From the NCBI RefSeq assembly GCF_964194025.1, contig NC_134478.1, positions 8,866,001 through 8,930,000 on the forward strand: DNA of 64,000 nucleotides. Reading direction: 5' to 3'. Under the pieces are notes generated by a model. The model did not search any database. It was given only the letters and a program-made list of their open reading frames with translations, and was not told the origin of the DNA. The position numbers were made by a program, and so were the translations under genes. This stretch comes from Convolutriloba macropyga (lineage: Eukaryota). Below are positions 1 to 64,000 of this stretch, piece after piece. How positions within the stretch are numbered: the stretch's first letter is position 1; every line of letters starts with the position of its first letter.

Positions 1-1206
1 GTTTTCAATTATGCAGTATAGTCCTCATGACCACCCTGATCTTGAAGTTTGGAGGTTATATTCAGCCTCCCATCTCATTGGATGAGACTACAGGGCAATG
101 AAATTATTGATTCCCTCTTTAATGAATTGTTGATTAAAGTAGGTCATATCAGCGCGAAGCCGGTAACGATTTGCAAAAGTAGTAATTTTGAGGCCTACGA
201 ATAATACTAAACTCAAACTGATCAAATTGATAATGAGAAAACCTATTTTTTGTACTGATAATTGCAATAACCGATTTTTACGCAAGTGCGGATTATATCC
301 CCTTATATTATGAAAATCAGATCCATAATTGACATAATTTACATGAATCAGGTAACGATATCAAAAAGTTCAAACCGTCCAAACACTCGCTCAGAAACAA
401 AAAAAATTTAAAATTTGATATTAATTAAAATTCGAAATAGCTATCTCCTATGTATTGGGATAGAGTGTAATAATACTTAAAATTAAGGTCAACTTTTTTT
501 TACAGATCGGTGCTGGCTAACGCTAAACTAAGTAATGGTGAAGCTAAGAAGAATTTGATTAAAAAAACAAATAGCTGCCTCAATTGATCAGTCTTTTCGA
601 TTCGTTTGCTCGGACGTCTCTTTCCGCAAATATCTCAAAGTTTAATAACTTTTATTTTTCACAGATGGACAACAAGTTTAACAGTAAGAGATGAAACAAA
701 GTATCACCTACATTAATTCTATTCGCTATACGATGTGCAAAAATCGATTTTTCCAAAAAAAATCCAAATTAAATTATAATATTGTGCTTAGAAATAAGTT
801 TGATTTATTTTATTAATTCAGCTAGTACCAAAATGCGTTTGAAATTTTTGTGCAAACTATTATAAAAAAGAATTATCAACGAAAATTGACTTGAGCTAAT
901 TGTAGGAACAGAATGTGGCCTCATCAGAGCTTTAACAAAAACTTTTTTCTAGTTGAGACTGGATTGTTATCTTGTAGAATTTGTGAGCTTCTGACAAAAA
1001 AAGTTATCCGCCAAATCTGGTTAGTAAATTGATAATCTTGCAAGATTCCGATCAAAATGAAAGAGTTGGTTCCGATTGAGCAAGGGTGGTTGCAATTAAT
1101 TGCAAACTCCAACGATTTAAATTTTCAAATTTGCATCACTTCGAATAGATTCGTTCACGAGGTTAAGACTAACAGGAAGTTTTAAATTTGATGTTTTGAC
1201 GTTCCA

Positions 1207-1406
1207 NNNNNNNNNNNNNNNNNNNNNNNNNNNNNNNNNNNNNNNNNNNNNNNNNNNNNNNNNNNNNNNNNNNNNNNNNNNNNNNNNNNNNNNNNNNNNN
1301 NNNNNNNNNNNNNNNNNNNNNNNNNNNNNNNNNNNNNNNNNNNNNNNNNNNNNNNNNNNNNNNNNNNNNNNNNNNNNNNNNNNNNNNNNNNNNNNNNNNN
1401 NNNNNN
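1207..1406. other. Assembly gap (other gaps: 22625-22780, 47343-47542, 48405-48700, 56512-56726)
   Basis: Runs of N. Confidence 1.
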
Positions 1407-2770
1407 CAGTTTAGATAGCCGAATATCAGTTTAAGCACAATCGGTGACCGCTGCTGACGGTTATGCCTCTCATGCGCTTTGAGGTATTCAGGAAATTGCT
1501 GGCCGGTTATCGCGGCAAAGCCGCGGGGAAGCGCGCCCACCAACCCGCCAGTCGGAATTTTTTTTGCTTTGTATTCCAATTTGGCTAATTCCATAGCATG
1601 GTGTATTTTGTTCTATTCAGTTTAGCATAGTATGCGCATATGTGGAAAGTTTTCTGGGCATCTCTGATTGGTTAATAAATCACTCGCTTAAATTCTATTT
1701 AAGAATAGCCCTCTTTTTCAAAGAGAGTAAAATTGTTGAAAAGATCCTTTGGTTGCCCCAAATAACGTCAACAGTCAATCTTTCAGAAATTTATTGCCCT
1801 GACCGTGAAATTTTTGCGGAGAAATAAAAAGGCGGTAAAGTGCTGCGTAATCCATAGATCATTCTCCGCAGGTTTCTCAGATAATTTTGGTTGAGTGAGA
1901 TGAAAATCCTAAAGTTCTGTATAACCAACGATATGACGTTTGATCTTCCATACTTCCAATTCTTTGATCGCGTTCACCAAAAAAAAAATTTGAGGTAAAT
2001 ACTCTAAATCTTAATCGCTATTGAACACTGGTCCAACATAATTCAACCAATTGAACGTATTCAACGCGAAGCCATTTAACAAAATACTTCTCAGTTTTCA
2101 AAATACTGCTGAAATTTTAACTGCTAATTACAGCTGGTCTTCAAATCTTTTAAATCATAGACTACATACGTTTTAGTACTACATAAATTCCACAACCTCT
2201 ACTGTAAACAGTTTCAAATGCTTTTGTTGTAAATTACGTGCTCTATTCTACATGTAATAATCAGACTCCAGCCGGAAGGCAAATAATTCTTTTAGAAAAG
2301 GGACTGAAGTCGAAATTACGAGCTTGCCATTGTTGGAAAAACTAAACCACCCGAACTCTGAACATGTAGTCCTCCGTTCTTCTCATTAACCAGTTTATTG
2401 ACACGAAAAAGTTTATTTACTTATGAAAAATCCAAACCGATTTTCAGCTGGCATGTCATTCTAAACAAAAATCACCCGTTTTTTTCGCTTTAATATTTTC
2501 CAACCAGAAACTTGAATATTAGGTTTTTGAACAAGGTTAAGTTTTTAACAACATTAGGTTTTTGTCTCCTATCATTTACTTCTATAAAGCTAAATAGGCT
2601 TAGAGAAGAGCAGTTTAGTCCAGATAAAGTTAAACCTAATTTCCAGCTTCATTTGTTTATCAAACTATTTTTTTATTATTCAATCTCGACACTCATTTGC
2701 ATTTGCGTCATGATTTTTTGTGCTGAACCTGCTTGGAGCAATCAAACTGTTTTTCTGGACTACTCTTTCT

Positions 2771-2832
2771 GGGAATCGAACTTCTTATCTCCTGCAATTT
2801 TGTTGTCTCTTCCACGACTGTGCTACCATAGC
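2771..2832 (-). promoter_or_regulatory. tRNA-like A/B-box remnant related to the 10531 cassette
   Basis: Minus strand reads TAGCACAGTCGTGGAAGA...TGCAGGAGATAAGAAGTTCGATTCCC. Confidence 0.5.
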
Positions 2833-5744
2833 TTTTTAGCTCTAAAACTGCGTCTTCATAGAACAGATAGTCAGAAATCAATCCGGACAGGTAATGCGTT
2901 AGGTTTTGAATACTGGGTCAGTGCGAAGTTGCAGCAAAAAAGTCTGTGACTCTTCTTGGCTTCGGATGTTTTGCCTGAAATTACCGTCACCACATCCACA
3001 AACCACCTAATACGTGTCTTTAAATAATTCTTACGTTCTGAGGGTAACATTATAAAAATTAGGATCAGGGCTAAACTTGCGGGGGGAAAAGCATTTTAAT
3101 TAACGAGATTATTAGTCGCTCAATTTAAACTAATTTATGGAAAACCATTAGGACATAGGTAAACATTTGGTTTCTGAGATTTTTATAGCCTTTTTCTTAC
3201 AATATTTTAGCGTTTTGTTTTATACATTGATGTACATACAAACATAGCGCTAACTTCAACGCTAGAAATCAGGTAAAATCATCGCAAAAATCAACAAAGT
3301 TTTGTTCAGTGAATCTGTCTAATATCAATGCTATATAAACGATTGAATTCTGCGTGATCAAGGTCAATGATCTTGGTTATGAACCAGAAGACTAAACTAA
3401 AATAAAACAAGAAAGCTTGCTTGTTCTGTGCGTAGCACAAAATGTTCCCACATTCGCTTTTGGACTCAAAAGATGCATTGTATCAATTTAAATCCGAATT
3501 AAAAGTCAGAAAATTTTGTTTTAGCAGTAAAAAAGGTTTCTATCAAGCTGCTGCGCAAAATAGTTAACTTAAGTTAGCTGAAGTTCGAGAGCAAGACAGC
3601 CATAAAAAATCATTTTTTCAGAGGAACCAAATGTTCTGAGTAACTTTCAATTACGAAATAAAACTTAATTACCTATAAATTACTGATAAATACTATCAAA
3701 AGACTCTTCCTCGAAGGTGTCTTCTAAACAAAAACTATTTAAGTTTCATTTTTTCTTATTGACGGCTTTGATTGTGCTTCACCAGTCTTTGTCAAAAACT
3801 GATTGAGAATTTAAAGAATTTAAACATTTATAAGAAATAGAATATCAAATTAATGTCTTCTGATTCAATTGAATTGTTTTTAAATCCCCTTCAATTTTCT
3901 TAGGAAGAGAGTTTGGCTTAAGAGGATTGGTAAGTAAGGCTTTAGATCTTACAATAGTAATCACTAACACCGCATTGTTTTAATTCTTCATCTAGATAAT
4001 TGAAAACGAACCCCAAAATCATCAAGGAAACAAGGGTTTTACGTCACGTGTAATCAATGAAACTTATCCTTTTTCTACCTAAATCGTAGCCAATAAACTT
4101 TGTTTCAGAAAAGCACAACACTTGAAACTGAAAATTTTTTTCCCTGATTACTTGCCACATTTACTATTGTCTTATTTCTGCACTGGCAACGTCTCTGGAA
4201 AAGTATGTTTGGTTAAACATCGGAATTAAATACTAGGTACAAGTCAAAACGAAATAAAGCTTTTCTGAAAAAAGAGGCAATAGAAGGTAAAATAAATCAA
4301 TTTTTCTCGAGAATTTGAGAAACGAAGCAGGACAGGCACTGAAATTCAATTCAAGGAAAAAGAAGAAAGAAAATCAATACTATCTGGTTGATCTTATTGC
4401 TAACTGTGTTAAACCACATGCCATTAAAGACTACAGATGATGGAGCAATAGTAAATTTGGTAATTTTGAAATCTTTCGCGTGAGACGTATTTGTTTCAAC
4501 GTAGCAGCCTTATTTGTTTCAATGTATCTACCTTTTTCGTATCTTGAGAGTGTTTTTCTATGTGATAACTTTGAGTTATTGAATTTTTTAGCTTATATAG
4601 CAGTGAAGTTAAATATAAAGACTGTCTGAAGCTGCTTAAAGGAGACTGTGGTTCTTTTATGATGTGCTTTTGGTTTTAAAGCCCCGAGAACAAATATCGT
4701 TATTATACGAGCAGCAAAGAAAAAAATTCGGAAACTTTTCTGAAATCTGTTTTTTTTTTCATTGCTTATCCAGTTTGATAGAACCAGAAGCTACGTAAAA
4801 TAAGCATCAACGAAATGACCATAAGCATTATCGAACAGCAATTGAGATCAGTCAATTACCTTGGTTTTGGACAGAGGAATATAATTGCCATCGCCTGTGA
4901 ATTAAGAAATCACAGCATTTAAAATTGCGTAAAACATTTTTCTTTAATAAACGACATACTAATTACTATAATACATAAAGAGATGGACCAATTGACGTTG
5001 AGTTGATCAAATGACGAATACTTATTTGCTAAAACTTTACTTTTGAGGCTTGAGCACAATTGTGATCTGAAACAGCTGAGAGTGAGAAAGAGAAAAGCTT
5101 CCAATAGTGCTTGTCGATTACTTTCATTTTTTTACATTGATTGTTCAGGGTCGAAAAAAGACCACGTTTTGTCGATGTGATTTTGCGAATTCCTTTTCAT
5201 GGCATTCTACGTTTTTCAGCCAGATTACCTGTACACAACAAAAACTGAACCTCATGCAACATAATCGTCAGCAGTGAACAAACAATTTTTCAATTTCTTG
5301 GCCTGCCGGCGAAGACTTCCTTAGCAGCAGTTATATCGCTTGCACTTATTAACTGATAAAATTAAGATAGAAAAAAAACCACATTTTTTATGTAATGAAA
5401 ATCAAAAAAGTCGATTAGATAGTGCATCATTCCTTTTTTATGATGCTTTCTCGCATTGAAAGGAATACGCAGTTCTAATTGCGAATATCAGATTTGTCAG
5501 TGAGCTGTTGATGTTTCACAAAATTGTTTTGATATATCTTTCAGTAGCTCAAACAAAGTTGTGATCCTAAAATCAATATATTGTGACTCTATCAGAAAAT
5601 CACATCCAATGGTTACATCATTTTTTCGTGAAACTTATTATATAAAGACTAAACGTCGAAACAGCGCATCACACCTTTGAGCAATTCAATAAATTCAATG
5701 AATAGAGAAAGTGCTATAGAATACACAGAATATCAGTGTAACGG

Positions 5745-6226
5745 TCCTAGTCGAGATTCAAGTGAAAAATTGTTATGTTGTAAGATTTTGAAAGATGATT
5801 GGTTACCTTGCAAGATATTTGCAAGTTTGCGGCGGGTGAGCTCTGCTTTCATAGGTTGCTAGAGGCATATTATATTTCAGTTTGCGCAGAAATTTTCCCA
5901 GATATATTTGCGTGTGTAGATCTCCACAACTACATTTTTTAGCCTAAACTTTCGAAATTACACTGCTATTTCTTTCAAAAATTTTTATTAACACTGTAAT
6001 TATTTGTTATGATCAATTGCGTTCATATTTTCTCATTTCACTGTTTAAGTTAACATGTGCTATTTCTTTTAAAATATATTTTTGTTTTGCGCAGAAAAAT
6101 TGAAGTTGATATGGTTCGGACAAATTTCAATTATTTGCCTGTTTGCAAGATGAATGGTTACAAGATCTTGCAAGATTTTGCTAGGCGATGTATCATCTTG
6201 CAACATAACTTTTTGAAATCGACTTT
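5745..6226. mobile_element. Old MITE remnant related to the 22420 family
   Basis: Inverted AGTCGA...GTTATGTTG(T/C)AAGAT ends and CTTGCAAG repeats. A similar remnant lies at ~950-1050. Confidence 0.45.
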
Positions 6227-6399
6227 GTGAACTTCATTCAGTTTATTAGAAAAAGTACTCCCAGTTACTAAATACGCTGTAATGATATGCTATAATTTCT
6301 TAGTGGTGGGGGGGGGCTGTTGGGAATTAAGACAGATGTAACCAGTGCATTTAACTTTGCCTTTGAAGGTTTAAAAGATGTAAACGCTTTTGAAAATTC

Positions 6400-6554
6400 G
6401 TGTCTTTTCCATTATGCCCACCCCCAACCCCCCCCCCTCCCCACAAAATTATAGCCCCTCTCCCATTATGGTATGTTTATCATTATAGGGGGGAGGGGGG
6501 GGGGGGCGTAGGTTATCTGTCCACTAAGGTGGGGGGATATAATGGGAAAGAACC
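6400..6554. mobile_element. MITE, TIR GTGTCTTTTCCATTAT, 8-bp TSD GAAA(A/C)TTC
   Basis: Imperfect TIRs, with flanks 6392-6399 and 6555-6562 differing at one base. Homologous (inverted) to 49181-49332. Confidence 0.8.
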
Positions 6555-6603
6555 GAAACTTCCAGTAAACAATGTTAGCGTGTGCTTAATTGCGTATTTG
6601 AAG

Positions 6604-6909
6604 TTATGAGGGGCCAGAAACTGCCAAGAGCTCCTCTTTATTCTTTAGATGAAGTTGCAACTTTTGTCTGGCAGGCCACATTTCGCAAATCCATTCCTGG
6701 TCAACACACAAAACATTGGCTTTGAACCAATCGAAAGTCAACTCTTTCGTCACATTAACGTAAGAAAATATGACTATTTCTTCTTCGTATTTGCCCATCG
6801 GGGGTAAAATGTAGTCCAATTGTTGTATCCCGCCGTGTCTTTTAAAGCCACCAGTTCCGAAGCCCACTCTGATTATTTCGTTATAGCATAAGTGTTTATT
6901 GTATTCAGC
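6604..6909 (-). CDS. Candidate exon or pseudo-exon, unknown product
   Basis: Acceptor-like CGTCTTTTTAG|GCT at 6910/6909 extends the 87-aa ORF to 101 codons (AEYNKHLCYNEIIRVGFGTGG...SGPS*). Composition is protein-like but no domain was recognised. Confidence 0.3.
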   Translation of the reverse strand, partial: AEYNKHLCYNEIIRVGFGTGGFKRHGGIQQLDYILPPMGKYEEEIVIFSYVNVTKELTFDWFKANVLCVDQEWICEMWPARQKLQLHLKNKEELLAVSGPS

Positions 6910-6947
6910 CTAAAAAGACGATATGTCATAATTACAAATCAAAATTA

Positions 6948-7130
6948 GAATCTTTTCCGTTTGTGCCCCCCCCCGCTTAGTGGGTGCATAATATTTGCAT
7001 CCCCCAAGATGCACGTGCCATTTTTTTTACATAATGATTTACTATGTAATGGCACGTGCTCTGTAACTGAGGTGAGGGGCGCATAACGTACTGGAGGGGG
7101 GGGGGGGGGGGGGACAAACGGAAAAGATTC
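6948..7130. mobile_element. MITE, TIR GAATCTTTTCCGTTTGT, perfect 8-bp TSD CAAAATTA
   Basis: 17-bp TIR with identical flanks 6940-6947 and 7131-7138. A second copy lies inverted at ~33760-33942. Confidence 0.92.
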
Positions 7131-9899
7131 CAAAATTAATTAACAAAATCAGGGTTGAGATCCCCGACCATTATAATTTTTGATTAAAACACGGGGGGGG
7201 GATGCGCTTTAAATTAAAGGTTCTGGTTGTCCTTTTCAACGCATGAACTTCTGGACATTGGTCTGTCTGAATTGAGTCAGAGACTATTTGCAAAGCGCGA
7301 ATATCTGATCAGAAGCAACTTCGAGAGCACCAAAATCAAGAGCATTGAAGAGACTCAATAGGAGTCTGCTAGCTCTAGTCAGAACCAAGGGTTCCAACAG
7401 CTAAAAATAACTAGTCTCTTTTATAAAGAACGTTTATCTCTACACTCACGGCGTTATTATGACAAAACTTAAGACTTGATACAAGCGTGCCCAGTCTAAA
7501 AACTGACATGATCAGAGCTCTGATGCAGTACTGATTAAAGACTTGCAATAAGACGTTTTCAGTGCTGATTAAGACTTGGCGTTCAGTCCGGGATGTCAAC
7601 GTTCAACTATAGTGCGAGCAATTTGGAACAGTGACATATACAAAATATAAGATTAAAGTTTTAATCCTTTGTCTTTTGTTTTTGAAGTGCAAATTAGACT
7701 TGCTATTGAAAACAATTCCGCTTGACTGGATGTTTTGGCGCATAAACCAATCTTTAAGATACGAGAAAAGTATAAAAAAGTTTTGTCAAAATTTAACGTC
7801 ACTCTCTGATTATATGATTTCTAGCGTAACTGGGTATGGCCAGAAAAGATTTGGGCCGCGAGCGGGGCAAATCAAAATAAAAAAATTTATCGGGCTTTAC
7901 TTGGAGCTCGCGAAAGCAAGCAACATGGTCTGTTTTGTGTCTGATCTGTGGAGTTCCACAACCCAGGAAAGTCTGGTGAGAGGTAATTTTGAGTCCGCAT
8001 TAATCTTGACAGTAGTCTCGTTTCAGTCTGGGCTATGGCCACTCAAAAGTTTGTGCGCAATTCTTGATTGATTCATATCGGTGGTCCTGGACTTAATGTC
8101 AAGTCTCTATCAGTACTGATTCAATGAAAATGCAAGCCTTGGATGAGTACTGAATCAAAACTCTGATCATGTCACCTCTTAGAAGTGGCACGCATCGAAT
8201 CAAGTCTGAAGTCAAGGCTTGGCTTATCTTGGTCAAGTAATGGCCATGACTTGGTAAGTCTTGAGACAAGTCTTGGATACGAGTTTGTTATAGGCTTTCT
8301 TTTGTTTTGCAACTAAAGAAGAAGCCCCTATTTACAATGGCCTGCATTCAAAGCGTCCCAAAGTAAAAAAGAAGCACGAGAAAATGCGAGCACTTCCACA
8401 AAGTTTACTTGATTAGAATGAACGAATTTCTTATTCGCCTAAGTAGAGCAGTCATGGTCACTAATTTCTGCTCAATGAAATAAAAAAACGCTTTTTGAAT
8501 ATATAGGATACGTTTTAGGGTGATAGGTGCTCAAGTCAGAAACAGCTTATTCGGACTAACAAATTTTCGACCAGCTAAATTTGGAACGCATTAATTATAA
8601 ATAAAGTCTTCTTAATACTCAACCTCGGAGAGACCTCAAACTTGGGAGAAGTTTACGCATATTGATCTGTCTTGAACAATTTTTTGACAATCCTTTGAAT
8701 TGGGAAAATTAGTCTTCGAAGGTGAATTTTGTCGCACTATTATTATTATCAAACATTTCCGAATTTGGCCACTTGTTTTCCAAGAGCTTTGGTCAATAAA
8801 TTTTTTGGCACCCTTCGATCTAAACTAATGACCAAACTGCTTCAGGAAATCATGAAATGAACTCTGATAACTTTTTAACTGTTAATCAGGATATCATGTA
8901 TCTTGCAAAAAATATGTAAAACTGAGATTTAACAGAGCTTTGTGTTATTTAAAAAGATTCTCAGAAAAGAGTAACAAACGCTCTGTTGAACAAAACTATA
9001 TACATCCGGAAATGTTTTTCAGATATGATTGTTGGCTCTTTCCCATAAAAGTCGGCTAAGATTTCACAAAATTAAAAAAAAAAACTAATATTTCAATAAT
9101 GGCGACAATTGCAAACAATGTGCCTCAAACAAACAATTTCATTTCATATAGCACCTAAAATGATACTATATTTATGATAAAGTTAACATCCAGTTTTTAG
9201 AGTCACAACTTTGGTTTTGTTTCGAAACAAATTTCGAAATGTCTTTCAACCAACAAGCTTCAAAACTGTTTATTTAGTAGATCCCGAATTTATATTTCAG
9301 CTTTTGTTAATGGTTTAACACATAGTTTCCATGCAGCTGTGTTCTTAATCTCCCGATCATCTGCCGTTTAACCGATAGACAAAAAAGCAGAATTACAAAT
9401 GAACCTTTATAACGTAATTTATGTCTTTTCGGCTGGTTGGCTTAAATCAACTCTAATTACTTGAATGAGCTGTTTTGCTTAATAAAGTTAATCAATTTTT
9501 GGCGTACACGTGTCATTTCTGTCCAAATACCATTTAGATGTATTGAGTGCTATCGTCAATATAAAATAAAAATCTACATTCTTTTGAATTTTCTCTTGCT
9601 GGCTCGTTGAGATATAGAATTTAATTTAGTGGAACAGAAAGTGACCCTTAACCTCAAATCTGATAGAAAAAATATCAAGCATAGATTAAAGATGTGCTTT
9701 CTTTTGACTGTTCGGTTGACATGTCGTTTTGATGTATAATATAAGGTAGTGGACTGAATAACAACCAAAAACAGACTCCACATAAGGTGTTTATTTCTCT
9801 TAGATGTAAATTCCCTTATTAAGAACGGGAGAGGAGTATTGGAGAAGTGTATTATATCACATTTGTTCGAGTCCATTTTGGCGAAATAAATGAAACGCG

Positions 9900-10794
9900 C
9901 CCGGGTCGAGGTGTCACCGCCATTCAACGCAAAATTATGTAAGGTAAGCGGTTAATGCGGATATTTTTGTAAGATAAGCGGTGAATGCGGTGAAATTACG
10001 TAAATCAGGCGGTGAATGCGGTGAAAAAAAACTTTATCGGCTGGTAGCGCTGAAATTACATAATTTAACCGCTGAATTTAGCGGTGAAATTACATAAATT
10101 CACCGCTTCGAAAAAAAGTGTCCAAATTATGTAAGATAAGCGGTGAATGCGGTGAAATTACATAAATTCACCGCTCAACTTAGTGGTGAACTTACATAAA
10201 TTCACCTCTTAGAAAAAATTCTTAAAGATGTTTGAGATCAGCAAAGAATGTGGTGAAATTAATGGTGAGTGTGGGAGGAATTGTTAGATTTGCCTTCCCA
10301 CTAAAACTACCCCTTAATCTTACATCTTTTTGACACTTTTTCTAAGCGGTGAGTTTATGTAATTTCACCACTAAAGTAAGCGGTGAACTTACAAAAATTC
10401 ACCACATTTCACCGCTAAAATATGTAATTTCACCGCTAAAAATTGCAAATCTTACAAAAATTCACCGCGCATGTTTTGCAGAAAGTAGAGTGAATTCGAT
10501 TTATATTCAAACAAAAAATAATAGAATTTAGTGAGAGATGGCGCAGTGGAAGAAGAAGTGGAAGACATGCAGGAGGTGAGAGGTTCGGACCCTTGTAAGG
10601 GCGGTGAAATTACATATTTTAGCGGTGAATTGTGGTGAATTTTTGTAAGATCACCGCTTAGTCTAGCGGTGAACTTACATAATTTCACCGCATTCACCGC
10701 ATTTCACCGCAAAATTATGTATGAAATTTGCGGTGAAAAAACTAACTTTTCACCGCTTATCTTACATATTTTTGCATTTTTTTCTCGACCCGGG
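9900..10794. mobile_element. Non-autonomous DNA transposon, CCCGGGTCGAG TIRs, 2-bp TSD (CG), internal GCGGTGAA/TTCACCGC repeats
   Basis: Perfect 11-bp TIR with CG on both sides. The paralogous empty site at 11125-11145 (GAAACGCATGAGAAAT) confirms the boundaries. Confidence 0.92.
10531..10596 (+). promoter_or_regulatory. tRNA-like Pol III A/B-box cassette inside the 9900 MITE
   Basis: A box TGGCGCAGTGG (10539) and B box GGTTCGGACCC (10582). No complete cloverleaf. Confidence 0.6.
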
Positions 10795-13700
10795 CGTGAG
10801 AAATTTTGAAGTGGTTTGGGTGCTGAAGAGTTTTGAAGATTGGAGCAAAGAAATAGTGGCTTTCTATTCATACCACTGTTTTCAAGAGAGCGAGAAATTG
10901 AGATGTAAAAAATTTGTAAGACAGCAAAATCTTTGTTCACGAGAGGCTTTAAATAAACGGGTTATTGCATTTTTGATTTAGAGTTTGATTATGATAATTT
11001 TGATTTGTTGGGGTTGTTTTAGCGAGAAATTTCTCTTAGATGTAAATTCTTTTATTAAGAACGGGAGAGGAGTATTGGAGAAGTGAATTATATCACTTTT
11101 GTTCGAGTGCATTTTGGCGAAGGAAATGAAACGCATGAGAAATTTTGGAGTGGTTTGGGTGCTGAAGAGTTTTGAAGATTGGAGCAAAGAAAGAGTGGCT
11201 TTCTATTCATACCACTGTTTTCAAGAGAGCGAGAAATTGAGATGTAAAAAATTTGTAAGACAGCAAAATCTTTGTTCACGAGAGGCTTTATATAAACGGG
11301 TTTTTGCATTTTTTGATTTAGAGTTTGATTATGATAATGTAGATTGGATGGGGTTGTTTTGATAGTGGTTTGAGGGTTGTGCTTTGAGTTTTAGGCTTTT
11401 TTATATTTCAGTTTTTGTTATAATTCAACAGTGGTTTAAGTAGGCACCAGTTTTTTGAAGGGATTGTTATTTGTTTTCTTCGAAGATGTTGTGGAACTTC
11501 CGGCTAAGTGTTTATTTTTTTTTAAAAAATCGCTCTTTCACGAAGAGTTAAGAATGCCTTGGACTGTTCTTCAAAGTCATTTTTGTTCACGTATTTTAAC
11601 AATTGTTCGTAAATAATGCTGTCAAAAGCCTCTTCAGATGCTAATTTGCTTATTCAATTTTTTTTCAACGGCTAGAATCAGTGAAATTGGCGCATATTTT
11701 GTAGGATCTGATCACGTTATCATAATAAAAATTTGTCTCATTGTTGGTTAGATTTAGTCATTGTGCACGACGTATTGTTGTACAGACTGGTGATGTAAGA
11801 TTTCTAGTACTGAACAAAAATCAACAGATTTTCATAGGAAACAGGTTATTATGTTGTGACAAAACAAATAAAAATTCTTAATTCTGTTTGTTTTATTGAG
11901 GTCTACGAGTCCTTTTTTGTTTTGATGACCAGGAAGGATTTGCATCAAAACTATAAAAAGTTTTGGCATTGTTGCAGTTTTAGAAAGAAGCCCATTTTTG
12001 AGAATTTTACAGAAGTGTTAGAGGAGTTTTCCAAAGTTTGTTCAGTTAATGTAACTACGTAGGAGCTAGAAAGTTTCACATAATTATTCCAACTTTTGAT
12101 AGTGTTCGCAACGTAATAATCGAGTTTTGATTTTGTGTTTGCGCTTTCGCGTGTTGGAGCTACATTTTTCCAAAAAAACAACAACATAGCACAATTTATG
12201 GCGACAGGATCATTTAAAATAGTTGAAAAAATTGTAAAATTGTCAAGGAAACCATCCAAATTCATCTCTTGAAATCCAGGTCACTTTTAACTATTAAAAT
12301 TTTTACTCACGCTTTCTTTGTTTTCTCTGAAACTCACTGTTTTTTTTGTGAGAAATTGGAGATTGCCTATTTAGTTTAAAGCTAAACTTTTGTTAGTGAA
12401 GTTGCTATATATTTCGATGGTAAGCATTGTTGATGTATGTTAAGTGGGCGCATGTTTTGAAGGAGAATCTTTTGTTGATTTTAGGCCAAATTTCTGAAAG
12501 AATGTTTTGAAGCCGTGTTATTTGTTGAGGAAATTACAGCTGAGCATCTAATTTAGTTATCAAATTTTGCACTTTCGGAATTTTTGCATTGTCAGAAATT
12601 GACAAAGGAAGGTGCAAGCACAGACTAATTTGCAAAAAGAGAGACGATTAGAATGAAATTTTTCAGTTTTTGACCAATTACCCATTCAAAGTGTTATTGA
12701 TGATCTCCATCGTCCTTAGAACAATAGAAAGCTGAATAAGTTAACAATCATTCAAAACATAAACAAAACAGTTGATTCTATTCTCAAGTAATTTTTAATC
12801 AGTATTTGTTTGTTCTTATTTTGTTATCAACCATCAAATTTTCATACTTTTGGCAAGATTGTGATTTTCCCCGGACTCTTATGTCACCGTGTTTATCTTT
12901 CCTTCAAACCAAATAATAACAATTGTGAGTTGACGCAATCATGTCACGTTTTTGTTTGCTATAGCAATGCTAACTTGAACTTTTGAAAACGGGTTGTTGA
13001 GATTCTTGACTTTCTTCAATGTATGCGATCATTTCATATTTGCAGGCTCTATCTCTATGAATAAAATGGTTTATTTTTGTCGTTGAAAAATAGAAGTTTG
13101 CATATCACTAAAAATATTTGGATCGAGTTTCAAGATTTCGCTAAAAAATGCATGTTTTTCTGTTCTCATTGAAAATTTAATTTTCAAAATACGTTTCCTT
13201 TGCTGTGCGTCATCGTTGCCGCATTGTTGCAATTTCTCGTAGCGAAAGTATAAAGTTGATTTTTTACAAAATAGAATATTTCATTTGAACAACACTGTAG
13301 TACTTTTTTTGTTATTCCGCACAAGAAAAATCGAGATGACCGGAAAGAGAGGATTTTGACCGGAATGAGCGGATAATCATTGCAAAAAGATACACGCAAG
13401 GAGCGGAATTTTAGCGGAAGAAAGTGCAAGACATGAACGTTTAATTCCTGCCGTTTTGATTCCGTTCACGTTTAAGGGGTTTGAGCGGATTTTGATAAAC
13501 TATCCGCTCAAACAAATTCCGCTCGTTTCTTGCATTTTCCCCGCTCATTCCTCGACTAGTGGAATGAAGTAAATTCTAAAATTTCATCATAAGTTTACTT
13601 CATCTCTTACAAAAATTTGTTCGAATTCAGCAGTAAAAGATGCGTATAAAACATTCACCTAAATCTCTACTTCTTGGTGCAAACTTTACCCTGGCAAATA

Positions 13701-13926
13701 TTATTTGATGTAAAAATTCAACCTATTTAAAGCACCATTTAAAAAACTTAAGATATCAGTCTTGAATTAGATTCTGTAATTTAATCAAGTCGATCAAAGA
13801 TTGATTAAATTGGTTTTCATCAAAGATTATATATCCTTGATTGGAAAATCCCAGGACGAGGTTCGCGGCTCAAGTCATCTCTGTGCAGACCATCCAGACC
13901 AAAATCGGTTCTGATCAGTCAGACTT

Positions 13927-14105
13927 CAGTCGCGCAAATGGGGTGCCAGACCGGCTTTGGTTGCACACTGGAGGTGACAGAATGACTTGAGTTGCGCATC
14001 GGGGTGCCAGAACCGCTTGGGTTGCTCATTTGTGTTGCCAGATGCAATTGAGTCGCGCACTGCGGGTGCCAGCCCCACTTCGGTTGCGCACTGGGGGTAC
14101 CCTGA
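13927..14105 (+). repeat. ~31-bp tandem repeat (GTTGCGCACTGGGGGTGCCAG-like), ~6 diverged copies, inside a TCTGATCAG-repeat element
   Basis: Repeated TTGCGCA...GGTGCCAG core. A degenerate terminus CCCAGGACGAG lies at 13850. Confidence 0.65.
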
Positions 14106-14899
14106 CTGACCCTACCGACCATTCTTTGCAAAAAATTGGGAAGTGCTCCTCAAAAAGCAGTCCCTTGGGGGTTAAGTATCTTTTTTCGGGGGACTGTTCG
14201 TTTTTCGGATGGACCTCTTAGTTCTTAGTAGACGTTCCAGACTCTGGCAAGAGCTCTGTTCAGACTGTCCAGAATACACGACACAACTATACAGACCCTA
14301 GACCTCACCACGCTATGATCAGACTATCCAGACTCTGGACAAGTCTCATATCAGACTGTTCAGACCTTAGGTAGTGCTCTAATCAGATCGTGCAGACTCT
14401 GAATGGGGTCCTGATAAGACTCTCCAGACCGTAGATAGTGCTGCCAGACTCTGTGGAGCGGTCGCAGTTTGCACCCCGTGCGCGACCCAAGTCGCTTTGA
14501 TCAGGTCTGGCTTGAATTGCGCACCTCATCCTGAGTTTTAATGGTGCCCCAGTCTTCGAACGCGAAAGGTAAAAAACCAGCAGATCTTGGGAGGGTAAAG
14601 ATGTCATAACTTTTCTAACCACAATATAGTTGAGTTGTTTTTGAGGAGTACTCTGCAAATTGAAAGCCTCGTTTACATACTCAGTGGGCGAGAGGCCGTT
14701 AGCTTCACCATACTTCTGTAACCCACAACCATAAATAAAGGGCTCTTTTCAAATACAGTTTGTCATATTATCAAAATAATTGACGTTTTTAATTCACAAA
14801 AAAATGTGTAATTTTGAACTTAATCCTTTCTACTGAGGACGGTTTTTTCCTAGAAACAACGAAAACAGCTTAAGAAAATTTTGCCAACTAGGCGTACTA

Positions 14900-15630
14900 C
14901 CCGGGTTGAATTTTTCCGCCCAAAATGATGTAAGAGCGGGGCTGCAATGGGAGGATTTTTTAGGAAAATGCCGCTCAAAACTCTTACGTTTTTTTGGGCT
15001 GCATTGGGCTTCCAAGGGGGGGGGGTAAAATGGTGTAAGAGTGAGGGGGTAAAAGACAAATTAACCCCCCGCTCTTACATTATTTTTAGTCTGCCAAGGG
15101 GGGTAAAATGGTGTAAGAGTGAAGGGTTAAAAGACAAATTAACCCCTCACTCTTACATCTTTTTTGGTCTGCCAAGGGGGGTAAAATAGTGTAAGAGTGA
15201 GGGGGTAAAAGACAAATTAACCCCCCCCCCACTCTTACATCTTTTTTGGTCTGCCAAGGTGGGTAAAACGATGTAAGAGTTGGGGGGTAATTTGTATTTT
15301 ACCCCCTTACTCTTACACCATTTTATCCCCCTTGGAAGCACAATGCAGCCCAAAAAAACGTAAGAGTTTTGAGCTGCATTTTCCTAAAAAATCCTCCCAT
15401 TGCATCCCCACTCTTACGTCATTTTACCCCCCTTGGCAGCCCAACTCTTACATCATTTTACCCCCTCAATATTACCTTGTTTTAGCCCCCATACCGGAAG
15501 AATGCCAGTCTTGAACCCACAACCTCTTTATCCTCAGCTGCGTCGCCTTATCCTCCAGGCCATCGATGCTTGTCCAACTCTTGACGGTCTATATATATAA
15601 ATAATAATTGTTAGAAATGCCCCATCACAA
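14900..15630. mobile_element. Left part of a CCCGGG-type element (GTAAGAG/CTCTTAC repeats) whose right arm runs into satellite
   Basis: Starts CCCGGGTTGA. 14925-15030 is inverted at ~15320-15425. Homologous to 33139-33374. No right CCCGGG terminus was found. Confidence 0.8.
15503..15569 (-). promoter_or_regulatory. tRNA-like A/B-box cassette in the centre of the 14900 element
   Basis: Minus strand reads GCATCGA TGGCCTGGAGGATAAGGCG...GAGGTTGTGGGTTCAAGAC. Confidence 0.55.
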
Positions 15631-17710
15631 CAAATTACCCCCTCACTCTTACATCGTTTTACCCCCCTTGGCAGCCCAACTCTTACATCATTTTACCCCC
15701 TCTGAACAAATTACCCACTCACTCTTACACCATTTTACCCTCCTTGGCAGCCCAACTCTTACATCATATTACCCCCTCTGAACAGATTACCCCCTCACTC
15801 TTACACCATTTTACCCCCCTTGGCAGCCCAACTCTTACCTCATTTTACCCCCTCTGGACAAATTACCCCCTCACTCTTACACAATTTTACCACCCTTGGC
15901 AGCCCAATTCTTAAATCATCTGACCCCCTCTGAACAAGTTATCCCCTCACTCTTACACCATTTTAACGCCCTTGGCAGACAATTCTTACATCATTTTTCC
16001 CCCTCTTAACAAATTACCCCCTCACTCTTACACCATTTAACCTCCTTGGCAGCCCAACTCTTACATAATTTTACCCCCTCTGAACAAATTACCCCTCATT
16101 CTTACACCATTTTACCCCCCTTGGCAGCCCAAATCTTACCTCATTCTACCCCCTCTGGACAAATTAACCCCTCACTCTTACACAATTTTACCCCCTTGGC
16201 AGCCCAATTCGTACATCATTTTACCCCCTCTGAACAAGTTATCCCCTCACTCTTACACCATTTTACCCCCTTGGCAGCCCAACTCTTACATCATTTTACC
16301 CCCTCTGAACAAATTACTCCCTCACTCTTACACCATTTTACCCCCCTTGGCAGCCCAACTCTTACCTCAATTTAACCCCTCTGGACAAATTACCCTCTCA
16401 CTCTTACACAATTTTTCCCCCCTTGGCAGCCCAACTCTTACATCATTTTACCCCCTCTGAACAAATTACCCCCTCACTCTTACACCATTTTACCCCCCTT
16501 GGCAGCCGAACTCTTACATCATTTTACCCCCTCTGAACAAATTAACCCCTCACTCTTACACCTTTTTACCCCCCTTGGCAGCCCAACTCTTACCTCATTT
16601 TACCCCCTCTAGACAAATTACCACCTCACTCTTACACAATTTTACCCCCCTTGGCAGCCCAAATCTTACATCATTTTAACCCCTCTGAACAAATTACCCC
16701 CTCACTCTTACACCATTTTACCCCCCTTGGCAGCCCAACACTTACCTAATTTTAACCCTCTGGACAATTTACCCCCTCACTCTTACACCATTTTACCCCC
16801 AATCGCAGCCCAACTCTTACCTCATTTTACCCCCTCTGGACAAATTACCCCCTCACTCTTACACCATTTTAACCCCCTTGGCAGCCCAATTCCTACATCA
16901 TTTTGCCCCCTCTGAACAAATTACCCCCTCACTCTTACACCATTTTACCCCCCTTGGCAGCCCAACTCTTACATCATTTTATCCCCTCTGAACAATTTAC
17001 CCCCTCACTCTTACAACATTTTACCCCCCTTGGCAGCCCAACTCTTACCTCATTTTACCCCCTCTGGACAAATTACCCCCTCACTCTCACACCATTTTAC
17101 CCCCCTTGGCAGCCCAACTCTTACCTCATTTTACCCCCTCTGGACAAAATACCCCCTCACTCTTACACAATTTTACCCCCTTGGCAGCCCAATTCTTACA
17201 TCATTTTACCCCCTCTGAAAAATTTACCCCCTCACTCTTACACCATTTTACCCCCCTTGGCAGCCCAACACCTACCTCATTTTACCCCTCTGGACAAATT
17301 ACCCCCTCACTCTTACACCATTTTACCCCCCTTGGCAGCCCAACTCTTACCTCATTTTACCCCCTATGAACAAATTACCCCCTCACTCCTACACCATTTT
17401 ACCCCCTTGGCAGCCCAACTCTTACATCATTTTACCCCACGTGAACAAAATACCCCCTCACTCTTACACCATTTTACCCCCCTTGGCAGCCCAATTCTTA
17501 CATCATTTTACCCCCTCTGAACAACATACCCCCTCACTCTTACACCATTTTACCCCCCTTGGCAGCCCAACTCTTACATCATTTTACCCCCTCTGAACAA
17601 ATTACCCCCTCACTCTTACACCATTTTACCCCCCTTGGCAGCCCAACTCTTACCTCATTTTACCCTCTCTGGACAAATTACCCCCTCGCTCTTACACCAT
17701 TTTACCCCCC
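15630..17710 (+). repeat. Satellite A, ~76-bp unit, ~27 copies
   Basis: Unit AAATTACCCCCTCACTCTTACACCATTTTACCCCCCTTGGCAGCCCAACTCTTACATCATTTTACCCCCTCTGAAC. Period 76 (15701, 15777, 15853). Confidence 0.97.
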
Positions 17711-20700
17711 ATTGCAGCCCACTCTTACATGGCAATTTCAGTCAGGGGATGTAATTCCTTAAAAGCCCTCCCATTGAAGCTCATTGCAGCCCACTCTTAC
17801 AGGACAATTTCAGTCAGGGGGGTAATTCCTTAAAAGTCCTCCCATTGCAGCCCATTGCAGCCCACTCTTACATGGCAATTTCAGTCATGGGGGGTAATTC
17901 CTTAATAGTCCTCCCATTGCAGCCCATTTCAGCCCACTCTTACATGACAATTTCAGCCATGGGGGGTAATTCCTGAAAACTCCTCCCATTGCAGCCCATT
18001 GCAGCCCACTCTTATATGGCAATTTAAGTCAGGGGGGTAATTCCTTAAAACTCCTCCCATTGCAGCCCATTGCAGCCCACTCTTACATGACAATTTCAGT
18101 CATGGGGGGTAATTCCTGAAAACTCCTCCCATTGCAGCCCATTGCAGCCCACTCTTACATGGCAATTTCAGTCAGGGGGGTAATTCCTTAAAAGTCCTCC
18201 CATTGTAACCCATTGCAGCCAACTCTTACATGGAAATTTCAGTCAGAGGGTAATTCCTTAAATGTCCTCCCATTGCAGCCCATTGCAGCCCACTCTTACA
18301 TGACAATTTCAGTCATCGTGGTAATTCTTTAAAAGTCCTCCCATTGCAGCCCATTGCAGCCCACTCTTACATGACAATTTCAGTCATGGGGGGTAATTCC
18401 TGAAAACTCCTCCCATTGCAGCCCATTGCAGCCCACTCTTAAATGGCAATTTCAGTCAGGGGTTAATTCCTGAAAAGTCCTCCCATTGCAGCCCATTGCA
18501 GCCCACTCTTACATGACAATTTGAGTCATGGGGGGTAAGTCCTGAAAACTCCTGCCATTGCAGCCCATCGCAGCCCACTCTTACATGGCAATTTAAGTCA
18601 GGGGGGGTAATTCCTTAAAACTCCTGCCATTGCAGCCCATTGCAGCCCACTCTTACATGGCAATTTCAGTCATGGGGGTAATTCCTTAAAAGTCCATCCA
18701 TTGCAGCCCATTGCAGCGCACTCTTACATGACAACTTCAGTCATTGGGGATTATTTCCTGAAAACTCATCCCATTGCAGCCCATTGCAGCCCACTCTTAC
18801 ATGGCAATTTCAGTCAGTGGGGGTAATTCCTTAAAAGTCCTCCCATTGCAGCCCATTGCAGCCAACTGTTACATGGCAATTTCAGTCAGGGGGGTAATTC
18901 CTTAAAAGTCCTTCCATTGCAGCCCATTGCAGCCCACTCATACATGGCAATTTCAGTCATGGGGGTAATTCCTTAAAAGTCCTCCCATTGCAGCCCATTT
19001 CAGCCCACTCTTACATGACAATTTCAGCCATGGGGGGTAATTCCTGAAAACTCCTCCCATTGCAGCCCATTGCAGCCCACTCTTATATGGCAATTTAAGT
19101 CAGGGGTAATTCCTTAAAACTCCTCCCATTGCAGCCCATTGCAGCCCATTCTTACATGGCAATTTCAGTCATGGGGGGTAATTCCTTAAAAGTCCTCCCA
19201 TTGCAGCCCATTGCAGCCCACTCTTACATGACAATTTCAGTCATGGGGGGTAATTCCTGAAAACTCCTCCCATTGCAGCCCATTGCAGCCCACTCTTAAA
19301 CGGTAATTTCAGTCAGGGGGGTAATTCCTGAAAAGTCCTCCCATTGCAGACCATTGCAGCCCACTCTTACATGACAATTTCAGTCATGGGGGGTAAGTCC
19401 TGAAAACTCCTCCCATTGCAGCCCATTGCAGCCCACTCTTACATGACAATTTCAGTCATGGGGGGTAATTCCTTAAAAGTCCTCCCATTGCAGCCCATTG
19501 CAGCCCACTCTTACATGACCATTTCAGTCATGGGGGGTAATTCCTGAAAACTCCTCCCATTGCAGCCCTTTGCAGCCCACTCTTAAATGGCAATTTCAGT
19601 CAGTGGGGGTAATTCCTTAAAACTCCTCCCATTGCAGCCCATTGCAGCCCACTCTTACATGGCAATTTAAGTCAGGGGGGGTAATTCCTTAAAACTCCTG
19701 CCATTGCAGCCCATTGCAGCCCACTCTTACATGGCAATTTCAGTCATGGGGGTAATTCCTTAAAAGTCCATCCATTGCAGCCCATTGCAGCGCACTCTTA
19801 CATGACAACTTCAGTCATTGGGGATTATTTCCTGAAAACTCATCCCATTGCAGCCCATTGCAGCCCACTCTTACATGGCAATTTCAGTCAGTGGGGGTAA
19901 TTCCTTAAAAGTCCTCCCATTGCAGCCCATTGCAGCCAACTGTTACATGGCAATTTCAGTCAGGGGGGTAATTCCTTAAAAGTCCTTCCATTGCAGCCCA
20001 TTGCAGCCCACTCATACATGGCAATTTCAGTCATGGGGGTAATTCCTTAAAAGTCCTCCCATTGCAGCCCATTTCAGCCCACTCTTACATGACAATTTCA
20101 GCCATGGGGGGTAATTCCTGAAAACTCCTCCCATTGCAGCCCATTGCAGCCCACTCTTATATGGCAATTTAAGTCAGGGGTAATTCCTTAAAACTCCTCC
20201 CATTGCAGCCCATTGCAGCCCATTCTTACATGGCAATTTCAGTCATGGGGGGTAATTCCTTAAAAGTCCTCCCATTGCAGCCCATTGCAGCCCACTCTTA
20301 CATGACAATTTCAGTCATGGGGGGTAATTCCTGAAAACTCCTCCCATTGCAGCCCATTGCAGCCCACTCTTAAACGGTAATTTCAGTCAGGGGGGTAATT
20401 CCTGAAAAGTCCTCCCATTGCAGACCATTGCAGCCCACTCTTACATGACAATTTCAGTCATGGGGGGTAAGTCCTGAAAACTCCTCCCATTGCAGCCCAT
20501 TGCAGCCCACTCTTACATGACAATTTCAGTCATGGGGGGTAATTCCTTAAAAGTCCTCCCATTGCAGCCCATTGCAGCCCACTCTTACATGACCATTTCA
20601 GTCATGGGGGGTAATTCCTGAAAACTCCTCCCATTGCAGCCCTTTGCAGCCCACTCTTAAATGGCAATTTCAGTCAGGGGGGGTAATTCCTGAAAATTCT

Positions 20701-21105
20701 TCCCATTGCAGCCCACTCTTACATGGCAATTTCAGTCATGGGGGGTAATTCCTTAAAAGTCCTCCCATTGCAGCCCATTGCAGCCCAGTCTTACATGGCA
20801 ATTTCACCCAAGGGGGATAATTCCTTAAAAGTCCTCCCATTGCAGCCCATTGCAGCCAACTCTTACATGGCAATTTCAGTCAGGGGGGGGGGGGGTAATT
20901 CCTTAAATCCCTCCCATTGCAGCCCATTGCAGCCCACTCTTACATGACAATTTCAGTCATGGGGGGTAATTCCTGAAAACTCCTCCCATTGCAGCCCATT
21001 GCAGCCCACTCTTAAATGGCAATTTCAGTCAGGGGGGTAATTCCTGAAAAGTCCTCCCATTGCAGTCCATTGCAGCCCACTCTTACATGGCAATTTCAGT
21101 CAATT
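17710..21105 (+). repeat. Satellite B, ~71-72-bp unit, ~47 copies, with a 1074-bp higher-order duplication
   Basis: Unit CCATTGCAGCCCATTGCAGCCCACTCTTACATGGCAATTTCAGTCATGGGGGGTAATTCCTTAAAAGTCCTC. Diagnostic variants recur at offset 1074 (18691/19765, 19301/20375, 19517/20591). Confidence 0.97.
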
Positions 21106-22419
21106 TCACTAATATGGCTCAAAGTTTTCGTCATATTTTAAAACAGAAACCCTAAATCTCCACAAAAATGACCGAAATCAACAGAAAACCATAAAACCTG
21201 ATCTCACGATGCAAACAACTAATCGATGATTACGCCAACTTCTTGTGCAAACTGCATTGGTGTTGTTACTTTCTCAGATTGGATCCGTTATAATTATTTC
21301 GCGTTTATATTATAGTTTTTGATTCGAGGAAAAATGCTGTAAAATTGTATTTATGTTTTGGTCTCATCTATCTACAATAGTGATAATTTTTTTTCATAAC
21401 ACTTTTTTCTGCATGAGTGTAATGCGAGAACAAAATACCGCATCCGATGTTCATTGCATTTTGTCCCAACTATTTAACAGAAACAATTTTAAAAAAGCTG
21501 CTAAAAAATTGGACCTTGGCGTAAACATAATGGTGTCAGTGGAAAATTTGTTTGATAGTTTTTAAATACTTGAAACTAAAAGTTGTGAGATTTTAAAGAC
21601 TAAAATTCAACAAGAAAAAATAATTTTTACAGTGAAATGTACATCAAGTTTTCAGCAGCAAAACAAAATTTGCTATGTAAGTTTGTTCCTAACAAAAATA
21701 CTGAAGAACTTCCTTTGGACTTCACAAAAAACTCAAGAGCTTCGTGGGCATGATTTTTTTTCTAAAAATAAAACGTGTACGGTCTCATATCATAGACGAT
21801 GTGCTTAGTCTAAAACGAACTGACCATATTGAAACTTCTGACTGATTTGACGAAGGCAAATATTTGCTTTTGACGAGTGATCTATGGCCTAAGCGTTCAT
21901 AGAAAATGTACTCTTTAAACTGAAACAATAAAACCATAATTCGTAGGAACATTTAATAGCCGACAATTTTTTTTTGAAATTAAAGGAACAAATTCAACTT
22001 ACGGCCTTGAAACACTTGTTTTGGGATTTTCTGACAGTTGCTCAAATGAAATACTTCAACTTTTTTATTATAAAAAATTTTGTGTCGACTTCCACCAAAC
22101 TAGTGTTGTAATGAGGGTTGGAGGTGGATTAGAGTGGATTAGAGGAGGATGGGAATTTGAGGCGATATAATGCTCTTCATCAGAAAAAGGCTTGATTTGA
22201 TATTGATGGTGGAAAAGATAATAAGTATTACATTACGTTGCAATTACCACCCAATTCAATTAAAAGTCGAGCCGATTGGCTCCCTGGAAATTGTTTCAAA
22301 ATCCTAGAACTTTTTTTATAAAATGTTTTTAACCACTGCTCCAACGATTCAGTTCAGAAGTCACATTTTGTTAGGAGCCACTTAAATTGTAAAAATTACT
22401 TCAAAATTTTTCCAATAAA

Positions 22420-23366
22420 CCCGGGTCGAGGCCAAATGGTTATCTTGTAAGAACTTGCAAGTTTCTGGCAGAAACTTACAAGGCGATCCATCGCCTTGCA
22501 AGTTTTTCTTCCAAAAACCTGCAAGTTCTTACAAGTTATCCAATCGACTTGCAAGTTCTTACAAGTTAACCATTCGACTTACAAGGCTCTTACAAGTTAA
22601 CCATTCAACTTACAAGTTACTTACNNNNNNNNNNNNNNNNNNNNNNNNNNNNNNNNNNNNNNNNNNNNNNNNNNNNNNNNNNNNNNNNNNNNNNNNNNNN
22701 NNNNNNNNNNNNNNNNNNNNNNNNNNNNNNNNNNNNNNNNNNNNNNNNNNNNNNNNNNNNNNNNNNNNNNNNNNNNNNNNAAAACGTTGCAAGACAGGAA
22801 TGGAAACGGATGTTTGGAAAAAAAAGAATCAATCTGGAAAAGTGTGAATTAAATTACAAAAAGGGTATGAAAATTAAGGGCCACTAAATAATTTTGAGGA
22901 AATACTGACATATGAATTTGAAAATTCAATCAAAGTCAATATTTTGGCAACATTTTTATAAAAAAGTGATCATGAAGAAGCTAATTGAGATCTACAGTTT
23001 TTTAACGGAATTGCAAAAGGAACTCTCTTGAATTGATAAAATTCAAAAAGTAACCATTTTATCTACTTAGGTCGAATTGTATTATGTTATCCAAACAGAG
23101 CAACTAACTCCCGCGCGCTTTCTACGCAAAATGACTGAATGTTAAATTGAATTAACCAATAAGACTTGTGCTCAACCGGAACGAACTTGCAAGAAACTTA
23201 CAAATTAGCCATTCGCCTTACAAGTTCTTACAAGTTAATCATTCGACTTACAAGTTCTTACAAGTTAACCATCTTTTGCAAGAAACTTGCAAAATCTTAC
23301 AAGTTAACCATCTTTTGCAAGAAACTTGCAAGTTCTTACAAGTTAACCATTCGGTCTCGACCCGGG
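22420..23366. mobile_element. Non-autonomous DNA transposon, ~50-bp TIR starting CCCGGGTCGAG, 2-bp TSD (AA), CTTACAAG/CTTGCAAG subterminal repeats
   Basis: Left end CCCGGGTCGAGGCCAAATGGTTATCTTGTAAGAACTTGCAAG matches the reverse complement of the right end. AA flanks both ends. The element spans an N gap. Confidence 0.88.
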
Positions 23367-24519
23367 AATCCAGAACCATTCGTCCTCTGGGTGGAACTAT
23401 TTTCTCGCATTTTAACCCAAAACAGCCACGTCTAGAATTTTTTTGTCAAAGTGTACTTTGGTACCATGTATTAAACGCGAGGACCTTGGACGATATTTTT
23501 TCTGTCAAATTCTGACATCTTTGGTGTTCGCATATCAAACAAAAAGTGAAACCTAAATGTAAAGTATGTACTTTTGAAAAAAAATGAGCACGATGTTTTA
23601 AGGTGACGCAAGATCACGACCTTTGGGGTGAACAAGGTTGGTTGCCGGTACAACACTTCAGCCCATAAAGATAAGGAAGACAACGATCTTCCCCCAAAAT
23701 GTCAGAATTTCTTTTAAAAATGAATAAATTGCTGTGAATGTGGTGACTCGTTTAAAGAATTGCAATTTTTAGCATGAAACGCGATGAGAGAGGTAAAATG
23801 AAGCTTTCACCGCTACAAAACCCACAAACCGTACAAAAATTAACCGGAAAAAAATCACAGCAAAATTGTTGGCGTTCAATTTTTTCATCGTCTAGGCTTC
23901 AAAATTTTCACTGCTAAAAGCCTGTAACCCTACTGCCACCACTTAAAAAACGATTTCGAACGAAAACAATTGGTGTTTGAAATGAGCCCTGATAAATTTG
24001 GAATTGATATTTGCAGCAGCCTCCACTCTTGTCAAGAGTATACCAGTTGAGCAAAGTGTAGAATGGTTTCAACACTCGGGTGAACTCTTTCTCATCTGTG
24101 CTGTTGGGTGGTCTATCAATTATTGCCAGCAATGATCGAGGGTTACCCATCAAACCCATGAAACAAAAGTAGTCACTGAAACAATTGTTGACTAACTTTT
24201 TATAACTATTTTACAGAACGTACCTGCCTATAGACAAGTGCACGCTATAGATTATATATTGTAAATAGTAGACTATTGCAATCTATTGCAGTTTTCTGCT
24301 TCTCGACAATCGTTAATAGTTTCATATTAGAATCGTTTCAATCCATTATCATGTCTATGCTTCGAAACAGTTGTTTAATACGCACTAACATACGAAGAGA
24401 CAAAGCAAAGTACAGCTATGAAAAACTGACATTGAGATTTCTCTATTGTAATATTTTGCTCTAAGTGATCGAGTTCTTTTGCTTGCCAACTCATAATCAC
24501 AGCACTCATTACGAATATA

Positions 24520-25420
24520 TATTTAATAACAAGGAGCCTCGGTTATGTGCGTTCCCACATTATGTTCTGACCCCGCTCATCTTCATTTTTCACTTGATTG
24601 TCTACCAAATGAGGAAGAGATTTAAAAAGTTACTGTACCGCTCAACACACCATTAAATGAATAAAAACAATATACGTTAGAGGCCCAACCAGAACTGTAA
24701 TTAATGTGACTACCAGAAAAGACAGCGATAAAAATCAAATAATTACAAATATTAATTACGACCAAAACTCGTTGTCCCTTTTTTGAAAACAACTAAATAC
24801 CAAATCAAAATGGCATCAGATAAAACCAAAAAAAAGAAAAAGACCCGGTATATCATAAGGAAAAAAGTATGGTTTTTTTCCTCAATGCAACATATAATAA
24901 TTTGACAAGAAAAGAGCAAAAGGGCAAAAATGAAGAAAACGTTGCTATTTTTTTGAAAAAAAAATTAATGCAAAACTGATTAACAACATTATGTATCAAT
25001 TGAAATCATTGAGAGATGCTTTTATACCTCTAATGAAAGAGGCCTTTCCTTTTCCAGAATATGTCATACGACTACAAAAAGAAGGAAAAATACAAGCAAA
25101 AAATATTCAGCAGAAATACCACGAAAATGGTGTCCCAGCCAATTAAACATTAGGTTGTTCACTAAGAACATTAAACCTTGTTGATAGTTTTGTTTAAATT
25201 GGAAACAGAACCGGCCTTTTTGTGATACTGCGAAAAGGTAACAGAAATCTAAAAAAATGGGCAAGAATCAAGAATATTTAATAAGAACGCGTACTACTAA
25301 GACCATTTCAGGACAATTAACGATATATGAAGAGCAAATTTCAGTTTACAAGACAATGGATGGGACTTGTCTATAGAGAAACTAAGCTACAAATCAACAG
25401 AAATTATATTGGAATAGCTC
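24520..25420 (+). repeat. Ancient dispersed repeat, homologous to ~29745-30610
   Basis: Colinear shared blocks: GACCCCGCTCATC, CCAAATGAG, ATTACGACCAAAA, GCATCAGATAAAACC, CTAAGCTACAAA. Confidence 0.65.
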
Positions 25421-28400
25421 AAAAATCCAGGGTCTTTTTTATAAACAAAAAATTTCAAAGGTCATAACAAATATAAGCGTCAACTAAAAGAAAAGACAGT
25501 TTATTTTGCAACGTAATAGAAAACTAGGTGCGCCTGTTATGATTAAGACTAAGTCATAAGACTGCAAAATAACTCAAAAATTTCATAAACAACTTTACGA
25601 AACCAGAGTGCTTAAACCATTGAAATTATCAGATATTTACCGCAAGAAGATCAAATCATCACTTGTGCCTCCATTGAACATCATAAAATCTGTTTGTAAA
25701 AAAACTATCCCAAAATGACAACAAAGTGTCCATAAACATTGAAAAATATCCAAAAATTAAAAACAATTTAAAAATATTGATTAAATCCTTAGGACATAAG
25801 TCAAAACGAACAGAGAAACTACGGTTTGGTCCAACAGAAAGAAATCAAGATCTATAAATAATCAGGCTAAGCTACGAAAGTAATACGAAAGTAATTATTG
25901 ACAATTTTTTTCCTTTTCAGACTCACATTTTCGAATAAAATTAAATTGAAAGGCAAAATAAAACAATTAGCTATATACAGGTAACATTTATTAAGTTCAT
26001 TTATATATCCGTAGTTGGCCATTAAGTTCTTTTGTTTCCCCAAAATATGGCACAAAACAATAAAAAATAACAACAAAAACAAGGCAAGCTCATAATAAAG
26101 ACTACCAAATTCTGCTAGAGAAGGTAGTCGCTGCCCTTAAAACCATAAGTTATAAAAGCAATAGGTATGTTCAATTGCGTAATTTACGCGCTCTTATTGA
26201 TTGAAATTTTCAAAAATGTGACAATTAATTCGAGAAACATAAAGAGAACATCGCAAATGGGCAAGTATGCATAAAACACACAAAATTTTGTATGAGAACT
26301 CGTAGTACCAAAACCAAGAAGCTGCTATTAAATAAAAAACGCTACAAAGAAAAGTTTGTGTCTTATATGAAAGAAACTTGATCTGTGTATGCTGAGAATA
26401 AGCTAACAGTTGACAGAAATGAGGTTTAAAAAAATGACAACTTAAAAAAATCAATACACTTTTCTCAAAAAAATTTTATTCAATGACATAAGATTAAAAT
26501 CAAATGCATTGCATAGGTTCAATTAAACCTCTTGAAGAAGCCATATGGATCCTTGATTACTGAGAATCAGTGATTAGACTGCAAAAAAAAGACAAATGAA
26601 GGTAAAACACAAGAATGGTCTTAAAGTTTACTAAAACTCTTCGTCAAAAACTATAAAAACGATTAGATTTTCTCTGAAAATAACTATATGTACACTCGGC
26701 TTCATTTTGATAAAAATGGGAACTGTCTTTAATTGAGCCGTGAATTGAAAATTTTGCCAGTAATGTACTTTAAAAGCAATGAAGCAAATCTATTGAAAAT
26801 TAATCCAATGTCTGTGAAGTAGATCACTCGGTAAGTTAATAATTTCATAAATAGAAAAAAAGAAGTTGCTTTTTAATAATTATTGTTATTATATTATTAT
26901 ATTATTTTCTAAAAAACGGCGGAATTTTAAATCTAGAATAATTTTTTAGTTAGCTTAAATTAAACTAGCGTACTTTTGAAGTTTACGGAGTCAGTGTCAG
27001 CGGTTCTTAGGTCTCTACTGCTGGCAAACTGTATTAAAGTGGACCAAAAGAAGCATATTTTGTGCCGTTTTTGATGAAAAATGTTCGAAATGTCAAAAAT
27101 TTTAGCCAAAAAACATCAATCAATCAATTCAGCAACGATCTTCCATCTTTAACGAAAACAAGAAGTCTCTAACATTTAAAATTTTAACATTTTTTTTATT
27201 ATTTTAGCAGAAATTAGCCAAAGTTTGCGAAATTAACGCAAAATATGAATAAAAACTGTCGAATATTCAAAAAGCTTTAAAACTCGATAACTCCCTGTAA
27301 AAAACGAAATGTGAAAGTTTTTTTTTTAAAATCCAATATTCTAGTATCTACTTGCTTTCTAATGATGCCACTTACAACTCTCTACGATGAATATATCGAT
27401 CGGCCAAATGGACTGATAAAAAAAACCTATTTGAGTATAAAGTTCATCCCTCCCGACTGAGGGGGGGGGGGGGGGTCGGAACAAAAACATACATTTCAAA
27501 TTCTCAGCCGTCCTTATATTTAATTTAATTTACACATCGGCCAACGGTTTATACATAACACATTCAATATTTATATAGAGTGTTTGCAGTTCATACTTAC
27601 ATTCTCGGTTCATTTTCTGTTCGTGAGCATTATCTTAATAAAAAAAATTGTACTCAATTTCATAGCAATTACGTTTTTTATAAGATTCGTGTCTAACTTG
27701 TATTCCCAGCAAACATTGCTTTTTCGACTGGCAGCTCCTGAAGACGGGAGAACGAAGGCCGTAGACACCCACGATTCCACGTGTCCTCTCTGGTTGAGAC
27801 ATCAACTTTTGATAAAAGTGCAGCCGCTGATACTGCTTGTTATGAAAATACAAAGCACATCAGACCTAACCGGTCTAAAGAGGTTTTGTTCTAATTCGGC
27901 TCAATCACTAAAATGATTTTTAGGCGAATCCAAGTACATATTTGAGTGGATGAGAAGTTGGGGGGAGGAGGGGTAAAATTATCGAGGAAAACCTTAAAAC
28001 TTGAGGTTCAACAGCCAGTTCAACTCGAGCGAAAGTATTCTTACGAGTCTTTTCCCTATTCATGAAAAATAATTTTTATTATTCTGGTAAAGAACATTCT
28101 ATCAACAATTTTGATCAACCAGTGTCCTCCATTCAAAGCGTCTTTCGGTATTAAGTTCAATGTTCTCACTAGACGACAACTCAAAAGGCTTTTTGAGAAA
28201 AATTTTAAGGTCGACTTTTGAGGATATACAAAAATTCCCTCAGTTGATTTTTATAAAAAAAAAACGGTCAAAAACTGTGAAATGTTCTGAATCAAGAAAT
28301 GGATTCGTTTGGAGATATGAAAACAGAAAGACTTAAGGTAGGTTTTCATGAATCAAGCCATGTTTTACAGACCTTTTATAGGTATTCTAGTTTTCATAAA

Positions 28401-31249
28401 CCTCAGATCTTTAAATAATGTCAAAACGGAGATAAATGGCAATATATTACTCAAAACTATTACAGATTGCTTTAAAGAGTTCTTGCGTATCAACAAAATT
28501 GAAGCTCACTATTTCGCTGCAACATCGCTTTTCTAACTCCTAAGACGACTTGAGTACTTTTTCTTTTTCTTCTTTGTCTGGTTAAATTTTTATCTAAATT
28601 ATCTATTTTTCTGACCCAAGGAAATTGGTGAATCCATTGAATAGGTAAAAATTGGCCCTGGTCGTCAATTTTTTTTATATAAACTTTTTTCACAATTTTT
28701 CAAGGTTAGAGAAGCTTTCTGTTCGATAGTTCACTTTTAAAAAACTTTTGATGAAGTGTTATGCTACTTTTGATCAAAATGCAAAATTTTTTGATCAAAA
28801 TGTGATAAATCAAAGAACTACGGACCATGTGTGGTTAATCAAGGCAATGAAAATGCTCTTTATTGACATAAAAGAATCTTTCTGAGAAAATTTTCGTGGC
28901 ATAAAGCATATAGCCATTTTATAAATAGCAAGAATTTTACGGCTGTGATGAAATGTAAATGAACACTTCTATCCTGGGTGGAAGATTTTTCACAAAAATT
29001 ACAGCGAAAAGAGGGGAAAAAACATTATAAGGTTATTTCTTCCTTAATGAGAGTGAAAGCGCACTAATTTTGAATTTCAAAAATAAGAATAACAAAGCAA
29101 GAATGTAAATAAAAATGAATTGCATATTTGATTATGGAGTTTAAAAATAAGAATATGTATTTTCAGTGCGCTTTAAGGGGTCTAAATTACACTCTTTGAT
29201 CTAACCTCCAAATTTTTTTACACACTTTTTTACCGTTATTCTCATTTTTAATTTTTAAATTTTTAAATTATCTTTTTACCAAGTCTGTTTTAGGTCTTTT
29301 CCAAATCTTTTATGCTCTTATTCGATTTTAGCGAAAATCCTCTGCCACGGAAAAACCTACAAGTAAGATAAGAGAGATAATAAATGATAAATTGTGATTG
29401 ATTGATTGAATTGATTTAATTTTATGGTTGAGAGGACGACACTGTTCGGCATAGAAGATTATAGCACAAAGCGTTTAATAAGATTTTTTAAAAAAGTGTC
29501 CTAATTCCTTATCGCGTATACTCGACTCGCCAAAGCACATCACTTAAAAAGAAAAATTAACAACTGTAATTTTCACAAATTCGAATTAGAAAATCAATTG
29601 TTTTTAAATAAGTTGATATTGTATCCAAAACATTTTTAATGCCGATTTGACCGTAGCAACAAGGTAAAGTGAATAGAGTGACATTTCGCGTGTCTCTTCC
29701 TTCGAAGCCTTTGAAAATTATGACAATTTACAAAGACAAGGAGGCTTGGTAATATGCATTTGCGCATAATATTCCGACCCCGCTCATCCACTTTCTTGAT
29801 TTAATTGGTTCCCAAATGAGAAAGAGATAGAAACATTTATGCAACATACATATCGTTTAAAGAACCGCTAGTGGGATAAAAATAATGCCACGTTGGAGGG
29901 CCGACTAAACCTGATGTTAATATAAAAATCGGATACAAACTTTTGATTACGACCAAAAATCGATGTCTTTATTTAAAAAAATAATGACAAAATCAAACTC
30001 GCATCAGATAAAACCTAAACAAAACAATTTAACCAATACTTCACTAAAAGAGATATGGGAACTGTCTTCAATGCGACAGGGTGACAGGTCGACAAAAAAG
30101 AGCAATTCGGGGCAATGTTAAAATTAACTTTCTAAATTTGAAAGCAATTTATTTCAATTTGATTAAAATAATTAGATGTTATATGAAATCACTAACAAAA
30201 TCATTTATATCTCCATGGGAAGCAATTGAAATGTGTCATTATCCAGTGTACGCCAAAAAAAATGTCAAATAATGACAAACTCTTGAAATTTCATCTAAAC
30301 TTTGCGCGAAAATGGCAGTCAAGCCGTTAAAATCATAGGTTCGTCGCAAAGAACATTAAAAATGATCAATTTTGCAGTATTTCAAAACCAATACAACCTG
30401 CCATTATTTTTATAATTGAAAAAGATAGCAAAATTCCTAATAAATGCACAATTGTATAAAAATCACAAATTTTTATTTGAAATCTCGTAGTAACAGAGCC
30501 GAGAAACAAGTGATTGCAGCAATAGCCCTTATAACAGTCAAATTTTTACTCACTGGATTGTTTTGACCTGTATCCACAAGGGCTAAGCTACAAACCGACC
30601 AAAAAGTGGTCAAAAAATGTTTTGAAAACAAATATTTTCAAAAATCATATTGAACAAAAGATTTCAACAAAAATGAGATGTATTATAACCTCATGCCATT
30701 CATCAAAAACAGATAAAGAACAGAGAAATAAATATTTGAAGGATCAAAAACCTGTGAGACTCCTCATCAAGTTCACTTGGCTATATACTGAAATCTTTAT
30801 TGGGTTCAATTATAAGTCTCGGGGAAGCAATTTAGACCTATTATTACCATTGATATCGTACAACAAACGAAAGAATAAAACACAGGCAAAAAATCCAATA
30901 AATTTTGCTAGAGAACAGTGTCTCAGCCCAAAAAAACATGAACTGTTCAAAAGAAATACGATTAACATATTCATTTCCATGTTGTTTCAACGCTGTGAAT
31001 TTTTTCAATTCTCTATTCCTTCAATTGGGTTTGACAATAATGTGATATTTCGACAAGAATACAAGTGGAACCTATGAATTGTACCTATGAAAGAATATTG
31101 AGTAGGGTGCTACCGTCTGAGCCTATTTGTTTAAGCGAGAATTGATTCTCAACAAAAATGGAAATTCACAGATCGAAGGAAGATCACAAATTTTTAAGTT
31201 ATATGCAAAATTTAATAAAAACTGTTCCTGCTACTTACTATAGCAGCCA

Positions 31250-31800
31250 GTGCAATGTACTTGTTTTTTGATGCCGACATTTGATGAACTAAAGTTATTG
31301 TGATCTGTTGTGACTATTACTAGATCTCGGTCAAAAGTCATCAATTCAAAGCGCATTTCAATTTTTTTATGTTTCCTACAGGCTCAGAGAGTGAGTTTTC
31401 TTTTAAATTCTAGGTTTGTAACGGCTGCTCTCCTATCAAAGTCAAGGGAGAATTTTGCAGCACCCAGTTGGTTTCAGCGGTTTCAAATCTGTCCGGATAT
31501 TGTGTTTTCGCAGTTAACTTTTGTGAACTGGATTATCCGCTATACTGTACATTACCGGTGCATTACTTGTTGCTCAATTAGTCCTGATAACTACTTGTTC
31601 AGCTTTGCTGTATAACAAACTTGTTTCTCTCAGGATAACAAAAAATTCAAATTGAAACATTCATTTTTTTGTTGAGTTTTGGTTAATAACTCAACTTATA
31701 ATTCGAAATTGCAAAATCCCCTATGTCCAGCTCTGGGGCAGTTAATTTCTATATCCGCTGCGTTAATTTTTTCGGAGAGTTCTTCCCGATTATCAAGCTA
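31250..31800 (-). pseudogene. Fossil IS4-superfamily-like DDE transposase
   Basis: Manual translation gives AGHRGFCNFEL (DRGF-like), then AAVTNLEFKRKLTL*ACRKHKKIEMRFELMT (TN...Y-x2-R-x3-E-x6-K spacing, with Y, R and K substituted). Stops and frameshifts are present. Confidence 0.55.
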
Positions 31801-33138
31801 ACAAAAATAACAATATTGGCTTTTTATGCTTTTCAGTACACTCAGTTGCTCATAACGCAATTATTGAACTATGCTAGGATTCGTTAAAGCCAGTAAAAAA
31901 AACTGACTTTAGGCTTTCAACAAAGTTTCTCTTACATAGGAACTTCGTTCCTCAGAAGGAAAGATTGAGAAAATCAAAGTTAATTCGCTTTTCACAAGTC
32001 AAAGTCAAGTTAATTCTGTACAATCACCAATATGATCTACAGAAACAAAACACGATAACAAGCAATTTACCGCTCAAAAAAGTGTGATTCAATACGCACT
32101 GTATGTTAGTTTAAAAACAAACTTAACGAGTTTCAACTGATTTTTGGTAGTTTTTCAAGCTCTATTTATACCGCCGTACATGTCAAAATTGCTTCTCTGA
32201 TTGGTTGTAAATCACTTCAGGTTTGATGATTACGTACTAATAATAGTTACTGAATATAATTGTGGAACAAAGTGAACAAATCCATATGGCTTCGATAAAT
32301 TTAGCTGGTCATTCTATTCTATCTTTACTGCTTGAAATGGCTTTGAAGCGATACTCAATTTGGTTGTTGACTTATTAAGCTCAGCCAGCACAAGGTGATC
32401 ACTTTTCATAACGAGTAATTACCATCTCAAATCTTCTGATCATGGCTGATTGATACCAAAAAATATAAGTCTTGTTTAAAAAGTCAAGACATTGATACTC
32501 TCGGCAAAACGAGGGATGCTTAAACAAGATCGCGTGCAAAGACTTCATACAAAGACTTATACCTTATAGAATATCAATTTTGTTCGAAAAATTGCGAAGA
32601 TGTTATTTGTTTGAAGTGCATATGTTTAATAATATTCTAATAACAAATTGTTCGTAGTGCCAATACCGAACAATAGTAAAAAAAATACGAAGATTGTAAA
32701 AATACAATTGATTACAATGTTCGACACTGCAAAGATGCCATTGAACCTATCTGGTTTGTTTTTGGGGATCTCGCGGAAGAGTTGTCCAATTTTAGCTGTA
32801 AAAAAATGGTAAGGTATGAGATATCAGTTCGAATAGAGGTTAACTGTTGAAAAAAAAGATTTTTGAAAACTATTTTTTAAGGATCAAAAAGATTAGTTAA
32901 TTTGTTGTTTTCTCAAGGATAGATCATATCAACGCCTCAACGAGATATATCAAATCTTGTCTCATTGAGCTTCTGCAATATTTTCGGCAAAATGCATTTG
33001 AATGGCTTCAGAGTCAATTTGCCTTAGAAAAATGTCCGAAAATGTTTAAAGAAGTTTATCATCAGTCGTCTTCAAGAGCTCTGGTAAACTTTAACACTAC
33101 ACCCAAATATTAACAAGCGCGGTTGTACAAAACGACTG

Positions 33139-33374
33139 CCCGGGTCTTACAACAAATTCCACCCATTTTGTTGTAAGAGTGGGGAAGAGGTAGATTGATG
33201 TAAGAGTGAGGGGGTAATTTATCTTTTACCCCCTCACTCGTACATCATTTTAATCCCCTCGACAGGCCATTGAATCCCAAAGAGATTTAGGAGCTTTGAG
33301 CTGCATTTCCTTAAAGAATCCTCCCCTTGCAGCCCCACTCTTACATCTTTTTGGGCGAAAAAAATCGACCCGGG
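33139..33374. mobile_element. Short CCCGGGTC-terminated MITE, 2-bp TSD (TG), same family as the 14900 element
   Basis: TG|CCCGGGTC...GACCCGGG|TG. The reverse complement of its right ~110 bp aligns to 14900-15010. Confidence 0.85.
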
Positions 33375-33468
33375 TGTTTTAATTTAAAAGAGGCCTTGCA
33401 AAAACCCCAAAAGAGTGTAGAGCTTCATAGAAATTTTTTTCTTTTATTTTTTCAGATTAGTCCTAGAA

Positions 33469-33653
33469 TCATAAGGTCGAGGTCTCCACCAGGGCTGCGT
33501 TCTGGCTTCCAATTCCACCTTCGCTACTACTGGCACCTCCACCTCCACTCTCAGGTCCACATCTTTGCACGACTCCACCTGTATGTTTGTCTGAGTCAGA
33601 TGTGGAAGCGATAGAGGTGGATTGCTGTTCCAGCTGCTTGCTGGCAATCGAAA
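33469..33653 (-). CDS. Candidate terminal coding exon (S/G-rich tail ending ...ALVETSTL*)
   Basis: GC-richer island. Acceptor GTTTTTTGTTGCTCTAG| is followed by TT plus 60 open codons (SIASKQLEQQSTSIASTSDSDKHTGG...GGGGASSSEGGIGSQNAALVETSTL) and TGA. AATAAA lies about 20 nt downstream (33448-33443). This frame has no start codon, so it is absent from the ORF track. Confidence 0.55.
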
Positions 33654-33759
33654 CTAGAGCAACAAAAAACAGTCAGTCCAGTGTCTGATCAACTAATATT
33701 TGGTCGATGGATAACATAGCTGTAAAATTATACAGCCGCCCACCATTACAGCGGACCCG

Positions 33760-33942
33760 GGATCTTTTCCGTTTTTGGGATCTTCTCCGTTTGTGAACCC
33801 CCCCCCCCCCCGTAACGCTATGTACTCCCAGTTACAGAGCACATGTCATTACAGTAAATAATTATGTGAAAATATGGCACGTGCGTCTAGGGTTGCAAAT
33901 AATATGAACCCACTAGGCTGGGGGCACAAATGGAAAAGATAG
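33760..33942. mobile_element. Older copy of the 6948 MITE family with a doubled left end
   Basis: GGATCTTTTCCGTTT occurs at 33760, with a one-mismatch copy at 33778. The interior matches the reverse complement of 6948-7130. No TSD is recognisable. Confidence 0.8.
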
Positions 33943-35450
33943 ATTTTGTAAATTAGAGTGGTGGTGAAAAGTGTTTCAATAGGGTGAAAACAAAATCACT
34001 CGTTTCACTGTGCGAGCAGTGAGTGAGCGAGTTGTTGTAAAGATTGCCATAAACATGGCGGTGAAACTTTATTTTCACACTATTTTAAGTTTGGTGTTCA
34101 AATTTCTCTTACACAGAGATGTTGGCTCTGTCAATAGGCAACGAAAAAAGCATTCTGATCAGAGAAGCATCTAAAGTATGATGGCTCTGATCAGAACCAA
34201 AGGGGTCCAGCTGAAAAAAGTTATATACACAGTTATATACACAGTAAGAGAAGTTTTTTAGTTTATAAAAAAATGAGTTTGAGAAGTTCTTGTTAGGACC
34301 TAAAGTTCTATATAACTGCAGTAGAAGAGTTCCTCTGCCTCAGATGCACTCAGCCATTTCAAGTACCATGGAGGCCTTCTGTTGGCTGAAATTGACGTAT
34401 ACAAACGCTAGTGGATCGTTTTATTGGCTACCCTCGTGGAAATTGGTTAAAATGAGTGTGATAGTTTCTTCAGGTAAGTATAATGAATAAAAACAGAAAG
34501 ACAATATAAATGAAATGGGAAAACTTTAAATGCTCGATGGGCGTGGGTGGGACTCGCACCCACGCGTGTTGATGTTCTGTTCCTTTGAGGTAATAGTTCA
34601 CTGCACTAAGTTGACTTATGTTTCTCCAGGCTTTTCGATCCAAAGCTTCGTTCTTTCAATGTTTAAGTCGTTGCGAATTTAAAACGGAGATCGACAAACT
34701 GTTTTGAACTGTTTCGAACCGAAGCTCCCAGTTGTGCTGTTTTATTAGCGGTCCGCGCTAAGTGTCTTGTATGATGTTTCAAAAATTCAGTTTTCATTCA
34801 AATATGTTACTGTCCGCTTGAGTCAATTATAGCTAGGACTTAGATCGGTGGCCCTGATTTCAAATAGTCCTGCTTCGATGTCAAAAAAAAGATTGACGTG
34901 AGAAAAAACAACGGTTATGATTGATGAAGAGATGGAGAAAAAGAGTAAACAAAAACGTTGTTTCTGACTTAAAAAAGCATTATTATAAAAGTGACAGAAT
35001 TAGGAAATTAATAAAAAAAAGTGCTACGCTAACCTAAACAATAAAACCACTGAAACCAAACCATGCGCAGCACAAGAGTGAATTTTTTGTTTAATCTCAA
35101 AGACGTTTTCTTTTGAAATCAGTGGAGTGTTGAAGAAAATAGTAAAATACTCATCAACAAAGAAGAAATGAGAGGCTTCGAAAGAAGGCGTAAATGTTGG
35201 TGAATAACTACGCATAGAGATATTGATGACAGCCTGTGATCTGTTCAGCCCCGAATTGACTGGGCGAGCGGCTGGCCGAACAGATGAAGACAATTGAATG
35301 AGATGGACAGAGAAGGACAAAGACAGAATTGTATTCGCCCCCAAATTGACTAGGCAAGCGGCTGGCCGAATACATTTAACACGTCTGATTTTTCTGTTGT
35401 TTTCCATATTGTTAATATAGCGGGGAAAAATTATTTATTTTAAGGAAAGT

Positions 35451-35550
35451 TGGAGGCAACTGAGCTGGACTCGAACCGGGGTCGGAGAAAAGAAATCTTC
35501 TTTCTATCGTTAATAATCCACGCTTTGTTGACAACTGCGCCACATGCCTC
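35451..35550 (-). pseudogene. tRNA-derived pseudogene or SINE head
   Basis: GAGGCA TGTGGCGCAGTTG ... GGTTCGAGTCC ... TGCCTC: A and B boxes plus a 6-bp terminal stem, but the arms are non-canonical. Confidence 0.55.
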
Positions 35551-35899
35551 TTCTTCAAGACGTTAGAAGTTTGATGCAGTTCATTGGATGGAGGAAACGC
35601 CTCAAGAAAATAAATGTAAAGTTGCTGGAGTTGGAATCGAACCGTAGTTGTGCTTACTTTATTGAACCTTTTTCGACAGCTACTTTTGGTTATCCGACTG
35701 CCAGTTTTTCATTTGCACTATCAGTCAATCTGTTTTCATGTTTGCTGTTATACTTTTTTTTCCTGTTTCCTTAGTTTTCCTTTCTCAGTTTTTGCTTTTC
35801 TTCTGTCATTGAGCCCATTTCTGTTGTTTGAAAGATGAAGTTCTTTGATATTGAATTTCCGGGATTAAACTGGGATTGATCCTCCTTCTGTTTAGTTGA

Positions 35900-38800
35900 T
35901 CACTATTCTCAGCAGTCATCTTAGCCACTAGTCTAATGTGTATGCAGCTAGAAGATTTAGTAATTTAGATGATCAAGAGTGCTTTTGCAAGAATTGAGTG
36001 CACTGTCGTTTCCTCTATATCAGCTCCGATACAGACAGTATGCTGTGTTTGATTGCCCTTTGAATATACCCGTCAGCCAGTTTAATCTGCATTTCCCTGG
36101 CTGACTTCAAGTTTGCCTCTTCGTGGAGTTTTTGAGTCTGGTACCATCTTGGTTTTCGGAAGCAAATTCGAAGGGATCGGTTTTGAACGTTTTGTATTTT
36201 ATTGACAAGCGCATGGGATTGATCCAGCCAGCAAGAATTTGAGCACAGAAATAGTGGTCTGATCCAAGGTTTGTAAACCAAAATTAGGCTTTCTTCGTTA
36301 ACGTTTAGGTTACTAAACTTCCAGAGTTGAAATAGCCTGCTGTTCGCTCTTCGTATTGAATCTTTGCTTTGCAATGTTCATTCCACTTGAGGTGTGGAGT
36401 AAGAATTATACCCAACAATTTTATCGATTGTGTCTTCTGAATGGATATCCCTTTTATAATGAGCTCTAGAGAAGATTCTTTCTTTGAGGTGTTTTCAAAG
36501 ATCGGGCAATGAGTTTTATTTGGTTTAGTTTTGATTTTCAATGAGTCGCACCAATTGATTAGACTATTCAGTGATGATTGGAGACATTTTTGGATTAATT
36601 TGGGGGATCGTGACCTATAGTAGAGGGCAAAGTTGTCAGCGAACTGTGAGATCTGGGTTCTTATTTTTGGCAAACTACTGACGAAAATGAGAAAAAGAAT
36701 GGGAGCAATTACGCTCCCCTGAAGTACTCCAGCTGTTGGGCCGAAACTATAACTGACTGTGCAGTTTATCTTCACAAACACATTCCTTTGCGATAAGAAT
36801 GAATTTATCCACCTTATGGCTGAATTGTTTAGCCCTATCGAGTTTAATTTGTGCACGAGTCCTAGGCGCTATACAGCATCGAACGCTTTTTCGATATCCA
36901 ACCATACGAAACCAAACATTTCTGACCTTTGAAGGGCTTCACTGACGTGCTGATTGAGTTTAATGAGGTTGTCTGTGGTGCAGCGGTGTTTCTGTAAGCA
37001 CTCTGAGTCTCGCCGCATATATTTTATCTTTCAAAATATTCTATAACGATATTTTTCACAACCGTTTCACATATTTTGGCTATGCAATTTGTAAGACTAA
37101 TGGGTCGGTAGTTTTCAGCCTTCGATTGGTCTTTGTTTTGTTTTGGTATCATTTTATCTGGGACTCTTTCCAGTTAACTGGAACGAACGAGTTGTTTATC
37201 GAGCTAGATATGAGGAGACAGGCAACGGCTTTAACATTCTTGGGTAGTTCATCAAGGATTTTGTAGCAGATTTTGTCCAGCCCAGGGCATGTTTTCTCGT
37301 CTCTTTCAAGATTTCATCAATTTTTTTGTTGTAACCACAATGTCAAGTAGTTCATTATCTTCATTTGTATTTATTATTGCTTCTGTTTCTTTTTCAATTT
37401 TGTCGCAGAGTTCAAAAATTATTGATGAATCCGTTTCGTGATTTCTCATTGTGTCCTTTAGCAGCTGTTTGAACATTTCACTTTTCTCCTTGTCGATGAC
37501 CGCCACGCAACTTTTTTAGAATAATTTTGGGTATTCTGCTGTTTTTTGTTTGGGCGCGTTTTTATTAGTTAGTTCTTTTATTGCTTTCCAGAAGCCTTTG
37601 CTACCCTTATCACAAGCCTTTGCTCTTTTTCTGTTTTCTGATCGCATCACTGATCGTTTAATTTCTTTCTGTAGGTAATTTATCTCCGTTCCTAAAGAGA
37701 TAAAGTGATCGCCAACGGCTATTTTGAGCACTCTTCGCCTTTTTTCCTCATTTTTAGCAATTTTTGCGTCTCAACGCTGTAGGGGAACTCTTCATTTTTT
37801 TGGATACTTCACAGGCCAGAGATTTGATGATCTGTGTAATTTTCTTGCATGTTCTCTAAACTTTGTGTAGTTGATTTTTGTTTTTAGTTGAAAAACTTCA
37901 CCTTTTTTCAGTTCAAGGGTCGTAATTGTAACTTTGTGATCGCTGCCTAAATCTCCTGATACTTTAAAGTCGTTAAAATGCGCAAAAAGTGAATTATCGC
38001 AAAAGTGTCGTTCTAAAATATTTTTGCATTTTCAGTCAAACGACTGATTGGTGTGATAACCGCTGTTCAGCAATTTAAAAGTGCCCTCGTTAATAATATT
38101 TAGTAGCTGCTCCCCATTTTCAAAATTGCAGGATCAGTTTAGTTCACGATGGGGAGCTTTGAAGTCGCCACACACGAAGACTTTTTTTTTCAACTTTCCT
38201 GAAAATGTTTTATCGGTCGAAAGCGGCCTTCCAGGGAAATTGTAAGCAGTTATCATCCAAAAATTATCGAAAGAGGGCAACTTAAGGCAAATTTTAAGTG
38301 TTTATAGTGTTCTTCCATTGCTATCAGTTTCTTTTTCTACTGGTTCTATTTGCTTGATAACAATGCTGTTCTACACTAAGACAGCAGAGCCATGATGACC
38401 GTTGCTGAAGGTTTCCGCTGCAACGATGTAAATGTCGAGGGAGGTTGTTTTTTTCCAGTTCTTAACTTCATTCAAACAAATTACATCTACTTCTTCTTCT
38501 GTTGAAAACAAAATCAGATCACTTGTTTCGTTGTTCAGGCCACGACAGTTCCCTTGCAAAATTTTGAGCTTATCCATTTTGCGAAATGTTTTGGCTGTTT
38601 GGTAAATTGTTTGTTTGAATTGAAATAAAAGGAGCTGTGTTTGCGCTTTTTATGCTGTCATGTATTCTCTGACCATCAATGTTTTGATTGCAGATACGTG
38701 AGGCGCTGTTAGAGACAATATTTATTATGTCGCTGTTTCTTGCTCAAAACATCAGCAACTAGAACAGCATCTTTTTCAATTGATGGCGTTACACCAGTCT

Positions 38801-39952
38801 TTGCTTGAGAATTCAGTTTATTAGCTACGGCTGAGAATTTGTTCTCATTTATCTTTTTTGAGGCCTCTGCTAACTAATGCTGATATGCTGGACAGCCTCG
38901 ATAAACTGTCGCATGAGCACCGCCACAGTTTGAGCATTTGGCACTATAATCTTGCGAGCAGCGAAGATATCGAATTGCATTAGTGCAATCATTTGCTGAG
39001 TGGCCAAATTTTTGACATTTGAAACATTGCATAACATGTGGTAGTTCTCGGATTGCTTCACTACGGTATAGCTGCCAGCCTATCTTGACGCCATGTTGAC
39101 GAGCTGCGTTGCCTATCTTGACGCCGAGCTGCGTTGACTTGATTGTTTGATTCCGTAATCACGCGTAGTAATTTTTTTGGTTGGCCCGTTGCTCGACTTG
39201 TTATTAGTGAAACTTTGGTGACGTTCATTGCGTTGTTAGTTAAAAGTTATTCTATTACCTCATCTTCGGTAATGCTGTGATGAACGTTTACAATGACGAA
39301 ACTTGGTTTAGTTTTAGGCTTAGGAAGTGTATTCCTGGCATTCAATTTGGCATTTGGAAAGGCCTGATTTACGTTTAGTGACAGCATCAAGCATTCTCTT
39401 GAATTGAGGTCCTCTGGCTGAATAAAGAAGTCGGTATTGTTCTTCAGTTCTCTTATTTGCATAATTTTGACGGCTGGAAGCCTTGACCTGATTGCTTTTG
39501 CAAACTGAATGTGTGATGGTCTAAGATCAATTGAAACAATCATCGGTCTTACATTGTTGATTGGAGTTGGCACTTTTCTGAAACGTTTTCTTTTATTCCT
39601 TAATTCAGTAAAACTGCTTTCATCTTGTGTTGATTCTTCGGCTGTCTTTCTAGCCTCAGATAAAAGTCTGTCAATTTGGCTCATGTTGAGAATCAGCCTC
39701 AATGAGGCTCTGAGTTAAAAGAGAGAGCAACTTAAAGGAGCTACTTACAAAGATAAAGCTAAGAAAGAAGGGGATTTAAAAGATCTTTTGAAAAGCGAAA
39801 TTTAAAAGAAAAAGGTAATTGAAAAAGTTTTTAAATCTTAAGCAACTTTCAGTGAAAAATCTCTTTTTATAAAAGACTCACTCCCAAAGGACGTTCCGGC
39901 ACAAAGTGGAGTACTTGCTTGTGGCTTTCCTATCACACTTTGAGGCACTGAT
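35900..39952 (-). mobile_element. Decayed near full-length non-LTR retrotransposon (Jockey/I-like): ORF1 with CCHC knuckles, ORF2 APE endonuclease plus RT
   Basis: ORF1 (~39684-38570) has QCFKCQKFGHSANDC and KCSNCGGAHATVYRGCPAY. ORF2 from ATG 38577 has ILQGNCRGL, VICLNE, YRPISLTNCIAKICE, LDIEKAFDAV, GVLQGSVIAPILF and QFADN. Many frameshifts. ATCAGT Inr-like motif at the putative 5' end. The 3' end is approximate. Confidence 0.92.
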
Positions 39953-40304
39953 CCGAAAGTGATATTAAAAGCTTCTTAATCATCATGGACAAATTAAGAT
40001 AAGAGGAAATTTTGAATAACTACAGACCTCGACGTTTCTTATGAAAAGCTGTCTAAGTTCATCCACTGAGACCGACATATGCACAATTGGTATACTAAAA
40101 AAATTTTTCTCAAAAAATTAAGTTTTACTTTCTTTCACTAGCAATACCTTAATTTGGCTTTTCCTTAGATCAATTTAATACTGCAAACAATAATTTTTAT
40201 GAAATGAGTATATTATAGCAATTTTAAAAAGATTCGTTAATACTGAAAAGCATTCACTGATCCGATTAATTTGAGCACAATTGATCTGATCAGAGAGTAT
40301 TTCG

Positions 40305-42106
40305 AGTGCACAATAGTCTGACCAGGAATGATTTTCGAGCGCAAAACAGTCTGATCAGAAGTAATTTAGAAAAAAAGAAACACTTTAATTCTCTTGACTA
40401 AAGGAAAACACATTCAAATTACGCAAATCAGAAATTTGTATTACTGTAAATTGTACAGGCAACTTTTATTTATGTTTATAACAGTAAACATACTATTTTG
40501 AACCAACAATATTTATTGTAGTTCAAAATTTTGATAATTGATTAGACACCGAAATCCAATAGGGTGGTCTATTGTCTCAAGGTGTGATCCCAGCAAAACA
40601 AGTGCTATTGAATTCGAAACTTTGCAATACTGATTGCTTGAGAAATGAGAAAAGTGTTGTCTTAATATGTATTTTTCAATTTTATAAACAATCAATTTAC
40701 TTTTTAAACTTTTTTTCTGTTCTTTGTTTTTTATTGAGTCTGGTAAACGATTCTAATCCTTGATTGCTTTACAAGTAAAACTGTTTTTAAATTTTTGGCC
40801 TTTGAGCTTACAGTTGCAGAAAAGGTTTGATTTTTGGCGTGTTTCTACTATTGACCAAGTAAGAAGCGATTGACCCATTTTTGAGAAAGCAGGTAGATGG
40901 CCCGATTTAATTTTCCAAAAAAATAATAATCTTTCAGTTTCAAGGAAAAGTCTAATAGGTAAAATATTATGTCCTAATCTCAATTTTTTTGTTGACTCAA
41001 ATTTTGGCTGATAAAATGAAGATTTCAAAGCTCAGTTGATTTTTTTTTCTGAAGACACTAAAAGATTTTTCCAAATGGTTGAATGATTACGGCAGAGTAA
41101 CGAAGGTGAATCAAAATAAGAGCATTCAAGATTAGTTTTCATGATGATCTTGGTAGAAATGATTTTTTATCCAAAAGCCATTTTTTACAACAACAATTTG
41201 ACCACGCACTGGAATCTTAATTTAATGTCTATGTGAACACCTAATTGTTTGAGTTTTTGCTTTTCCTCAACGAGAGCGCCATCTGTTTTCAAAATTCTTT
41301 CTGATTTTTTCTTACGATTTTGCTAAAATTTTAAACTCAGTTTCGTTTATACTCAGTTGACGTTCTTGAAAAAACTGTTTATTTTCACAGCACATGAGAA
41401 CTAGTATTTGCTTTTTTCAATAGAATGGCCAGATGTGAAAATAACATTGTCCTCTGCATATTGAATTAGCTCTGTTTGCTGTCTACTTGTTCATGCGTAT
41501 CTTTGAGATAAATATTGAACAAAAAGAGGTCTTAAAACATTGCCCTGAGGAAAAAATCCTTCACAATCAAAACTGTGTAAAAATATCATTTATTATCACT
41601 GGCTGTACTCGATCCGATAGAAAACTACCAATAAATTGCAGTGCAGATTTGTTGAAGCCCATATTATCAGCTTGATGCTTAGTTTTTCAAGGTTATTATA
41701 GACAAAAGCTTTAGAGAGATGAAAGAATGCTGCTGTTACAGTTTTGTTTCCATCTGTTTCTTTTCTGATGAACTCTGTTGCGTACATTAATGCATCTTAT
41801 GTAGATCCTTTTTCTTGAAACTGTATTGATTTCTATTGAAAATGCGATTAAATTTCAGATAATCGTTGATTTGATTTCTCATAAGGGTTTCAATTACTTC
41901 TGGGAGAGAGGAAGTAATCGATACTGAGCTGCAATTTTTCGGTTTTTCAAGGTCACCTTTGTTGAAAAACGGTATTATATGGGCTTTTTAGGCATTTGAG
42001 AAGTTAAGATTCATTTTGGCAGTTGTTCACAATGTAGGAGGTTTAAATTTACCAAGTAATGTTTCTGCATTACAGCATTCTTTTTCGTTGACAATTCTAA
42101 ACGAAA
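40305..42106 (-). mobile_element. Old tandem duplicate of the 3' ~1.8 kb of the CR1-like element plus its flank
   Basis: 40305-42106 aligns to 42107-44000, including non-LINE TCTGATCAG flank. RT remnant FHLSKAF is present. Confidence 0.85.
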
Positions 42107-42299
42107 GCGCGCAATAGTCTGATCAGGAATGATTCTCGAGCGCATAAGGGTCTGATTAGGAATATTTTTCTTAAAAAAGAAAAACTTTAATTCTGACCAG
42201 TATAGGAAAACACATTCAAATTACGCAAATCAGAACTGTATATTACCGTAATTTATACATGGAACAAATATTTATGTTTATGAAGGTCAATTTAAAATT

Positions 42300-45160
42300 T
42301 TGAACCAACAATATTTTTGTAATACAAAATTTTAATAACAGATTCGACCCAAAAATCTAATAGGGTGATCTATTGTTTCAAGGTTTGATCCCAGCAAAAC
42401 AAGTGCTATTGATTTCAAAACTATGCCAAGACGGATTAGTTAATGAGTAAATAACCGGAAAAAGTGTGGTCTTATTTTGTGTTTTTCAAAATGATAAACA
42501 ATCAATTTTTTTTGTAAAATTTGGTTTCTGTTCTCTGTTTTTTATTGAGTCTGGTAAACCATTCCAATCCTTGATTGTTTTACAAGTAAAACAGTTTTGA
42601 AATTTTTGGCCTTTGAGCTTACAGTTGCAGAAAAGATTTTCTTTTCGTCGTTATTGTACTATTGACCAAGTAGGAAGAAATTCACCCAGCTTTGGGAGGA
42701 AAAGAGGTAGCTCATCCGATTTAATTTTTCAAATCATAATAATCTATTGGTTCCAATTAAAAATTTTAATGTTAAAATGTTATGTTATAATCTCAATTCT
42801 TTGGTTGATTCAAAGTTCGGCTGATAAAAAGAAGTTTCCAAAGCCCAGTTGATTTGTTTTTCAAAAGGCACTGAAAAATTTTTCCAATCAGTTGAATGAC
42901 TAAGGCAGTGTAACGAAGAAGGATGAAAACAAGAGCATTCAATATTAATTTCAATTAAGATCTTGGTAAAGATAATGTTTATTCCAAACGCCATTTTATT
43001 CAACAAAAATTTGACTACGCAGTGGAATGTTAATCTAATGTCTTTATGAACATCTAAGTACTTGATTTTTTGTTTTTCCTCAACCAGAGCGCCATTTGTT
43101 TTTCGAAATTCTTTCTGATTTTTTCTTACGATTTTGCTAAAAATTTTAAACTCAGTTTCGTTTAAACTCAGTTGATGTTCTTGAAATAATTGGTTATTCT
43201 CATAGCACACGAGAGCCGGTATTTGCTTTTTTCAATAGAATGGCCAGATGTGAAAATAACATTGTCCTCTGCATATTCATTAGCTCTTTTTTTGTTGTCT
43301 ACTTGTTCATGGATATCATTGACATAAAGTTTGGTCAACAAAAGGTCTTAAAACAGTGCCCTGAGAAACAAAACTTTCAAAATTCAAACTGTCTAATAAA
43401 ATAACATTTAATACCACTGGCTGTACTTGATCCAATAAAAAACTACCAATAATTATCAGTGCAGATATGTTAAAGCCCAGATTATCAAGCTTGATGTTTA
43501 TTGTTTCATCGTTAATTGAGACATAATCTTTGGAGATCAAGGATTGGTACTGTTACAAATTTGTTTCCTTCTGTTTTTTTCTGATGAACTCTGTTGCGTA
43601 CTTTATTGAATCTAATGTCGATCGTTTTCGTTTTTTTAAATATTTTCATTTCTATTGAAAATGCGACTAACTTTCAATTAACCATTGATTTGATTTTCCA
43701 TAAGGGTTTCAATTACTTCGGAGAGAGAGAGAGAGAGGAAGTAATTGATACTGGTCTGCAATTATTCGGTTTTTCAAGGTCACCTTTATTGAAAAACGGT
43801 ATTATATGGGCTATTTTAGGCATTCGGGAAAGTTAGATTCCTTTATCAGTTGTTCACAAGTTAGCTTAGATAATGAGTAACAATATCACTCGCATCTTTA
43901 AGAGCCCATTTGTGAATAGGAGATAAAACGAGAGGTTTATTTTTACCAAGTGATTTATTGCATCAAAGCATTCTTTGTCGGTGACAAATCTAAACGAAAA
44001 CGGTCTTCAAGTATAGCGTATTTGCTTTGGAAGAAAGTTCACCTTGTATTAGAAACCTCTAGTTCAAAAGTTTGGAAAGTTTTGTAGGGTCTTCGACATA
44101 ATCGTTGAATACAATTTTTCAGCATGTTTTGTTCGGCTGTGTTTTTTTTCGAGTTTCTGATCTCGTTACAAAGCAACCATTCTTTCCTGTCGCTTTCAGT
44201 GGCTTCTTTTAACTTTTGATAAGTTTGAAGAATTTGAATTTTCTTAACAAAATAGAAAAATATTTGAGTTTCTGACCGTTCTTGAAATTAATCTTCAGCT
44301 GTGCTGTGGTATTAGATATCCACTATTCTGATAGAAAAAATATGTTTTTCTCATTTTTTATAAAACAATTTTTTATCGGAGCGTGTTTATCTTGTGCTTG
44401 AACAATTGCATTAGTAAAGCGATCAAACCTTTCATCAAAATCGGAAGTTTGATATAATTTATCTCAATTTCATGAATAAAAAGTTTGTCTAAACTGTTCT
44501 GCCTTATAATCGTTTTCACCTAAGAACGTTTTTATTGGGCTCTGCTGTTTGGTAGTCTTTTTGTATTTTGAAAAAACTAATGTATCAAAATGGTCACTTT
44601 TAATAGCATTGTCAAAATCTAGAGTACTGTTCACCATAAAAATGTCTGGAACCATATAATCAATAAGACTTCTGGTAATTTTTTACTGATACGATTTGGA
44701 GTTTCTTTGTTCTGAACTTCTAAACTATAGGATGTTAAAATGGTCTCTAAACTTTGTTTTTCGACATCTTTAAAATAGCTGATATTATAGTCACCCACTA
44801 AAACAGATGACTCGTTTCTTGAAACAACGTTATCAATATTTAAAGCAAGCTCATCCAAAAACTGCATGCTTTGTTGTTTCTTTGGCAGTACGTCAAGTTA
44901 AATAGCAGGTTCTGTTTGTGAGATAAATTAAGCCTAATCCAAAAGCTTTCAAATTGTTTAGAGAGTCTGTCTAAATCGTTTCGTAATTTTGGTGATAAAA
45001 ATTTCGGGGCCACAATCAGTTATTACTTTCCTATCGTATCTAAAGCAGCAGAATTTTTCTTTGTTAGGGTTGCACAACTGTTGCAAATCATGGTTGCATA
45101 ACTGTTGCACAACATGGTCAATTTCAGTGAACAAAGTTTCGCTAAAGCAGTAAATACAAT
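42300..45160 (-). mobile_element. Decayed CR1/L2-like LINE ORF2 (endonuclease plus RT)
   Basis: Fragments CFSETLF, RYDR, VLVGDYN, KSDHF, RPVSITS and VSQGTVLRP occur in colinear order. Confidence 0.85.
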
Positions 45161-45170
45161 TACGACCTAA

Positions 45171-45228
45171 ATCATTATTACGACCCAAGTCATTATTACG
45201 ACCCAAGTCGTTATTACAACTCAAGTCA
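45171..45228 (+). repeat. 18-bp minisatellite (TACGACCCAAGTCATTAT) x ~3.5
   Basis: Direct inspection; it lies at the 5' edge of the CR1-like element. Confidence 0.8.
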
Positions 45229-46022
45229 GACCAGTGGAAAAATTGGTCTTGGGTGGTCTAATCAGAAGTTATTTTGTTCTGGCAGGGTCTGATCAGAGGT
45301 CACCTCCGGATAGCACCTCAACCGGGTAGTTCACTCAACAGAAAACCCTGCAGGGTATCCTACCAATGACTGTAGGAACTGAAATGATTCTTTTGGAGCA
45401 CTTTTACAAAACGCAACTTCAGCAATTTTTACAGGGCTTAAATTTTTAGGTGGAACTCTAAGCTAAATTTTCCAATCTATTTTCCAATCTATTTATATTA
45501 AAAAAATTGGAAACCAGCATTAAAAGTTTGTAGAATTACGAGAAAAGGATAGTACAAACAACTTTCGATCAAATATTATTGTGTACGCATCAAGTGGCCT
45601 ATTTCTCGTGTAAATATACAATGGACTCATGTTGCAAGAATAGAGCCGTAAGCGTGTATGGAAATTAGTTACAGTTAAAAAATATAGTTGAAATCTGCCT
45701 CAAAATTGATTATGTATTCAACTATGTTCTCCGACGCATGTTATAGGCGCGAGTGTGACAACCAATGACAATTCTTCATAACTAAATTCCGCGCCATAAA
45801 TGAATACTTCCCGCGCGTTATTTTTTTCACCGTTTTTCACCGAAGCATCTTATAGCTAATATATAGCCAATTAGCTCCAAGTTTAAGAAAGCATAATTAC
45901 GATTATTTTTCGAAATGTCCTTCTCGATTCTAATTGTGGATTAGGAAGAGGTTTATCAGTTTGGCAATTATCCACAACTGCTCAAAAGCACAATTGGTGT
46001 CCAATAACGACTTATAATTTTT

Positions 46023-46410
46023 GGTGTCCCGTTTTTTCACCCCTATTTATTTAACCCCCTGTCATTTAACCCCGATTCATTCACCCCTCTATCATTTAAC
46101 CCCTCTATCATTTAACCTCTCCATCATTTCACCCCGATTTTAATCTTTTGTAAATTTAAATTAGCAATATAATCATTCGGCCATGCCTCGCGGGCCATAG
46201 TCATGCCTTAGCGGCCCGTGGGACTTGATATGAAACTATCACAACAGAAAATGGGATTAATTTATATATTTAATTATGACAAAATATGCCTATAATGTCG
46301 ACTGCTAATTGGCGGGATGAAAGATACAGGGGTTAAATGATAGAGGGGTTAAAAGATACGGGGTTAAAATATGCGGGGTTAAATGAATCGGGGTGAAAAG
46401 AAGTAGAACC
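46023..46410. mobile_element. Foldback-type MITE with ~15-bp subterminal repeats (ATCATTTAACCCC), 8-bp TSD TAATTTTT
   Basis: Left tandem C-rich repeats are mirrored by right G-rich repeats. GG...CC termini with identical flanks 46015-46022 and 46411-46418. Confidence 0.85.
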
Positions 46411-48778
46411 TAATTTTTGGGCCATAAAGTTTCAGATTAATTACATCCTCAAAAAGGTAGTGTTGGATTGCGTTTATCCATAAATATTAGCTCGCAAATT
46501 AACAAGCTAGAATACTAAGCCTTTTAACAATGTGCAATTAACTTACTTCCACTTCTTGGTAACTCTAACCGATAGTAGAAAATGATTAGGATAAATTGGA
46601 AATGGTGGCGAAATTGTGTCTCTCGTTTACAGAGAACGAGAATTATATTGAAATTTGTCTTTTCAAACATTAGCCACTTAGTGATATCATTTTTCAACGA
46701 GCTTTGTTTTTTTTTCACACGCCTAGTTCTTAACTATCGGTCTAGTGCAATAATTGCACCGAAGATTAGCGGTAATTCGTATTGATTGGCGGTGAATTTT
46801 TTCTGTCCGGTATTGTTGGTAGCGGTGGAATTTAATAATTTAGTTCCTTTCACTTCTTAAACGTTTAATAAACTCTTCAAAGCTACCAAAAAAGCGGAGA
46901 TAAAAAGTTACCGATTTAAAAAAACAAATTCTACACAAGTAAACTGCTAAAAAATTGCGCTAAAGTTGTAAATAATTTTTCGGGTAATGTAAAAAGGTGG
47001 TAAATAATTTTTCGGGTTTCCAATTTTAGAGAAAAAGGAAAATTTTATCGCTCAAAACCGCAATCAGAGTTCATTCGTCACACTCAGCGATAGTATCAGC
47101 TTTTGAAAATTATTAGGGTTAAAAACATAATCATAATCCTAAACAATTGTTCATCTGATTTTGTTCTTTGATATGATGCAATTACCTTTTGGAGAAGCTA
47201 GAAATACAATTACTTCTGCGTCTGGAAAAATTTGAATAGAAATTAATTCGAACGGAGATAGATGTATTGAAAAAGTTTTAGTTTTTGTTTTTTGTTTATC
47301 TGTCGGTTCTTGTTAATGATTTTTGTTTTGAATCGGCTTTTTNNNNNNNNNNNNNNNNNNNNNNNNNNNNNNNNNNNNNNNNNNNNNNNNNNNNNNNNNN
47401 NNNNNNNNNNNNNNNNNNNNNNNNNNNNNNNNNNNNNNNNNNNNNNNNNNNNNNNNNNNNNNNNNNNNNNNNNNNNNNNNNNNNNNNNNNNNNNNNNNNN
47501 NNNNNNNNNNNNNNNNNNNNNNNNNNNNNNNNNNNNNNNNNNGGACGTCAGAGAACGAAACTAATCAGCTTGCTTCACTGACGCCACTGTTGGTGGTTTT
47601 TCAAAAAAGACCCTTGAGTTATTTTTACTTTGGCACGATATGCCTGGGCTACCCTTTGCCCACTGTTATTCCTTGTCAACAACTGAAACTTTCGTGAGAT
47701 TTGCTTCACAAATCTTCTTTTGCTACCGTGAAAGAGTCATCCATTTCCTAACTATTGAATTTCATCTCTATTTAAAACATTATGTTTTGGTTTTCTTAAA
47801 GTTACAGTTTTTAGCACGTGCCTCCTGGTACATATGTTATCTAATATGTTATCTAAGAAGGTATATTTTATTGAGGTATATGTTATATAGGTTATTTCGT
47901 CATTCATACCTGATAGTAAAGAATTTTCTAGACCAGAAAAATTAGATAAATTAGAGAAGGAGAAGAAAAAATTTCTGGTTTTTGATTACTACATTATATC
48001 ACCAAACGAAAAAATGGTTAATGACAAATTTTGTAGAGATGAAGATTGTAATTTTAATATGATATTAAGCAGAAAATTTGAGCAGAAAATTTATTCTTCA
48101 AATAGATAGTATGGTAGTTAAAAATGCAGACGTTGATATAAAAAATACTAAACAATTATTCACAACAAGCTATGAGGCAAGCGGTTCCACTTTTGACCCA
48201 CGTAGGGATGGCTTTGTTGGTAGCAATCAACCAAGTGGCAGTCCCCTAATCCACCTAATCCACCTAATCCACTAATTACTTCATGTAATACATCAGGAGC
48301 TTACGAAAAAAGCAGAGATGAAAAATCAACAATTTTATGCTACTGTTATAATGGAAGCAGATAAGACACATTGAATTGTAGGATGGAACTAAAACAATGT
48401 GCAANNNNNNNNNNNNNNNNNNNNNNNNNNNNNNNNNNNNNNNNNNNNNNNNNNNNNNNNNNNNNNNNNNNNNNNNNNNNNNNNNNNNNNNNNNNNNNNN
48501 NNNNNNNNNNNNNNNNNNNNNNNNNNNNNNNNNNNNNNNNNNNNNNNNNNNNNNNNNNNNNNNNNNNNNNNNNNNNNNNNNNNNNNNNNNNNNNNNNNNN
48601 NNNNNNNNNNNNNNNNNNNNNNNNNNNNNNNNNNNNNNNNNNNNNNNNNNNNNNNNNNNNNNNNNNNNNNNNNNNNNNNNNNNNNNNNNNNNNNNNNNNN
48701 TTGTTTTCAGTACGAAATATTCAAGCTTCGAATAATTATACCAAATTAGAGTATAAAGCGTCGTACTGAACGAATGCT

Positions 48779-49046
48779 AGCATGTGGTATATCTGTATTA
48801 TTTATATTGTATTTGACTCCAGATGAAGTTTTACAATGAATGCTAATGGTACTGAAGCACATTCTCACATAGTTTTGATAATGAGAACTCAACTGAGCCA
48901 TTATTTTGTTTCAAAAAACAAAAAGATAAAAAAAGGTAAATGTAAAGCTAATAGTATAGTGGAATGTGTTTCAGTACCATTAGCATTCATTGTAAAATTC
49001 CATCTGGAGTCAAATGCAATACAAATAATACAGATATACACATGCT
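48779..49046. mobile_element. MITE with ~90-bp inverted arms
   Basis: AGCATGTGGTATATCTGTATTATTT...CACATTC is mirrored at ~48960-49046. TSD is unclear. Confidence 0.8.
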
Positions 49047-49180
49047 TTTAATTTAATTGAGCTACCAGGAGGTTCTACGATTTAAAAAATCCAACTGTTG
49101 TGTTTTATGAAAAGTTAGGTAAAGTTTGAAAGATAACTAATGTTGATGGCGTTAAAGATGAAAATGGAAGACCAGTTGAC

Positions 49181-49332
49181 GGGTCTTTCCCATTTAGCCC
49201 CCCCCCCAGCTTAGCGTTCAGATAACCTATAGCCCCCCATTCATGGTAATTATATCATAATGCCATAATGGGGGCTATATTTTCACGGGGGGGGGCTATA
49301 TTTTAACGGGGAGGCTATAATGGGAAAGACCC
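49181..49332. mobile_element. MITE, TIR GGGTCTTTCCCATT, perfect 8-bp TSD CAGTTGAC
   Basis: Flanks 49173-49180 and 49333-49340 are identical, and the TIRs are perfect. Confidence 0.92.
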
Positions 49333-49769
49333 CAGTTGACTTTATGACTTTAATGGTACCAATAAAGTCAATTAAAGTCATTTTCCTTGCACTACCTATA
49401 ACTTTTAATTTAACTTTCCTTTTCAGTTTAAATTTTACTTTAAGTTCTTAGTTTAGTTTTTACTTTCAGTTTCAATTTCTTTTATACGTTAAATTTGATT
49501 TTAGTTTTTTTTCAAGTTAGCTTTATCACTTTCTAATTTTATTTTTACGCTAACTAATTTTTAATCAAAAAGTGAAATTAAACTTAAATTCAATATTCAA
49601 TCGAACCAAGGATCTACACAAGAAGACAACATATAAGAATAAAGAACAGAAGATAAAAAAGATTTAAACGATATAAGATAAAAATATGAGATAAGATAAT
49701 AACATATAAGAAAAAATACATAAGACAAAAAAGACATATTAGATAACCATGATGAAAAAAATTATGTAA

Positions 49770-52700
49770 GTCAACAGACTCATAATACAAGTGTATTTAT
49801 TGTATACATCCCATTTGACCAATTGAGCGTAAATGTGAATATGGAAGTGAGCTTCAACCTTTAGATGGAATGAATTTAATTATGGAACAAACAAAGATGA
49901 TGCTGCTTTTAGAGAAATATTAACGCAAGAAATATGACTGGAATCTTTTAACCCACATCCTTTCAACTCAACATTTAGTTTGCATCTTTTTTTAGGGATA
50001 TTATATGCATGCAATAGTTTTCATTAGAGAAGTTAGATCAGAGTTGGCTGTGACGGTAGTAACATTATATATATTTTGAGTTAAATAAATATTAACATAA
50101 GAAATAAATAACAAACAATACAGAGAAACAAATGATTAAATATATTGACTTCAACACAGAGACAACATTATAAGGAAGATAATAAATACTTTACAAATTT
50201 TAGTGAAAAAATTTAATAACTTTTGATTCATTAAAGAAAAACACATTGTTTTTTGTTGAATGGGTTTTTTATTATCGTTCAAAGCATTTTTGTTTCTTTT
50301 TGGGTCTTCATTTTGGTATTTATATTTATTTTTTTGGTGGGTAAAAGTCTTGGCTAAGTTTTATCTTATCACTCTTCCTTTAAAATATCAATAGTTTCTG
50401 GTTTACTTTTGAAAAAACTTATACCTATTTTTTATACGTTACTCGAATTCCCCATCGTATCTTATATTACCGATCAATTCCGAATCAGCGAACCGCATCA
50501 TGGCTCTTCGTACGATGTGACACACGACCAAGTAAAACCATCGCTTGCTTCAAATTAACATGTACAATTGTGTTAAATGAAAAATTCTAAAGTGATGTTT
50601 TTATGTGGAACCAAAGTCAGTGAAGCTTCTGGAAGAAGTTTAGTTAAAAATACATAACTGTACGTCATTTTTTTTACAATTCCGTCAACATGGCAGGAGA
50701 GTCAATACAAGTGTATATAAAGTTATCATTCCAATTGAGTGTTACGGAACGATTGGGAGTGAGTTTCAACCTGTAGGTAGAAAAAACTTTAATTAACCAA
50801 CTAACAACGATAATGATGTATTCGGAGAGATTGTAGCATTCGAAAAAAATGTGATGACAAAATGATGTCCCTCAACAGACTCATAATTCAAGTGTATTCA
50901 ATGTTGTAATCCCTGTTGTGTGTTGTTAAAAGATTGGAAATGACCTTAAACTTGTAGGAAGAAACAACTTTAATTAAGGAACTAACAATGATAATAATGA
51001 TTTCAGAGAGATTGTAACGTTCAAAACAAAATATGATGTCAAAATGATATAACTCAACAGACTCATAATACAAGTGTATTTATTGTATACATCCCATTTG
51101 ACCATTTGAGCGTAAATGTGAATATGGAAGTGAGCTTCAACCTTTAGATGGAATGAATTTAATTATGGAACAAACAAAGATGATGCTGCTTTTAGAGATA
51201 TATTAACGCAAGAAATATGACTGGAATCTTTTAACACACAACCTTTCAACTCAACATTTAGTTTGCATCTTTTTTTAGGGATATTATATGCATGCAATAG
51301 TTTTCATTAGAGAAGTTAGATCAGAGTTGGCTGTGACGGTAGTAACATTATATATATTTTGAGTTAAATAAATAGTAACATAAGAAATAAATAACAAACA
51401 ATACAGAGAAACAAACGATTAAATATATTGACTTCAACACAGAGACAACATTATAAGGAAGATAATAAATACTTTACAAATTTTAGTGAAAAAAATTAAT
51501 AACTTTTGATTCATTAAAGAAAAACACATTGTTTTTTGTTGAATGGGTTGTTTATTATCGTTCAAAGCATTTTTGTTTCTTTTTGGGTCTTCATTTTGGT
51601 ATTTATATTTATTTTTTTGGTGGGTAAAAGTCTTGGCTAAGTTTTATCTCATCACTCTTACTTTAAAATATCAATAGTGTCTGGTTTACTTTTGAAAAAA
51701 CTTATACCTATTTTTTGTACGTTACTCGAATTCCCCATCGTATCTTATATTACCGATCAATTCCGAATCAGCGAACCGCATCATGGATCTTCGTACGATG
51801 TGACACACGGCCAAGTAAAACCATCGCTTGCTTCAAATTAACATGTACATTTGTGTTAAATGAAAAATTCTAAAGTGATGTTTTTATGTGGAACCAAAGT
51901 CAGTGAAGCTTCTGGAAGAAGTTTGGTTAAAAATACATAACTGTACGTCATTTTTTTACAATTCCGTCAACATGGCAGGAGAGTCAATACAAGTGTATTT
52001 AAAGTTGTCATTCCAATTGAGTGTTACGGAACGATTGGGAGTGAGTTTCAACCTGTAGGTAGAAAAAACTTTAATTAACCAACTAACAACGATAATGATG
52101 TATTCGGAGAGATTGTAGCGTTCGAAAAAAATGTGATGACAAAATGATGACCCTCAACAGACTCATAATTCAAGTGTATTCAATGTTGTAATCCCTGTTG
52201 TGTGTTGTTAAAAGATTGGAAATGACCTTAAACTTGTAGGGAGAAACAACTTTAATTAAGGAACTAACAATGATAATAATGCTTTCAGAGAGATTGTAAC
52301 GTTCAAAACAAAATATGATGTCAAAATGATATAACTCAACAGACTCATAATACAAGTTTATTTATTGTATACATCCCATTTGACCATTTGAGCGTAAATG
52401 AGAATATGGAAGTGAGCTTCAACCTTTAGATGGAATGAATTTAATTATGGAACAAACAAAGATGATGCTGCTTTTAGAGATATATTAACGCAAGAAATAT
52501 GACTGGAATCTTTTAACCCACAACCTTTCAACTCAACATTTAGTTTGCATCTTTTTTTAGGGATATTATATGCATGCAATAGTTTTCATTAGAGAAGTTA
52601 GATCAGAGTTGGCTGCGACGGTAGTAACATTATATATATTTTGAGTTAAATAATTATTAATATAAGAAATAAATAACAAACAATACAGAGAAATAAATGA

Positions 52701-54260
52701 TTAAATATATTGATTTCAACACAGAGACAACATTATAAGGAAGATAATAAATACTTTACAAATTTTAGTGAAAAAAATTAATAACTTTTGATTCATTAAA
52801 GAAAAACACATTGTTTTTTGTTGAATGGGCTGTTTATTATCTTTCAAAGCATTTTTGTTTCTTTTTGGGTCTTCATTTTGGTATTTATATTTATTTTTTT
52901 GGTGGGTAAAAGTCTTGGCTAAGTTTTATCACATCACTCTTACTTTAAAATATCAATAGTTTCTGGTTTACTTTTGAAAAAACTTATACCTATTTTTTGT
53001 ACGTTACTCGAATTCCCCATCGTATCTTATATTACCGATCAATTCCGAATCAGCGAACCGCATCATGGATCTTCGTACGATGTGACACACGACCAAGTAA
53101 AACCATCGCTTGCTTCAAATTAACATGTACATTTGTGTTAAATGAAAAATTCTAAAGTGATGTTTTTATGTGGAACCAAAGTCAGTGAAGCTTCTGGAAG
53201 AAGTATAGTTAAAAATACATAACTGTACGTCATTTTTTTTACAATTCCCTCAACATGGCAGGAGAGTCAATACAAGTGTATTTAAAGTTATCATTCCAAT
53301 TGAGTGTTACGGAACGATTGGGAGTGAGTTTCAACCTGTAGGTAGAAAAAACTTTAATTAACCAACTAACAACGATAATGATGTATTCGGAGAGATTGTA
53401 GCGTTCGAAAAAAATGTGATGACAAAATGATGTCCCTCAACAGACTCATAATTCAAGTGTATTCAATGTTGTAATCCCTGTTGTGTGTTGTTAAAAGATT
53501 GGAAATGACCTTAAACTTGTAGGAAGAAACAACTTTAATTAAGGAACTAACAATGATAATAATGCTTTCAGAGAGATTGTAACGTTCAAAACAAAATATG
53601 ATGTCAAAATGATATAACTCAACAGACTCATAATACAAGTGTATTCAATGTTTTCATCCCATTTGAGCGCTAATGTGAATTTGGAAATGAGTCTTAATCT
53701 GTAGAGGGAAAAATTTAACTTTGGAACTAAAGTTGATGATGATGCTTTCAGAGAGATTGTAGCGTTCAAAACAAAATATGATGACAAAATGATATAACCC
53801 AATAGATTCATAATACAATTGTTTTGTATGTTTTCATCCAAATGAGTTTTAATCTGTAGAGGGAAACAAATTTAATTATGGAACTAACATTGATGATGAT
53901 GCTTTCAGAGAGATTGTAGCATTCAAAACAAAATATGATGACAAATTGATATAACTCAAGAGACTCATAATACAAGTGTATTTAATTTTTTCATCCCATT
54001 TCAGCGCAAATGTGAAATGGGAAATGAGTTTTAATCTGTAGAAGGGAACAAATTTAATTATGGAACTAACATTGATGATGATGTTTTTGACATACCATAA
54101 AGTAAAACCATCGGTCACTTCAAATTCACATGTACATTTTTGCTATGTGAAAAATTCTAAAGCGATGTTTATATAAAAAATTATATTCAGAGATTTTTCT
54201 GAAAGAACCTTAGTTGAAAGAACCTAACTGTACCTGACTTAATTTTTACAATTCTCTCAA
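49770..54260 (+). repeat. Macro-tandem repeat, ~1282-bp unit x ~3, containing and followed by ~180-bp subrepeats
   Basis: Near-identical ORFs at 50888, 52170 and 53453 (offsets 1282 and 1283). The subunit marker ACTCATAATACAAGTGTATT recurs about every 180 bp in part of each unit and through 53440-54060. Confidence 0.95.
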
Positions 54261-54951
54261 ACATTGTCGGAGAGTGCAATTGAAAAAAAAAGGAAATTGT
54301 TGTTTTCGTGACCATATGTTGCATGCGTTTATCAGTTGGTACCGTGACTTGGTAATTATTTTAAAAACACCAAAAATGAGTATGATTGTTTAATCCATGT
54401 TTTATTATTCATTAAAAAGGGGCTAAAAATGTGTTTGTTTTGTCTATTTTACTCTGTGTTCAAGCAGATAAGTAACATATATAAGTAACATATATTACTG
54501 ATCCCAACATCTTGGCCGACATGTTCTGTATCCTAACCATTTCTGGTCTGCCAATAGTCGACCCGACCATATAGGTTCAGTCTACACAAAGTTGTTTCAT
54601 ACCAAATATTGATCGCCCGTAACGAAATCCAAGTTTAAATCAGTACTGGCTCAGTCTAAATCCAACTGCAAGTCAGAACTGATTCAGAGAATCATTCATG
54701 ATCAACTTAGCTTTTGCTTGTTCAACTTTAGACCAGGTTTGATATTAAAGTCGTCAGACTTGATTAAACCTTTTTCAGTACTGACTTACACTTGCAGTTC
54801 GGTTCGGGCAATCAAGATCGCTTCAATCATCTACATTTGAACTAAAGATCTCTTTTCCGTGGCCCAAGGCCATCTGACATACCGGTTTTGGGTCGTCATA
54901 CTTGTCCTGGGCAAAATTAATTTGGTACAGTTATTAAAAAGTTTTACTCAC

Positions 54952-56169
54952 GAGTACAGAATCTGATAGAGTCTCTATCGCCAGCAAGTGGGGTGATCAG
55001 GACACCGTCAAAAGCAATAGCGGTTACTGTGAGTACATAGGCTGTTCCAGTGACCAGATTGTACACATGGATAGAACCCACAGCAGCTGGAGACTGATTG
55101 GAGGAGAAAACAACGGAATCGCAACCATTGTCATCGTCAGACTCACATGAGAGACTGATTTGGGATATATTTGCAGATACATTCGAATCAACTGCCGACA
55201 GATTGACCGATGTCTTGGTTGTAGATGTGATCGACAAGGAAACTTGAGAAGAGACGCTAGCTGATTTTGTAGCTCCCCCAATTAAAGTAACAGCAGAAGT
55301 AGCTCCTACTTCAGAAAAAGTCGCACCACCAGTGCTTCCAACGACTCCCTCCATCACCCCGGCAGTGGTGCCAACGGCTCCCCCCATCACCCCGGCAGTG
55401 GTGCCAACGACTCCCCCCATTACTCCGTCAGTGGTACCAACGACTCCCTCCATCACCCCGGCAGTAGTACTAGCGACTCCACCCATCACTGCTGCCAGAG
55501 TGGTGCTTCCGACGCCATCGAAAACTCTGGTAGTGGAACCGTCAACCCCACCCATCACTGCTGCCAGAGTGGTGCTTCCGACGCCATCGAAAACTCTGGT
55601 AGTGGAACCGTCAACCCCACCCATCACTGCTGCCAGAGTGGTGCTTCCGACGCCATCGGAAACTCTGGTAGTGGAACCGTCAACCCCACCCATCACTGCT
55701 GCCAGAGTGGTGCTTCCGACGCCATCGAAAACTCTGGTAGTGGAACCGTCAACCCCACCCATCACTGCTGCCAGAGTGGTGCTTCCGACGCCATCGAAAA
55801 CTCTGGTAGTGGAACCGTCAACCCCACCCATCACTGCTGCCAGAGTGGTGCTTCCGACGCCATCGAAAACTCTGGTAGTGGAACCGTCAACCCCACCCAT
55901 CACTGCTGCCAGAGTGGTGCTTCCGACGCCATCGAAAACCCTGGTAGTGGAACCGTCAACTAAAACACTAGTGGTGGAATCTGGGTCGTTACTTATTGTA
56001 CTAGTTGGAACGATGTATTCGCATCCAGTGACGCTGGCTGCTGAAAATATTGTTTGCGACTGGCCAGTTTGGCTGAGCTCATAGAGCCATAGTCCTGGTG
56101 TTCCTATGTTGGACGAGTTCAGTAGACACCCAGCATCGGCACCACCGGAGAAAGGAAGTTCAAATTTGC
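54952..56169 (-). CDS. Next exon of the same gene: NIDO C-terminus, G/V/T-rich repeat stalk, FN3-like domain
   Basis: Acceptor TTTTTTTTCCAG|GC at 56170/56169 joins in frame with the phase-1 donor (...GINGPSI-G-KFELPFSGG...LLNSSNIGTPGLWLYEL, the typical NIDO end). FN3-like motif VYNLVTGTAYVLTVTA follows. The exon ends FCT C|GTGAGT (donor at 54951, phase 1). Confidence 0.85.
55345..55960 (-). repeat. Coding minisatellite: 7 x 69 bp (VDGSTTRVFDGVGSTTLAAVMGG) plus 4 x 33 bp (VVGTTAGVMGG-like)
   Basis: Near-identical 69-bp units (55481, 55550, ...) are visible in both the DNA and the translation. Confidence 0.95.
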
Positions 56170-57099
56170 CTGGAAAAAAAATTTTAATATCCGACACCTG
56201 AACAAAACGAAATTAATACATTTATGAATTCTATGCACTGAAATTAAGCGAATGAAACACGCCCGTGCAAATTTTAGAATGCCAGAAACCAACGCTGTCG
56301 ATTTGAGAACGCCAGATCTTCCTTTATACGGTGCCAGATCTTAAAGTACTCAAACATGCAAAAACGTGCTTGTCACTTGAAAATGAATCTGCAGTTTATA
56401 AATACAGCCCCAACAAAGACACACATGTTAGGGAAATCAAATTGCGAAATTTCACATTCTATAGCTGAATCACTTTCAAAATTCACATCATCTAAAATTT
56501 GAGACTCAGACNNNNNNNNNNNNNNNNNNNNNNNNNNNNNNNNNNNNNNNNNNNNNNNNNNNNNNNNNNNNNNNNNNNNNNNNNNNNNNNNNNNNNNNNN
56601 NNNNNNNNNNNNNNNNNNNNNNNNNNNNNNNNNNNNNNNNNNNNNNNNNNNNNNNNNNNNNNNNNNNNNNNNNNNNNNNNNNNNNNNNNNNNNNNNNNNN
56701 NNNNNNNNNNNNNNNNNNNNNNNNNNTCCTCTTTGGAGTTGGTTATTTTCATATAAAGAGGTTAAAGACGACAATCCTAATGAGTTCTCACTCAATAATG
56801 TTTCTGAAATAACGTATCTTCTTTCACAATAATTGGAATAGAGGAAGCCAACGTTTTCACTCCAATGTTTTGATTACAAAAACGTTTTCTCCCATTTTTG
56901 ATTTCTCTTGTTCTATAAAAGACTCCTTTGAGTTCGGAGTTATTTTGTTAGGCTCAGCTCTATGATTGCAAAGGGAAAATGTCGACCGCCGGTGGGATAA
57001 ATGGTTCCAGTTTTTGCTTTTTATTCTTCCCACAATACATAAATTTGAACAATTTCACGTTCGCGGACAAAGATAACCATGGATCAATTTGCCCGCCCA

Positions 57100-58950
57100 A
57101 TGAAAAACTTGCAACAACTGTGGAATTGTCAACCACTTCCCAAAAATGTGTTTAAAACTCTAAAAACAGAAACAACCCCAAACCAGTGGTAATCAAATCG
57201 AGGAGACTGTAGCACATGGCGTTGAGCTTTAATGAGTTAACTACGTCACAAGCTACATCCAATTTTCCAATCAAGTTTTTGATTCCACATATAAAAACTT
57301 GTATGACTGGGCAGCAGTCATAACAAGCAAAAAGGCAACAAAAGCGGAATCGCTAAATTTTTAGATACACTTTGGAATTACAGTCAGCACTGCAAACATC
57401 CATTTAGGACGTATTTTGTAGTATCGTCAACAAAAGTCTGGCAACAAAGATACTACGAGAAAATTCAACGTCGTCTATAATGAACCAATACAAAAATTGG
57501 CCAACTACAAACTTCAATTGCCTGCAACAATTAGAAATCACAAAAACGCATTGTTGACAGATCGCCAGAATGGCCAAAAAGCACGCAGCGTCGAGATCTG
57601 CTTCAACATTCTGGCAACAAAAACAACTTGAAACTGGTAAATTTTTTAACAAAATAACATATCAAACCCAATAACCTCCCAGATAACGTTATTAATACTC
57701 AATTCCCAGGACTTTTTTCTTGCATTGGTTTACCAAAGACTCACATAGCAAAAAAGCAGTACTCAAAAAAACTGCACCACCGAATACCAAAAATGTGACA
57801 ATTTCCTTTTAAACTAAAACATAGAGTCATTGAAAAAATTTATGGTCTACAGTTAAAAGGGTTTGGTGTTCTAAAAAACTTAGTTTTTCTGACTGATGAT
57901 AATTTTATTATCTCCAATAATCACAACTGTGAGAAGAGAAGATACTATAAGAATCGCATATGATTCGAATGTTCTCAAGCAACGGACACAAATAAGGATT
58001 AAATGCCAAACATCGAAAAACTCATTGATCCGATATCACAAAAAATCTGAAACTCAAAACGGTCAAAATGCATACTTTACAACAATAGATCAAAGATATG
58101 CGCATAGTCAACTTCAACTTCAAAATGATACATTTGAACAACGTAATTTAAACATTGATTGTGGAGAATGGACTGGAATATTATGTTTAAAAACTGGGTT
58201 TTACAGTCTAGCGTGCTTGGTTGCCCAATTCTAAAAAGCTATCAAAGATACATTAATCTGTTTCTAAAATTCAATTTGCTTTCTGGATGTTATAATCGTA
58301 TTCTGTACAGGTCCATTATATTTCTGGAATCAGTCCATTACATTCGTGAAATTATCGTAAAATTCACACCACTATGTCACTCAGTTTTTCCATTGTTGAA
58401 AAAATCGTTGACCTTTACATTTACCTAAAACCATGAACTTTTTTTGATTAATTCAAAGAGAAAATTGAGCCAAGTACCCAATATTGTCCGTTTAATCCTA
58501 GTTCTGAAAGTCGGATTAGATGCGATTTATCTATACCAATATTAGGTGGTGCGTTGGTAGAGAACAACGAAGATAGATGGAATCCAATTGCATTTGCGTC
58601 ACAATTTTTAAACACTACTGAAGAACATATAATGCAAACAAAATTGAATTACTGGTATAGTCTGTTTATTTGATTACATTAAATGCTACCTATATGGAAT
58701 ATTATTTAGTGTCATAACATAACAGATCATTGAGCATTTCTTTCAACTTTTTAAGAACAAAGATGTAACAAGTCAGACAATGGCCATTCCTTTCGACGGG
58801 TTGATTGACCAATTCCATGATTTTTTTCAATTGAACAAAAGCTCGAACTAAAATGGGCATTTTGAAAACATATCTCGAAACCCGTTTGCCAAGGCCAAAA
58901 TAATCTACTCTCATGACAAAGATTTTGTTGTAGTTACCTTTTCAAAAACA
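57100..58950 (+). mobile_element. Ty3/Gypsy LTR-retrotransposon pol fossil (RT plus RNase H), intronic and antisense to the NIDO gene
   Basis: RT motifs SPIITTVRREDTIRIAYDS, QMPNIEKLID, YFTTIDQRYAHSQL and KTGFYSL; RNase H motif LGGALVENNEDRWNPIAFASQFLN. No LTRs were seen, and the boundaries are approximate. Confidence 0.85.
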
Positions 58951-61048
58951 CCATATTCAAAGAAAAAAATCGCCAAAACCTAATTCAAAATCAAATGTAA
59001 CATTATCTCATAATAGAAAACAGTAATAAGATCAGATGAATAATGTTTTCACTTTGGCACCGAAAATGACACTGACCAAACAAGCTAAAGTGTTAGAATG
59101 CCAACATTCACAAGAAACGCAAATTAAAGTGTTTATAAAATTAACACTTTCGCAATGAAAAAGGGACACGTGAAAACCATATTAATCAAATTTCAAATTA
59201 GGCAATGGCGTCGCAAATGTGATATTTTTTAAAAGTGATTGAGTTTGATTCTGAGATTTTTGTTCATCAAATTGAGATATTTCTTGTGAATTGTCTTGTA
59301 TTGTGCGCATTGACTGTAAATGGATGTTTTTCTACGTTGTTATTAGTCAGTGATGTTTGTGTTTCGTCAGTTTGTAATTTTTGATGGAAATTCAGGAATT
59401 GCCAATTAATTTTCAGGGAACCAGCTGTATATTTAGTGAAATGATTCTGGAAAATTTGGTAAAAATGCCGAAAACTTAGCAGCAATTTTTTCTTTTCCTG
59501 TGTAAAACTGTCGTACAAGTTTACGCCAAAAACGAAGCATAAACGATGAAAAGAGGGCTAGAAACTCCAAAATATCCGTATCTGTAAACTTAGAGTCAGC
59601 GACTGTTGTCATGTAGGTATCTATAACTAGATAATCCTAAGATCTCTTTGACGGACATTGCTATGCAGCTCTAGAGGTAAAAGTGTATAAAATCAGTGAC
59701 TTGTTTTATCCGATTTAGAAATTCATACTTACTATCTCAGAGAAAACAGAAAAGTGTATCATAAACTATACAAGTTTGTGCACGAGTCTATATATCTCGA
59801 TGTAACATAATAGATCCTCTTGTGAGAGTCGAGCCAAAAAACTCTTCTTAGATAAAAGGAGAATAAAAGGAGAATGCCATTCTAGCAAATTTAGATTTTT
59901 CTGCTACTGAGGTAAAGGGCTGTCTCTCATGGAAAAAAACAGTGACCTTTGAATCGTACGTCTGTGCTGACTAGCAGATTAAATTCGTCAACTGGGGCGA
60001 CATTAACATTTTTGAGTGGTTGTAAATCTTCTCAACACTGCTATTTATATTGTTGTAAATCAAGTTCGTTCTCGTTGAAAGTAGATCTGTGGACAAAAGA
60101 GTCTCCATTCTGTATTAGTGTTTTACATAACAAATGGCCTAACTATTTGTATAAACTGTTTTGATATGACTCTACCTAATTTTTAGTTTTTTTTCTCAAT
60201 CTGTAACAAAGTGTAAAAGTTTTAGAGTGGAATGATTGCTGGTCAGTCCTTTTTACGTTTAGCGTTTGCAGAATCACTGTTCGCACTAGTTAACGAATAC
60301 CCAAGTAGGGCTCTCTTTTTGCCTTATACTTCCTAGGTATGGAGCTAATTATTTCTTCGCGCAAAGTAGACTTACCTAACTCTGTCTTAGTAACCGAATC
60401 TGGAAAACTGAACATAAACTGCAGTTATACCGGCAACGAATATACAAAGTGACGTAGTCAAAGATATATGCATTACGTGTCAATTTATGAGATTGATTGG
60501 AAATAACATACAGTCTTTCTTTAAAAAGAATAGAGTGTTTTCAGTATGCGTTTGGTTAAGGAATTCACTTATTAAGTCTCTGTCTGCTGCAACTTTATTT
60601 AAAGAAAACCAATATCTGGTCTCAACTCCTTCTCAATGAGCGTTAGGACAACTCGGCATAAATTTTCAATGAAAAAAAATTAAGAAAAAATTTTAAATAT
60701 TAGGCCAAAGAAAGACCCATGAAAAAAGTTTTTCTTGAATCATAGTTTGAAGGAAACCAAAATCAGGAATCAATTGAGTCGAGTTCTATTCGAGAAAAAA
60801 GTTTAGGTCGAGCTTAAGTCGAGCAAAATATTGTGTCGAACTAAAGTCCAGATGACAATAAAGCCGAACCAAAGTTTTTTTCATGGTTCATATTGGTCGA
60901 GTATGGTCTTTTCATAAGTCTAGTTCAAAATTGGGCAATAACTATCAAATACAGCAAGCAAATTTGTCTTTTCTTCGAAGTAAAACCAGATATACAATTA
61001 GTTTCCGTTATATGTTAGCGATCTTTTTGAAAATGTTTGAATAGCCAT

Positions 61049-61528
61049 CCCGGACCGAGGGTTTTCCCCAAAATAACGGAGAAGAGGGTGTAAAGAGTGT
61101 AGAAATGACATAATCACATTCATATTTCTTCGCTTATTGAAAGGCAGAAAAGTGTAATTATAAGAGTGTAGTTTATAAGAAATAAACGTCGAAGGAGATA
61201 CTGAGAATTGATCCCCTAATCTGCCCGTTGTCGAACATCTTACTTTCACTTTGTTCATTAATCATTGCGCCAATTCATACTATCATCAGAGGTTTCAATT
61301 TTGGTTATAATGTTAATTGTGTAGGAGTGTAATTTATTATCAGTCCACCCTAAATTACACTCTTTGCAAAGAGTACCAAAAGAATGGTGAAAATAGTGTA
61401 AATACAGTGTAATTTTTTTCAAAAATTACCCTCTTACACTCTTTTCCCTGATTAATAGGAGTGCAATACGCATTACACCTTAATCCTCGCTAATTAGGGG
61501 TGGATTAAGGGTGAAACCTCGGCCCAGG
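61049..61528. mobile_element. Degenerate CCCGG-type MITE in the NIDO-gene intron (AGTGTAA/TTACACT repeats)
   Basis: Left end CCCGGACCGAGGGTTTTCCCC; the right end read as reverse complement is CCTGGGCCGAGGTTTCACCC. The TSD is mismatched (AT/TT). Confidence 0.55.
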
Positions 61529-61737
61529 TTTTCCAGATCGAAGTTGAGTTCTTTTTTCTAACAAACTACAATTTAAAGGCTTATCTTGTGATCAAACTTA
61601 TTGTTCAGAAAACACCATGCAAACTTCTGGCTGAAAGCTTCAAGGAGAATTATCAGGATATCAAAATAGAGCCTGAAACAGGTTTTTTCTAAGCTAATTA
61701 CTTGTAGTCAACTGGGATATTATAAATAAATAAATAC

Positions 61738-62614
61738 CGATTGAGGGTCCATTAATTCCTGCCCGGACATAATTCCCATCGCCATCATTTTCAATGTACA
61801 TCAGGTCAAAGTAGTCGAACAGAGTGACACATCTTGAAGTCGGAGTGGTTTGACAGCAAATGACAAATTGGAATGTGTTTTGTTTGTCAACAACCTCCGG
61901 GGGTTGGGCGACCTTGTACCAGGATACCACGGTACCCCAGGTGGGAGCGAAACCATCCGTGATCAGGGAAGTCACGATGGCGAAGTCTTTAGATAGGCAT
62001 GCTCGGGAAATGACATTGTTGAGCAGTAATGTCACAAAACTCTCATTAACCGTGTGTGAAAAGATAAAATGCCTCATTGACTCGTCGAAATAAGACACAA
62101 ATTCAAAAATGTAGTAAGAACTCATTGTGTTGTTTCCAGCCGCTATCCAGTCTCTTATAAAGTTTGCTTTTTCAGCGTTGGCTCCATATAGAGGTTTAAA
62201 CGAATATATTTCAACTGAAGACAGGGTATCAAAACGGTTAGATGCTTGTTGTAAAACATCACAAATGGGCTCATAATTAGCGTTGCACCCTCCCCTTTCC
62301 ATCCAGTTATCAAGTCTGGTGTTGTTAATCAGGGCCACGGCTATCATGGTTGCGGACGGGCTATCGAAGTCATTTCCATCTACCCACTTGGTAGGAATCG
62401 GGTTTCCCGAAATATGGGGAAACAGATATCCATTTTCACATACAACAATTGAGTCGTAAGTTGTAGGGCCAACTTTGTAGCTTCCCACTCCAACATTGTT
62501 AACCACTGAACACTTGTCAACAGCTTTCCCCAATAGGACTGCATTACCACTGTAATGACCGCCGGGGTGAGGGGGTGGAAATACGAACCAGTTGATCCAG
62601 TCAAAATTGGCCAT
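61738..62614 (-). CDS. Exon of a NIDO-domain extracellular protein (N-terminal and core NIDO region)
   Basis: Uninterrupted 306-codon ORF with NIDO-type motifs: YDSIVVCENGYLF, MIAVAL, FAPTWGTVVSWYKV, QNTFQFVI, TLFDYFDLMY, VRAGING. Donor G|GTATTT at 61738/61737 is phase 1. An in-frame TAA lies 9 codons upstream of ATG 62614. Confidence 0.85.
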
Positions 62615-63056
62615 GATTAAATGGTCCAGACGAAAAAATTAATCAAGACTCGAATTAGCTCGCATTAGCTCCAATTGCCACGAAATAAACCGACCGTACA
62701 AGACTATGAGAAGTTTCGCGGCTATGAATCGACGACTTGACGGTACGAAAATGTGCGTCTATGATCAGACTTTGTGAGCGAGGCGAAAAAACACCCTCAT
62801 ATGCCCAGACAAGAAGTTGACAAGATTCGAAATTGCGCTCTTACGTCCAAAAAAAGTGCAAAATTATTCGAAATTGTGCAATTATAGACAAGCATGAGCG
62901 GATGGAACAAATATTGAAAGAGTGCGCAACGATGATTGGACAATCTTGACAGTGCGAAACTGCGGGACTATGATCAGTCACAATTTTAATACATGCTGAA
63001 ACTTTTTCTCATTATAATTTATTGTTATCTTGCTGCTTTTTCTACAAGAGCTACTG

Positions 63057-63312
63057 AAAAAAGTAACTATGAAAACTGAAATGTAAACTACATATGTTAA
63101 CTGATGAGAGAAAAAACAAAAAAGAAAAACATTCTTTTATTCTATTTTTTGTACTCAAATTTTATCAATTCTGTACTCAGTCTCTTGTTATTCATTGATT
63201 TTTCATACAAACAGAATAAAAGAATAACTTTCTTTTTGTTTTGCTTTTCATAGGTAAGTTATAGGTAAGTTATCATAAGTAGTTTACATTGCAATTTTCC
63301 TAGTTACTTTTT
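63057..63312. mobile_element. Degenerate foldback/MITE
   Basis: AAAAGTAACTA..AAATGTAAACTAC is mirrored by GTAGTTTACATT..TAGTTACTTTT. Inner ATTCTTTTATTCT is mirrored by AGAATAAAAGAAT. Confidence 0.6.
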
Positions 63313-64000
63313 TCTTGGAAAAAAAAGAGTACACACAATTCAAATTCTGCCGAATTATGAGGCAGAATTAGTCAGATTATGAATCGAATTCTCGCCCTTT
63401 GTTTGATTCGAATTTGCGCGATTTAATCAGACAATTGGAGACTATGATTCGATTATGCGGTCCTATGATTAGACATAGCGCTCCTATGATTCGAAATAGC
63501 GCGACAAAAATATGATCCAAACCGTGTAATTAACGCCTGGGGTCGTTCTTCCACAAGACAATAATTATCGAATCAAGTTTCGACCACCTCACCCCGGGTA
63601 ATGAGACAGATAGAATTCAAGCGGGCCTTCATAAGTGATACCCGGTGATCCGTATACCAAAGGGATAGAACTAAATATCACATTGAGGACTCTATTAGCC
63701 AAAAAAGCAATGGTTGTTCTCATTTTTCCCCAAAATAATATTACGGCGCCTGTGAACTGTCAAGTTGATTGCCAATTTTTTAAACTCAAGTTTTCGAAGA
63801 TTGTCAAGTTTCTGATCGAATTGCAGTGACTGGCATACAGGATTGACTACTTCTTGGCAATGGTCGTCTGCTAAAAAATAGATCATTACTTTTTTTGTCT
63901 TTTTATGGGTTGAGGTTCACGTTGAAAATTGCTAAAGATGACAGATTTTAGTTAAAAGCGGCAATTTTGAGTTAAAAGCGGCAAACTTCGGTGAAGAAAG

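Follow-up and report, generated by a model that had tools for sequence, protein, structure and literature searches.

The Locus and Its Elements

The window, a stretch of 64,000 nucleotides from Convolutriloba macropyga (contig NC_134478.1, positions 8,866,001 to 8,930,000), contains two different elements with CCCGGG ends, each of which carries a single module of A and B boxes of the Pol III type (Table 1). Element 1 is flanked by a CG target duplication (9898–9899 and 10795–10796), its arms are made of GCGGTGAA-type repeats and its boundaries coincide with loose ends in two DNA runs. A joint across the element was looked for in DNA contigs and none was found, so no presence/absence polymorphism was seen; read depth was not taken as a measure of copy number. 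The second element (el2) is represented in the window by a copy whose far arm has expanded to a 5.5-kb tandem array and from which the second CCCGGG end, when searched for, proved absent; in complete copies elsewhere in the genome module 2 is central. The description given in the first-pass annotation, of two CCCGGG elements each holding one module between its repeat arms, is thereby confirmed and applies more widely than was noted, the centrality of module 2 being evident from the copies located elsewhere. The same annotation regarded positions 2771–2832 as a relative of module 1. The boxes at this site are real and occur in one other copy, within a duplicated segment; the proposed kinship was not upheld, as the site lies outside any CCCGGG element and a profile search with module 1 does not detect it.

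Table 1. Features of the two CCCGGG elements and related sites in the window.
Feature	Position	Strand	Description
Element 1 (subfamily A), putative non-autonomous CACTA/EnSpm-type	9900..10794	+	895 bp, CCCGGG ends, 11-bp terminal inverted repeat
Paralogous insertion site without element 1	11030..11200	+	Empty site
TATA-like box, module 1	10499..10507	+	32–40 bases upstream of A box, a position shared by 9 of 11 modules
A box, module 1	10539..10549	+	TGGCGCAGTGG
B box, module 1	10582..10592	+	GGTTCGGACCC; G in place of A58 of tRNA B boxes
T4 run (10617–10620) and T5 run (10640–10644)	10617..10644	+	Predicted Pol III terminators, module 1
el2, second CCCGGG element	14900..21100	+	One end (14900) and one arm, next the module, followed by tandem arrays (76-bp and 72-bp) derived from the other arm
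Module 2 (el2)	15507..15562	-	A box 15562–15552, tRNA-Arg-like spacer, B box 15517–15507
TATA box upstream of module 2	15590..15604	-	Sequence
A/B-box module outside any CCCGGG element	2772..2825	-	Low copy; neither TATA box nor T run
Cassette-less member of the el2 clade	33139..33374	-	236 bp, TG duplication; single full-length relative

Layout of the Modules and Their tRNA Likeness

The boxes were scored with a weight matrix trained on tRNA genes of the same genome. Of the three modules named in the first-pass annotation, the best scored 31.8 bits and ranked first in the window, the next 25.7 (second) and the last 19.0 (fourth). Hits of at least 17 bits number five in the window, where 20 shuffles averaged 1.05, so that module 2 is only modestly above chance on box score alone. 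The spacer of module 2 resembles tRNA-Arg of this genome (z 4.3, 0 of 1000 shuffles, best among seven tRNAs); the module is tRNA-Arg-like and likely a capture separate from that of the first module. The distance between A and B boxes (41–45 bases) corresponds to the spacing of true tRNAs (43–44), and the cloverleaf and anticodon arm of a tRNA gene, looked for in the modules, were not found. A search of tRNA and RNA families, as proposed in the earlier annotation, was run with ARAGORN and Rfam and called neither a tRNA nor any other credible family in the modules. Fold predictions for the modules gave no stable structure (z -0.5 to 1.7).

The modules are laid out in the order TATA-like box, A box, B box and T run. 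The TATA-like box occurs in 9 of 11 modules (background 0.03–0.05) and in 1 of 96 true tRNA genes, a pattern that was picked after the sequences had been seen and in modules that are not independent of each other. A run of five or more T is present in 8 of the 11 (background 0.13–0.19); subfamily A has T4, its sisters have T6 at 15 bases past the B box, and a T run close downstream of module 2 was looked for and not found.

Transposon Class and Candidate Coding Parent

From their sequence features, the carriers of module 1 and the el2 copies are classified as non-autonomous DNA transposons of the CACTA/EnSpm type. Terminal inverted repeats starting with CCC are abundant (14,097 ends vs. 768 in the control), and a 2-bp duplication of free target sequence flanks 16 of 19 copies that have a downstream CCCGGG; a higher count (86/96) follows in part from the way the ends were called and is disregarded here. 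Subterminal repeats, which are typical of CACTA elements, are found as well. As a random 200 kb contained just four CCCGGG sites and no elements, end patterns were used instead for the element search.

The candidate parent is an 18.7-kb SET-transposase element with subfamily-C ends (93% over 176 bp and 90% over 154 bp). The matches of its 1091-aa ORF stay below the Pfam cut-off (DUF1258 at E 0.003, Transposase_21 at E 0.017), and the remaining ORF fragments of the element have no Pfam match above it. The module is absent from this parent, of which one full-length copy was seen, a second long copy being extendable only over 10 kb. Among the matches listed for the ten best Transposase_21 loci, each taken with 20 kb of sequence, there were no ends of this kind.

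The Module as a Fixed Part of Element Families

In the first clade the module is present in 90 of 131 end-selected copies, in the same orientation in all 90, and in 73 of the 81 complete copies of at least 480 bp; the el2 clade has it in 19 of 30 copies and family D in 15 of 30. The A box lies 211–263 bp from the right end and 273–651 bp from the left end. A Helentron-like family bears a similar unit, which extends the same layout to a second class of DNA elements. Among 592 perfect modules, the first 30 listed were examined and clade repeats surround every one of them (with both ends in 23), so no free SINE was seen; free-standing modules with a tail and target duplication of their own amounted to 0/30, in agreement with the initial view that the two cassettes show no obvious SINE body, poly(A) tail or target duplication of their own. 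The check proposed there, whether most copies hold the cassette, came out positive in both clades. As a regular cargo of DNA transposons it does spread with the elements, but it is missing from the coding parent and not every CCCGGG family carries it: one with 273 exact ends has been amplified and shows no module in the three complete copies examined. Complete copies without a cassette number 16 among those listed, one of these being mis-cut.

Full-length twins exist for 51 of 70 cassette-bearing copies and 2 of 18 cassette-less ones, a comparison that cannot tell advantage from founder history. In the young subfamily of the window A58 is changed to G in 34/34 copies, yet the subfamily was amplified; among end-selected subfamily A copies the change is found in 14/32. 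The insertions are young and dispersed, and units bearing the module are also arranged in tandem arrays.

Conservation of Boxes, Spacers, and Arms

Across three arm-defined consensuses none of the 22 box columns differs against 31 of 84 other columns (p 3e-4), and across four the figures are 2/22 and 37/84. Between subfamilies A/B/C and lineages D1, D2, E, and H box likeness is 0.73–1.0, whereas that of spacers (0.36–0.52) is close to the shuffled level (0.38–0.43); lineages D, E, F, and H were found through their boxes, so lineages with decayed boxes would be missed. Family E has the module alone in common with A and B. Box variation in 18 end-selected el2 copies is below that of the rest (p 0.002). 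Within A/B/C only 11 of 32 spacer columns vary, so much of the spacer is conserved too. The anticipated excess of conservation in the boxes over their flanks thus holds at the level of consensuses, while in single first-clade copies compared with their own consensus the two are nearly equal (0.06–0.07 per site in boxes and 0.08 in spacers). On a tree built from arms only, box changes along the inner branches show no significant deficit (p 0.089 by permutation, p 0.72 by Fisher's test), and changes at tips are slightly fewer in boxes (permutation p 0.022). Another branch test (p 0.004 and 0.026) was set aside because its tree, derived from non-box columns, is biased toward a reading of module constraint.

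Proposed Role and Alternatives

Position and orientation of the unit between the transposase-matching arms are constant, and the unit is retained while spacers and arms turn over. We give about an even chance to the reading that these are non-autonomous CACTA/EnSpm-type elements in which a tRNA-derived promoter, with predicted binding of Pol III factors, forms the enduring core and is kept as an aid to their own mobility. Its role is likely the opening of chromatin at the level of the element rather than host insulation. tRNA genes are described as nucleosome-free barriers (PMC7990762). In the elements, TFIIIC and TFIIIB would keep a patch 200–650 bp from the ends free of nucleosomes and resistant to silencing, giving the borrowed transposase more frequent access to the arm repeats, and each new subfamily would descend from copies whose unit works. 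Movement would proceed by cut-and-paste of DNA without passing through the short RNA (about 75–90 nt), which would be a by-product.

It is unlikely, though conceivable, that the module is a passenger, left over from a SINE head or a tRNA gene that landed in a few founders and was carried without benefit. The inner-branch result, the alteration of A58 in the youngest burst, the existence of an amplified CCCGGG family and of complete copies without cassette, and the bias of detection to intact boxes are compatible with such a history, which accounts poorly for boxes that remain intact where arms are unrelated and spacers no more alike than shuffled sequence, for the same layout reached from at least two tRNA sources and in a second element class, and for the TATA box, which is lacking in the tRNA genes of the genome and would not be supplied by a retroposed head. 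We consider it improbable that the small Pol III RNA is itself the useful product, either drawing off silencing factors as a decoy or assisting the transposase as a cofactor: the terminator that 8 of the 11 modules have kept 12–26 bases past the B box and the partly conserved A/B/C spacer would suit this function, but spacers are unrelated across lineages, a stable fold and, in el2, a near terminator are lacking, and a diffusible RNA would equally aid cassette-less copies, at odds with the twin comparison. By analogy with the pausing and breaks reported at yeast tRNA genes (PMC7990762), a bound Pol III complex might pause forks or provoke breaks, leading to S-phase transposition, gap repair and more copies; the tandem arrays of module-bearing units and the central, fixed position agree with this decidedly improbable route, which is here indistinguishable from the accessibility model.

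Retention by the host, as insulators or small-RNA genes, is very improbable. Barrier function is known for tRNA genes (PMC7990762), and box changes are fewer at tips and box variation is lower in el2; against this, the insertions are young and dispersed, and nothing points to the spreading of host insulators suggested in the first-pass annotation, since in individual A/B/C copies the boxes decay almost as fast as the spacers. Movement through a Pol III RNA, as in SINEs or TRIMp3, would fit the type of promoter and is scarcely credible for elements with a central promoter (about 270–650 bp of element upstream), a T run directly after the module, inverted-repeat ends that match a transposase-coding parent and 2-bp duplications.

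Comparison with Known Systems

To our knowledge, an internal Pol III promoter has so far been described as a trick mainly of RNA-copied elements. In tRNA-derived SINEs the A and B boxes, spaced as in tRNAs, form a promoter at the 5' head, followed by a body and a tail, with partner-specific ends and a long target duplication. The present elements share the box spacing and the partner-specific ends and differ in lacking the head position (their A box is internal on the left side too), body, tail and long duplication, in keeping an upstream TATA box and near terminator, and in the absence of free copies among the 30 modules examined. A Pol III promoter also serves as the criterion that divides SINEs from MITEs. 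MITEs are defined as short, non-coding, high-copy elements with inverted ends and short target duplications (PMC3879986), a definition that the present elements fit; as given in that source, the definition and the pearl and DTC84 examples are without the complete Pol III promoter found here.

The closest animal relatives are CACTA/EnSpm (TRC) elements, SmTRC1 (PMC1636069) and Spongebob/EnSpm-4N1_HM (PMC4298943), which likewise have CCC ends and a 2-bp duplication and whose Transposase_21-like parent protein has a candidate counterpart here; the parts of these accounts that describe the elements mention no Pol III unit, and the candidate parent found here differs in being SET-fused, with a Transposase_21 match below the Pfam cut-off. 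The TRIMp3 elements Cassandra, Helenus, and Ajax are presented as LTR retroelements in which the promoter makes the template RNA (PMC10886601); they are similarly non-autonomous, with the promoter of a small-RNA gene rather than a working tRNA and a borrowed enzyme, whereas the elements described here are devoid of LTRs and their central promoter cannot copy the element. A test for TRIMp3 hallmarks (LTRs, primer site, polypurine tract, 4–5-bp duplication) found inverted ends and a 2-bp duplication instead. A further parallel is offered by CACTA elements of the Triticeae, of a family reportedly named Caspar. They contain 5S rDNA-like sequence (Wicker 2003, cited in PMC5688495) and so resemble the present case in having Pol III gene sequence within a CACTA transposon; as cited there, that sequence is of the 5S type, in plants and occasional, while the unit reported here is of the tRNA type and has a fixed place in short non-autonomous families whose parent is without it.

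With somewhat less than an even chance, these families represent a DNA-level counterpart of SINEs, namely long-lived non-autonomous lineages that combine a core made of a Pol III promoter with transposase-matching arms that can be exchanged, of more than one origin and in two classes of DNA elements, which employ the Pol III machinery for openness and not for copying. At stake is the question of why some MITEs exceed their transposase-coding parents by hundreds. If the proposal is true, a promoter kept in DNA transposons unable to use its RNA would trace the success of MITEs to a cis factor that can be tested and would reveal a new selfish use of TFIIIC and TFIIIB, and strong Pol III sites would be dispersed genome-wide in numbers from hundreds to thousands. 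The scattered modules also confound the annotation of tRNAs and SINEs, the perfect modules of one clade alone amounting to 592.

Modules in the window

Two non-autonomous CCCGGG-ended elements of the CACTA/EnSpm type carry a tRNA-like Pol III module (TATA-like box, A box and B box, with T runs behind them in element 1) in the window: element 1, which belongs to subfamily A of a first clade (subfamilies A, B and C), and element 2 (el2), of a second clade. The arms of element 1 are built from short GCGGTGAA-type repeats; an empty paralogous copy of its insertion site lies 1.2 kb away, and both of its ends are break points of contigs from two DNA runs. The far arm of element 2 has grown into 76-bp and 72-bp satellite-like arrays (15620–21100).

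Principal elements and modules (window coordinates unless a contig is given)
Feature	Location	Strand	Length	Remarks
Element 1, CCCGGG transposon	9900-10794			11-bp inverted repeat at both ends; CG on either flank
TATA-like box, element 1	10499-10507			between arms
A box, element 1	10539-10549			between arms
B box, element 1	10582-10592			between arms, with T runs
Element 2	14900 to ~21100			start at 14900; no second end in window copy
Module 2 (element 2)	15562-15507	minus		preceded by TATA box at 15590-15604
Complete putative parent element	G000:C9:1015623-1034325 (L453+L513)		18,703 bp	CCCGGG ends, TA duplication

A box weight matrix derived from the tRNA genes of this genome, on which true tRNAs score 20.5–37.2 bits, places the three modules named in the first-pass annotation at ranks 1, 2 and 4 in the window (31.8, 25.7 and 19.0 bits), with 5 matches of at least 17 bits versus 1.05 in shuffles; none of the three is a tRNA. 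The modules of elements 1 and 2 are real. The remaining one (2772–2825), read as a relative of the first cassette, proved to lie outside any CCCGGG element and was missed by the module-1 profile; its one other copy is within a duplicated segment. Matches at 2740 and 33139 suggest a segmental duplication in inverted orientation, some 0.5 Mb off (window 1–33400; G000:C11:8.34–8.37 Mb). Other features of the window include A/B-box-like modules outside CCCGGG elements on the minus strand (34550–34608 and 35468–35533), a third CCCGGG element (22420–23366) with an AA duplication, other arm repeats and a centre that is partly N, 78-bp inverted-repeat arms enclosing an A-box-like word and a weak B box (48787–49039; 17.7 bits), a tandem triplication (49758–54245; 1283 bp) and a 422-aa frame of 23-residue repeats lying on a 69-bp array (54944–56212).

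The module as a regular component of transposons

CCCGGGTYGA ends occur genome-wide in 14,097 matches versus 768 for the control. Copies were chosen in genome order on end sequence alone, and the profile applied to them had its box columns masked. The module is present in 35/51 copies of subfamily A (369 exact ends), 28/40 of B (660 exact ends) and 27/40 of C (461 exact ends), and in 19/30 of the element 2 family (248 exact ends), which upholds the earlier suggestion that it is regular cargo of DNA transposons; it also occurs in 15/30 copies of family D. Complete A/B/C copies of at least 480 bp bear it in 73 of 81 cases, and in A, B and C it always points towards the same end, 211–263 bp away. 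Conversely, the first 30 among 592 perfect modules all lie within clade repeats; 23 of these loci have both ends, 18 of them with a matching 2-bp duplication. The module is not common to all CCCGGG families, since several are without it, including one with 273 exact ends (none in its three complete copies examined), and the clade module accompanies 26 of 82 ends sampled from any CCCGGG family, the two ends of one element counting twice. Module 2 and pieces of its arms also form tandem arrays with units of about 640–760 bp (L036, L044–L047, L052, L055, L056).

A broader box search gave 1,006 matches, true tRNA genes included, from which 13 loci were fetched. A frequent non-autonomous family, F (L518–L522, L525), has a TATA, A, B and T6 unit at the centre of the element in the 6 copies examined; a 16-bp repeat plus a hairpin make up the end of the element, and 2/6 copies have an inverted partner of the repeat upstream, a Helentron-like layout. 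Three further loci are CCCGGG-clade elements with new spacers, and L523 and L524 are nearly identical copies of a dispersed repeat in which one tRNA-like module follows another, with a long T run behind the second. The module is a real and general feature of several families.

The elements resemble animal CACTA/TRC elements in their CCC ends and 2-bp duplications, hallmarks given in two papers (PMC1636069, PMC4298943). Pol III promoters are known from SINEs and the TRIMs Cassandra, Helenus and Ajax (PMC10886601), a 2024 review table of rDNA-derived elements places the 5S promoter in retroelements only, one legend adding DNA transposons (PMC10946416), plant CACTA elements at times contain 5S-like sequence (PMC5688495) and MITEs are characterised as without a Pol III promoter (PMC3879986, PMC3845634). 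A fixed tRNA-type module would be new for non-autonomous CACTA elements; full-text searches of a collection with few subscription papers and Repbase entries gave no account of such units as constant components of TIR MITEs, which may have been mentioned before.

Conservation and origin of the boxes

The expectation that the boxes are better conserved than their flanks holds for consensuses: among three arm-defined clusters 0/22 box columns differ versus 31/84 others (p = 3e-4), and among four, 2/22 versus 37/84 (p = 0.002). In a finer comparison of inner with tip branches, a shortage of inner changes in the boxes does not reach significance (permutation p = 0.089, Fisher p = 0.72; arm-only tree, 85 copies); an earlier, seemingly significant version of this test was biased and set aside. 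Across 18 el2 copies selected by their ends, no differences fall in the A box, and those in the B box amount to 0.025 per site, versus 0.05–0.08 nearby (p = 0.002). At greater depth the pattern is clear, though detection bias may contribute: box similarity of A/B/C to D1, D2, E and H is 0.73–1.0, and the spacers stand at shuffle level. Family E (516 bp, with differing arm repeats) resembles A and B only in the upstream module part and the A box, its copies having been gathered with a query containing part of the module.

The el2 spacer resembles tRNA-Arg (z 4.3) and the A and B spacers weakly match tRNA-Ala/Thr/Cys; two separate captures are therefore likely. A TATA-like word stands at a constant place in 9/11 modules (background 0.03–0.05; 1/96 true tRNA genes), and 8/11 have a T5 run behind them (background 0.13–0.19), the 11 modules being related to each other and the TATA word picked post hoc. 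True tRNA genes (L093–L122) form long tandem arrays with units of about 270–470 bp and no TATA-like word upstream.

Possible role of the module

The module likely has a function, and we infer every step beyond sequence anatomy. In single first-clade copies the boxes decay almost like the spacers. This suggests that selection acts on founder copies, not on the use that the host makes of each copy. Yeast tRNA genes are described as nucleosome-free, as blocking silencing via their A and B boxes and as pausing forks (PMC7990762). Because of these properties and of the apparent founder-level selection, we prefer a role in which the module may open chromatin for the element itself; this is the most likely reading, with an about even chance of being correct. 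That the module is a neutral relic is unlikely. Conserved A58 is changed to G in 34/34 copies of the window's young subfamily (97–100% alike among its 40 best copies), which counts against a strict need for the boxes. A useful RNA product is improbable, predicted module RNAs showing no unusual fold, and fork pausing, as in yeast, is hardly more than a minor candidate. Insulation of the host, suggested in the first-pass annotation, is very unlikely given the spacer-like decay of boxes in single copies, and RNA-mediated movement is scarcely credible, since a promoter with hundreds of bases upstream and a terminator directly behind it is unable to copy the element.

Putative parent element and full-length twins

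Two cassette-less copies with a common alternative interior led to a long family and to one complete element of 18.7 kb, which has both ends in common with subfamily C. Its open 1091-aa frame contains a SET domain (E 2e-9) and weakly matches DUF1258 and Transposase_21; the element also has other spliced ORFs and, in its interior, tandem arrays. This putative parent lacks the module (best profile match at E 8.7), and the MITEs are therefore not simple deletion derivatives of it.

Full-length twins in the sample were found for 51/70 complete module-bearing elements versus 2/18 module-less ones, the latter including five parent derivatives added from another set (p = 2e-6); founder history could be the source of this pattern. 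A cassette-less 236-bp el2 relative (33139–33374) has one full-length relative, apparently within the same duplicated segment, and exact-ended clade elements of 231–261 bp number only 4.

Follow-up and report, generated by a model that had tools for sequence, protein, structure and literature searches.

Non-coding MITEs of Convolutriloba macropyga probably belong to a Mirage-like CMC lineage with giant SET-transposase elements as the likely enzyme source

Three elements (W1, W2 and W3) were analyzed in a 64,000-nt stretch of the Convolutriloba macropyga genome (contig NC_134478.1, hereafter the window). With a probability which we put at about 0.8, they are non-coding cut-and-paste MITEs of a CMC lineage to which Mirage is the closest transposase family so far described, and elements of 24-32 kb encoding a SET-DDE protein are the likely source of the enzyme. 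A preliminary description of the window had proposed non-autonomous CMC-like families, and this proposal is supported by a CMC-type transposase found in the same genome in elements with similar ends. The features of the window are presented in Table 1.

Table 1. Elements, element ends and the W1 empty site in the window
Feature	Position	Strand	Evidence or remarks
W1 MITE, 895 bp	9900-10794 (9898..10796 with TSD)	.	ends, TSD, boundaries, family copies
Paralogous W1 empty site	11058..11215	+	gapless join of W1 flanks
Decayed non-autonomous element, 686 bp	13850..14535	.	ends CCCAGGACGAGGTT / CTCAGGATGAGGTG, flanks AT/TT
One end of W3-family element (CCCGGGTTGAATTTTTCCGCCC...)	14900..21105	+	expanded subterminal satellites
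W2 MITE, ~947 bp	22420-23366 (22418..23368 with TSD)	.	ends, TSD, same family as L018
W3 MITE, 236 bp	33139-33374 (33137..33376 with TSD)	.	ends, TSD
Solitary decayed end CCCAGGACAAGTATGACGACCC	54867..54911	-	
Decayed relative, 480 bp	61049..61528	.	ends CCCGGACCGAGG / CCTGGGCCGAGG, flanks AT/TT
Solitary end CCCGGGGTGAGGTGGTCGAAAC	63554..63598	-	resembles TIR of P0007-type autonomous family

All three elements were confirmed with common ends at exactly the coordinates first assigned to them, and with the different 2-bp flanking duplications (CG, AA and TG) that had been reported. W1 begins with CCCGGGTCGAG and ends with CTCGACCCGGG, giving a TIR of 11 nt (CCCGGGTCGAG) between CG/CG flanks, and its body includes TGTAAG/CTTACA 11 times; two full-length copies (L013 and L017) were 93-96% identical to it. 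W2 carries the 11-mer CCCGGGTCGAG at both ends, an inverted repeat of about 45 nt with 3 mismatches, AA/AA flanks and arrays of CTTACAAG / ACTTGCAA in both arms. An assembly gap (22625-22780) is located inside W2, and since the sequences on either side (element positions 1-190 and 362-947) were collinear with positions 1-190 and 243-935 of the ungapped relative L018, the gap falls within one element. L018 has about 50 nt in its place where the assembly has 156, so that the length of W2 is approximate only, and no reading frame is affected. W3 has the ends CCCGGGTCTTA / ATCGACCCGGG, an 8-nt TIR, TG/TG flanks and TGTAAGAGTG(A)GGGG motifs. No open reading frame of at least 130 aa was present in W1 or W3, and a 130-aa frame in W2 was rejected as not real, as it spans the N gap. 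As is characteristic of MITEs (shorter than about 1 kb, non-coding, bounded by TIRs and TSDs and high in copy number), the copies measured 209-947 bp.

The tabulation of TSDs suggested in the preliminary description gave a perfect 2-bp duplication of varied sequence in 21 of the 22 elements read. Among these were 19 further paired copies from contig C1 (209-935 bp), selected for exact 11-mers at both ends, so that their end conservation, unlike their TSDs, is by construction; 18 of the 19 had a perfect 2-bp TSD (CA, TA, AA, TT, CT, GG or GA). For W1 an empty site was available within the window, in the next unit of a local duplication of about 340 bp. The W1 flanks (80 nt left and 78 nt right) were identical to this site at 150 of 158 positions, and the two aligned without gaps only if the dinucleotide was kept in exactly one copy; in place of the CG, element and CG of the filled site, the empty site has just one CA. 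This empty site demonstrates that W1 was inserted and that its insertion duplicated exactly 2 bp. In about 200 contigs per sequencing run similarity ended exactly at 9900 and 10794, with a summed contig depth of approximately 20-170 in the flanks versus 1.7-2.7 x 10^5 inside the element, and the run of a second organism displayed the same W1 edges.

With respect to abundance, CCCGGGTC occurred 7 times in the window versus 0.24 expected, a count reached in 0 of 100 shuffles; the seventh site (33754-33761) was without a partner and without further resemblance. The 11-mer CCCGGGTCGAG had 7,992 matches in the 1.18-Gb genome versus 76 for the reversed control, CCCAGGTTGAGGT had 4,802 sites versus 11 for its control, and the terminal consensus CCCRGGNYGAGGT had 14,899 versus 62. 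The copy number of the MITE family is in the thousands.

Further relatives had been reported from the window. The element at 14900 is of the same family as the right end of W3, and its subterminal satellites consist of 76-bp units at 15629-17730 and 72-bp units at 17708-21102; no second terminus was seen within 14900..21105. The relative at 13850 proved to be a 686-bp decayed element, with the end type of the TIRs of the P0006 transposase family. The sequences at 61049-61528, 54911 and 5745 are plausible as decayed ends, none having a clean TSD.

The same genome contains elements of 24-32 kb, satellite-rich inside and apparently still intact, which encode a protein of about 1000 aa in which a KMT5-like SET domain (PF00856) is fused to a DDE core with the motifs D (NTDGA), D (ADLIAK), C(2)C, H(3)H and E (FESAN). 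The motifs that mark CMC transposases, C(2)C and H(3)H among them, have been defined previously (PMC12730594), and in alignment A1 NTDGA, ADL, GCxxC, HLLRH and FESAN were invariant, an observation which concerns the putative autonomous relatives, as the MITEs encode nothing. The CMC group is represented in Pfam by PF06869 (Mirage), PF02992 (En/Spm) and PF06918 (Chapaev), and DUF1258 is the Mirage transposase family (PMC3985635). The best Pfam match of the core was to Mirage (DUF1258, PF06869; cut-off 33.1 bits), with close relatives of the protein over the cut-off at 51.2 bits for P0039, 45.2 for P0036, 39.9 for P0062, 38.2 for P0034 and 38 for P0024, and with P0089 barely over the cut-off at 33.2. 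Transposase_21 (PF02992) was matched by P0034 at 42 bits versus a cut-off of 28.6, and PF06918 gave no match. The abundant subfamilies P0002 and P0006 scored only 13-22 bits, under the cut-offs for DUF1258 and Transposase_21, and their membership therefore rests on close relatives and on the motifs. A first look at the genome gave more than 3,300 candidate transposase loci, and in many of them the frame is open over 950-1017 aa. The only complete giant element read had TA/AA flanks, not a clean 2-bp TSD. No solved structure of a CMC transposase was found by sequence search.

The transposase-encoding elements end in CCCAGGTTGAGGTG, CCCGGGGCGAGGTG, CCCAGGACGAGGTT and similar sequences, and the MITE end CCCGGGTCGAGGTG falls within this range of variation, differing from CCCGGGGCGAGGTG (P0007 type) at 1 of 14 positions; ends of the CCCAGGTTGAGG type differ from the MITE end only at their two CpGs. 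Short +/- site pairs, known from coordinates only, mix these forms, as with CCCGGGTTGAGGT and CCCAGGTTGAGGT 567 bp apart. Sampling of 12 copies placed a terminus 3.7-7.8 kb beyond the transposase ORF on its 3' side, and genome-wide about 26 CCCGGGGCGAGGTG sites lay in the correct orientation 3-13.5 kb downstream of P0007-type ORFs of 74-98% identity, and on contig C1 a transposase copy lies between two CCCAGGTTGAGGT sites that are 31.8 kb apart. The Repbase rule calls for the same TSD length and at most one mismatch over aligned terminal positions 1-11 (PMC4455052). The comparison covered the second of these conditions, and over positions 1-11 CCCGGGTCGAG and the P0007-type CCCGGGGCGAG have one mismatch. 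Long transposase-encoding copies with similar ends were found as elements of 24-32 kb; none had the exact CCCGGGTCGAG end, or TGTAAGA arrays, and clusters of TGTAAGA occurred only in MITEs among all sequence fetched. For the P0007-type elements, 14-24 kb of upstream sequence contained no second TIR, and three long +/- CCCGGGTCGAG pairs that were fetched (8.8-13.3 kb) had mismatched flanks and no transposase. Judged by their sequence, the terminal 13-14 nt of the MITEs and of the transposase-bearing elements are homologous, and we infer that the SET-transposase lineage mobilises these MITEs. From what is known of DDE transposons, the transposase would act in trans, cutting at the conserved terminal motif CCCRGGNYGAGGT; the element would be rejoined at a staggered 2-bp cut, repair of which would yield the 2-bp duplication. 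The autonomous elements encoding the KMT5-like SET and DDE core protein would be the likely enzyme source.

Five body types were distinguished among the 22 elements. As had been described, each of W1-W3 has a different subterminal array (GCGGTGAA x21 in W1, CTTACAAG x13 in W2 and GTAAGAG x3 in W3), each motif being expected fewer than 0.04 times and no count being reached in 2000 shuffles. The bodies had also been called unrelated, and while the five types are distinct, they are not wholly unrelated, as all contain a TGTAAGA box that adjoins a type-specific half-site and is repeated inside the element. By analogy with En/Spm, these boxes (a TGTAAGA core with a GCGGTGAA, GCGCTGAAA, ACTTGCAAG or GTGGGG half-site) are putative protein-binding sites. 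The preliminary description took the repeats for locks, each with its own key; since TGTAAGA is common to the five types, one or a few related partners are as likely as one lock per family. Five body types served by one or a few near-identical transposases, reading the terminal 11-mer and the common TGTAAGA box, is a serious contender, though we would not quite wager on it; in that case the type-specific motifs would be carried along as passengers or would have arisen as the arms were amplified in tandem. TGTAAGA/TCTTACA was enriched in four of the five types (7-15 occurrences versus 0.1-0.6 expected; 0 of 2000 shuffles), the first box usually lying 27-39 nt from an end in most copies, and arms do amplify, as the subterminal unit of the 14900 element has grown into kilobases of satellite. 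Against such a shared enzyme, the half-sites are strongly repeated in both arms and both orientations, TGTAAG enrichment in L010 was weak (2 occurrences, reached in 47 of 2000 shuffles), and the sampled autonomous families differ in their subterminal motif, so that diversification across the lineage does occur.

As to the superfamily, the 2-bp TSDs of the MITEs are within the range for CMC elements (2-5 bp; 2-3 bp in most clades), and 2-bp TSDs have been recorded before for CMC elements (PMC6004678), whereas all ends read start with CCC rather than with the 5'-CAC...GTG-3' (5'-CA...TG-3' 'in most cases') of the group. Harbinger relatives can make 0-, 2- or 3-bp TSDs (PMC12730594), and this, along with the lack of an autonomous copy with the exact MITE end, would allow the MITEs to derive from another 2-bp-TSD superfamily such as PIF/Harbinger-ISL2EU-Spy, with a coincidental end resemblance. 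We regard such an origin as improbable: chance is very unlikely to produce agreement at 13 of 14 positions with a terminus linked to a transposase, and a search with PF13359 (DDE_Tnp_4), a shallow first look with a model which ISL2EU proteins may escape, gave four matches only, all on small contigs with no matching terminus at their edges. The translations on these four contigs look G+C-rich, which would set them apart from the AT-rich host. No transposase-like frame was visible at 30900-33140. That the repeats are not mobile at all, but an artefact of cloning or adaptors or else a palindrome that recombination has dispersed, is hinted at by the palindromic CCCGGG (a SmaI site) and TCGA and by the occurrence of the 11-mer in the literature only in primers and polylinkers. 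This was refuted by the empty site and the table of variable 2-bp direct duplications; that the copies are scattered in their thousands, have exact boundaries and recur both in the runs of independent samples and in a second organism likewise leaves it next to no likelihood.

With Mirage-like CMC elements as the preferred reading, a broader proposal can be made, tentatively and at somewhat less than even odds: that behind the MITEs, as its small visible part, stands an undescribed Mirage-like branch, still intact, with a KMT5-type (H4K20) SET-fused transposase, satellite-seeding autonomous copies of 24-32 kb and many subfamilies (transposases 35-55% identical) that keep CCCRGGNYGAGGT but change their subterminal boxes and together would account for about 15,000 ends in the 1.18 Gb of an animal genome. 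For annotation, these ends and thousands of transposase loci become assignable to one lineage with a testable enzyme. The lineage offers, as a natural series, variation of the subterminal boxes against a constant cleavage end, allowing a direct test of how CMC transposases divide end recognition from arm binding. A SET-transposase fusion in multi-copy elements with open frames raises the question of what use a histone methyltransferase is to a transposon, and should the SET domain act on the chromatin of the element itself or of its integration site, it would be a transposon-encoded chromatin writer in an active element. The window also illustrates satellite birth, a transposon arm having grown into kilobases of satellite DNA.

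Among known systems, the Mirage clade of CMC (PF06869/DUF1258) is similar in being the best Pfam family, with close relatives over the cut-off, and in its short (2 bp) TSDs, short TIRs and subterminal repeat arrays. It differs in having CAC...GTG rather than CCC...GGG termini, while the N-terminal KMT5-like SET domain on the transposase, the autonomous elements of 24-32 kb with long internal satellites and main subfamilies under the Pfam cut-offs set the present lineage apart. Plant En/Spm (CACTA) elements likewise combine a short conserved terminal motif with subterminal repeat arrays in both arms and have non-autonomous deletion derivatives with only the ends in common, and the Transposase_21 (PF02992) match here is weaker but real; En/Spm, however, has 3-bp TSDs and CACTA termini, and it relies on a separate protein, TNPA, to bind its subterminal repeats. 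The CMC MITEs ENS1_Cis of Ciona and CMC-NA_1/2 (PMC6004678), compared by description, are also non-autonomous with 2-bp TSDs and were assigned to their superfamily via TIR similarity to an autonomous element, but retain CAC/GTG termini. A SET lysine methyltransferase is also combined with a DNA transposase in oomycete HarbingerS and MuDR elements with SET genes (cited in PMC12730594) and in SETMAR, all from other superfamilies; SETMAR, moreover, is a host gene of domesticated origin present in a single copy, in contrast to the fusion described here, which is found in multi-copy elements with intact frames.

Three intact MITEs, W1, W2 and W3, lie in the window at exactly the coordinates proposed in the preliminary description and are presented in the table together with related features. 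Seven CCCGGGTC sites were found in the window against 0.24 expected, the seventh (33754-33761) being solitary and without other family features, and the CCCGGGTCGAG 11-mer had 7,992 matches in the 1.18-Gb genome compared with 76 for the reversed control. W2 contains an assembly gap. Comparison of coordinates with L018, an ungapped relative fetched from the genome, demonstrated that element positions 1-190 correspond to L018 1-190 and positions 362-947 to L018 243-935. As both sides are collinear with L018, and the outer duplication agrees, the gap is placed inside a single element; its true size is probably closer to 50 nt than to the 156 N in the assembly, and it touches no reading frame. A-box-like GGCGCAGTGG and B-box-like GGTTCGGACCC motifs were observed in the centre of W1 (10531-10600). 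No tRNA or known RNA family was detected in window 9000-34000 by ARAGORN or Rfam.

Positions and properties of the MITEs, neighbouring features, body types and transposase-linked termini (window coordinates unless a contig is given)
Feature	Position	Size or members	Ends or type	Flanks
W1	9900-10794	895 bp	CCCGGGTCGAG at both ends	CG/CG
W2	22420-23366	~947 bp	CCCGGGTCGAG at both ends; inverted repeat ~45 nt, 3 mismatches	AA/AA
W3	33139-33374	236 bp	only CCCGGGTC common to ends	TG/TG
Local duplication	10797-11480	~340-bp units
Paralogous empty site	11058-11215
Adjoining satellites	15629-21102	76-bp unit x 27.8 copies; 72-bp unit x 47.5 copies
Open frame resembling a non-LTR retrotransposon reverse transcriptase fragment	36305-36856 (-)	183 aa
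Sole complete giant	G000:C11:36665901-36690400 (L032-L034)	24.4 kb	perfect 42-nt TIRs starting CCCAGGTTTAGGTG	TA/AA
Body type 1		17 copies including W1	large GCGGTGAA group, several subfamilies
Body type 2		W2 and L018	CTTACAAG type
Body type 3		W3
Body type 4		L006
Body type 5		L010
Transposase-linked terminus			CCCAGGTTGAGGTG/C
Transposase-linked terminus			CCCAGGCTGAGGTC
Transposase-linked terminus			CCCAGGACGAGGTT, P0006 type
Transposase-linked terminus			CCCAGGATGAAGTC, P0017 type
Transposase-linked terminus			CCCGGGGCGAGGTG, P0007 and P0023 types

Nineteen extra copies (209-935 bp) were collected from contig C1 by requiring the exact 11-mer at both ends, so that end conservation in this set is by construction while the target-site duplications (TSDs) are independent. 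A perfect dinucleotide duplication (CA, TA, AA, TT, CT, GG or GA) flanked 18 of them. The 2-bp TSD claimed earlier is confirmed in 21 of 22 copies, W1-W3 included, and by an empty site for W1. This element is inserted in one unit of a local duplication, and the neighbouring unit, a paralogous empty site, is identical to the W1 flanks at 150 of 158 positions and aligns without gaps if the dinucleotide is retained exactly once. The empty site has CA and the filled site reads CG + W1 + CG, which is direct proof in the window that the TSD is real. Public contigs were also aligned, per run, to window 8900-14880. The similarity of ~200 contigs per run stopped precisely at 9900 and that of ~200 precisely at 10794, summed contig depth within W1 was three to four orders of magnitude greater than in the flanks, and the same edges recurred in a run from a second organism. 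The duplication itself is moderately repeated in the genome, with a summed contig depth of 2.7-24 x 10^3 at 10900-11299.

All-against-all BLAST sorted the 22 MITE copies into five body types, each strongly enriched in a type-specific motif. With respect to the proposal of one end joined to many unrelated bodies, the single end and the different bodies were upheld, but the bodies are not unrelated: TGTAAGA/TCTTACA is repeated in all five types, with weak enrichment in L010, and in most copies first occurs 27-39 nt from an end. The box is followed by a half-site which differs by type (GCGGTGAA, G(C/T)GCTGAAA, ACTTGCAAG or GTG(A)GGGG). Because all types carry the box, the recognisable common end is bipartite, consisting of the terminal 11-mer, a spacer and the TGTAAGA box. 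Copies of one body type are 78-96% identical; the families are therefore not very young. Among all sequence fetched, TGTAAGA arrays were confined to MITEs; TGTAAGA clusters adjoining the P0009 ORF were rejected as subterminal arrays and are internal satellite. A W3-family element starting at 14900 supplied the subterminal unit from which both satellites within the window are built; together they represent a transposon arm grown into 5.5 kb of satellite.

A candidate autonomous partner, a giant of 24.4 kb with subterminal arrays, was found 27.7 Mb further along the window's contig. Its 675-aa frame, continued by one of 306 aa, contains a SET domain and matches Transposase_21 weakly. When this protein was searched against the genome, >3,300 first-look candidates were obtained, many of those scored being open for 950-1005 aa at 51-55% identity. 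At E <= 0.001 a profile search recovered 11,148 representative proteins, 899 of which also passed E <= 1e-30; nearly all are unnamed. In an alignment of database relatives, the SET domain is N-terminal and precedes a core in which NTDGA, ADL, GCxxC, HLLRH and FESAN are invariant. The corresponding residues, D, D, C(2)C, H(3)H and E, form the signature given for EnSpm, Mirage, Chapaev and Transib (PMC12730594). DUF1258, Transposase_21 and DUF1280 mark Mirage, CACTA and Chapaev transposases, respectively (PMC3985635). DUF1258 was matched in P0024, P0034, P0036, P0039 and P0062 at 38-51 bits (cut-off 33.1) and in P0089 at 33.2, Transposase_21 was matched in P0034 at 42 bits, and the Chapaev model had no Pfam match in any relative. 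The SET part (P0002:1-260 and relatives) is nearest to the H4K20 methyltransferases KMT5B/SUV420H (E ~3e-11); since its NHSC and post-SET cysteine motifs are kept, the fused domain may be catalytically active. Sequence search returned no solved structure similar to the transposase core. Giants (L032-L034; L035-L054) also contain long internal satellites, with units of ~162-174 bp, on either side of the transposase gene, as well as extra ORFs. In the 24.4-kb giant, a conserved domain with no Pfam match is common to two of these ORFs (281 aa and 162 aa), and the product of one of the two could bind the subterminal repeats.

An inverted-repeat search for TIRs within +/-9 kb of ten transposase copies was unsuccessful because the elements exceed 20 kb, and ends were located by motif search instead. 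A terminus was present 5.1-7.8 kb past the 3' end of the transposase ORF in 7 of 10 sampled 20-kb regions, and 3.7-5.9 kb past it in five contigs of a public assembly. Because its transposases share 94-98% identity with copies in the window's genome, that assembly comes from the same species or a very close one. Miniature elements of the CCCGGGTCGA type were also seen in it (ERZ25071359; L059:21331-21448). P0007-type ORFs of the window's genome, many of them open for 1017 aa, are followed 3-13.5 kb downstream by ~26 correctly oriented CCCGGGGCGAGGTG sites, and on C1 two CCCAGGTTGAGGT sites 31.8 kb apart enclose a transposase copy. The MITE end CCCGGGTCGAGGTG matches the P0007-type end at 13 of 14 positions, its two CpGs are the sole differences from the CCCAGGTTGAGG type, and each of its variant bases occurs in some autonomous family. 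CpG and decayed forms are mixed in short + / - site pairs, such as CCCGGGTTGAGGT / CCCAGGTTGAGGT 567 bp apart, and the consensus CCCRGGNYGAGGT has 14,899 sites compared with 62 for the control. Long transposase-coding copies, sought as partners of the MITEs, were found as giants encoding a SET-transposase and bearing related ends, but the sequence fetched contained no autonomous copy with exact CCCGGGTCGAG ends or TGTAAGA arrays, and the sole complete giant has the non-identical flanks TA/AA. Three + / - CCCGGGTCGAG pairs on C1 (8.8-13.3 kb) were rejected as autonomous copies, having mismatched flanks and no transposase ORF. For P0007-type elements, CCCGGGGCGAG is excluded as the second end, and a search over 14-24 kb did not reach that end; walking upstream on the public contigs led through a ~14-kb satellite into host genes with no second TIR.

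Origins in other superfamilies were also considered. Intact Harbinger-type (DDE_Tnp_4) transposases are encoded on four small contigs, C941, C1304, C4615 and C759 (L026-L029), and a Harbinger/ISL2EU origin was rejected, as the matches obtained in a first-look PF13359 search are confined to contigs which look foreign to the host. Their transposase translations appear G+C-rich, unlike the AT-rich host, and the contigs may come from a symbiont or an assembly contaminant. A proposed IS4-like fossil at window 31250-32470 had no transposase-like open segment on inspection, which was not rigorous.

These data show that the MITEs are 2-bp-duplicating insertions whose conserved end motif is common to elements encoding a CMC-type DDE transposase. 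The transposase would act in trans, cutting at the CCC termini, with integration at a 2-bp stagger. By analogy with En/Spm, the subterminal boxes are putative binding sites, for which the transposase or an accessory ORF product of the giants is the candidate binder. Lock-and-key repeats had been proposed earlier; the TGTAAGA box, because it is shared, argues for one reader common to the MITE types, and the autonomous families sampled, whose boxes differ, indicate that recognition has diversified across the lineage.

MITE families with common ends but differing interiors are ordinary, and it is the lineage behind these MITEs that is of interest. The CMC assignment made initially agrees with the motifs and Pfam match of the transposase, the short TSD and the subterminal architecture, and by the same features this is a CMC lineage nearest Mirage. 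A literature search for the TIR strings returned primers and polylinkers only, and no published report of a SET-transposase fusion in a CMC element was found. SETMAR is a domesticated gene with such a fusion. SET genes are also described, in work cited in PMC12730594, from oomycete Harbinger and MuDR elements. In contrast to described CMC members, which have CAC termini, the present lineage has CCC termini, a SET-transposase fusion and giant, satellite-rich autonomous copies.

What the first reader, a model, noticed from the sequence alone, without database searches (positions are those of the whole stretch)
14900..21105. A transposon arm caught turning into a two-part satellite
Seen: the element starting at CCCGGG 14900 has a normal left arm, but its right arm is 5.5 kb of tandem repeat. 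Satellite A (76 bp) is built from the inner CTCTTACANCATTTTACCCC repeats. Satellite B (72 bp) matches the terminus-proximal segment (TTCCT.AAAA.TCCTCCCATTGCA.CCCACTCTTAC, compare 15381-15418 and ~33307-33345). The A-then-B order is colinear with an unexpanded right arm, and the compact relative at 33139-33374 shows the ancestral form. Inference: this is MITE-to-satellite birth, with the right terminus lost or unassembled.
Basis: partly seen in the sequence, partly recalled or inferred. Interest (0 to 1): 0.75.

Follow-up and report, generated by a model that had tools for sequence, protein, structure and literature searches.

The report
Truncated transposon carrying two satellite arrays
This stretch is one right-end-truncated copy of an abundant non-coding cut-and-paste transposon of the acoel worm Convolutriloba macropyga that carries two satellite-like arrays built from its own end-repeats, a known kind of transposon-to-satellite link, not a satellite being born at this spot.

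Summary
The sequence observation holds. A CCCGGG-ended element starts at 14900. A 76-bp array (A) lies at 15629-17707 and a 72-bp array (B) at 17708-21102. Both match sub-repeats of the element's arms.

The "caught in the act" reading does not hold. The same order recurs on many chromosomes: left end, foldback, spacer, A array, B array, then a conserved ~150-bp right end finishing in TCGACCCGGG. Dispersed copies share identical internal junctions, have unique flanks and mostly carry 2-bp target duplications of variable sequence, not TA. Every sampled A or B array whose border I could read sits inside such an element.

A diverged paralogous segment shows the empty site for this insertion. The window copy has lost its right end; B stops mid-monomer at 21102. 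Local growth is real but secondary: one 1074-bp block of B is duplicated at 99.5% identity.

The closest known case is the Tetris foldback of Drosophila virilis and other repeat-bearing MITEs, so this is a new member of a known kind. The transposase partner and superfamily are unresolved.

The scan noted related elements in this genome before (s1-244616, s1-234632).

The parts
14898..14899 (.). TA dinucleotide flanking the left end. It is the left copy of the expected 2-bp target duplication; the right copy is lost.
   Evidence: The paralogous empty site reads ...TACTA|AAAC....
14900..15019 (+). Left terminus and left arm. It starts CCCGGGTTGAAT and contains TGTAAGAG and the reverse complement of the B core.
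   Evidence: The first 37 nt are identical in 9 of the 13 other left ends found. The first 95 nt differ by 3.8% on average between 14 copies.
15020..15290 (+). Inner 78-bp repeats x3.4 of the foldback. Each unit is itself an inverted pair of ~38-nt sub-repeats.
15296..15425 (+). Unexpanded right arm of the foldback. It lacks the last 22 nt, including CCCGGG.
   Evidence: pair I1, 14922-15020 with 15327-15425, 95% complementary. The same truncation is seen in most copies (right arms end at query position 204-214 of 236).
15426..15470 (+). Partial A-type unit joining the arm to the spacer.
15471..15628 (+). Family-specific spacer, unrelated to the repeats, ending in a (TA)n run. Its minus strand has a B-box-like GGTTCAAGAC. 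ARAGORN calls no tRNA.
   Evidence: The same segment and both junctions occur in 8 dispersed copies. No tRNA was called and there was no Rfam match inside the spacer.
15629..17707 (+). Array A: 76-bp units (two ~38-nt sub-repeats, each with CTCTTACA and a C run), about 27 copies.
17708..21102 (+). Array B: 72-bp units, about 47 copies. It ends mid-monomer at 21102.
   Evidence: The type-1 A-to-B junction is shared with L003, L014 and L015.
18570..20717 (+). Recent tandem duplication of a 1074-bp (15-monomer) block inside B: 18570-19643 and 19644-20717.
   Evidence: 1069 of 1074 positions are identical, against about 92% at one- or two-monomer shifts.
21103..21215 (.). Unique flank directly after the truncated B array. 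It is homologous to the paralogous segment next to the empty site.
   Evidence: Unitigs of X2, X3 and X5 run from 21074 through 21900 with 0 differences.
33139..33374 (+). Compact related element with CCCGGG at both ends, flanked by TG/TG.
9900..10794 (+). Element of another family with the same CCCGGGTCGAGG ends, flanked by CG/CG.
22420..23366 (+). Element of a third family with the same ends, flanked by AA/AA. The paralogous segment holds its empty site.

Best explanation
Window 14900-21102 is one copy of a multi-copy, non-coding, cut-and-paste (TIR) transposon family of Convolutriloba macropyga.

The standard architecture of the family is:
- a left terminus (CCCGGGTTGAAT...);
- a small foldback;
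- a 158-bp spacer;
- array A (76 bp);
- array B (72 bp);
- about 150 bp of right end finishing in ...ACATTCGACCCGGG.

Shown:
- Whole composites, arrays included, have inserted at many sites with 2-bp target duplications.
- This copy inserted after a local segmental duplication and later lost its right end.
- Arrays vary from about 0.1 to over 20 kb between copies.
- Arrays still change in place, as the 1074-bp block duplication shows.

Inferred:
- A and B arose once (or a few times) in a master element by tandem amplification of its own subterminal repeats, which carry the hexamer CTTACA.
- That hexamer, shared by all CCCGGG-ended families, is the likely binding site of a transposase supplied in trans.
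- Unequal exchange or replication slippage lengthens and shortens the arrays.
- Loss of an end, as here, strands an array as ordinary dispersed satellite-like DNA.
For: 1. Recurrence. Probes for each part give the same order and relative strand in the window and in more than 25 loci on many chromosomes.

2. Right terminus. Ten loci align up to ...TTCGACCCGGG and diverge immediately after it. A search with the right end gave 1668 first-look candidates, and the scored ones lie next to B arrays.

3. Target duplications. Five of seven complete copies have matching 2-bp flanks: L007 AC, L019 TT, L028 TG, L030 TG, L032 AG. So do all three other CCCGGG elements in the window: CG, AA, TG.

4. Empty sites. 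The paralogous segment C11:8353418-8360787 (81% identical) lacks the composite exactly at 14899|14900. It also lacks the 22420-23366 element, with AA single instead of doubled.

5. Shared internal junctions.

6. Monomer diversity. Within-array diversity roughly equals between-locus diversity (A 0.059 vs 0.065; B 0.071 vs 0.077). Nearest neighbours are still enriched within a locus (48% and 45%, against 8% and 7% expected), which points to an inherited array plus local duplication.

7. Homology of A and B to the arms.

8. CTTACA/TGTAAG occurs 10-19 times per kb in every CCCGGG-ended element, against 0.40 per kb in the rest of the window. In A and B it always has the right-end orientation.

9. 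No coding capacity. The only long ORFs are periodic translations of array A.
Against: - Two of seven complete copies have non-matching flanks: L008 CA/TA and L018 AG/CT.
- No autonomous partner or transposase was found, so mobilisation in trans and the role of CTTACA are inferences.
- The direction (arm repeat to satellite, rather than satellite captured by the element) rests on within-genome arguments only; no related species could be searched.
- Only about 30 loci were sampled, and the own-genome search scores 40 candidates per query, so copy numbers and the absence of element-free arrays are not established.
- Several arrays end in unrelated DNA without a terminus (L009, L013, L016, L020).
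- The unitig support for the 21102 junction has 29 nt on the repeat side, below the tool's 31-nt rule, and probably comes from the assembly's own project.
Confidence: 0.85

Rival explanations
1. One reading: an ordinary MITE inserted here, and its right arm is expanding into two satellites at this locus.
For: - Arm-to-monomer homology.
- A 1074-bp block of B duplicated at 99.5% identity shows ongoing local growth.
- Nearest-neighbour monomers are enriched within a locus.
Against: - The same spacer, A-to-B junction and array order occur in copies on other chromosomes.
- Complete copies keep a conserved right end beyond B.
- The window's monomers differ by 7.5-8.4%, as much as monomers from different loci and more than the termini differ between copies.
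- The unexpanded right arm is still present at 15296-15425.
Confidence: 0.03
2. Capture: A and/or B were pre-existing satellites of the genome that a CCCGGG-ended element picked up. Its arm sub-repeats would then derive from the satellite, as was proposed for the Xenopus MITE miDNA4.
For: - The direction cannot be read from one genome.
- Some arrays lack a terminus on one side.
- The review PMC12628747 describes such a capture model for miDNA4.
Against: - The core of every monomer is the CTTACA hexamer, which is also repeated subterminally in CCCGGG-ended families with unrelated interiors (9900-10794, 22420-23366). The motif therefore looks like a trait of the transposon group.
- Its orientation in A and B is uniformly that of the right end.
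- All sampled arrays with readable borders lie inside elements.
- Short forms with only about 3 B units or no A exist (L028, L018, L019, L030).
Confidence: 0.1
3. Assembly artefact: the arrays, their junction or the missing right end come from collapse or mis-joining of repeats.
For: - There is an N gap 1.5 kb downstream, inside another element (22625-22780).
- The 99.5% identical 1074-bp blocks could be an assembly duplication.
- The assembly is larger than the k-mer size estimate (1176 vs 867 Mb, PMC13650328).
Against: - The assembly is from PacBio HiFi reads of ~10-kb fragments, longer than the 5.5-kb arrays.
- The same architecture is assembled independently at dozens of loci.
- Short-read unitigs from two samples match 21074-21900 exactly.
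- The flank after 21102 is the sequence expected from the paralogous empty site.
Confidence: 0.02

Closest known systems
Tetris, a foldback transposon of Drosophila virilis with TIR-220 internal tandem repeats (Dias et al. 2014, PMC4079207)
   Same: Both are non-autonomous and foldback-like. Both share only the outermost part of their ends with other MITE families of the same genome. Internal tandem repeats of the arms occur both inside elements and as kb-size satellite-like arrays, and rearranged forms are many (abstract read).
   Different: - Here there are two different arrays (76 and 72 bp) in a fixed order on one side only, between a small complete foldback and a distinct right end.
- The monomers are much shorter than 220 bp.
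- The target duplication is 2 bp.
- So far the arrays appear to stay inside elements rather than forming separate heterochromatic blocks (not tested by cytology).
Tandem-repeat-bearing MITEs: Xstir and miDNA4 of Xenopus, DTC84 of the clam Donax trunculus (reviewed in PMC12628747)
   Same: These are MITEs whose interior holds a variable number of satellite-like monomers. MITE, composite and array forms coexist. The model is that longer internal arrays become plain satellites once the ends decay.
   Different: - miDNA4 is Tc1/mariner-type, and capture of a pre-existing repeat was proposed for it.
- Here the monomers share sequence and a group-wide motif with the element's own ends.
- Here the duplication is a non-specific 2 bp.
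Satellite-like arrays carried by Helentron-derived non-autonomous elements in the Pacific oyster (PMC7492417)
   Same: Short satellite-like arrays are dispersed genome-wide because a mobile element carries them (title and abstract).
   Different: Those are rolling-circle elements without TIRs or target duplications. The present family has TIRs and target duplications.
Subterminal repeat regions of CACTA/En-Spm (CMC) transposons
   Same: Short motifs repeated many times inside both ends, in opposite orientation at the two ends. CMC duplications are 2-4 bp according to PMC4482050. That the subterminal motifs bind the transposase in En/Spm is from my own knowledge.
   Different: The termini here read CCCGGGT(C/T)GA, not CACTA. 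No CMC transposase was linked to these elements, so membership was not tested.

Membership tests
Non-autonomous TIR (cut-and-paste) DNA transposon / MITE-like element | Terminal inverted repeats at both ends | tested here: met
   Complete copies begin with CCCGGGTTGAAT and end with ATTCGACCCGGG. The window copy has only the left one.
Non-autonomous TIR (cut-and-paste) DNA transposon / MITE-like element | Target site duplication of fixed length | tested here: met
   The duplication is 2 bp. Flanks match in 5 of 7 complete copies of this family and in 3 of 3 other CCCGGG elements. An empty site shows AA doubled for 22420-23366.
Non-autonomous TIR (cut-and-paste) DNA transposon / MITE-like element | Many dispersed copies with unrelated flanks, and an empty site | tested here: met
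   for the dispersed copies. The paralogous empty site for this very insertion lies at 14899|14900.
Non-autonomous TIR (cut-and-paste) DNA transposon / MITE-like element | No transposase gene of its own; an autonomous partner with the same ends exists | tested here: inconclusive
   There is no gene inside; the ORFs are repeat translations. No partner was found in the ~300 kb held or in earlier notes.
Foldback elements (FB, Tetris-like) | Long inverted arms built of tandem sub-repeats that reach both termini | tested here: not met
   Positions 14900-15425 form a foldback (99-nt arms, 95%). Its right arm stops 22 nt short of a terminus. The true right end lies beyond the arrays and shares only about 12 nt plus the TGTAAGA motif with the left end. 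The element is foldback-containing, not a classical foldback.
Classical satellite DNA | Head-to-tail arrays of a monomer | tested here: met
Classical satellite DNA | Long blocks (tens of kb to Mb), typically heterochromatic or centromeric | tested here: inconclusive
   Sampled arrays are 0.1-22 kb and dispersed on all large scaffolds. There was no full census and no cytology.
ISL2EU group (PHIS superfamily) | 2-bp duplication that is specifically AT, target A|AT|T (PMC4482050) | tested here: not met
   The duplications seen are AC, TT, TG, TG, AG, CG, AA, TG. The rule was read.
Tc1/mariner-derived (Stowaway-like) MITE | TA target duplication | tested here: not met
   Only some flanks are TA. 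The matched pairs are not TA.
CMC (CACTA/Mirage/Chapaev) superfamily | 2-4-bp duplication, CACTA-type termini, CMC transposase | tested here: inconclusive
   The duplication length fits. The termini are CCCGGG, not CACTA. No transposase was tested.

The most novel reading that the evidence does not exclude
The CCCGGGT(C/T)GA-ended elements have a non-specific 2-bp duplication and CTTACA subterminal repeats. They may belong to a transposon lineage not yet described, or to an unusual CMC branch. The A and B arrays would then be hyper-expanded arrays of its transposase-binding site. Such arrays could change the element's own mobility or soak up transposase, rather than being inert by-products.
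Probability: 0.15. Interest if true: 0.55.

Novelty: new member of a known kind. Interest (0 to 1): 0.33.

Why it matters
It gives a clean, sequence-level example, in a phylum (Xenacoelomorpha) where repeats are undescribed, of how a transposon spreads satellite-like DNA. The genome note PMC13650328 does not mention satellites or transposons.

The whole series is visible in one genome:
- short forms with a few monomers;
- standard composites;
- copies with arrays over 20 kb;
- copies that have lost an end.

For annotation, A and B should be masked as parts of one transposon family, not as independent satellites. The fixed junctions give markers for subfamilies. The shared CTTACA motif gives a testable candidate for the binding site of the still unknown transposase.

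Tried and rejected
- **Higher-order repeats.** Tandem Repeats Finder also reported periods of 303 and 143. Monomer similarity at lags 1-8 shows no periodicity in the window or in other loci, so I dropped higher-order structure, apart from the single 1074-bp block duplication.
- **tRNA or SINE identity of the spacer.** ARAGORN found nothing in 9800-24000. Rfam gave only sub-threshold microRNA-like hairpin matches on the foldback. I call the segment a spacer with a B-box-like word only.
- **Autonomous partner.** No ORF-bearing CCCGGG-bounded element lies in the window or in the 39 loci. Earlier notes gave no partner.
- **ISL2EU.** Considered because of the 2-bp duplication and rejected on target specificity. 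Two further literature searches for 2-bp-duplication superfamilies gave nothing usable.
- **Continuation loci.** Several long copies are therefore known from one end only.
- **Right end elsewhere in the window.** A fuzzy search of all 64 kb found no right-end sequence.
- **Depth from read laying.** Summed word depth on B is about 10^4 times that of the unique flank. The tool states that this is not a copy number, so I use it only as a sign of abundance.
Full report
**Source**

The window is G000:C11:8866001-8930000 of a 1,175,981,408-base assembly. This size equals the 1,175.98 Mb of the published chromosomal assembly of the acoel Convolutriloba macropyga, which was made from PacBio HiFi reads of ~10-kb fragments. 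That paper mentions neither satellites nor transposons (PMC13650328).

**What is in the window**

Tandem Repeats Finder reports three repeats:
- a 78-bp repeat x3.4 at 15020-15290;
- a 76-bp array x27.8 at 15629-17730 (A);
- a 72-bp array x47.5 at 17708-21102 (B).

G+C rises to 0.45-0.47, and the GC skew of A is -0.67.

Reading the sequence gives this order:
1. flank ...GTACTA;
2. CCCGGGTTGAAT at 14900 and a left arm to about 15019;
3. the 78-bp inner repeats;
4. a right arm at 15296-15425;
5. a partial A unit;
6. a 158-bp segment unrelated to the repeats, ending in (TA)n (15471-15628);
7. array A;
8. array B, which stops in mid-monomer at 21102 and abuts unique DNA.

The arms 14922-15020 and 15327-15425 are 95% complementary over 99 nt. 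So 14900-15425 is a small foldback that lacks only the last 22 nt of its right end.

**Relation of the monomers to the arms**

A is a pair of ~38-nt sub-repeats, each with CTCTTACA followed by a C run. Its first 45 nt match the inner arm at 41/45. The core of B matches the outer arm, with a 9-10-nt duplication of CCCATTGCAG. The scores lie 10-20 standard deviations above 500 shuffles.

**The same composite is repeated across the genome**

Own-genome searches gave these first-look candidate counts:

| Query | Candidates |
|---|---|
| 33139 element | 877 |
| A | 2329 |
| B | 1456 |
| Right end | 1668 |

These counts are not copy numbers.

I fetched 20 loci of 10 kb and 12 of 3 kb, and marked each part with BLAST probes. 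Wherever the borders are readable, the order and relative strand are the same: left end, foldback, spacer, A, B.

Beyond B, ten loci align perfectly through about 150 nt that end in ...GGACATTCGACCCGGG. They become unrelated immediately after it. This is the right terminus that the window copy lacks.

Of the 11 loci chosen only because they hit A or B (L010-L020), ten have an element terminus on the expected side. The eleventh (L012) is array from end to end.

Array lengths vary widely:
- A ranges from absent to about 22 kb (C7:6.47 Mb, L002 and L003).
- B ranges from about 0.1 to over 6 kb.

Short forms exist:
- L028 is 496 bp with three B units.
- L018 and L019 lack A.
- L030 lacks B.

Some copies have repeated blocks: spacer plus A (L001), or A-B-A-B (L022, L023).

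**Evidence that the composite moves as a unit**

1. *Target duplications.* Complete copies L007, L019, L028, L030 and L032 have matching dinucleotides on both sides (AC, TT, TG, TG, AG). L008 (CA/TA) and L018 (AG/CT) do not. The three other CCCGGG-ended elements in the window are flanked by CG/CG, AA/AA and TG/TG. That is eight of ten, against roughly one in twelve expected by chance.

2. *Empty sites.* The flanks of the window element have one diverged (81%) inverted paralogue about 530 kb away, which I rebuilt from L038, L039 and L034.
   - There the sequence runs ...GCTTACTA|AAAC... without the element.
   - About 110 nt later it resumes homology with window 21118 onward.
   - The same paralogue lacks the 22420-23366 element, and AA is present once instead of twice.

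3. *Shared internal junctions.*
   - The arm-to-spacer and spacer-to-A joins are the same in eight copies on different scaffolds, differing mainly in (TA)n length.
   - The A-to-B join has two types. One is shared by the window, L003, L014 and L015 (near-identical in L008 and L009). The other is shared by L017, L025, L026 and L027.
   - The B-to-right-end join is the same in ten copies.

**Age relations**

- Non-array parts differ between copies by medians of 4.2% (left end), 2.0% (right end) and 5.5% (spacer).
- Monomers within the window's own arrays differ by 7.5% (A) and 8.4% (B). Within-array and between-locus distances are nearly equal overall (A 0.059 vs 0.065; B 0.071 vs 0.077).
- A monomer's nearest neighbour lies in its own locus 48% (A) and 45% (B) of the time, against 8% and 7% expected.

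I read this as arrays that were already heterogeneous when the copies dispersed, with later local duplication on top. No higher-order periodicity is present. One recent local event is visible in the window: a 1074-bp block (18570-19643) repeated at 19644-20717 with 1069/1074 identity, against about 92% at monomer shifts.

**State of the window copy**

No right-end sequence occurs anywhere in the 64 kb. The DNA after 21102 is single-copy apart from the paralogue. It corresponds to the DNA beside the empty site. The loss therefore removed the right end and, at most, a short stretch of flank. The exact amount is unclear, because the paralogue has about 95 extra bases there and the alignment is poor.

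The word ATTTCA occurs both in the B monomer and at the start of the flank. A microhomology-mediated deletion is therefore possible, but this is inference.

Logan unitigs of 1208 nt in three runs from two samples match 21074-21900 without a difference. They carry only 29 nt of B, under the tool's 31-nt bridging rule, and probably come from the same project as the assembly. This is weak support against mis-assembly.

One-end-truncated arrays are not rare in the sample (L009, L013, L016, L020). The left border of the 22-kb array in L002 is an assembly gap.

**Direction of origin**

The hexamer CTTACA/TGTAAG occurs 10-19 times per kb in the foldback, in A, in B, in 33139-33374 and in the two CCCGGG-ended elements with unrelated interiors. 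It occurs 0.40 times per kb in the remaining 54.8 kb of the window. In A and B it is always in the right-end orientation.

A motif shared by families that otherwise share only their ~12-nt termini looks like a property of the transposon group, most simply the binding site of its transposase. This favours monomers derived from the element rather than a captured foreign satellite. It remains an inference within one genome.

**Superfamily**

The superfamily is unresolved:
- The duplication is 2 bp but not the AT of ISL2EU (PMC4482050).
- It is not the TA of Tc1/mariner.
- CMC elements have 2-4-bp duplications (same paper) and, from my own knowledge, subterminal repeats. However, the termini here are not CACTA, and I could not link any transposase.

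**Comparison with known cases**

- Tetris of Drosophila virilis is a non-autonomous foldback. It shares only its outermost ends with another MITE, and the internal 220-bp repeats of its arms also form kb-size arrays (PMC4079207).
- Xstir, miDNA4 and DTC84 are MITEs with variable internal arrays. The model that such arrays become plain satellites after the ends decay has been published (PMC12628747).
- Oyster Helentron derivatives spread satellite-like arrays in a similar way (PMC7492417).

The present family differs in four respects: it carries two different arrays in a fixed order on one side; it has a distinct right end; its duplication is 2 bp; and the host is new. These are differences of detail, so I rate it a new member of a known kind.

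**Earlier notes of this scan**

The scan flagged related material on other DNA of this genome:
- elements sharing CCCGGG(T/C)CGAGG termini with unrelated minisatellite interiors (s1-244616);
- a 10-kb satellite inside a TIR/foldback transposon (s1-234632);
- abundant non-coding transposons with a tRNA-derived piece (s1-198644, s1-229368);
- foldback mini-transposons with shared ends (s1-214639).

My results agree with the first directly. I did not test the others, beyond finding that ARAGORN calls no tRNA in the spacer.

**Verdict**

Interest is modest.

Noticed in passing
window 12500-24144 and 33139-33374 versus G000:C11:8342297-8360787 (L034, L038, L039): There is an inverted, diverged segmental duplication about 530 kb away. 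Identity is mostly 72-84% over 12500-21947, rising to 90-95% from 22100. Each copy has its own later insertions, so it supplies empty sites for two transposon insertions in the window. The paralogue itself carries an insertion holding a 22420-type element (paralogue positions 2356-3837).
   Followed up: partly
window 9900-10794, 22420-23366, 33139-33374, 14900-21102: All CCCGGG-ended elements, whatever their interior, are 25-47 times enriched for the hexamer CTTACA/TGTAAG (10-19 per kb against 0.40 per kb). This is a candidate shared transposase-binding motif.
   Followed up: partly
L001 (G000:C6:40836000-40845999) 4268-10000: In this copy the unit 'spacer plus a short A array' is itself repeated five times (spacers at 4815, 5778, 6123, 7141, 8156). 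Part of the foldback is also repeated. This is amplification at a larger scale than the monomer.
   Followed up: no
L022 and L023 (G000:C5:20.06 Mb and 48.57 Mb): These copies carry alternating A-B-A-B blocks, with a partial right-end-like piece between them. This suggests tandem duplication or unequal exchange between A-B units.
   Followed up: no
window 14132-14536: The DNA just left of the element belongs to another dispersed repeat family. It gave 556 first-look candidates, with 72-83% identity over ~400 nt.
   Followed up: no
L007 2765-2776 and about 30 nt after 6569: The 12 nt left of this copy (TATCACAAGTAC) recur about 30 nt downstream of its right end, beyond the AC duplication. This may be a local repeat of the target region; it is unexplained.
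   Followed up: no
window 53269-53996 and 55330-55960: Other tandem repeats are present: ~180-bp and 157-bp units in AT-rich DNA, and a 69-bp x7 repeat at 99% identity next to a 33-bp x4.8 repeat in a G+C-richer stretch. The latter lies inside the region another reader flagged as a NIDO/FN3 repeat protein gene.
   Followed up: no
window 22625-22780: An assembly gap (156 N) lies inside the 22420-23366 element, within its 30-31-bp subterminal repeats. I did not fill or examine it.
   Followed up: no
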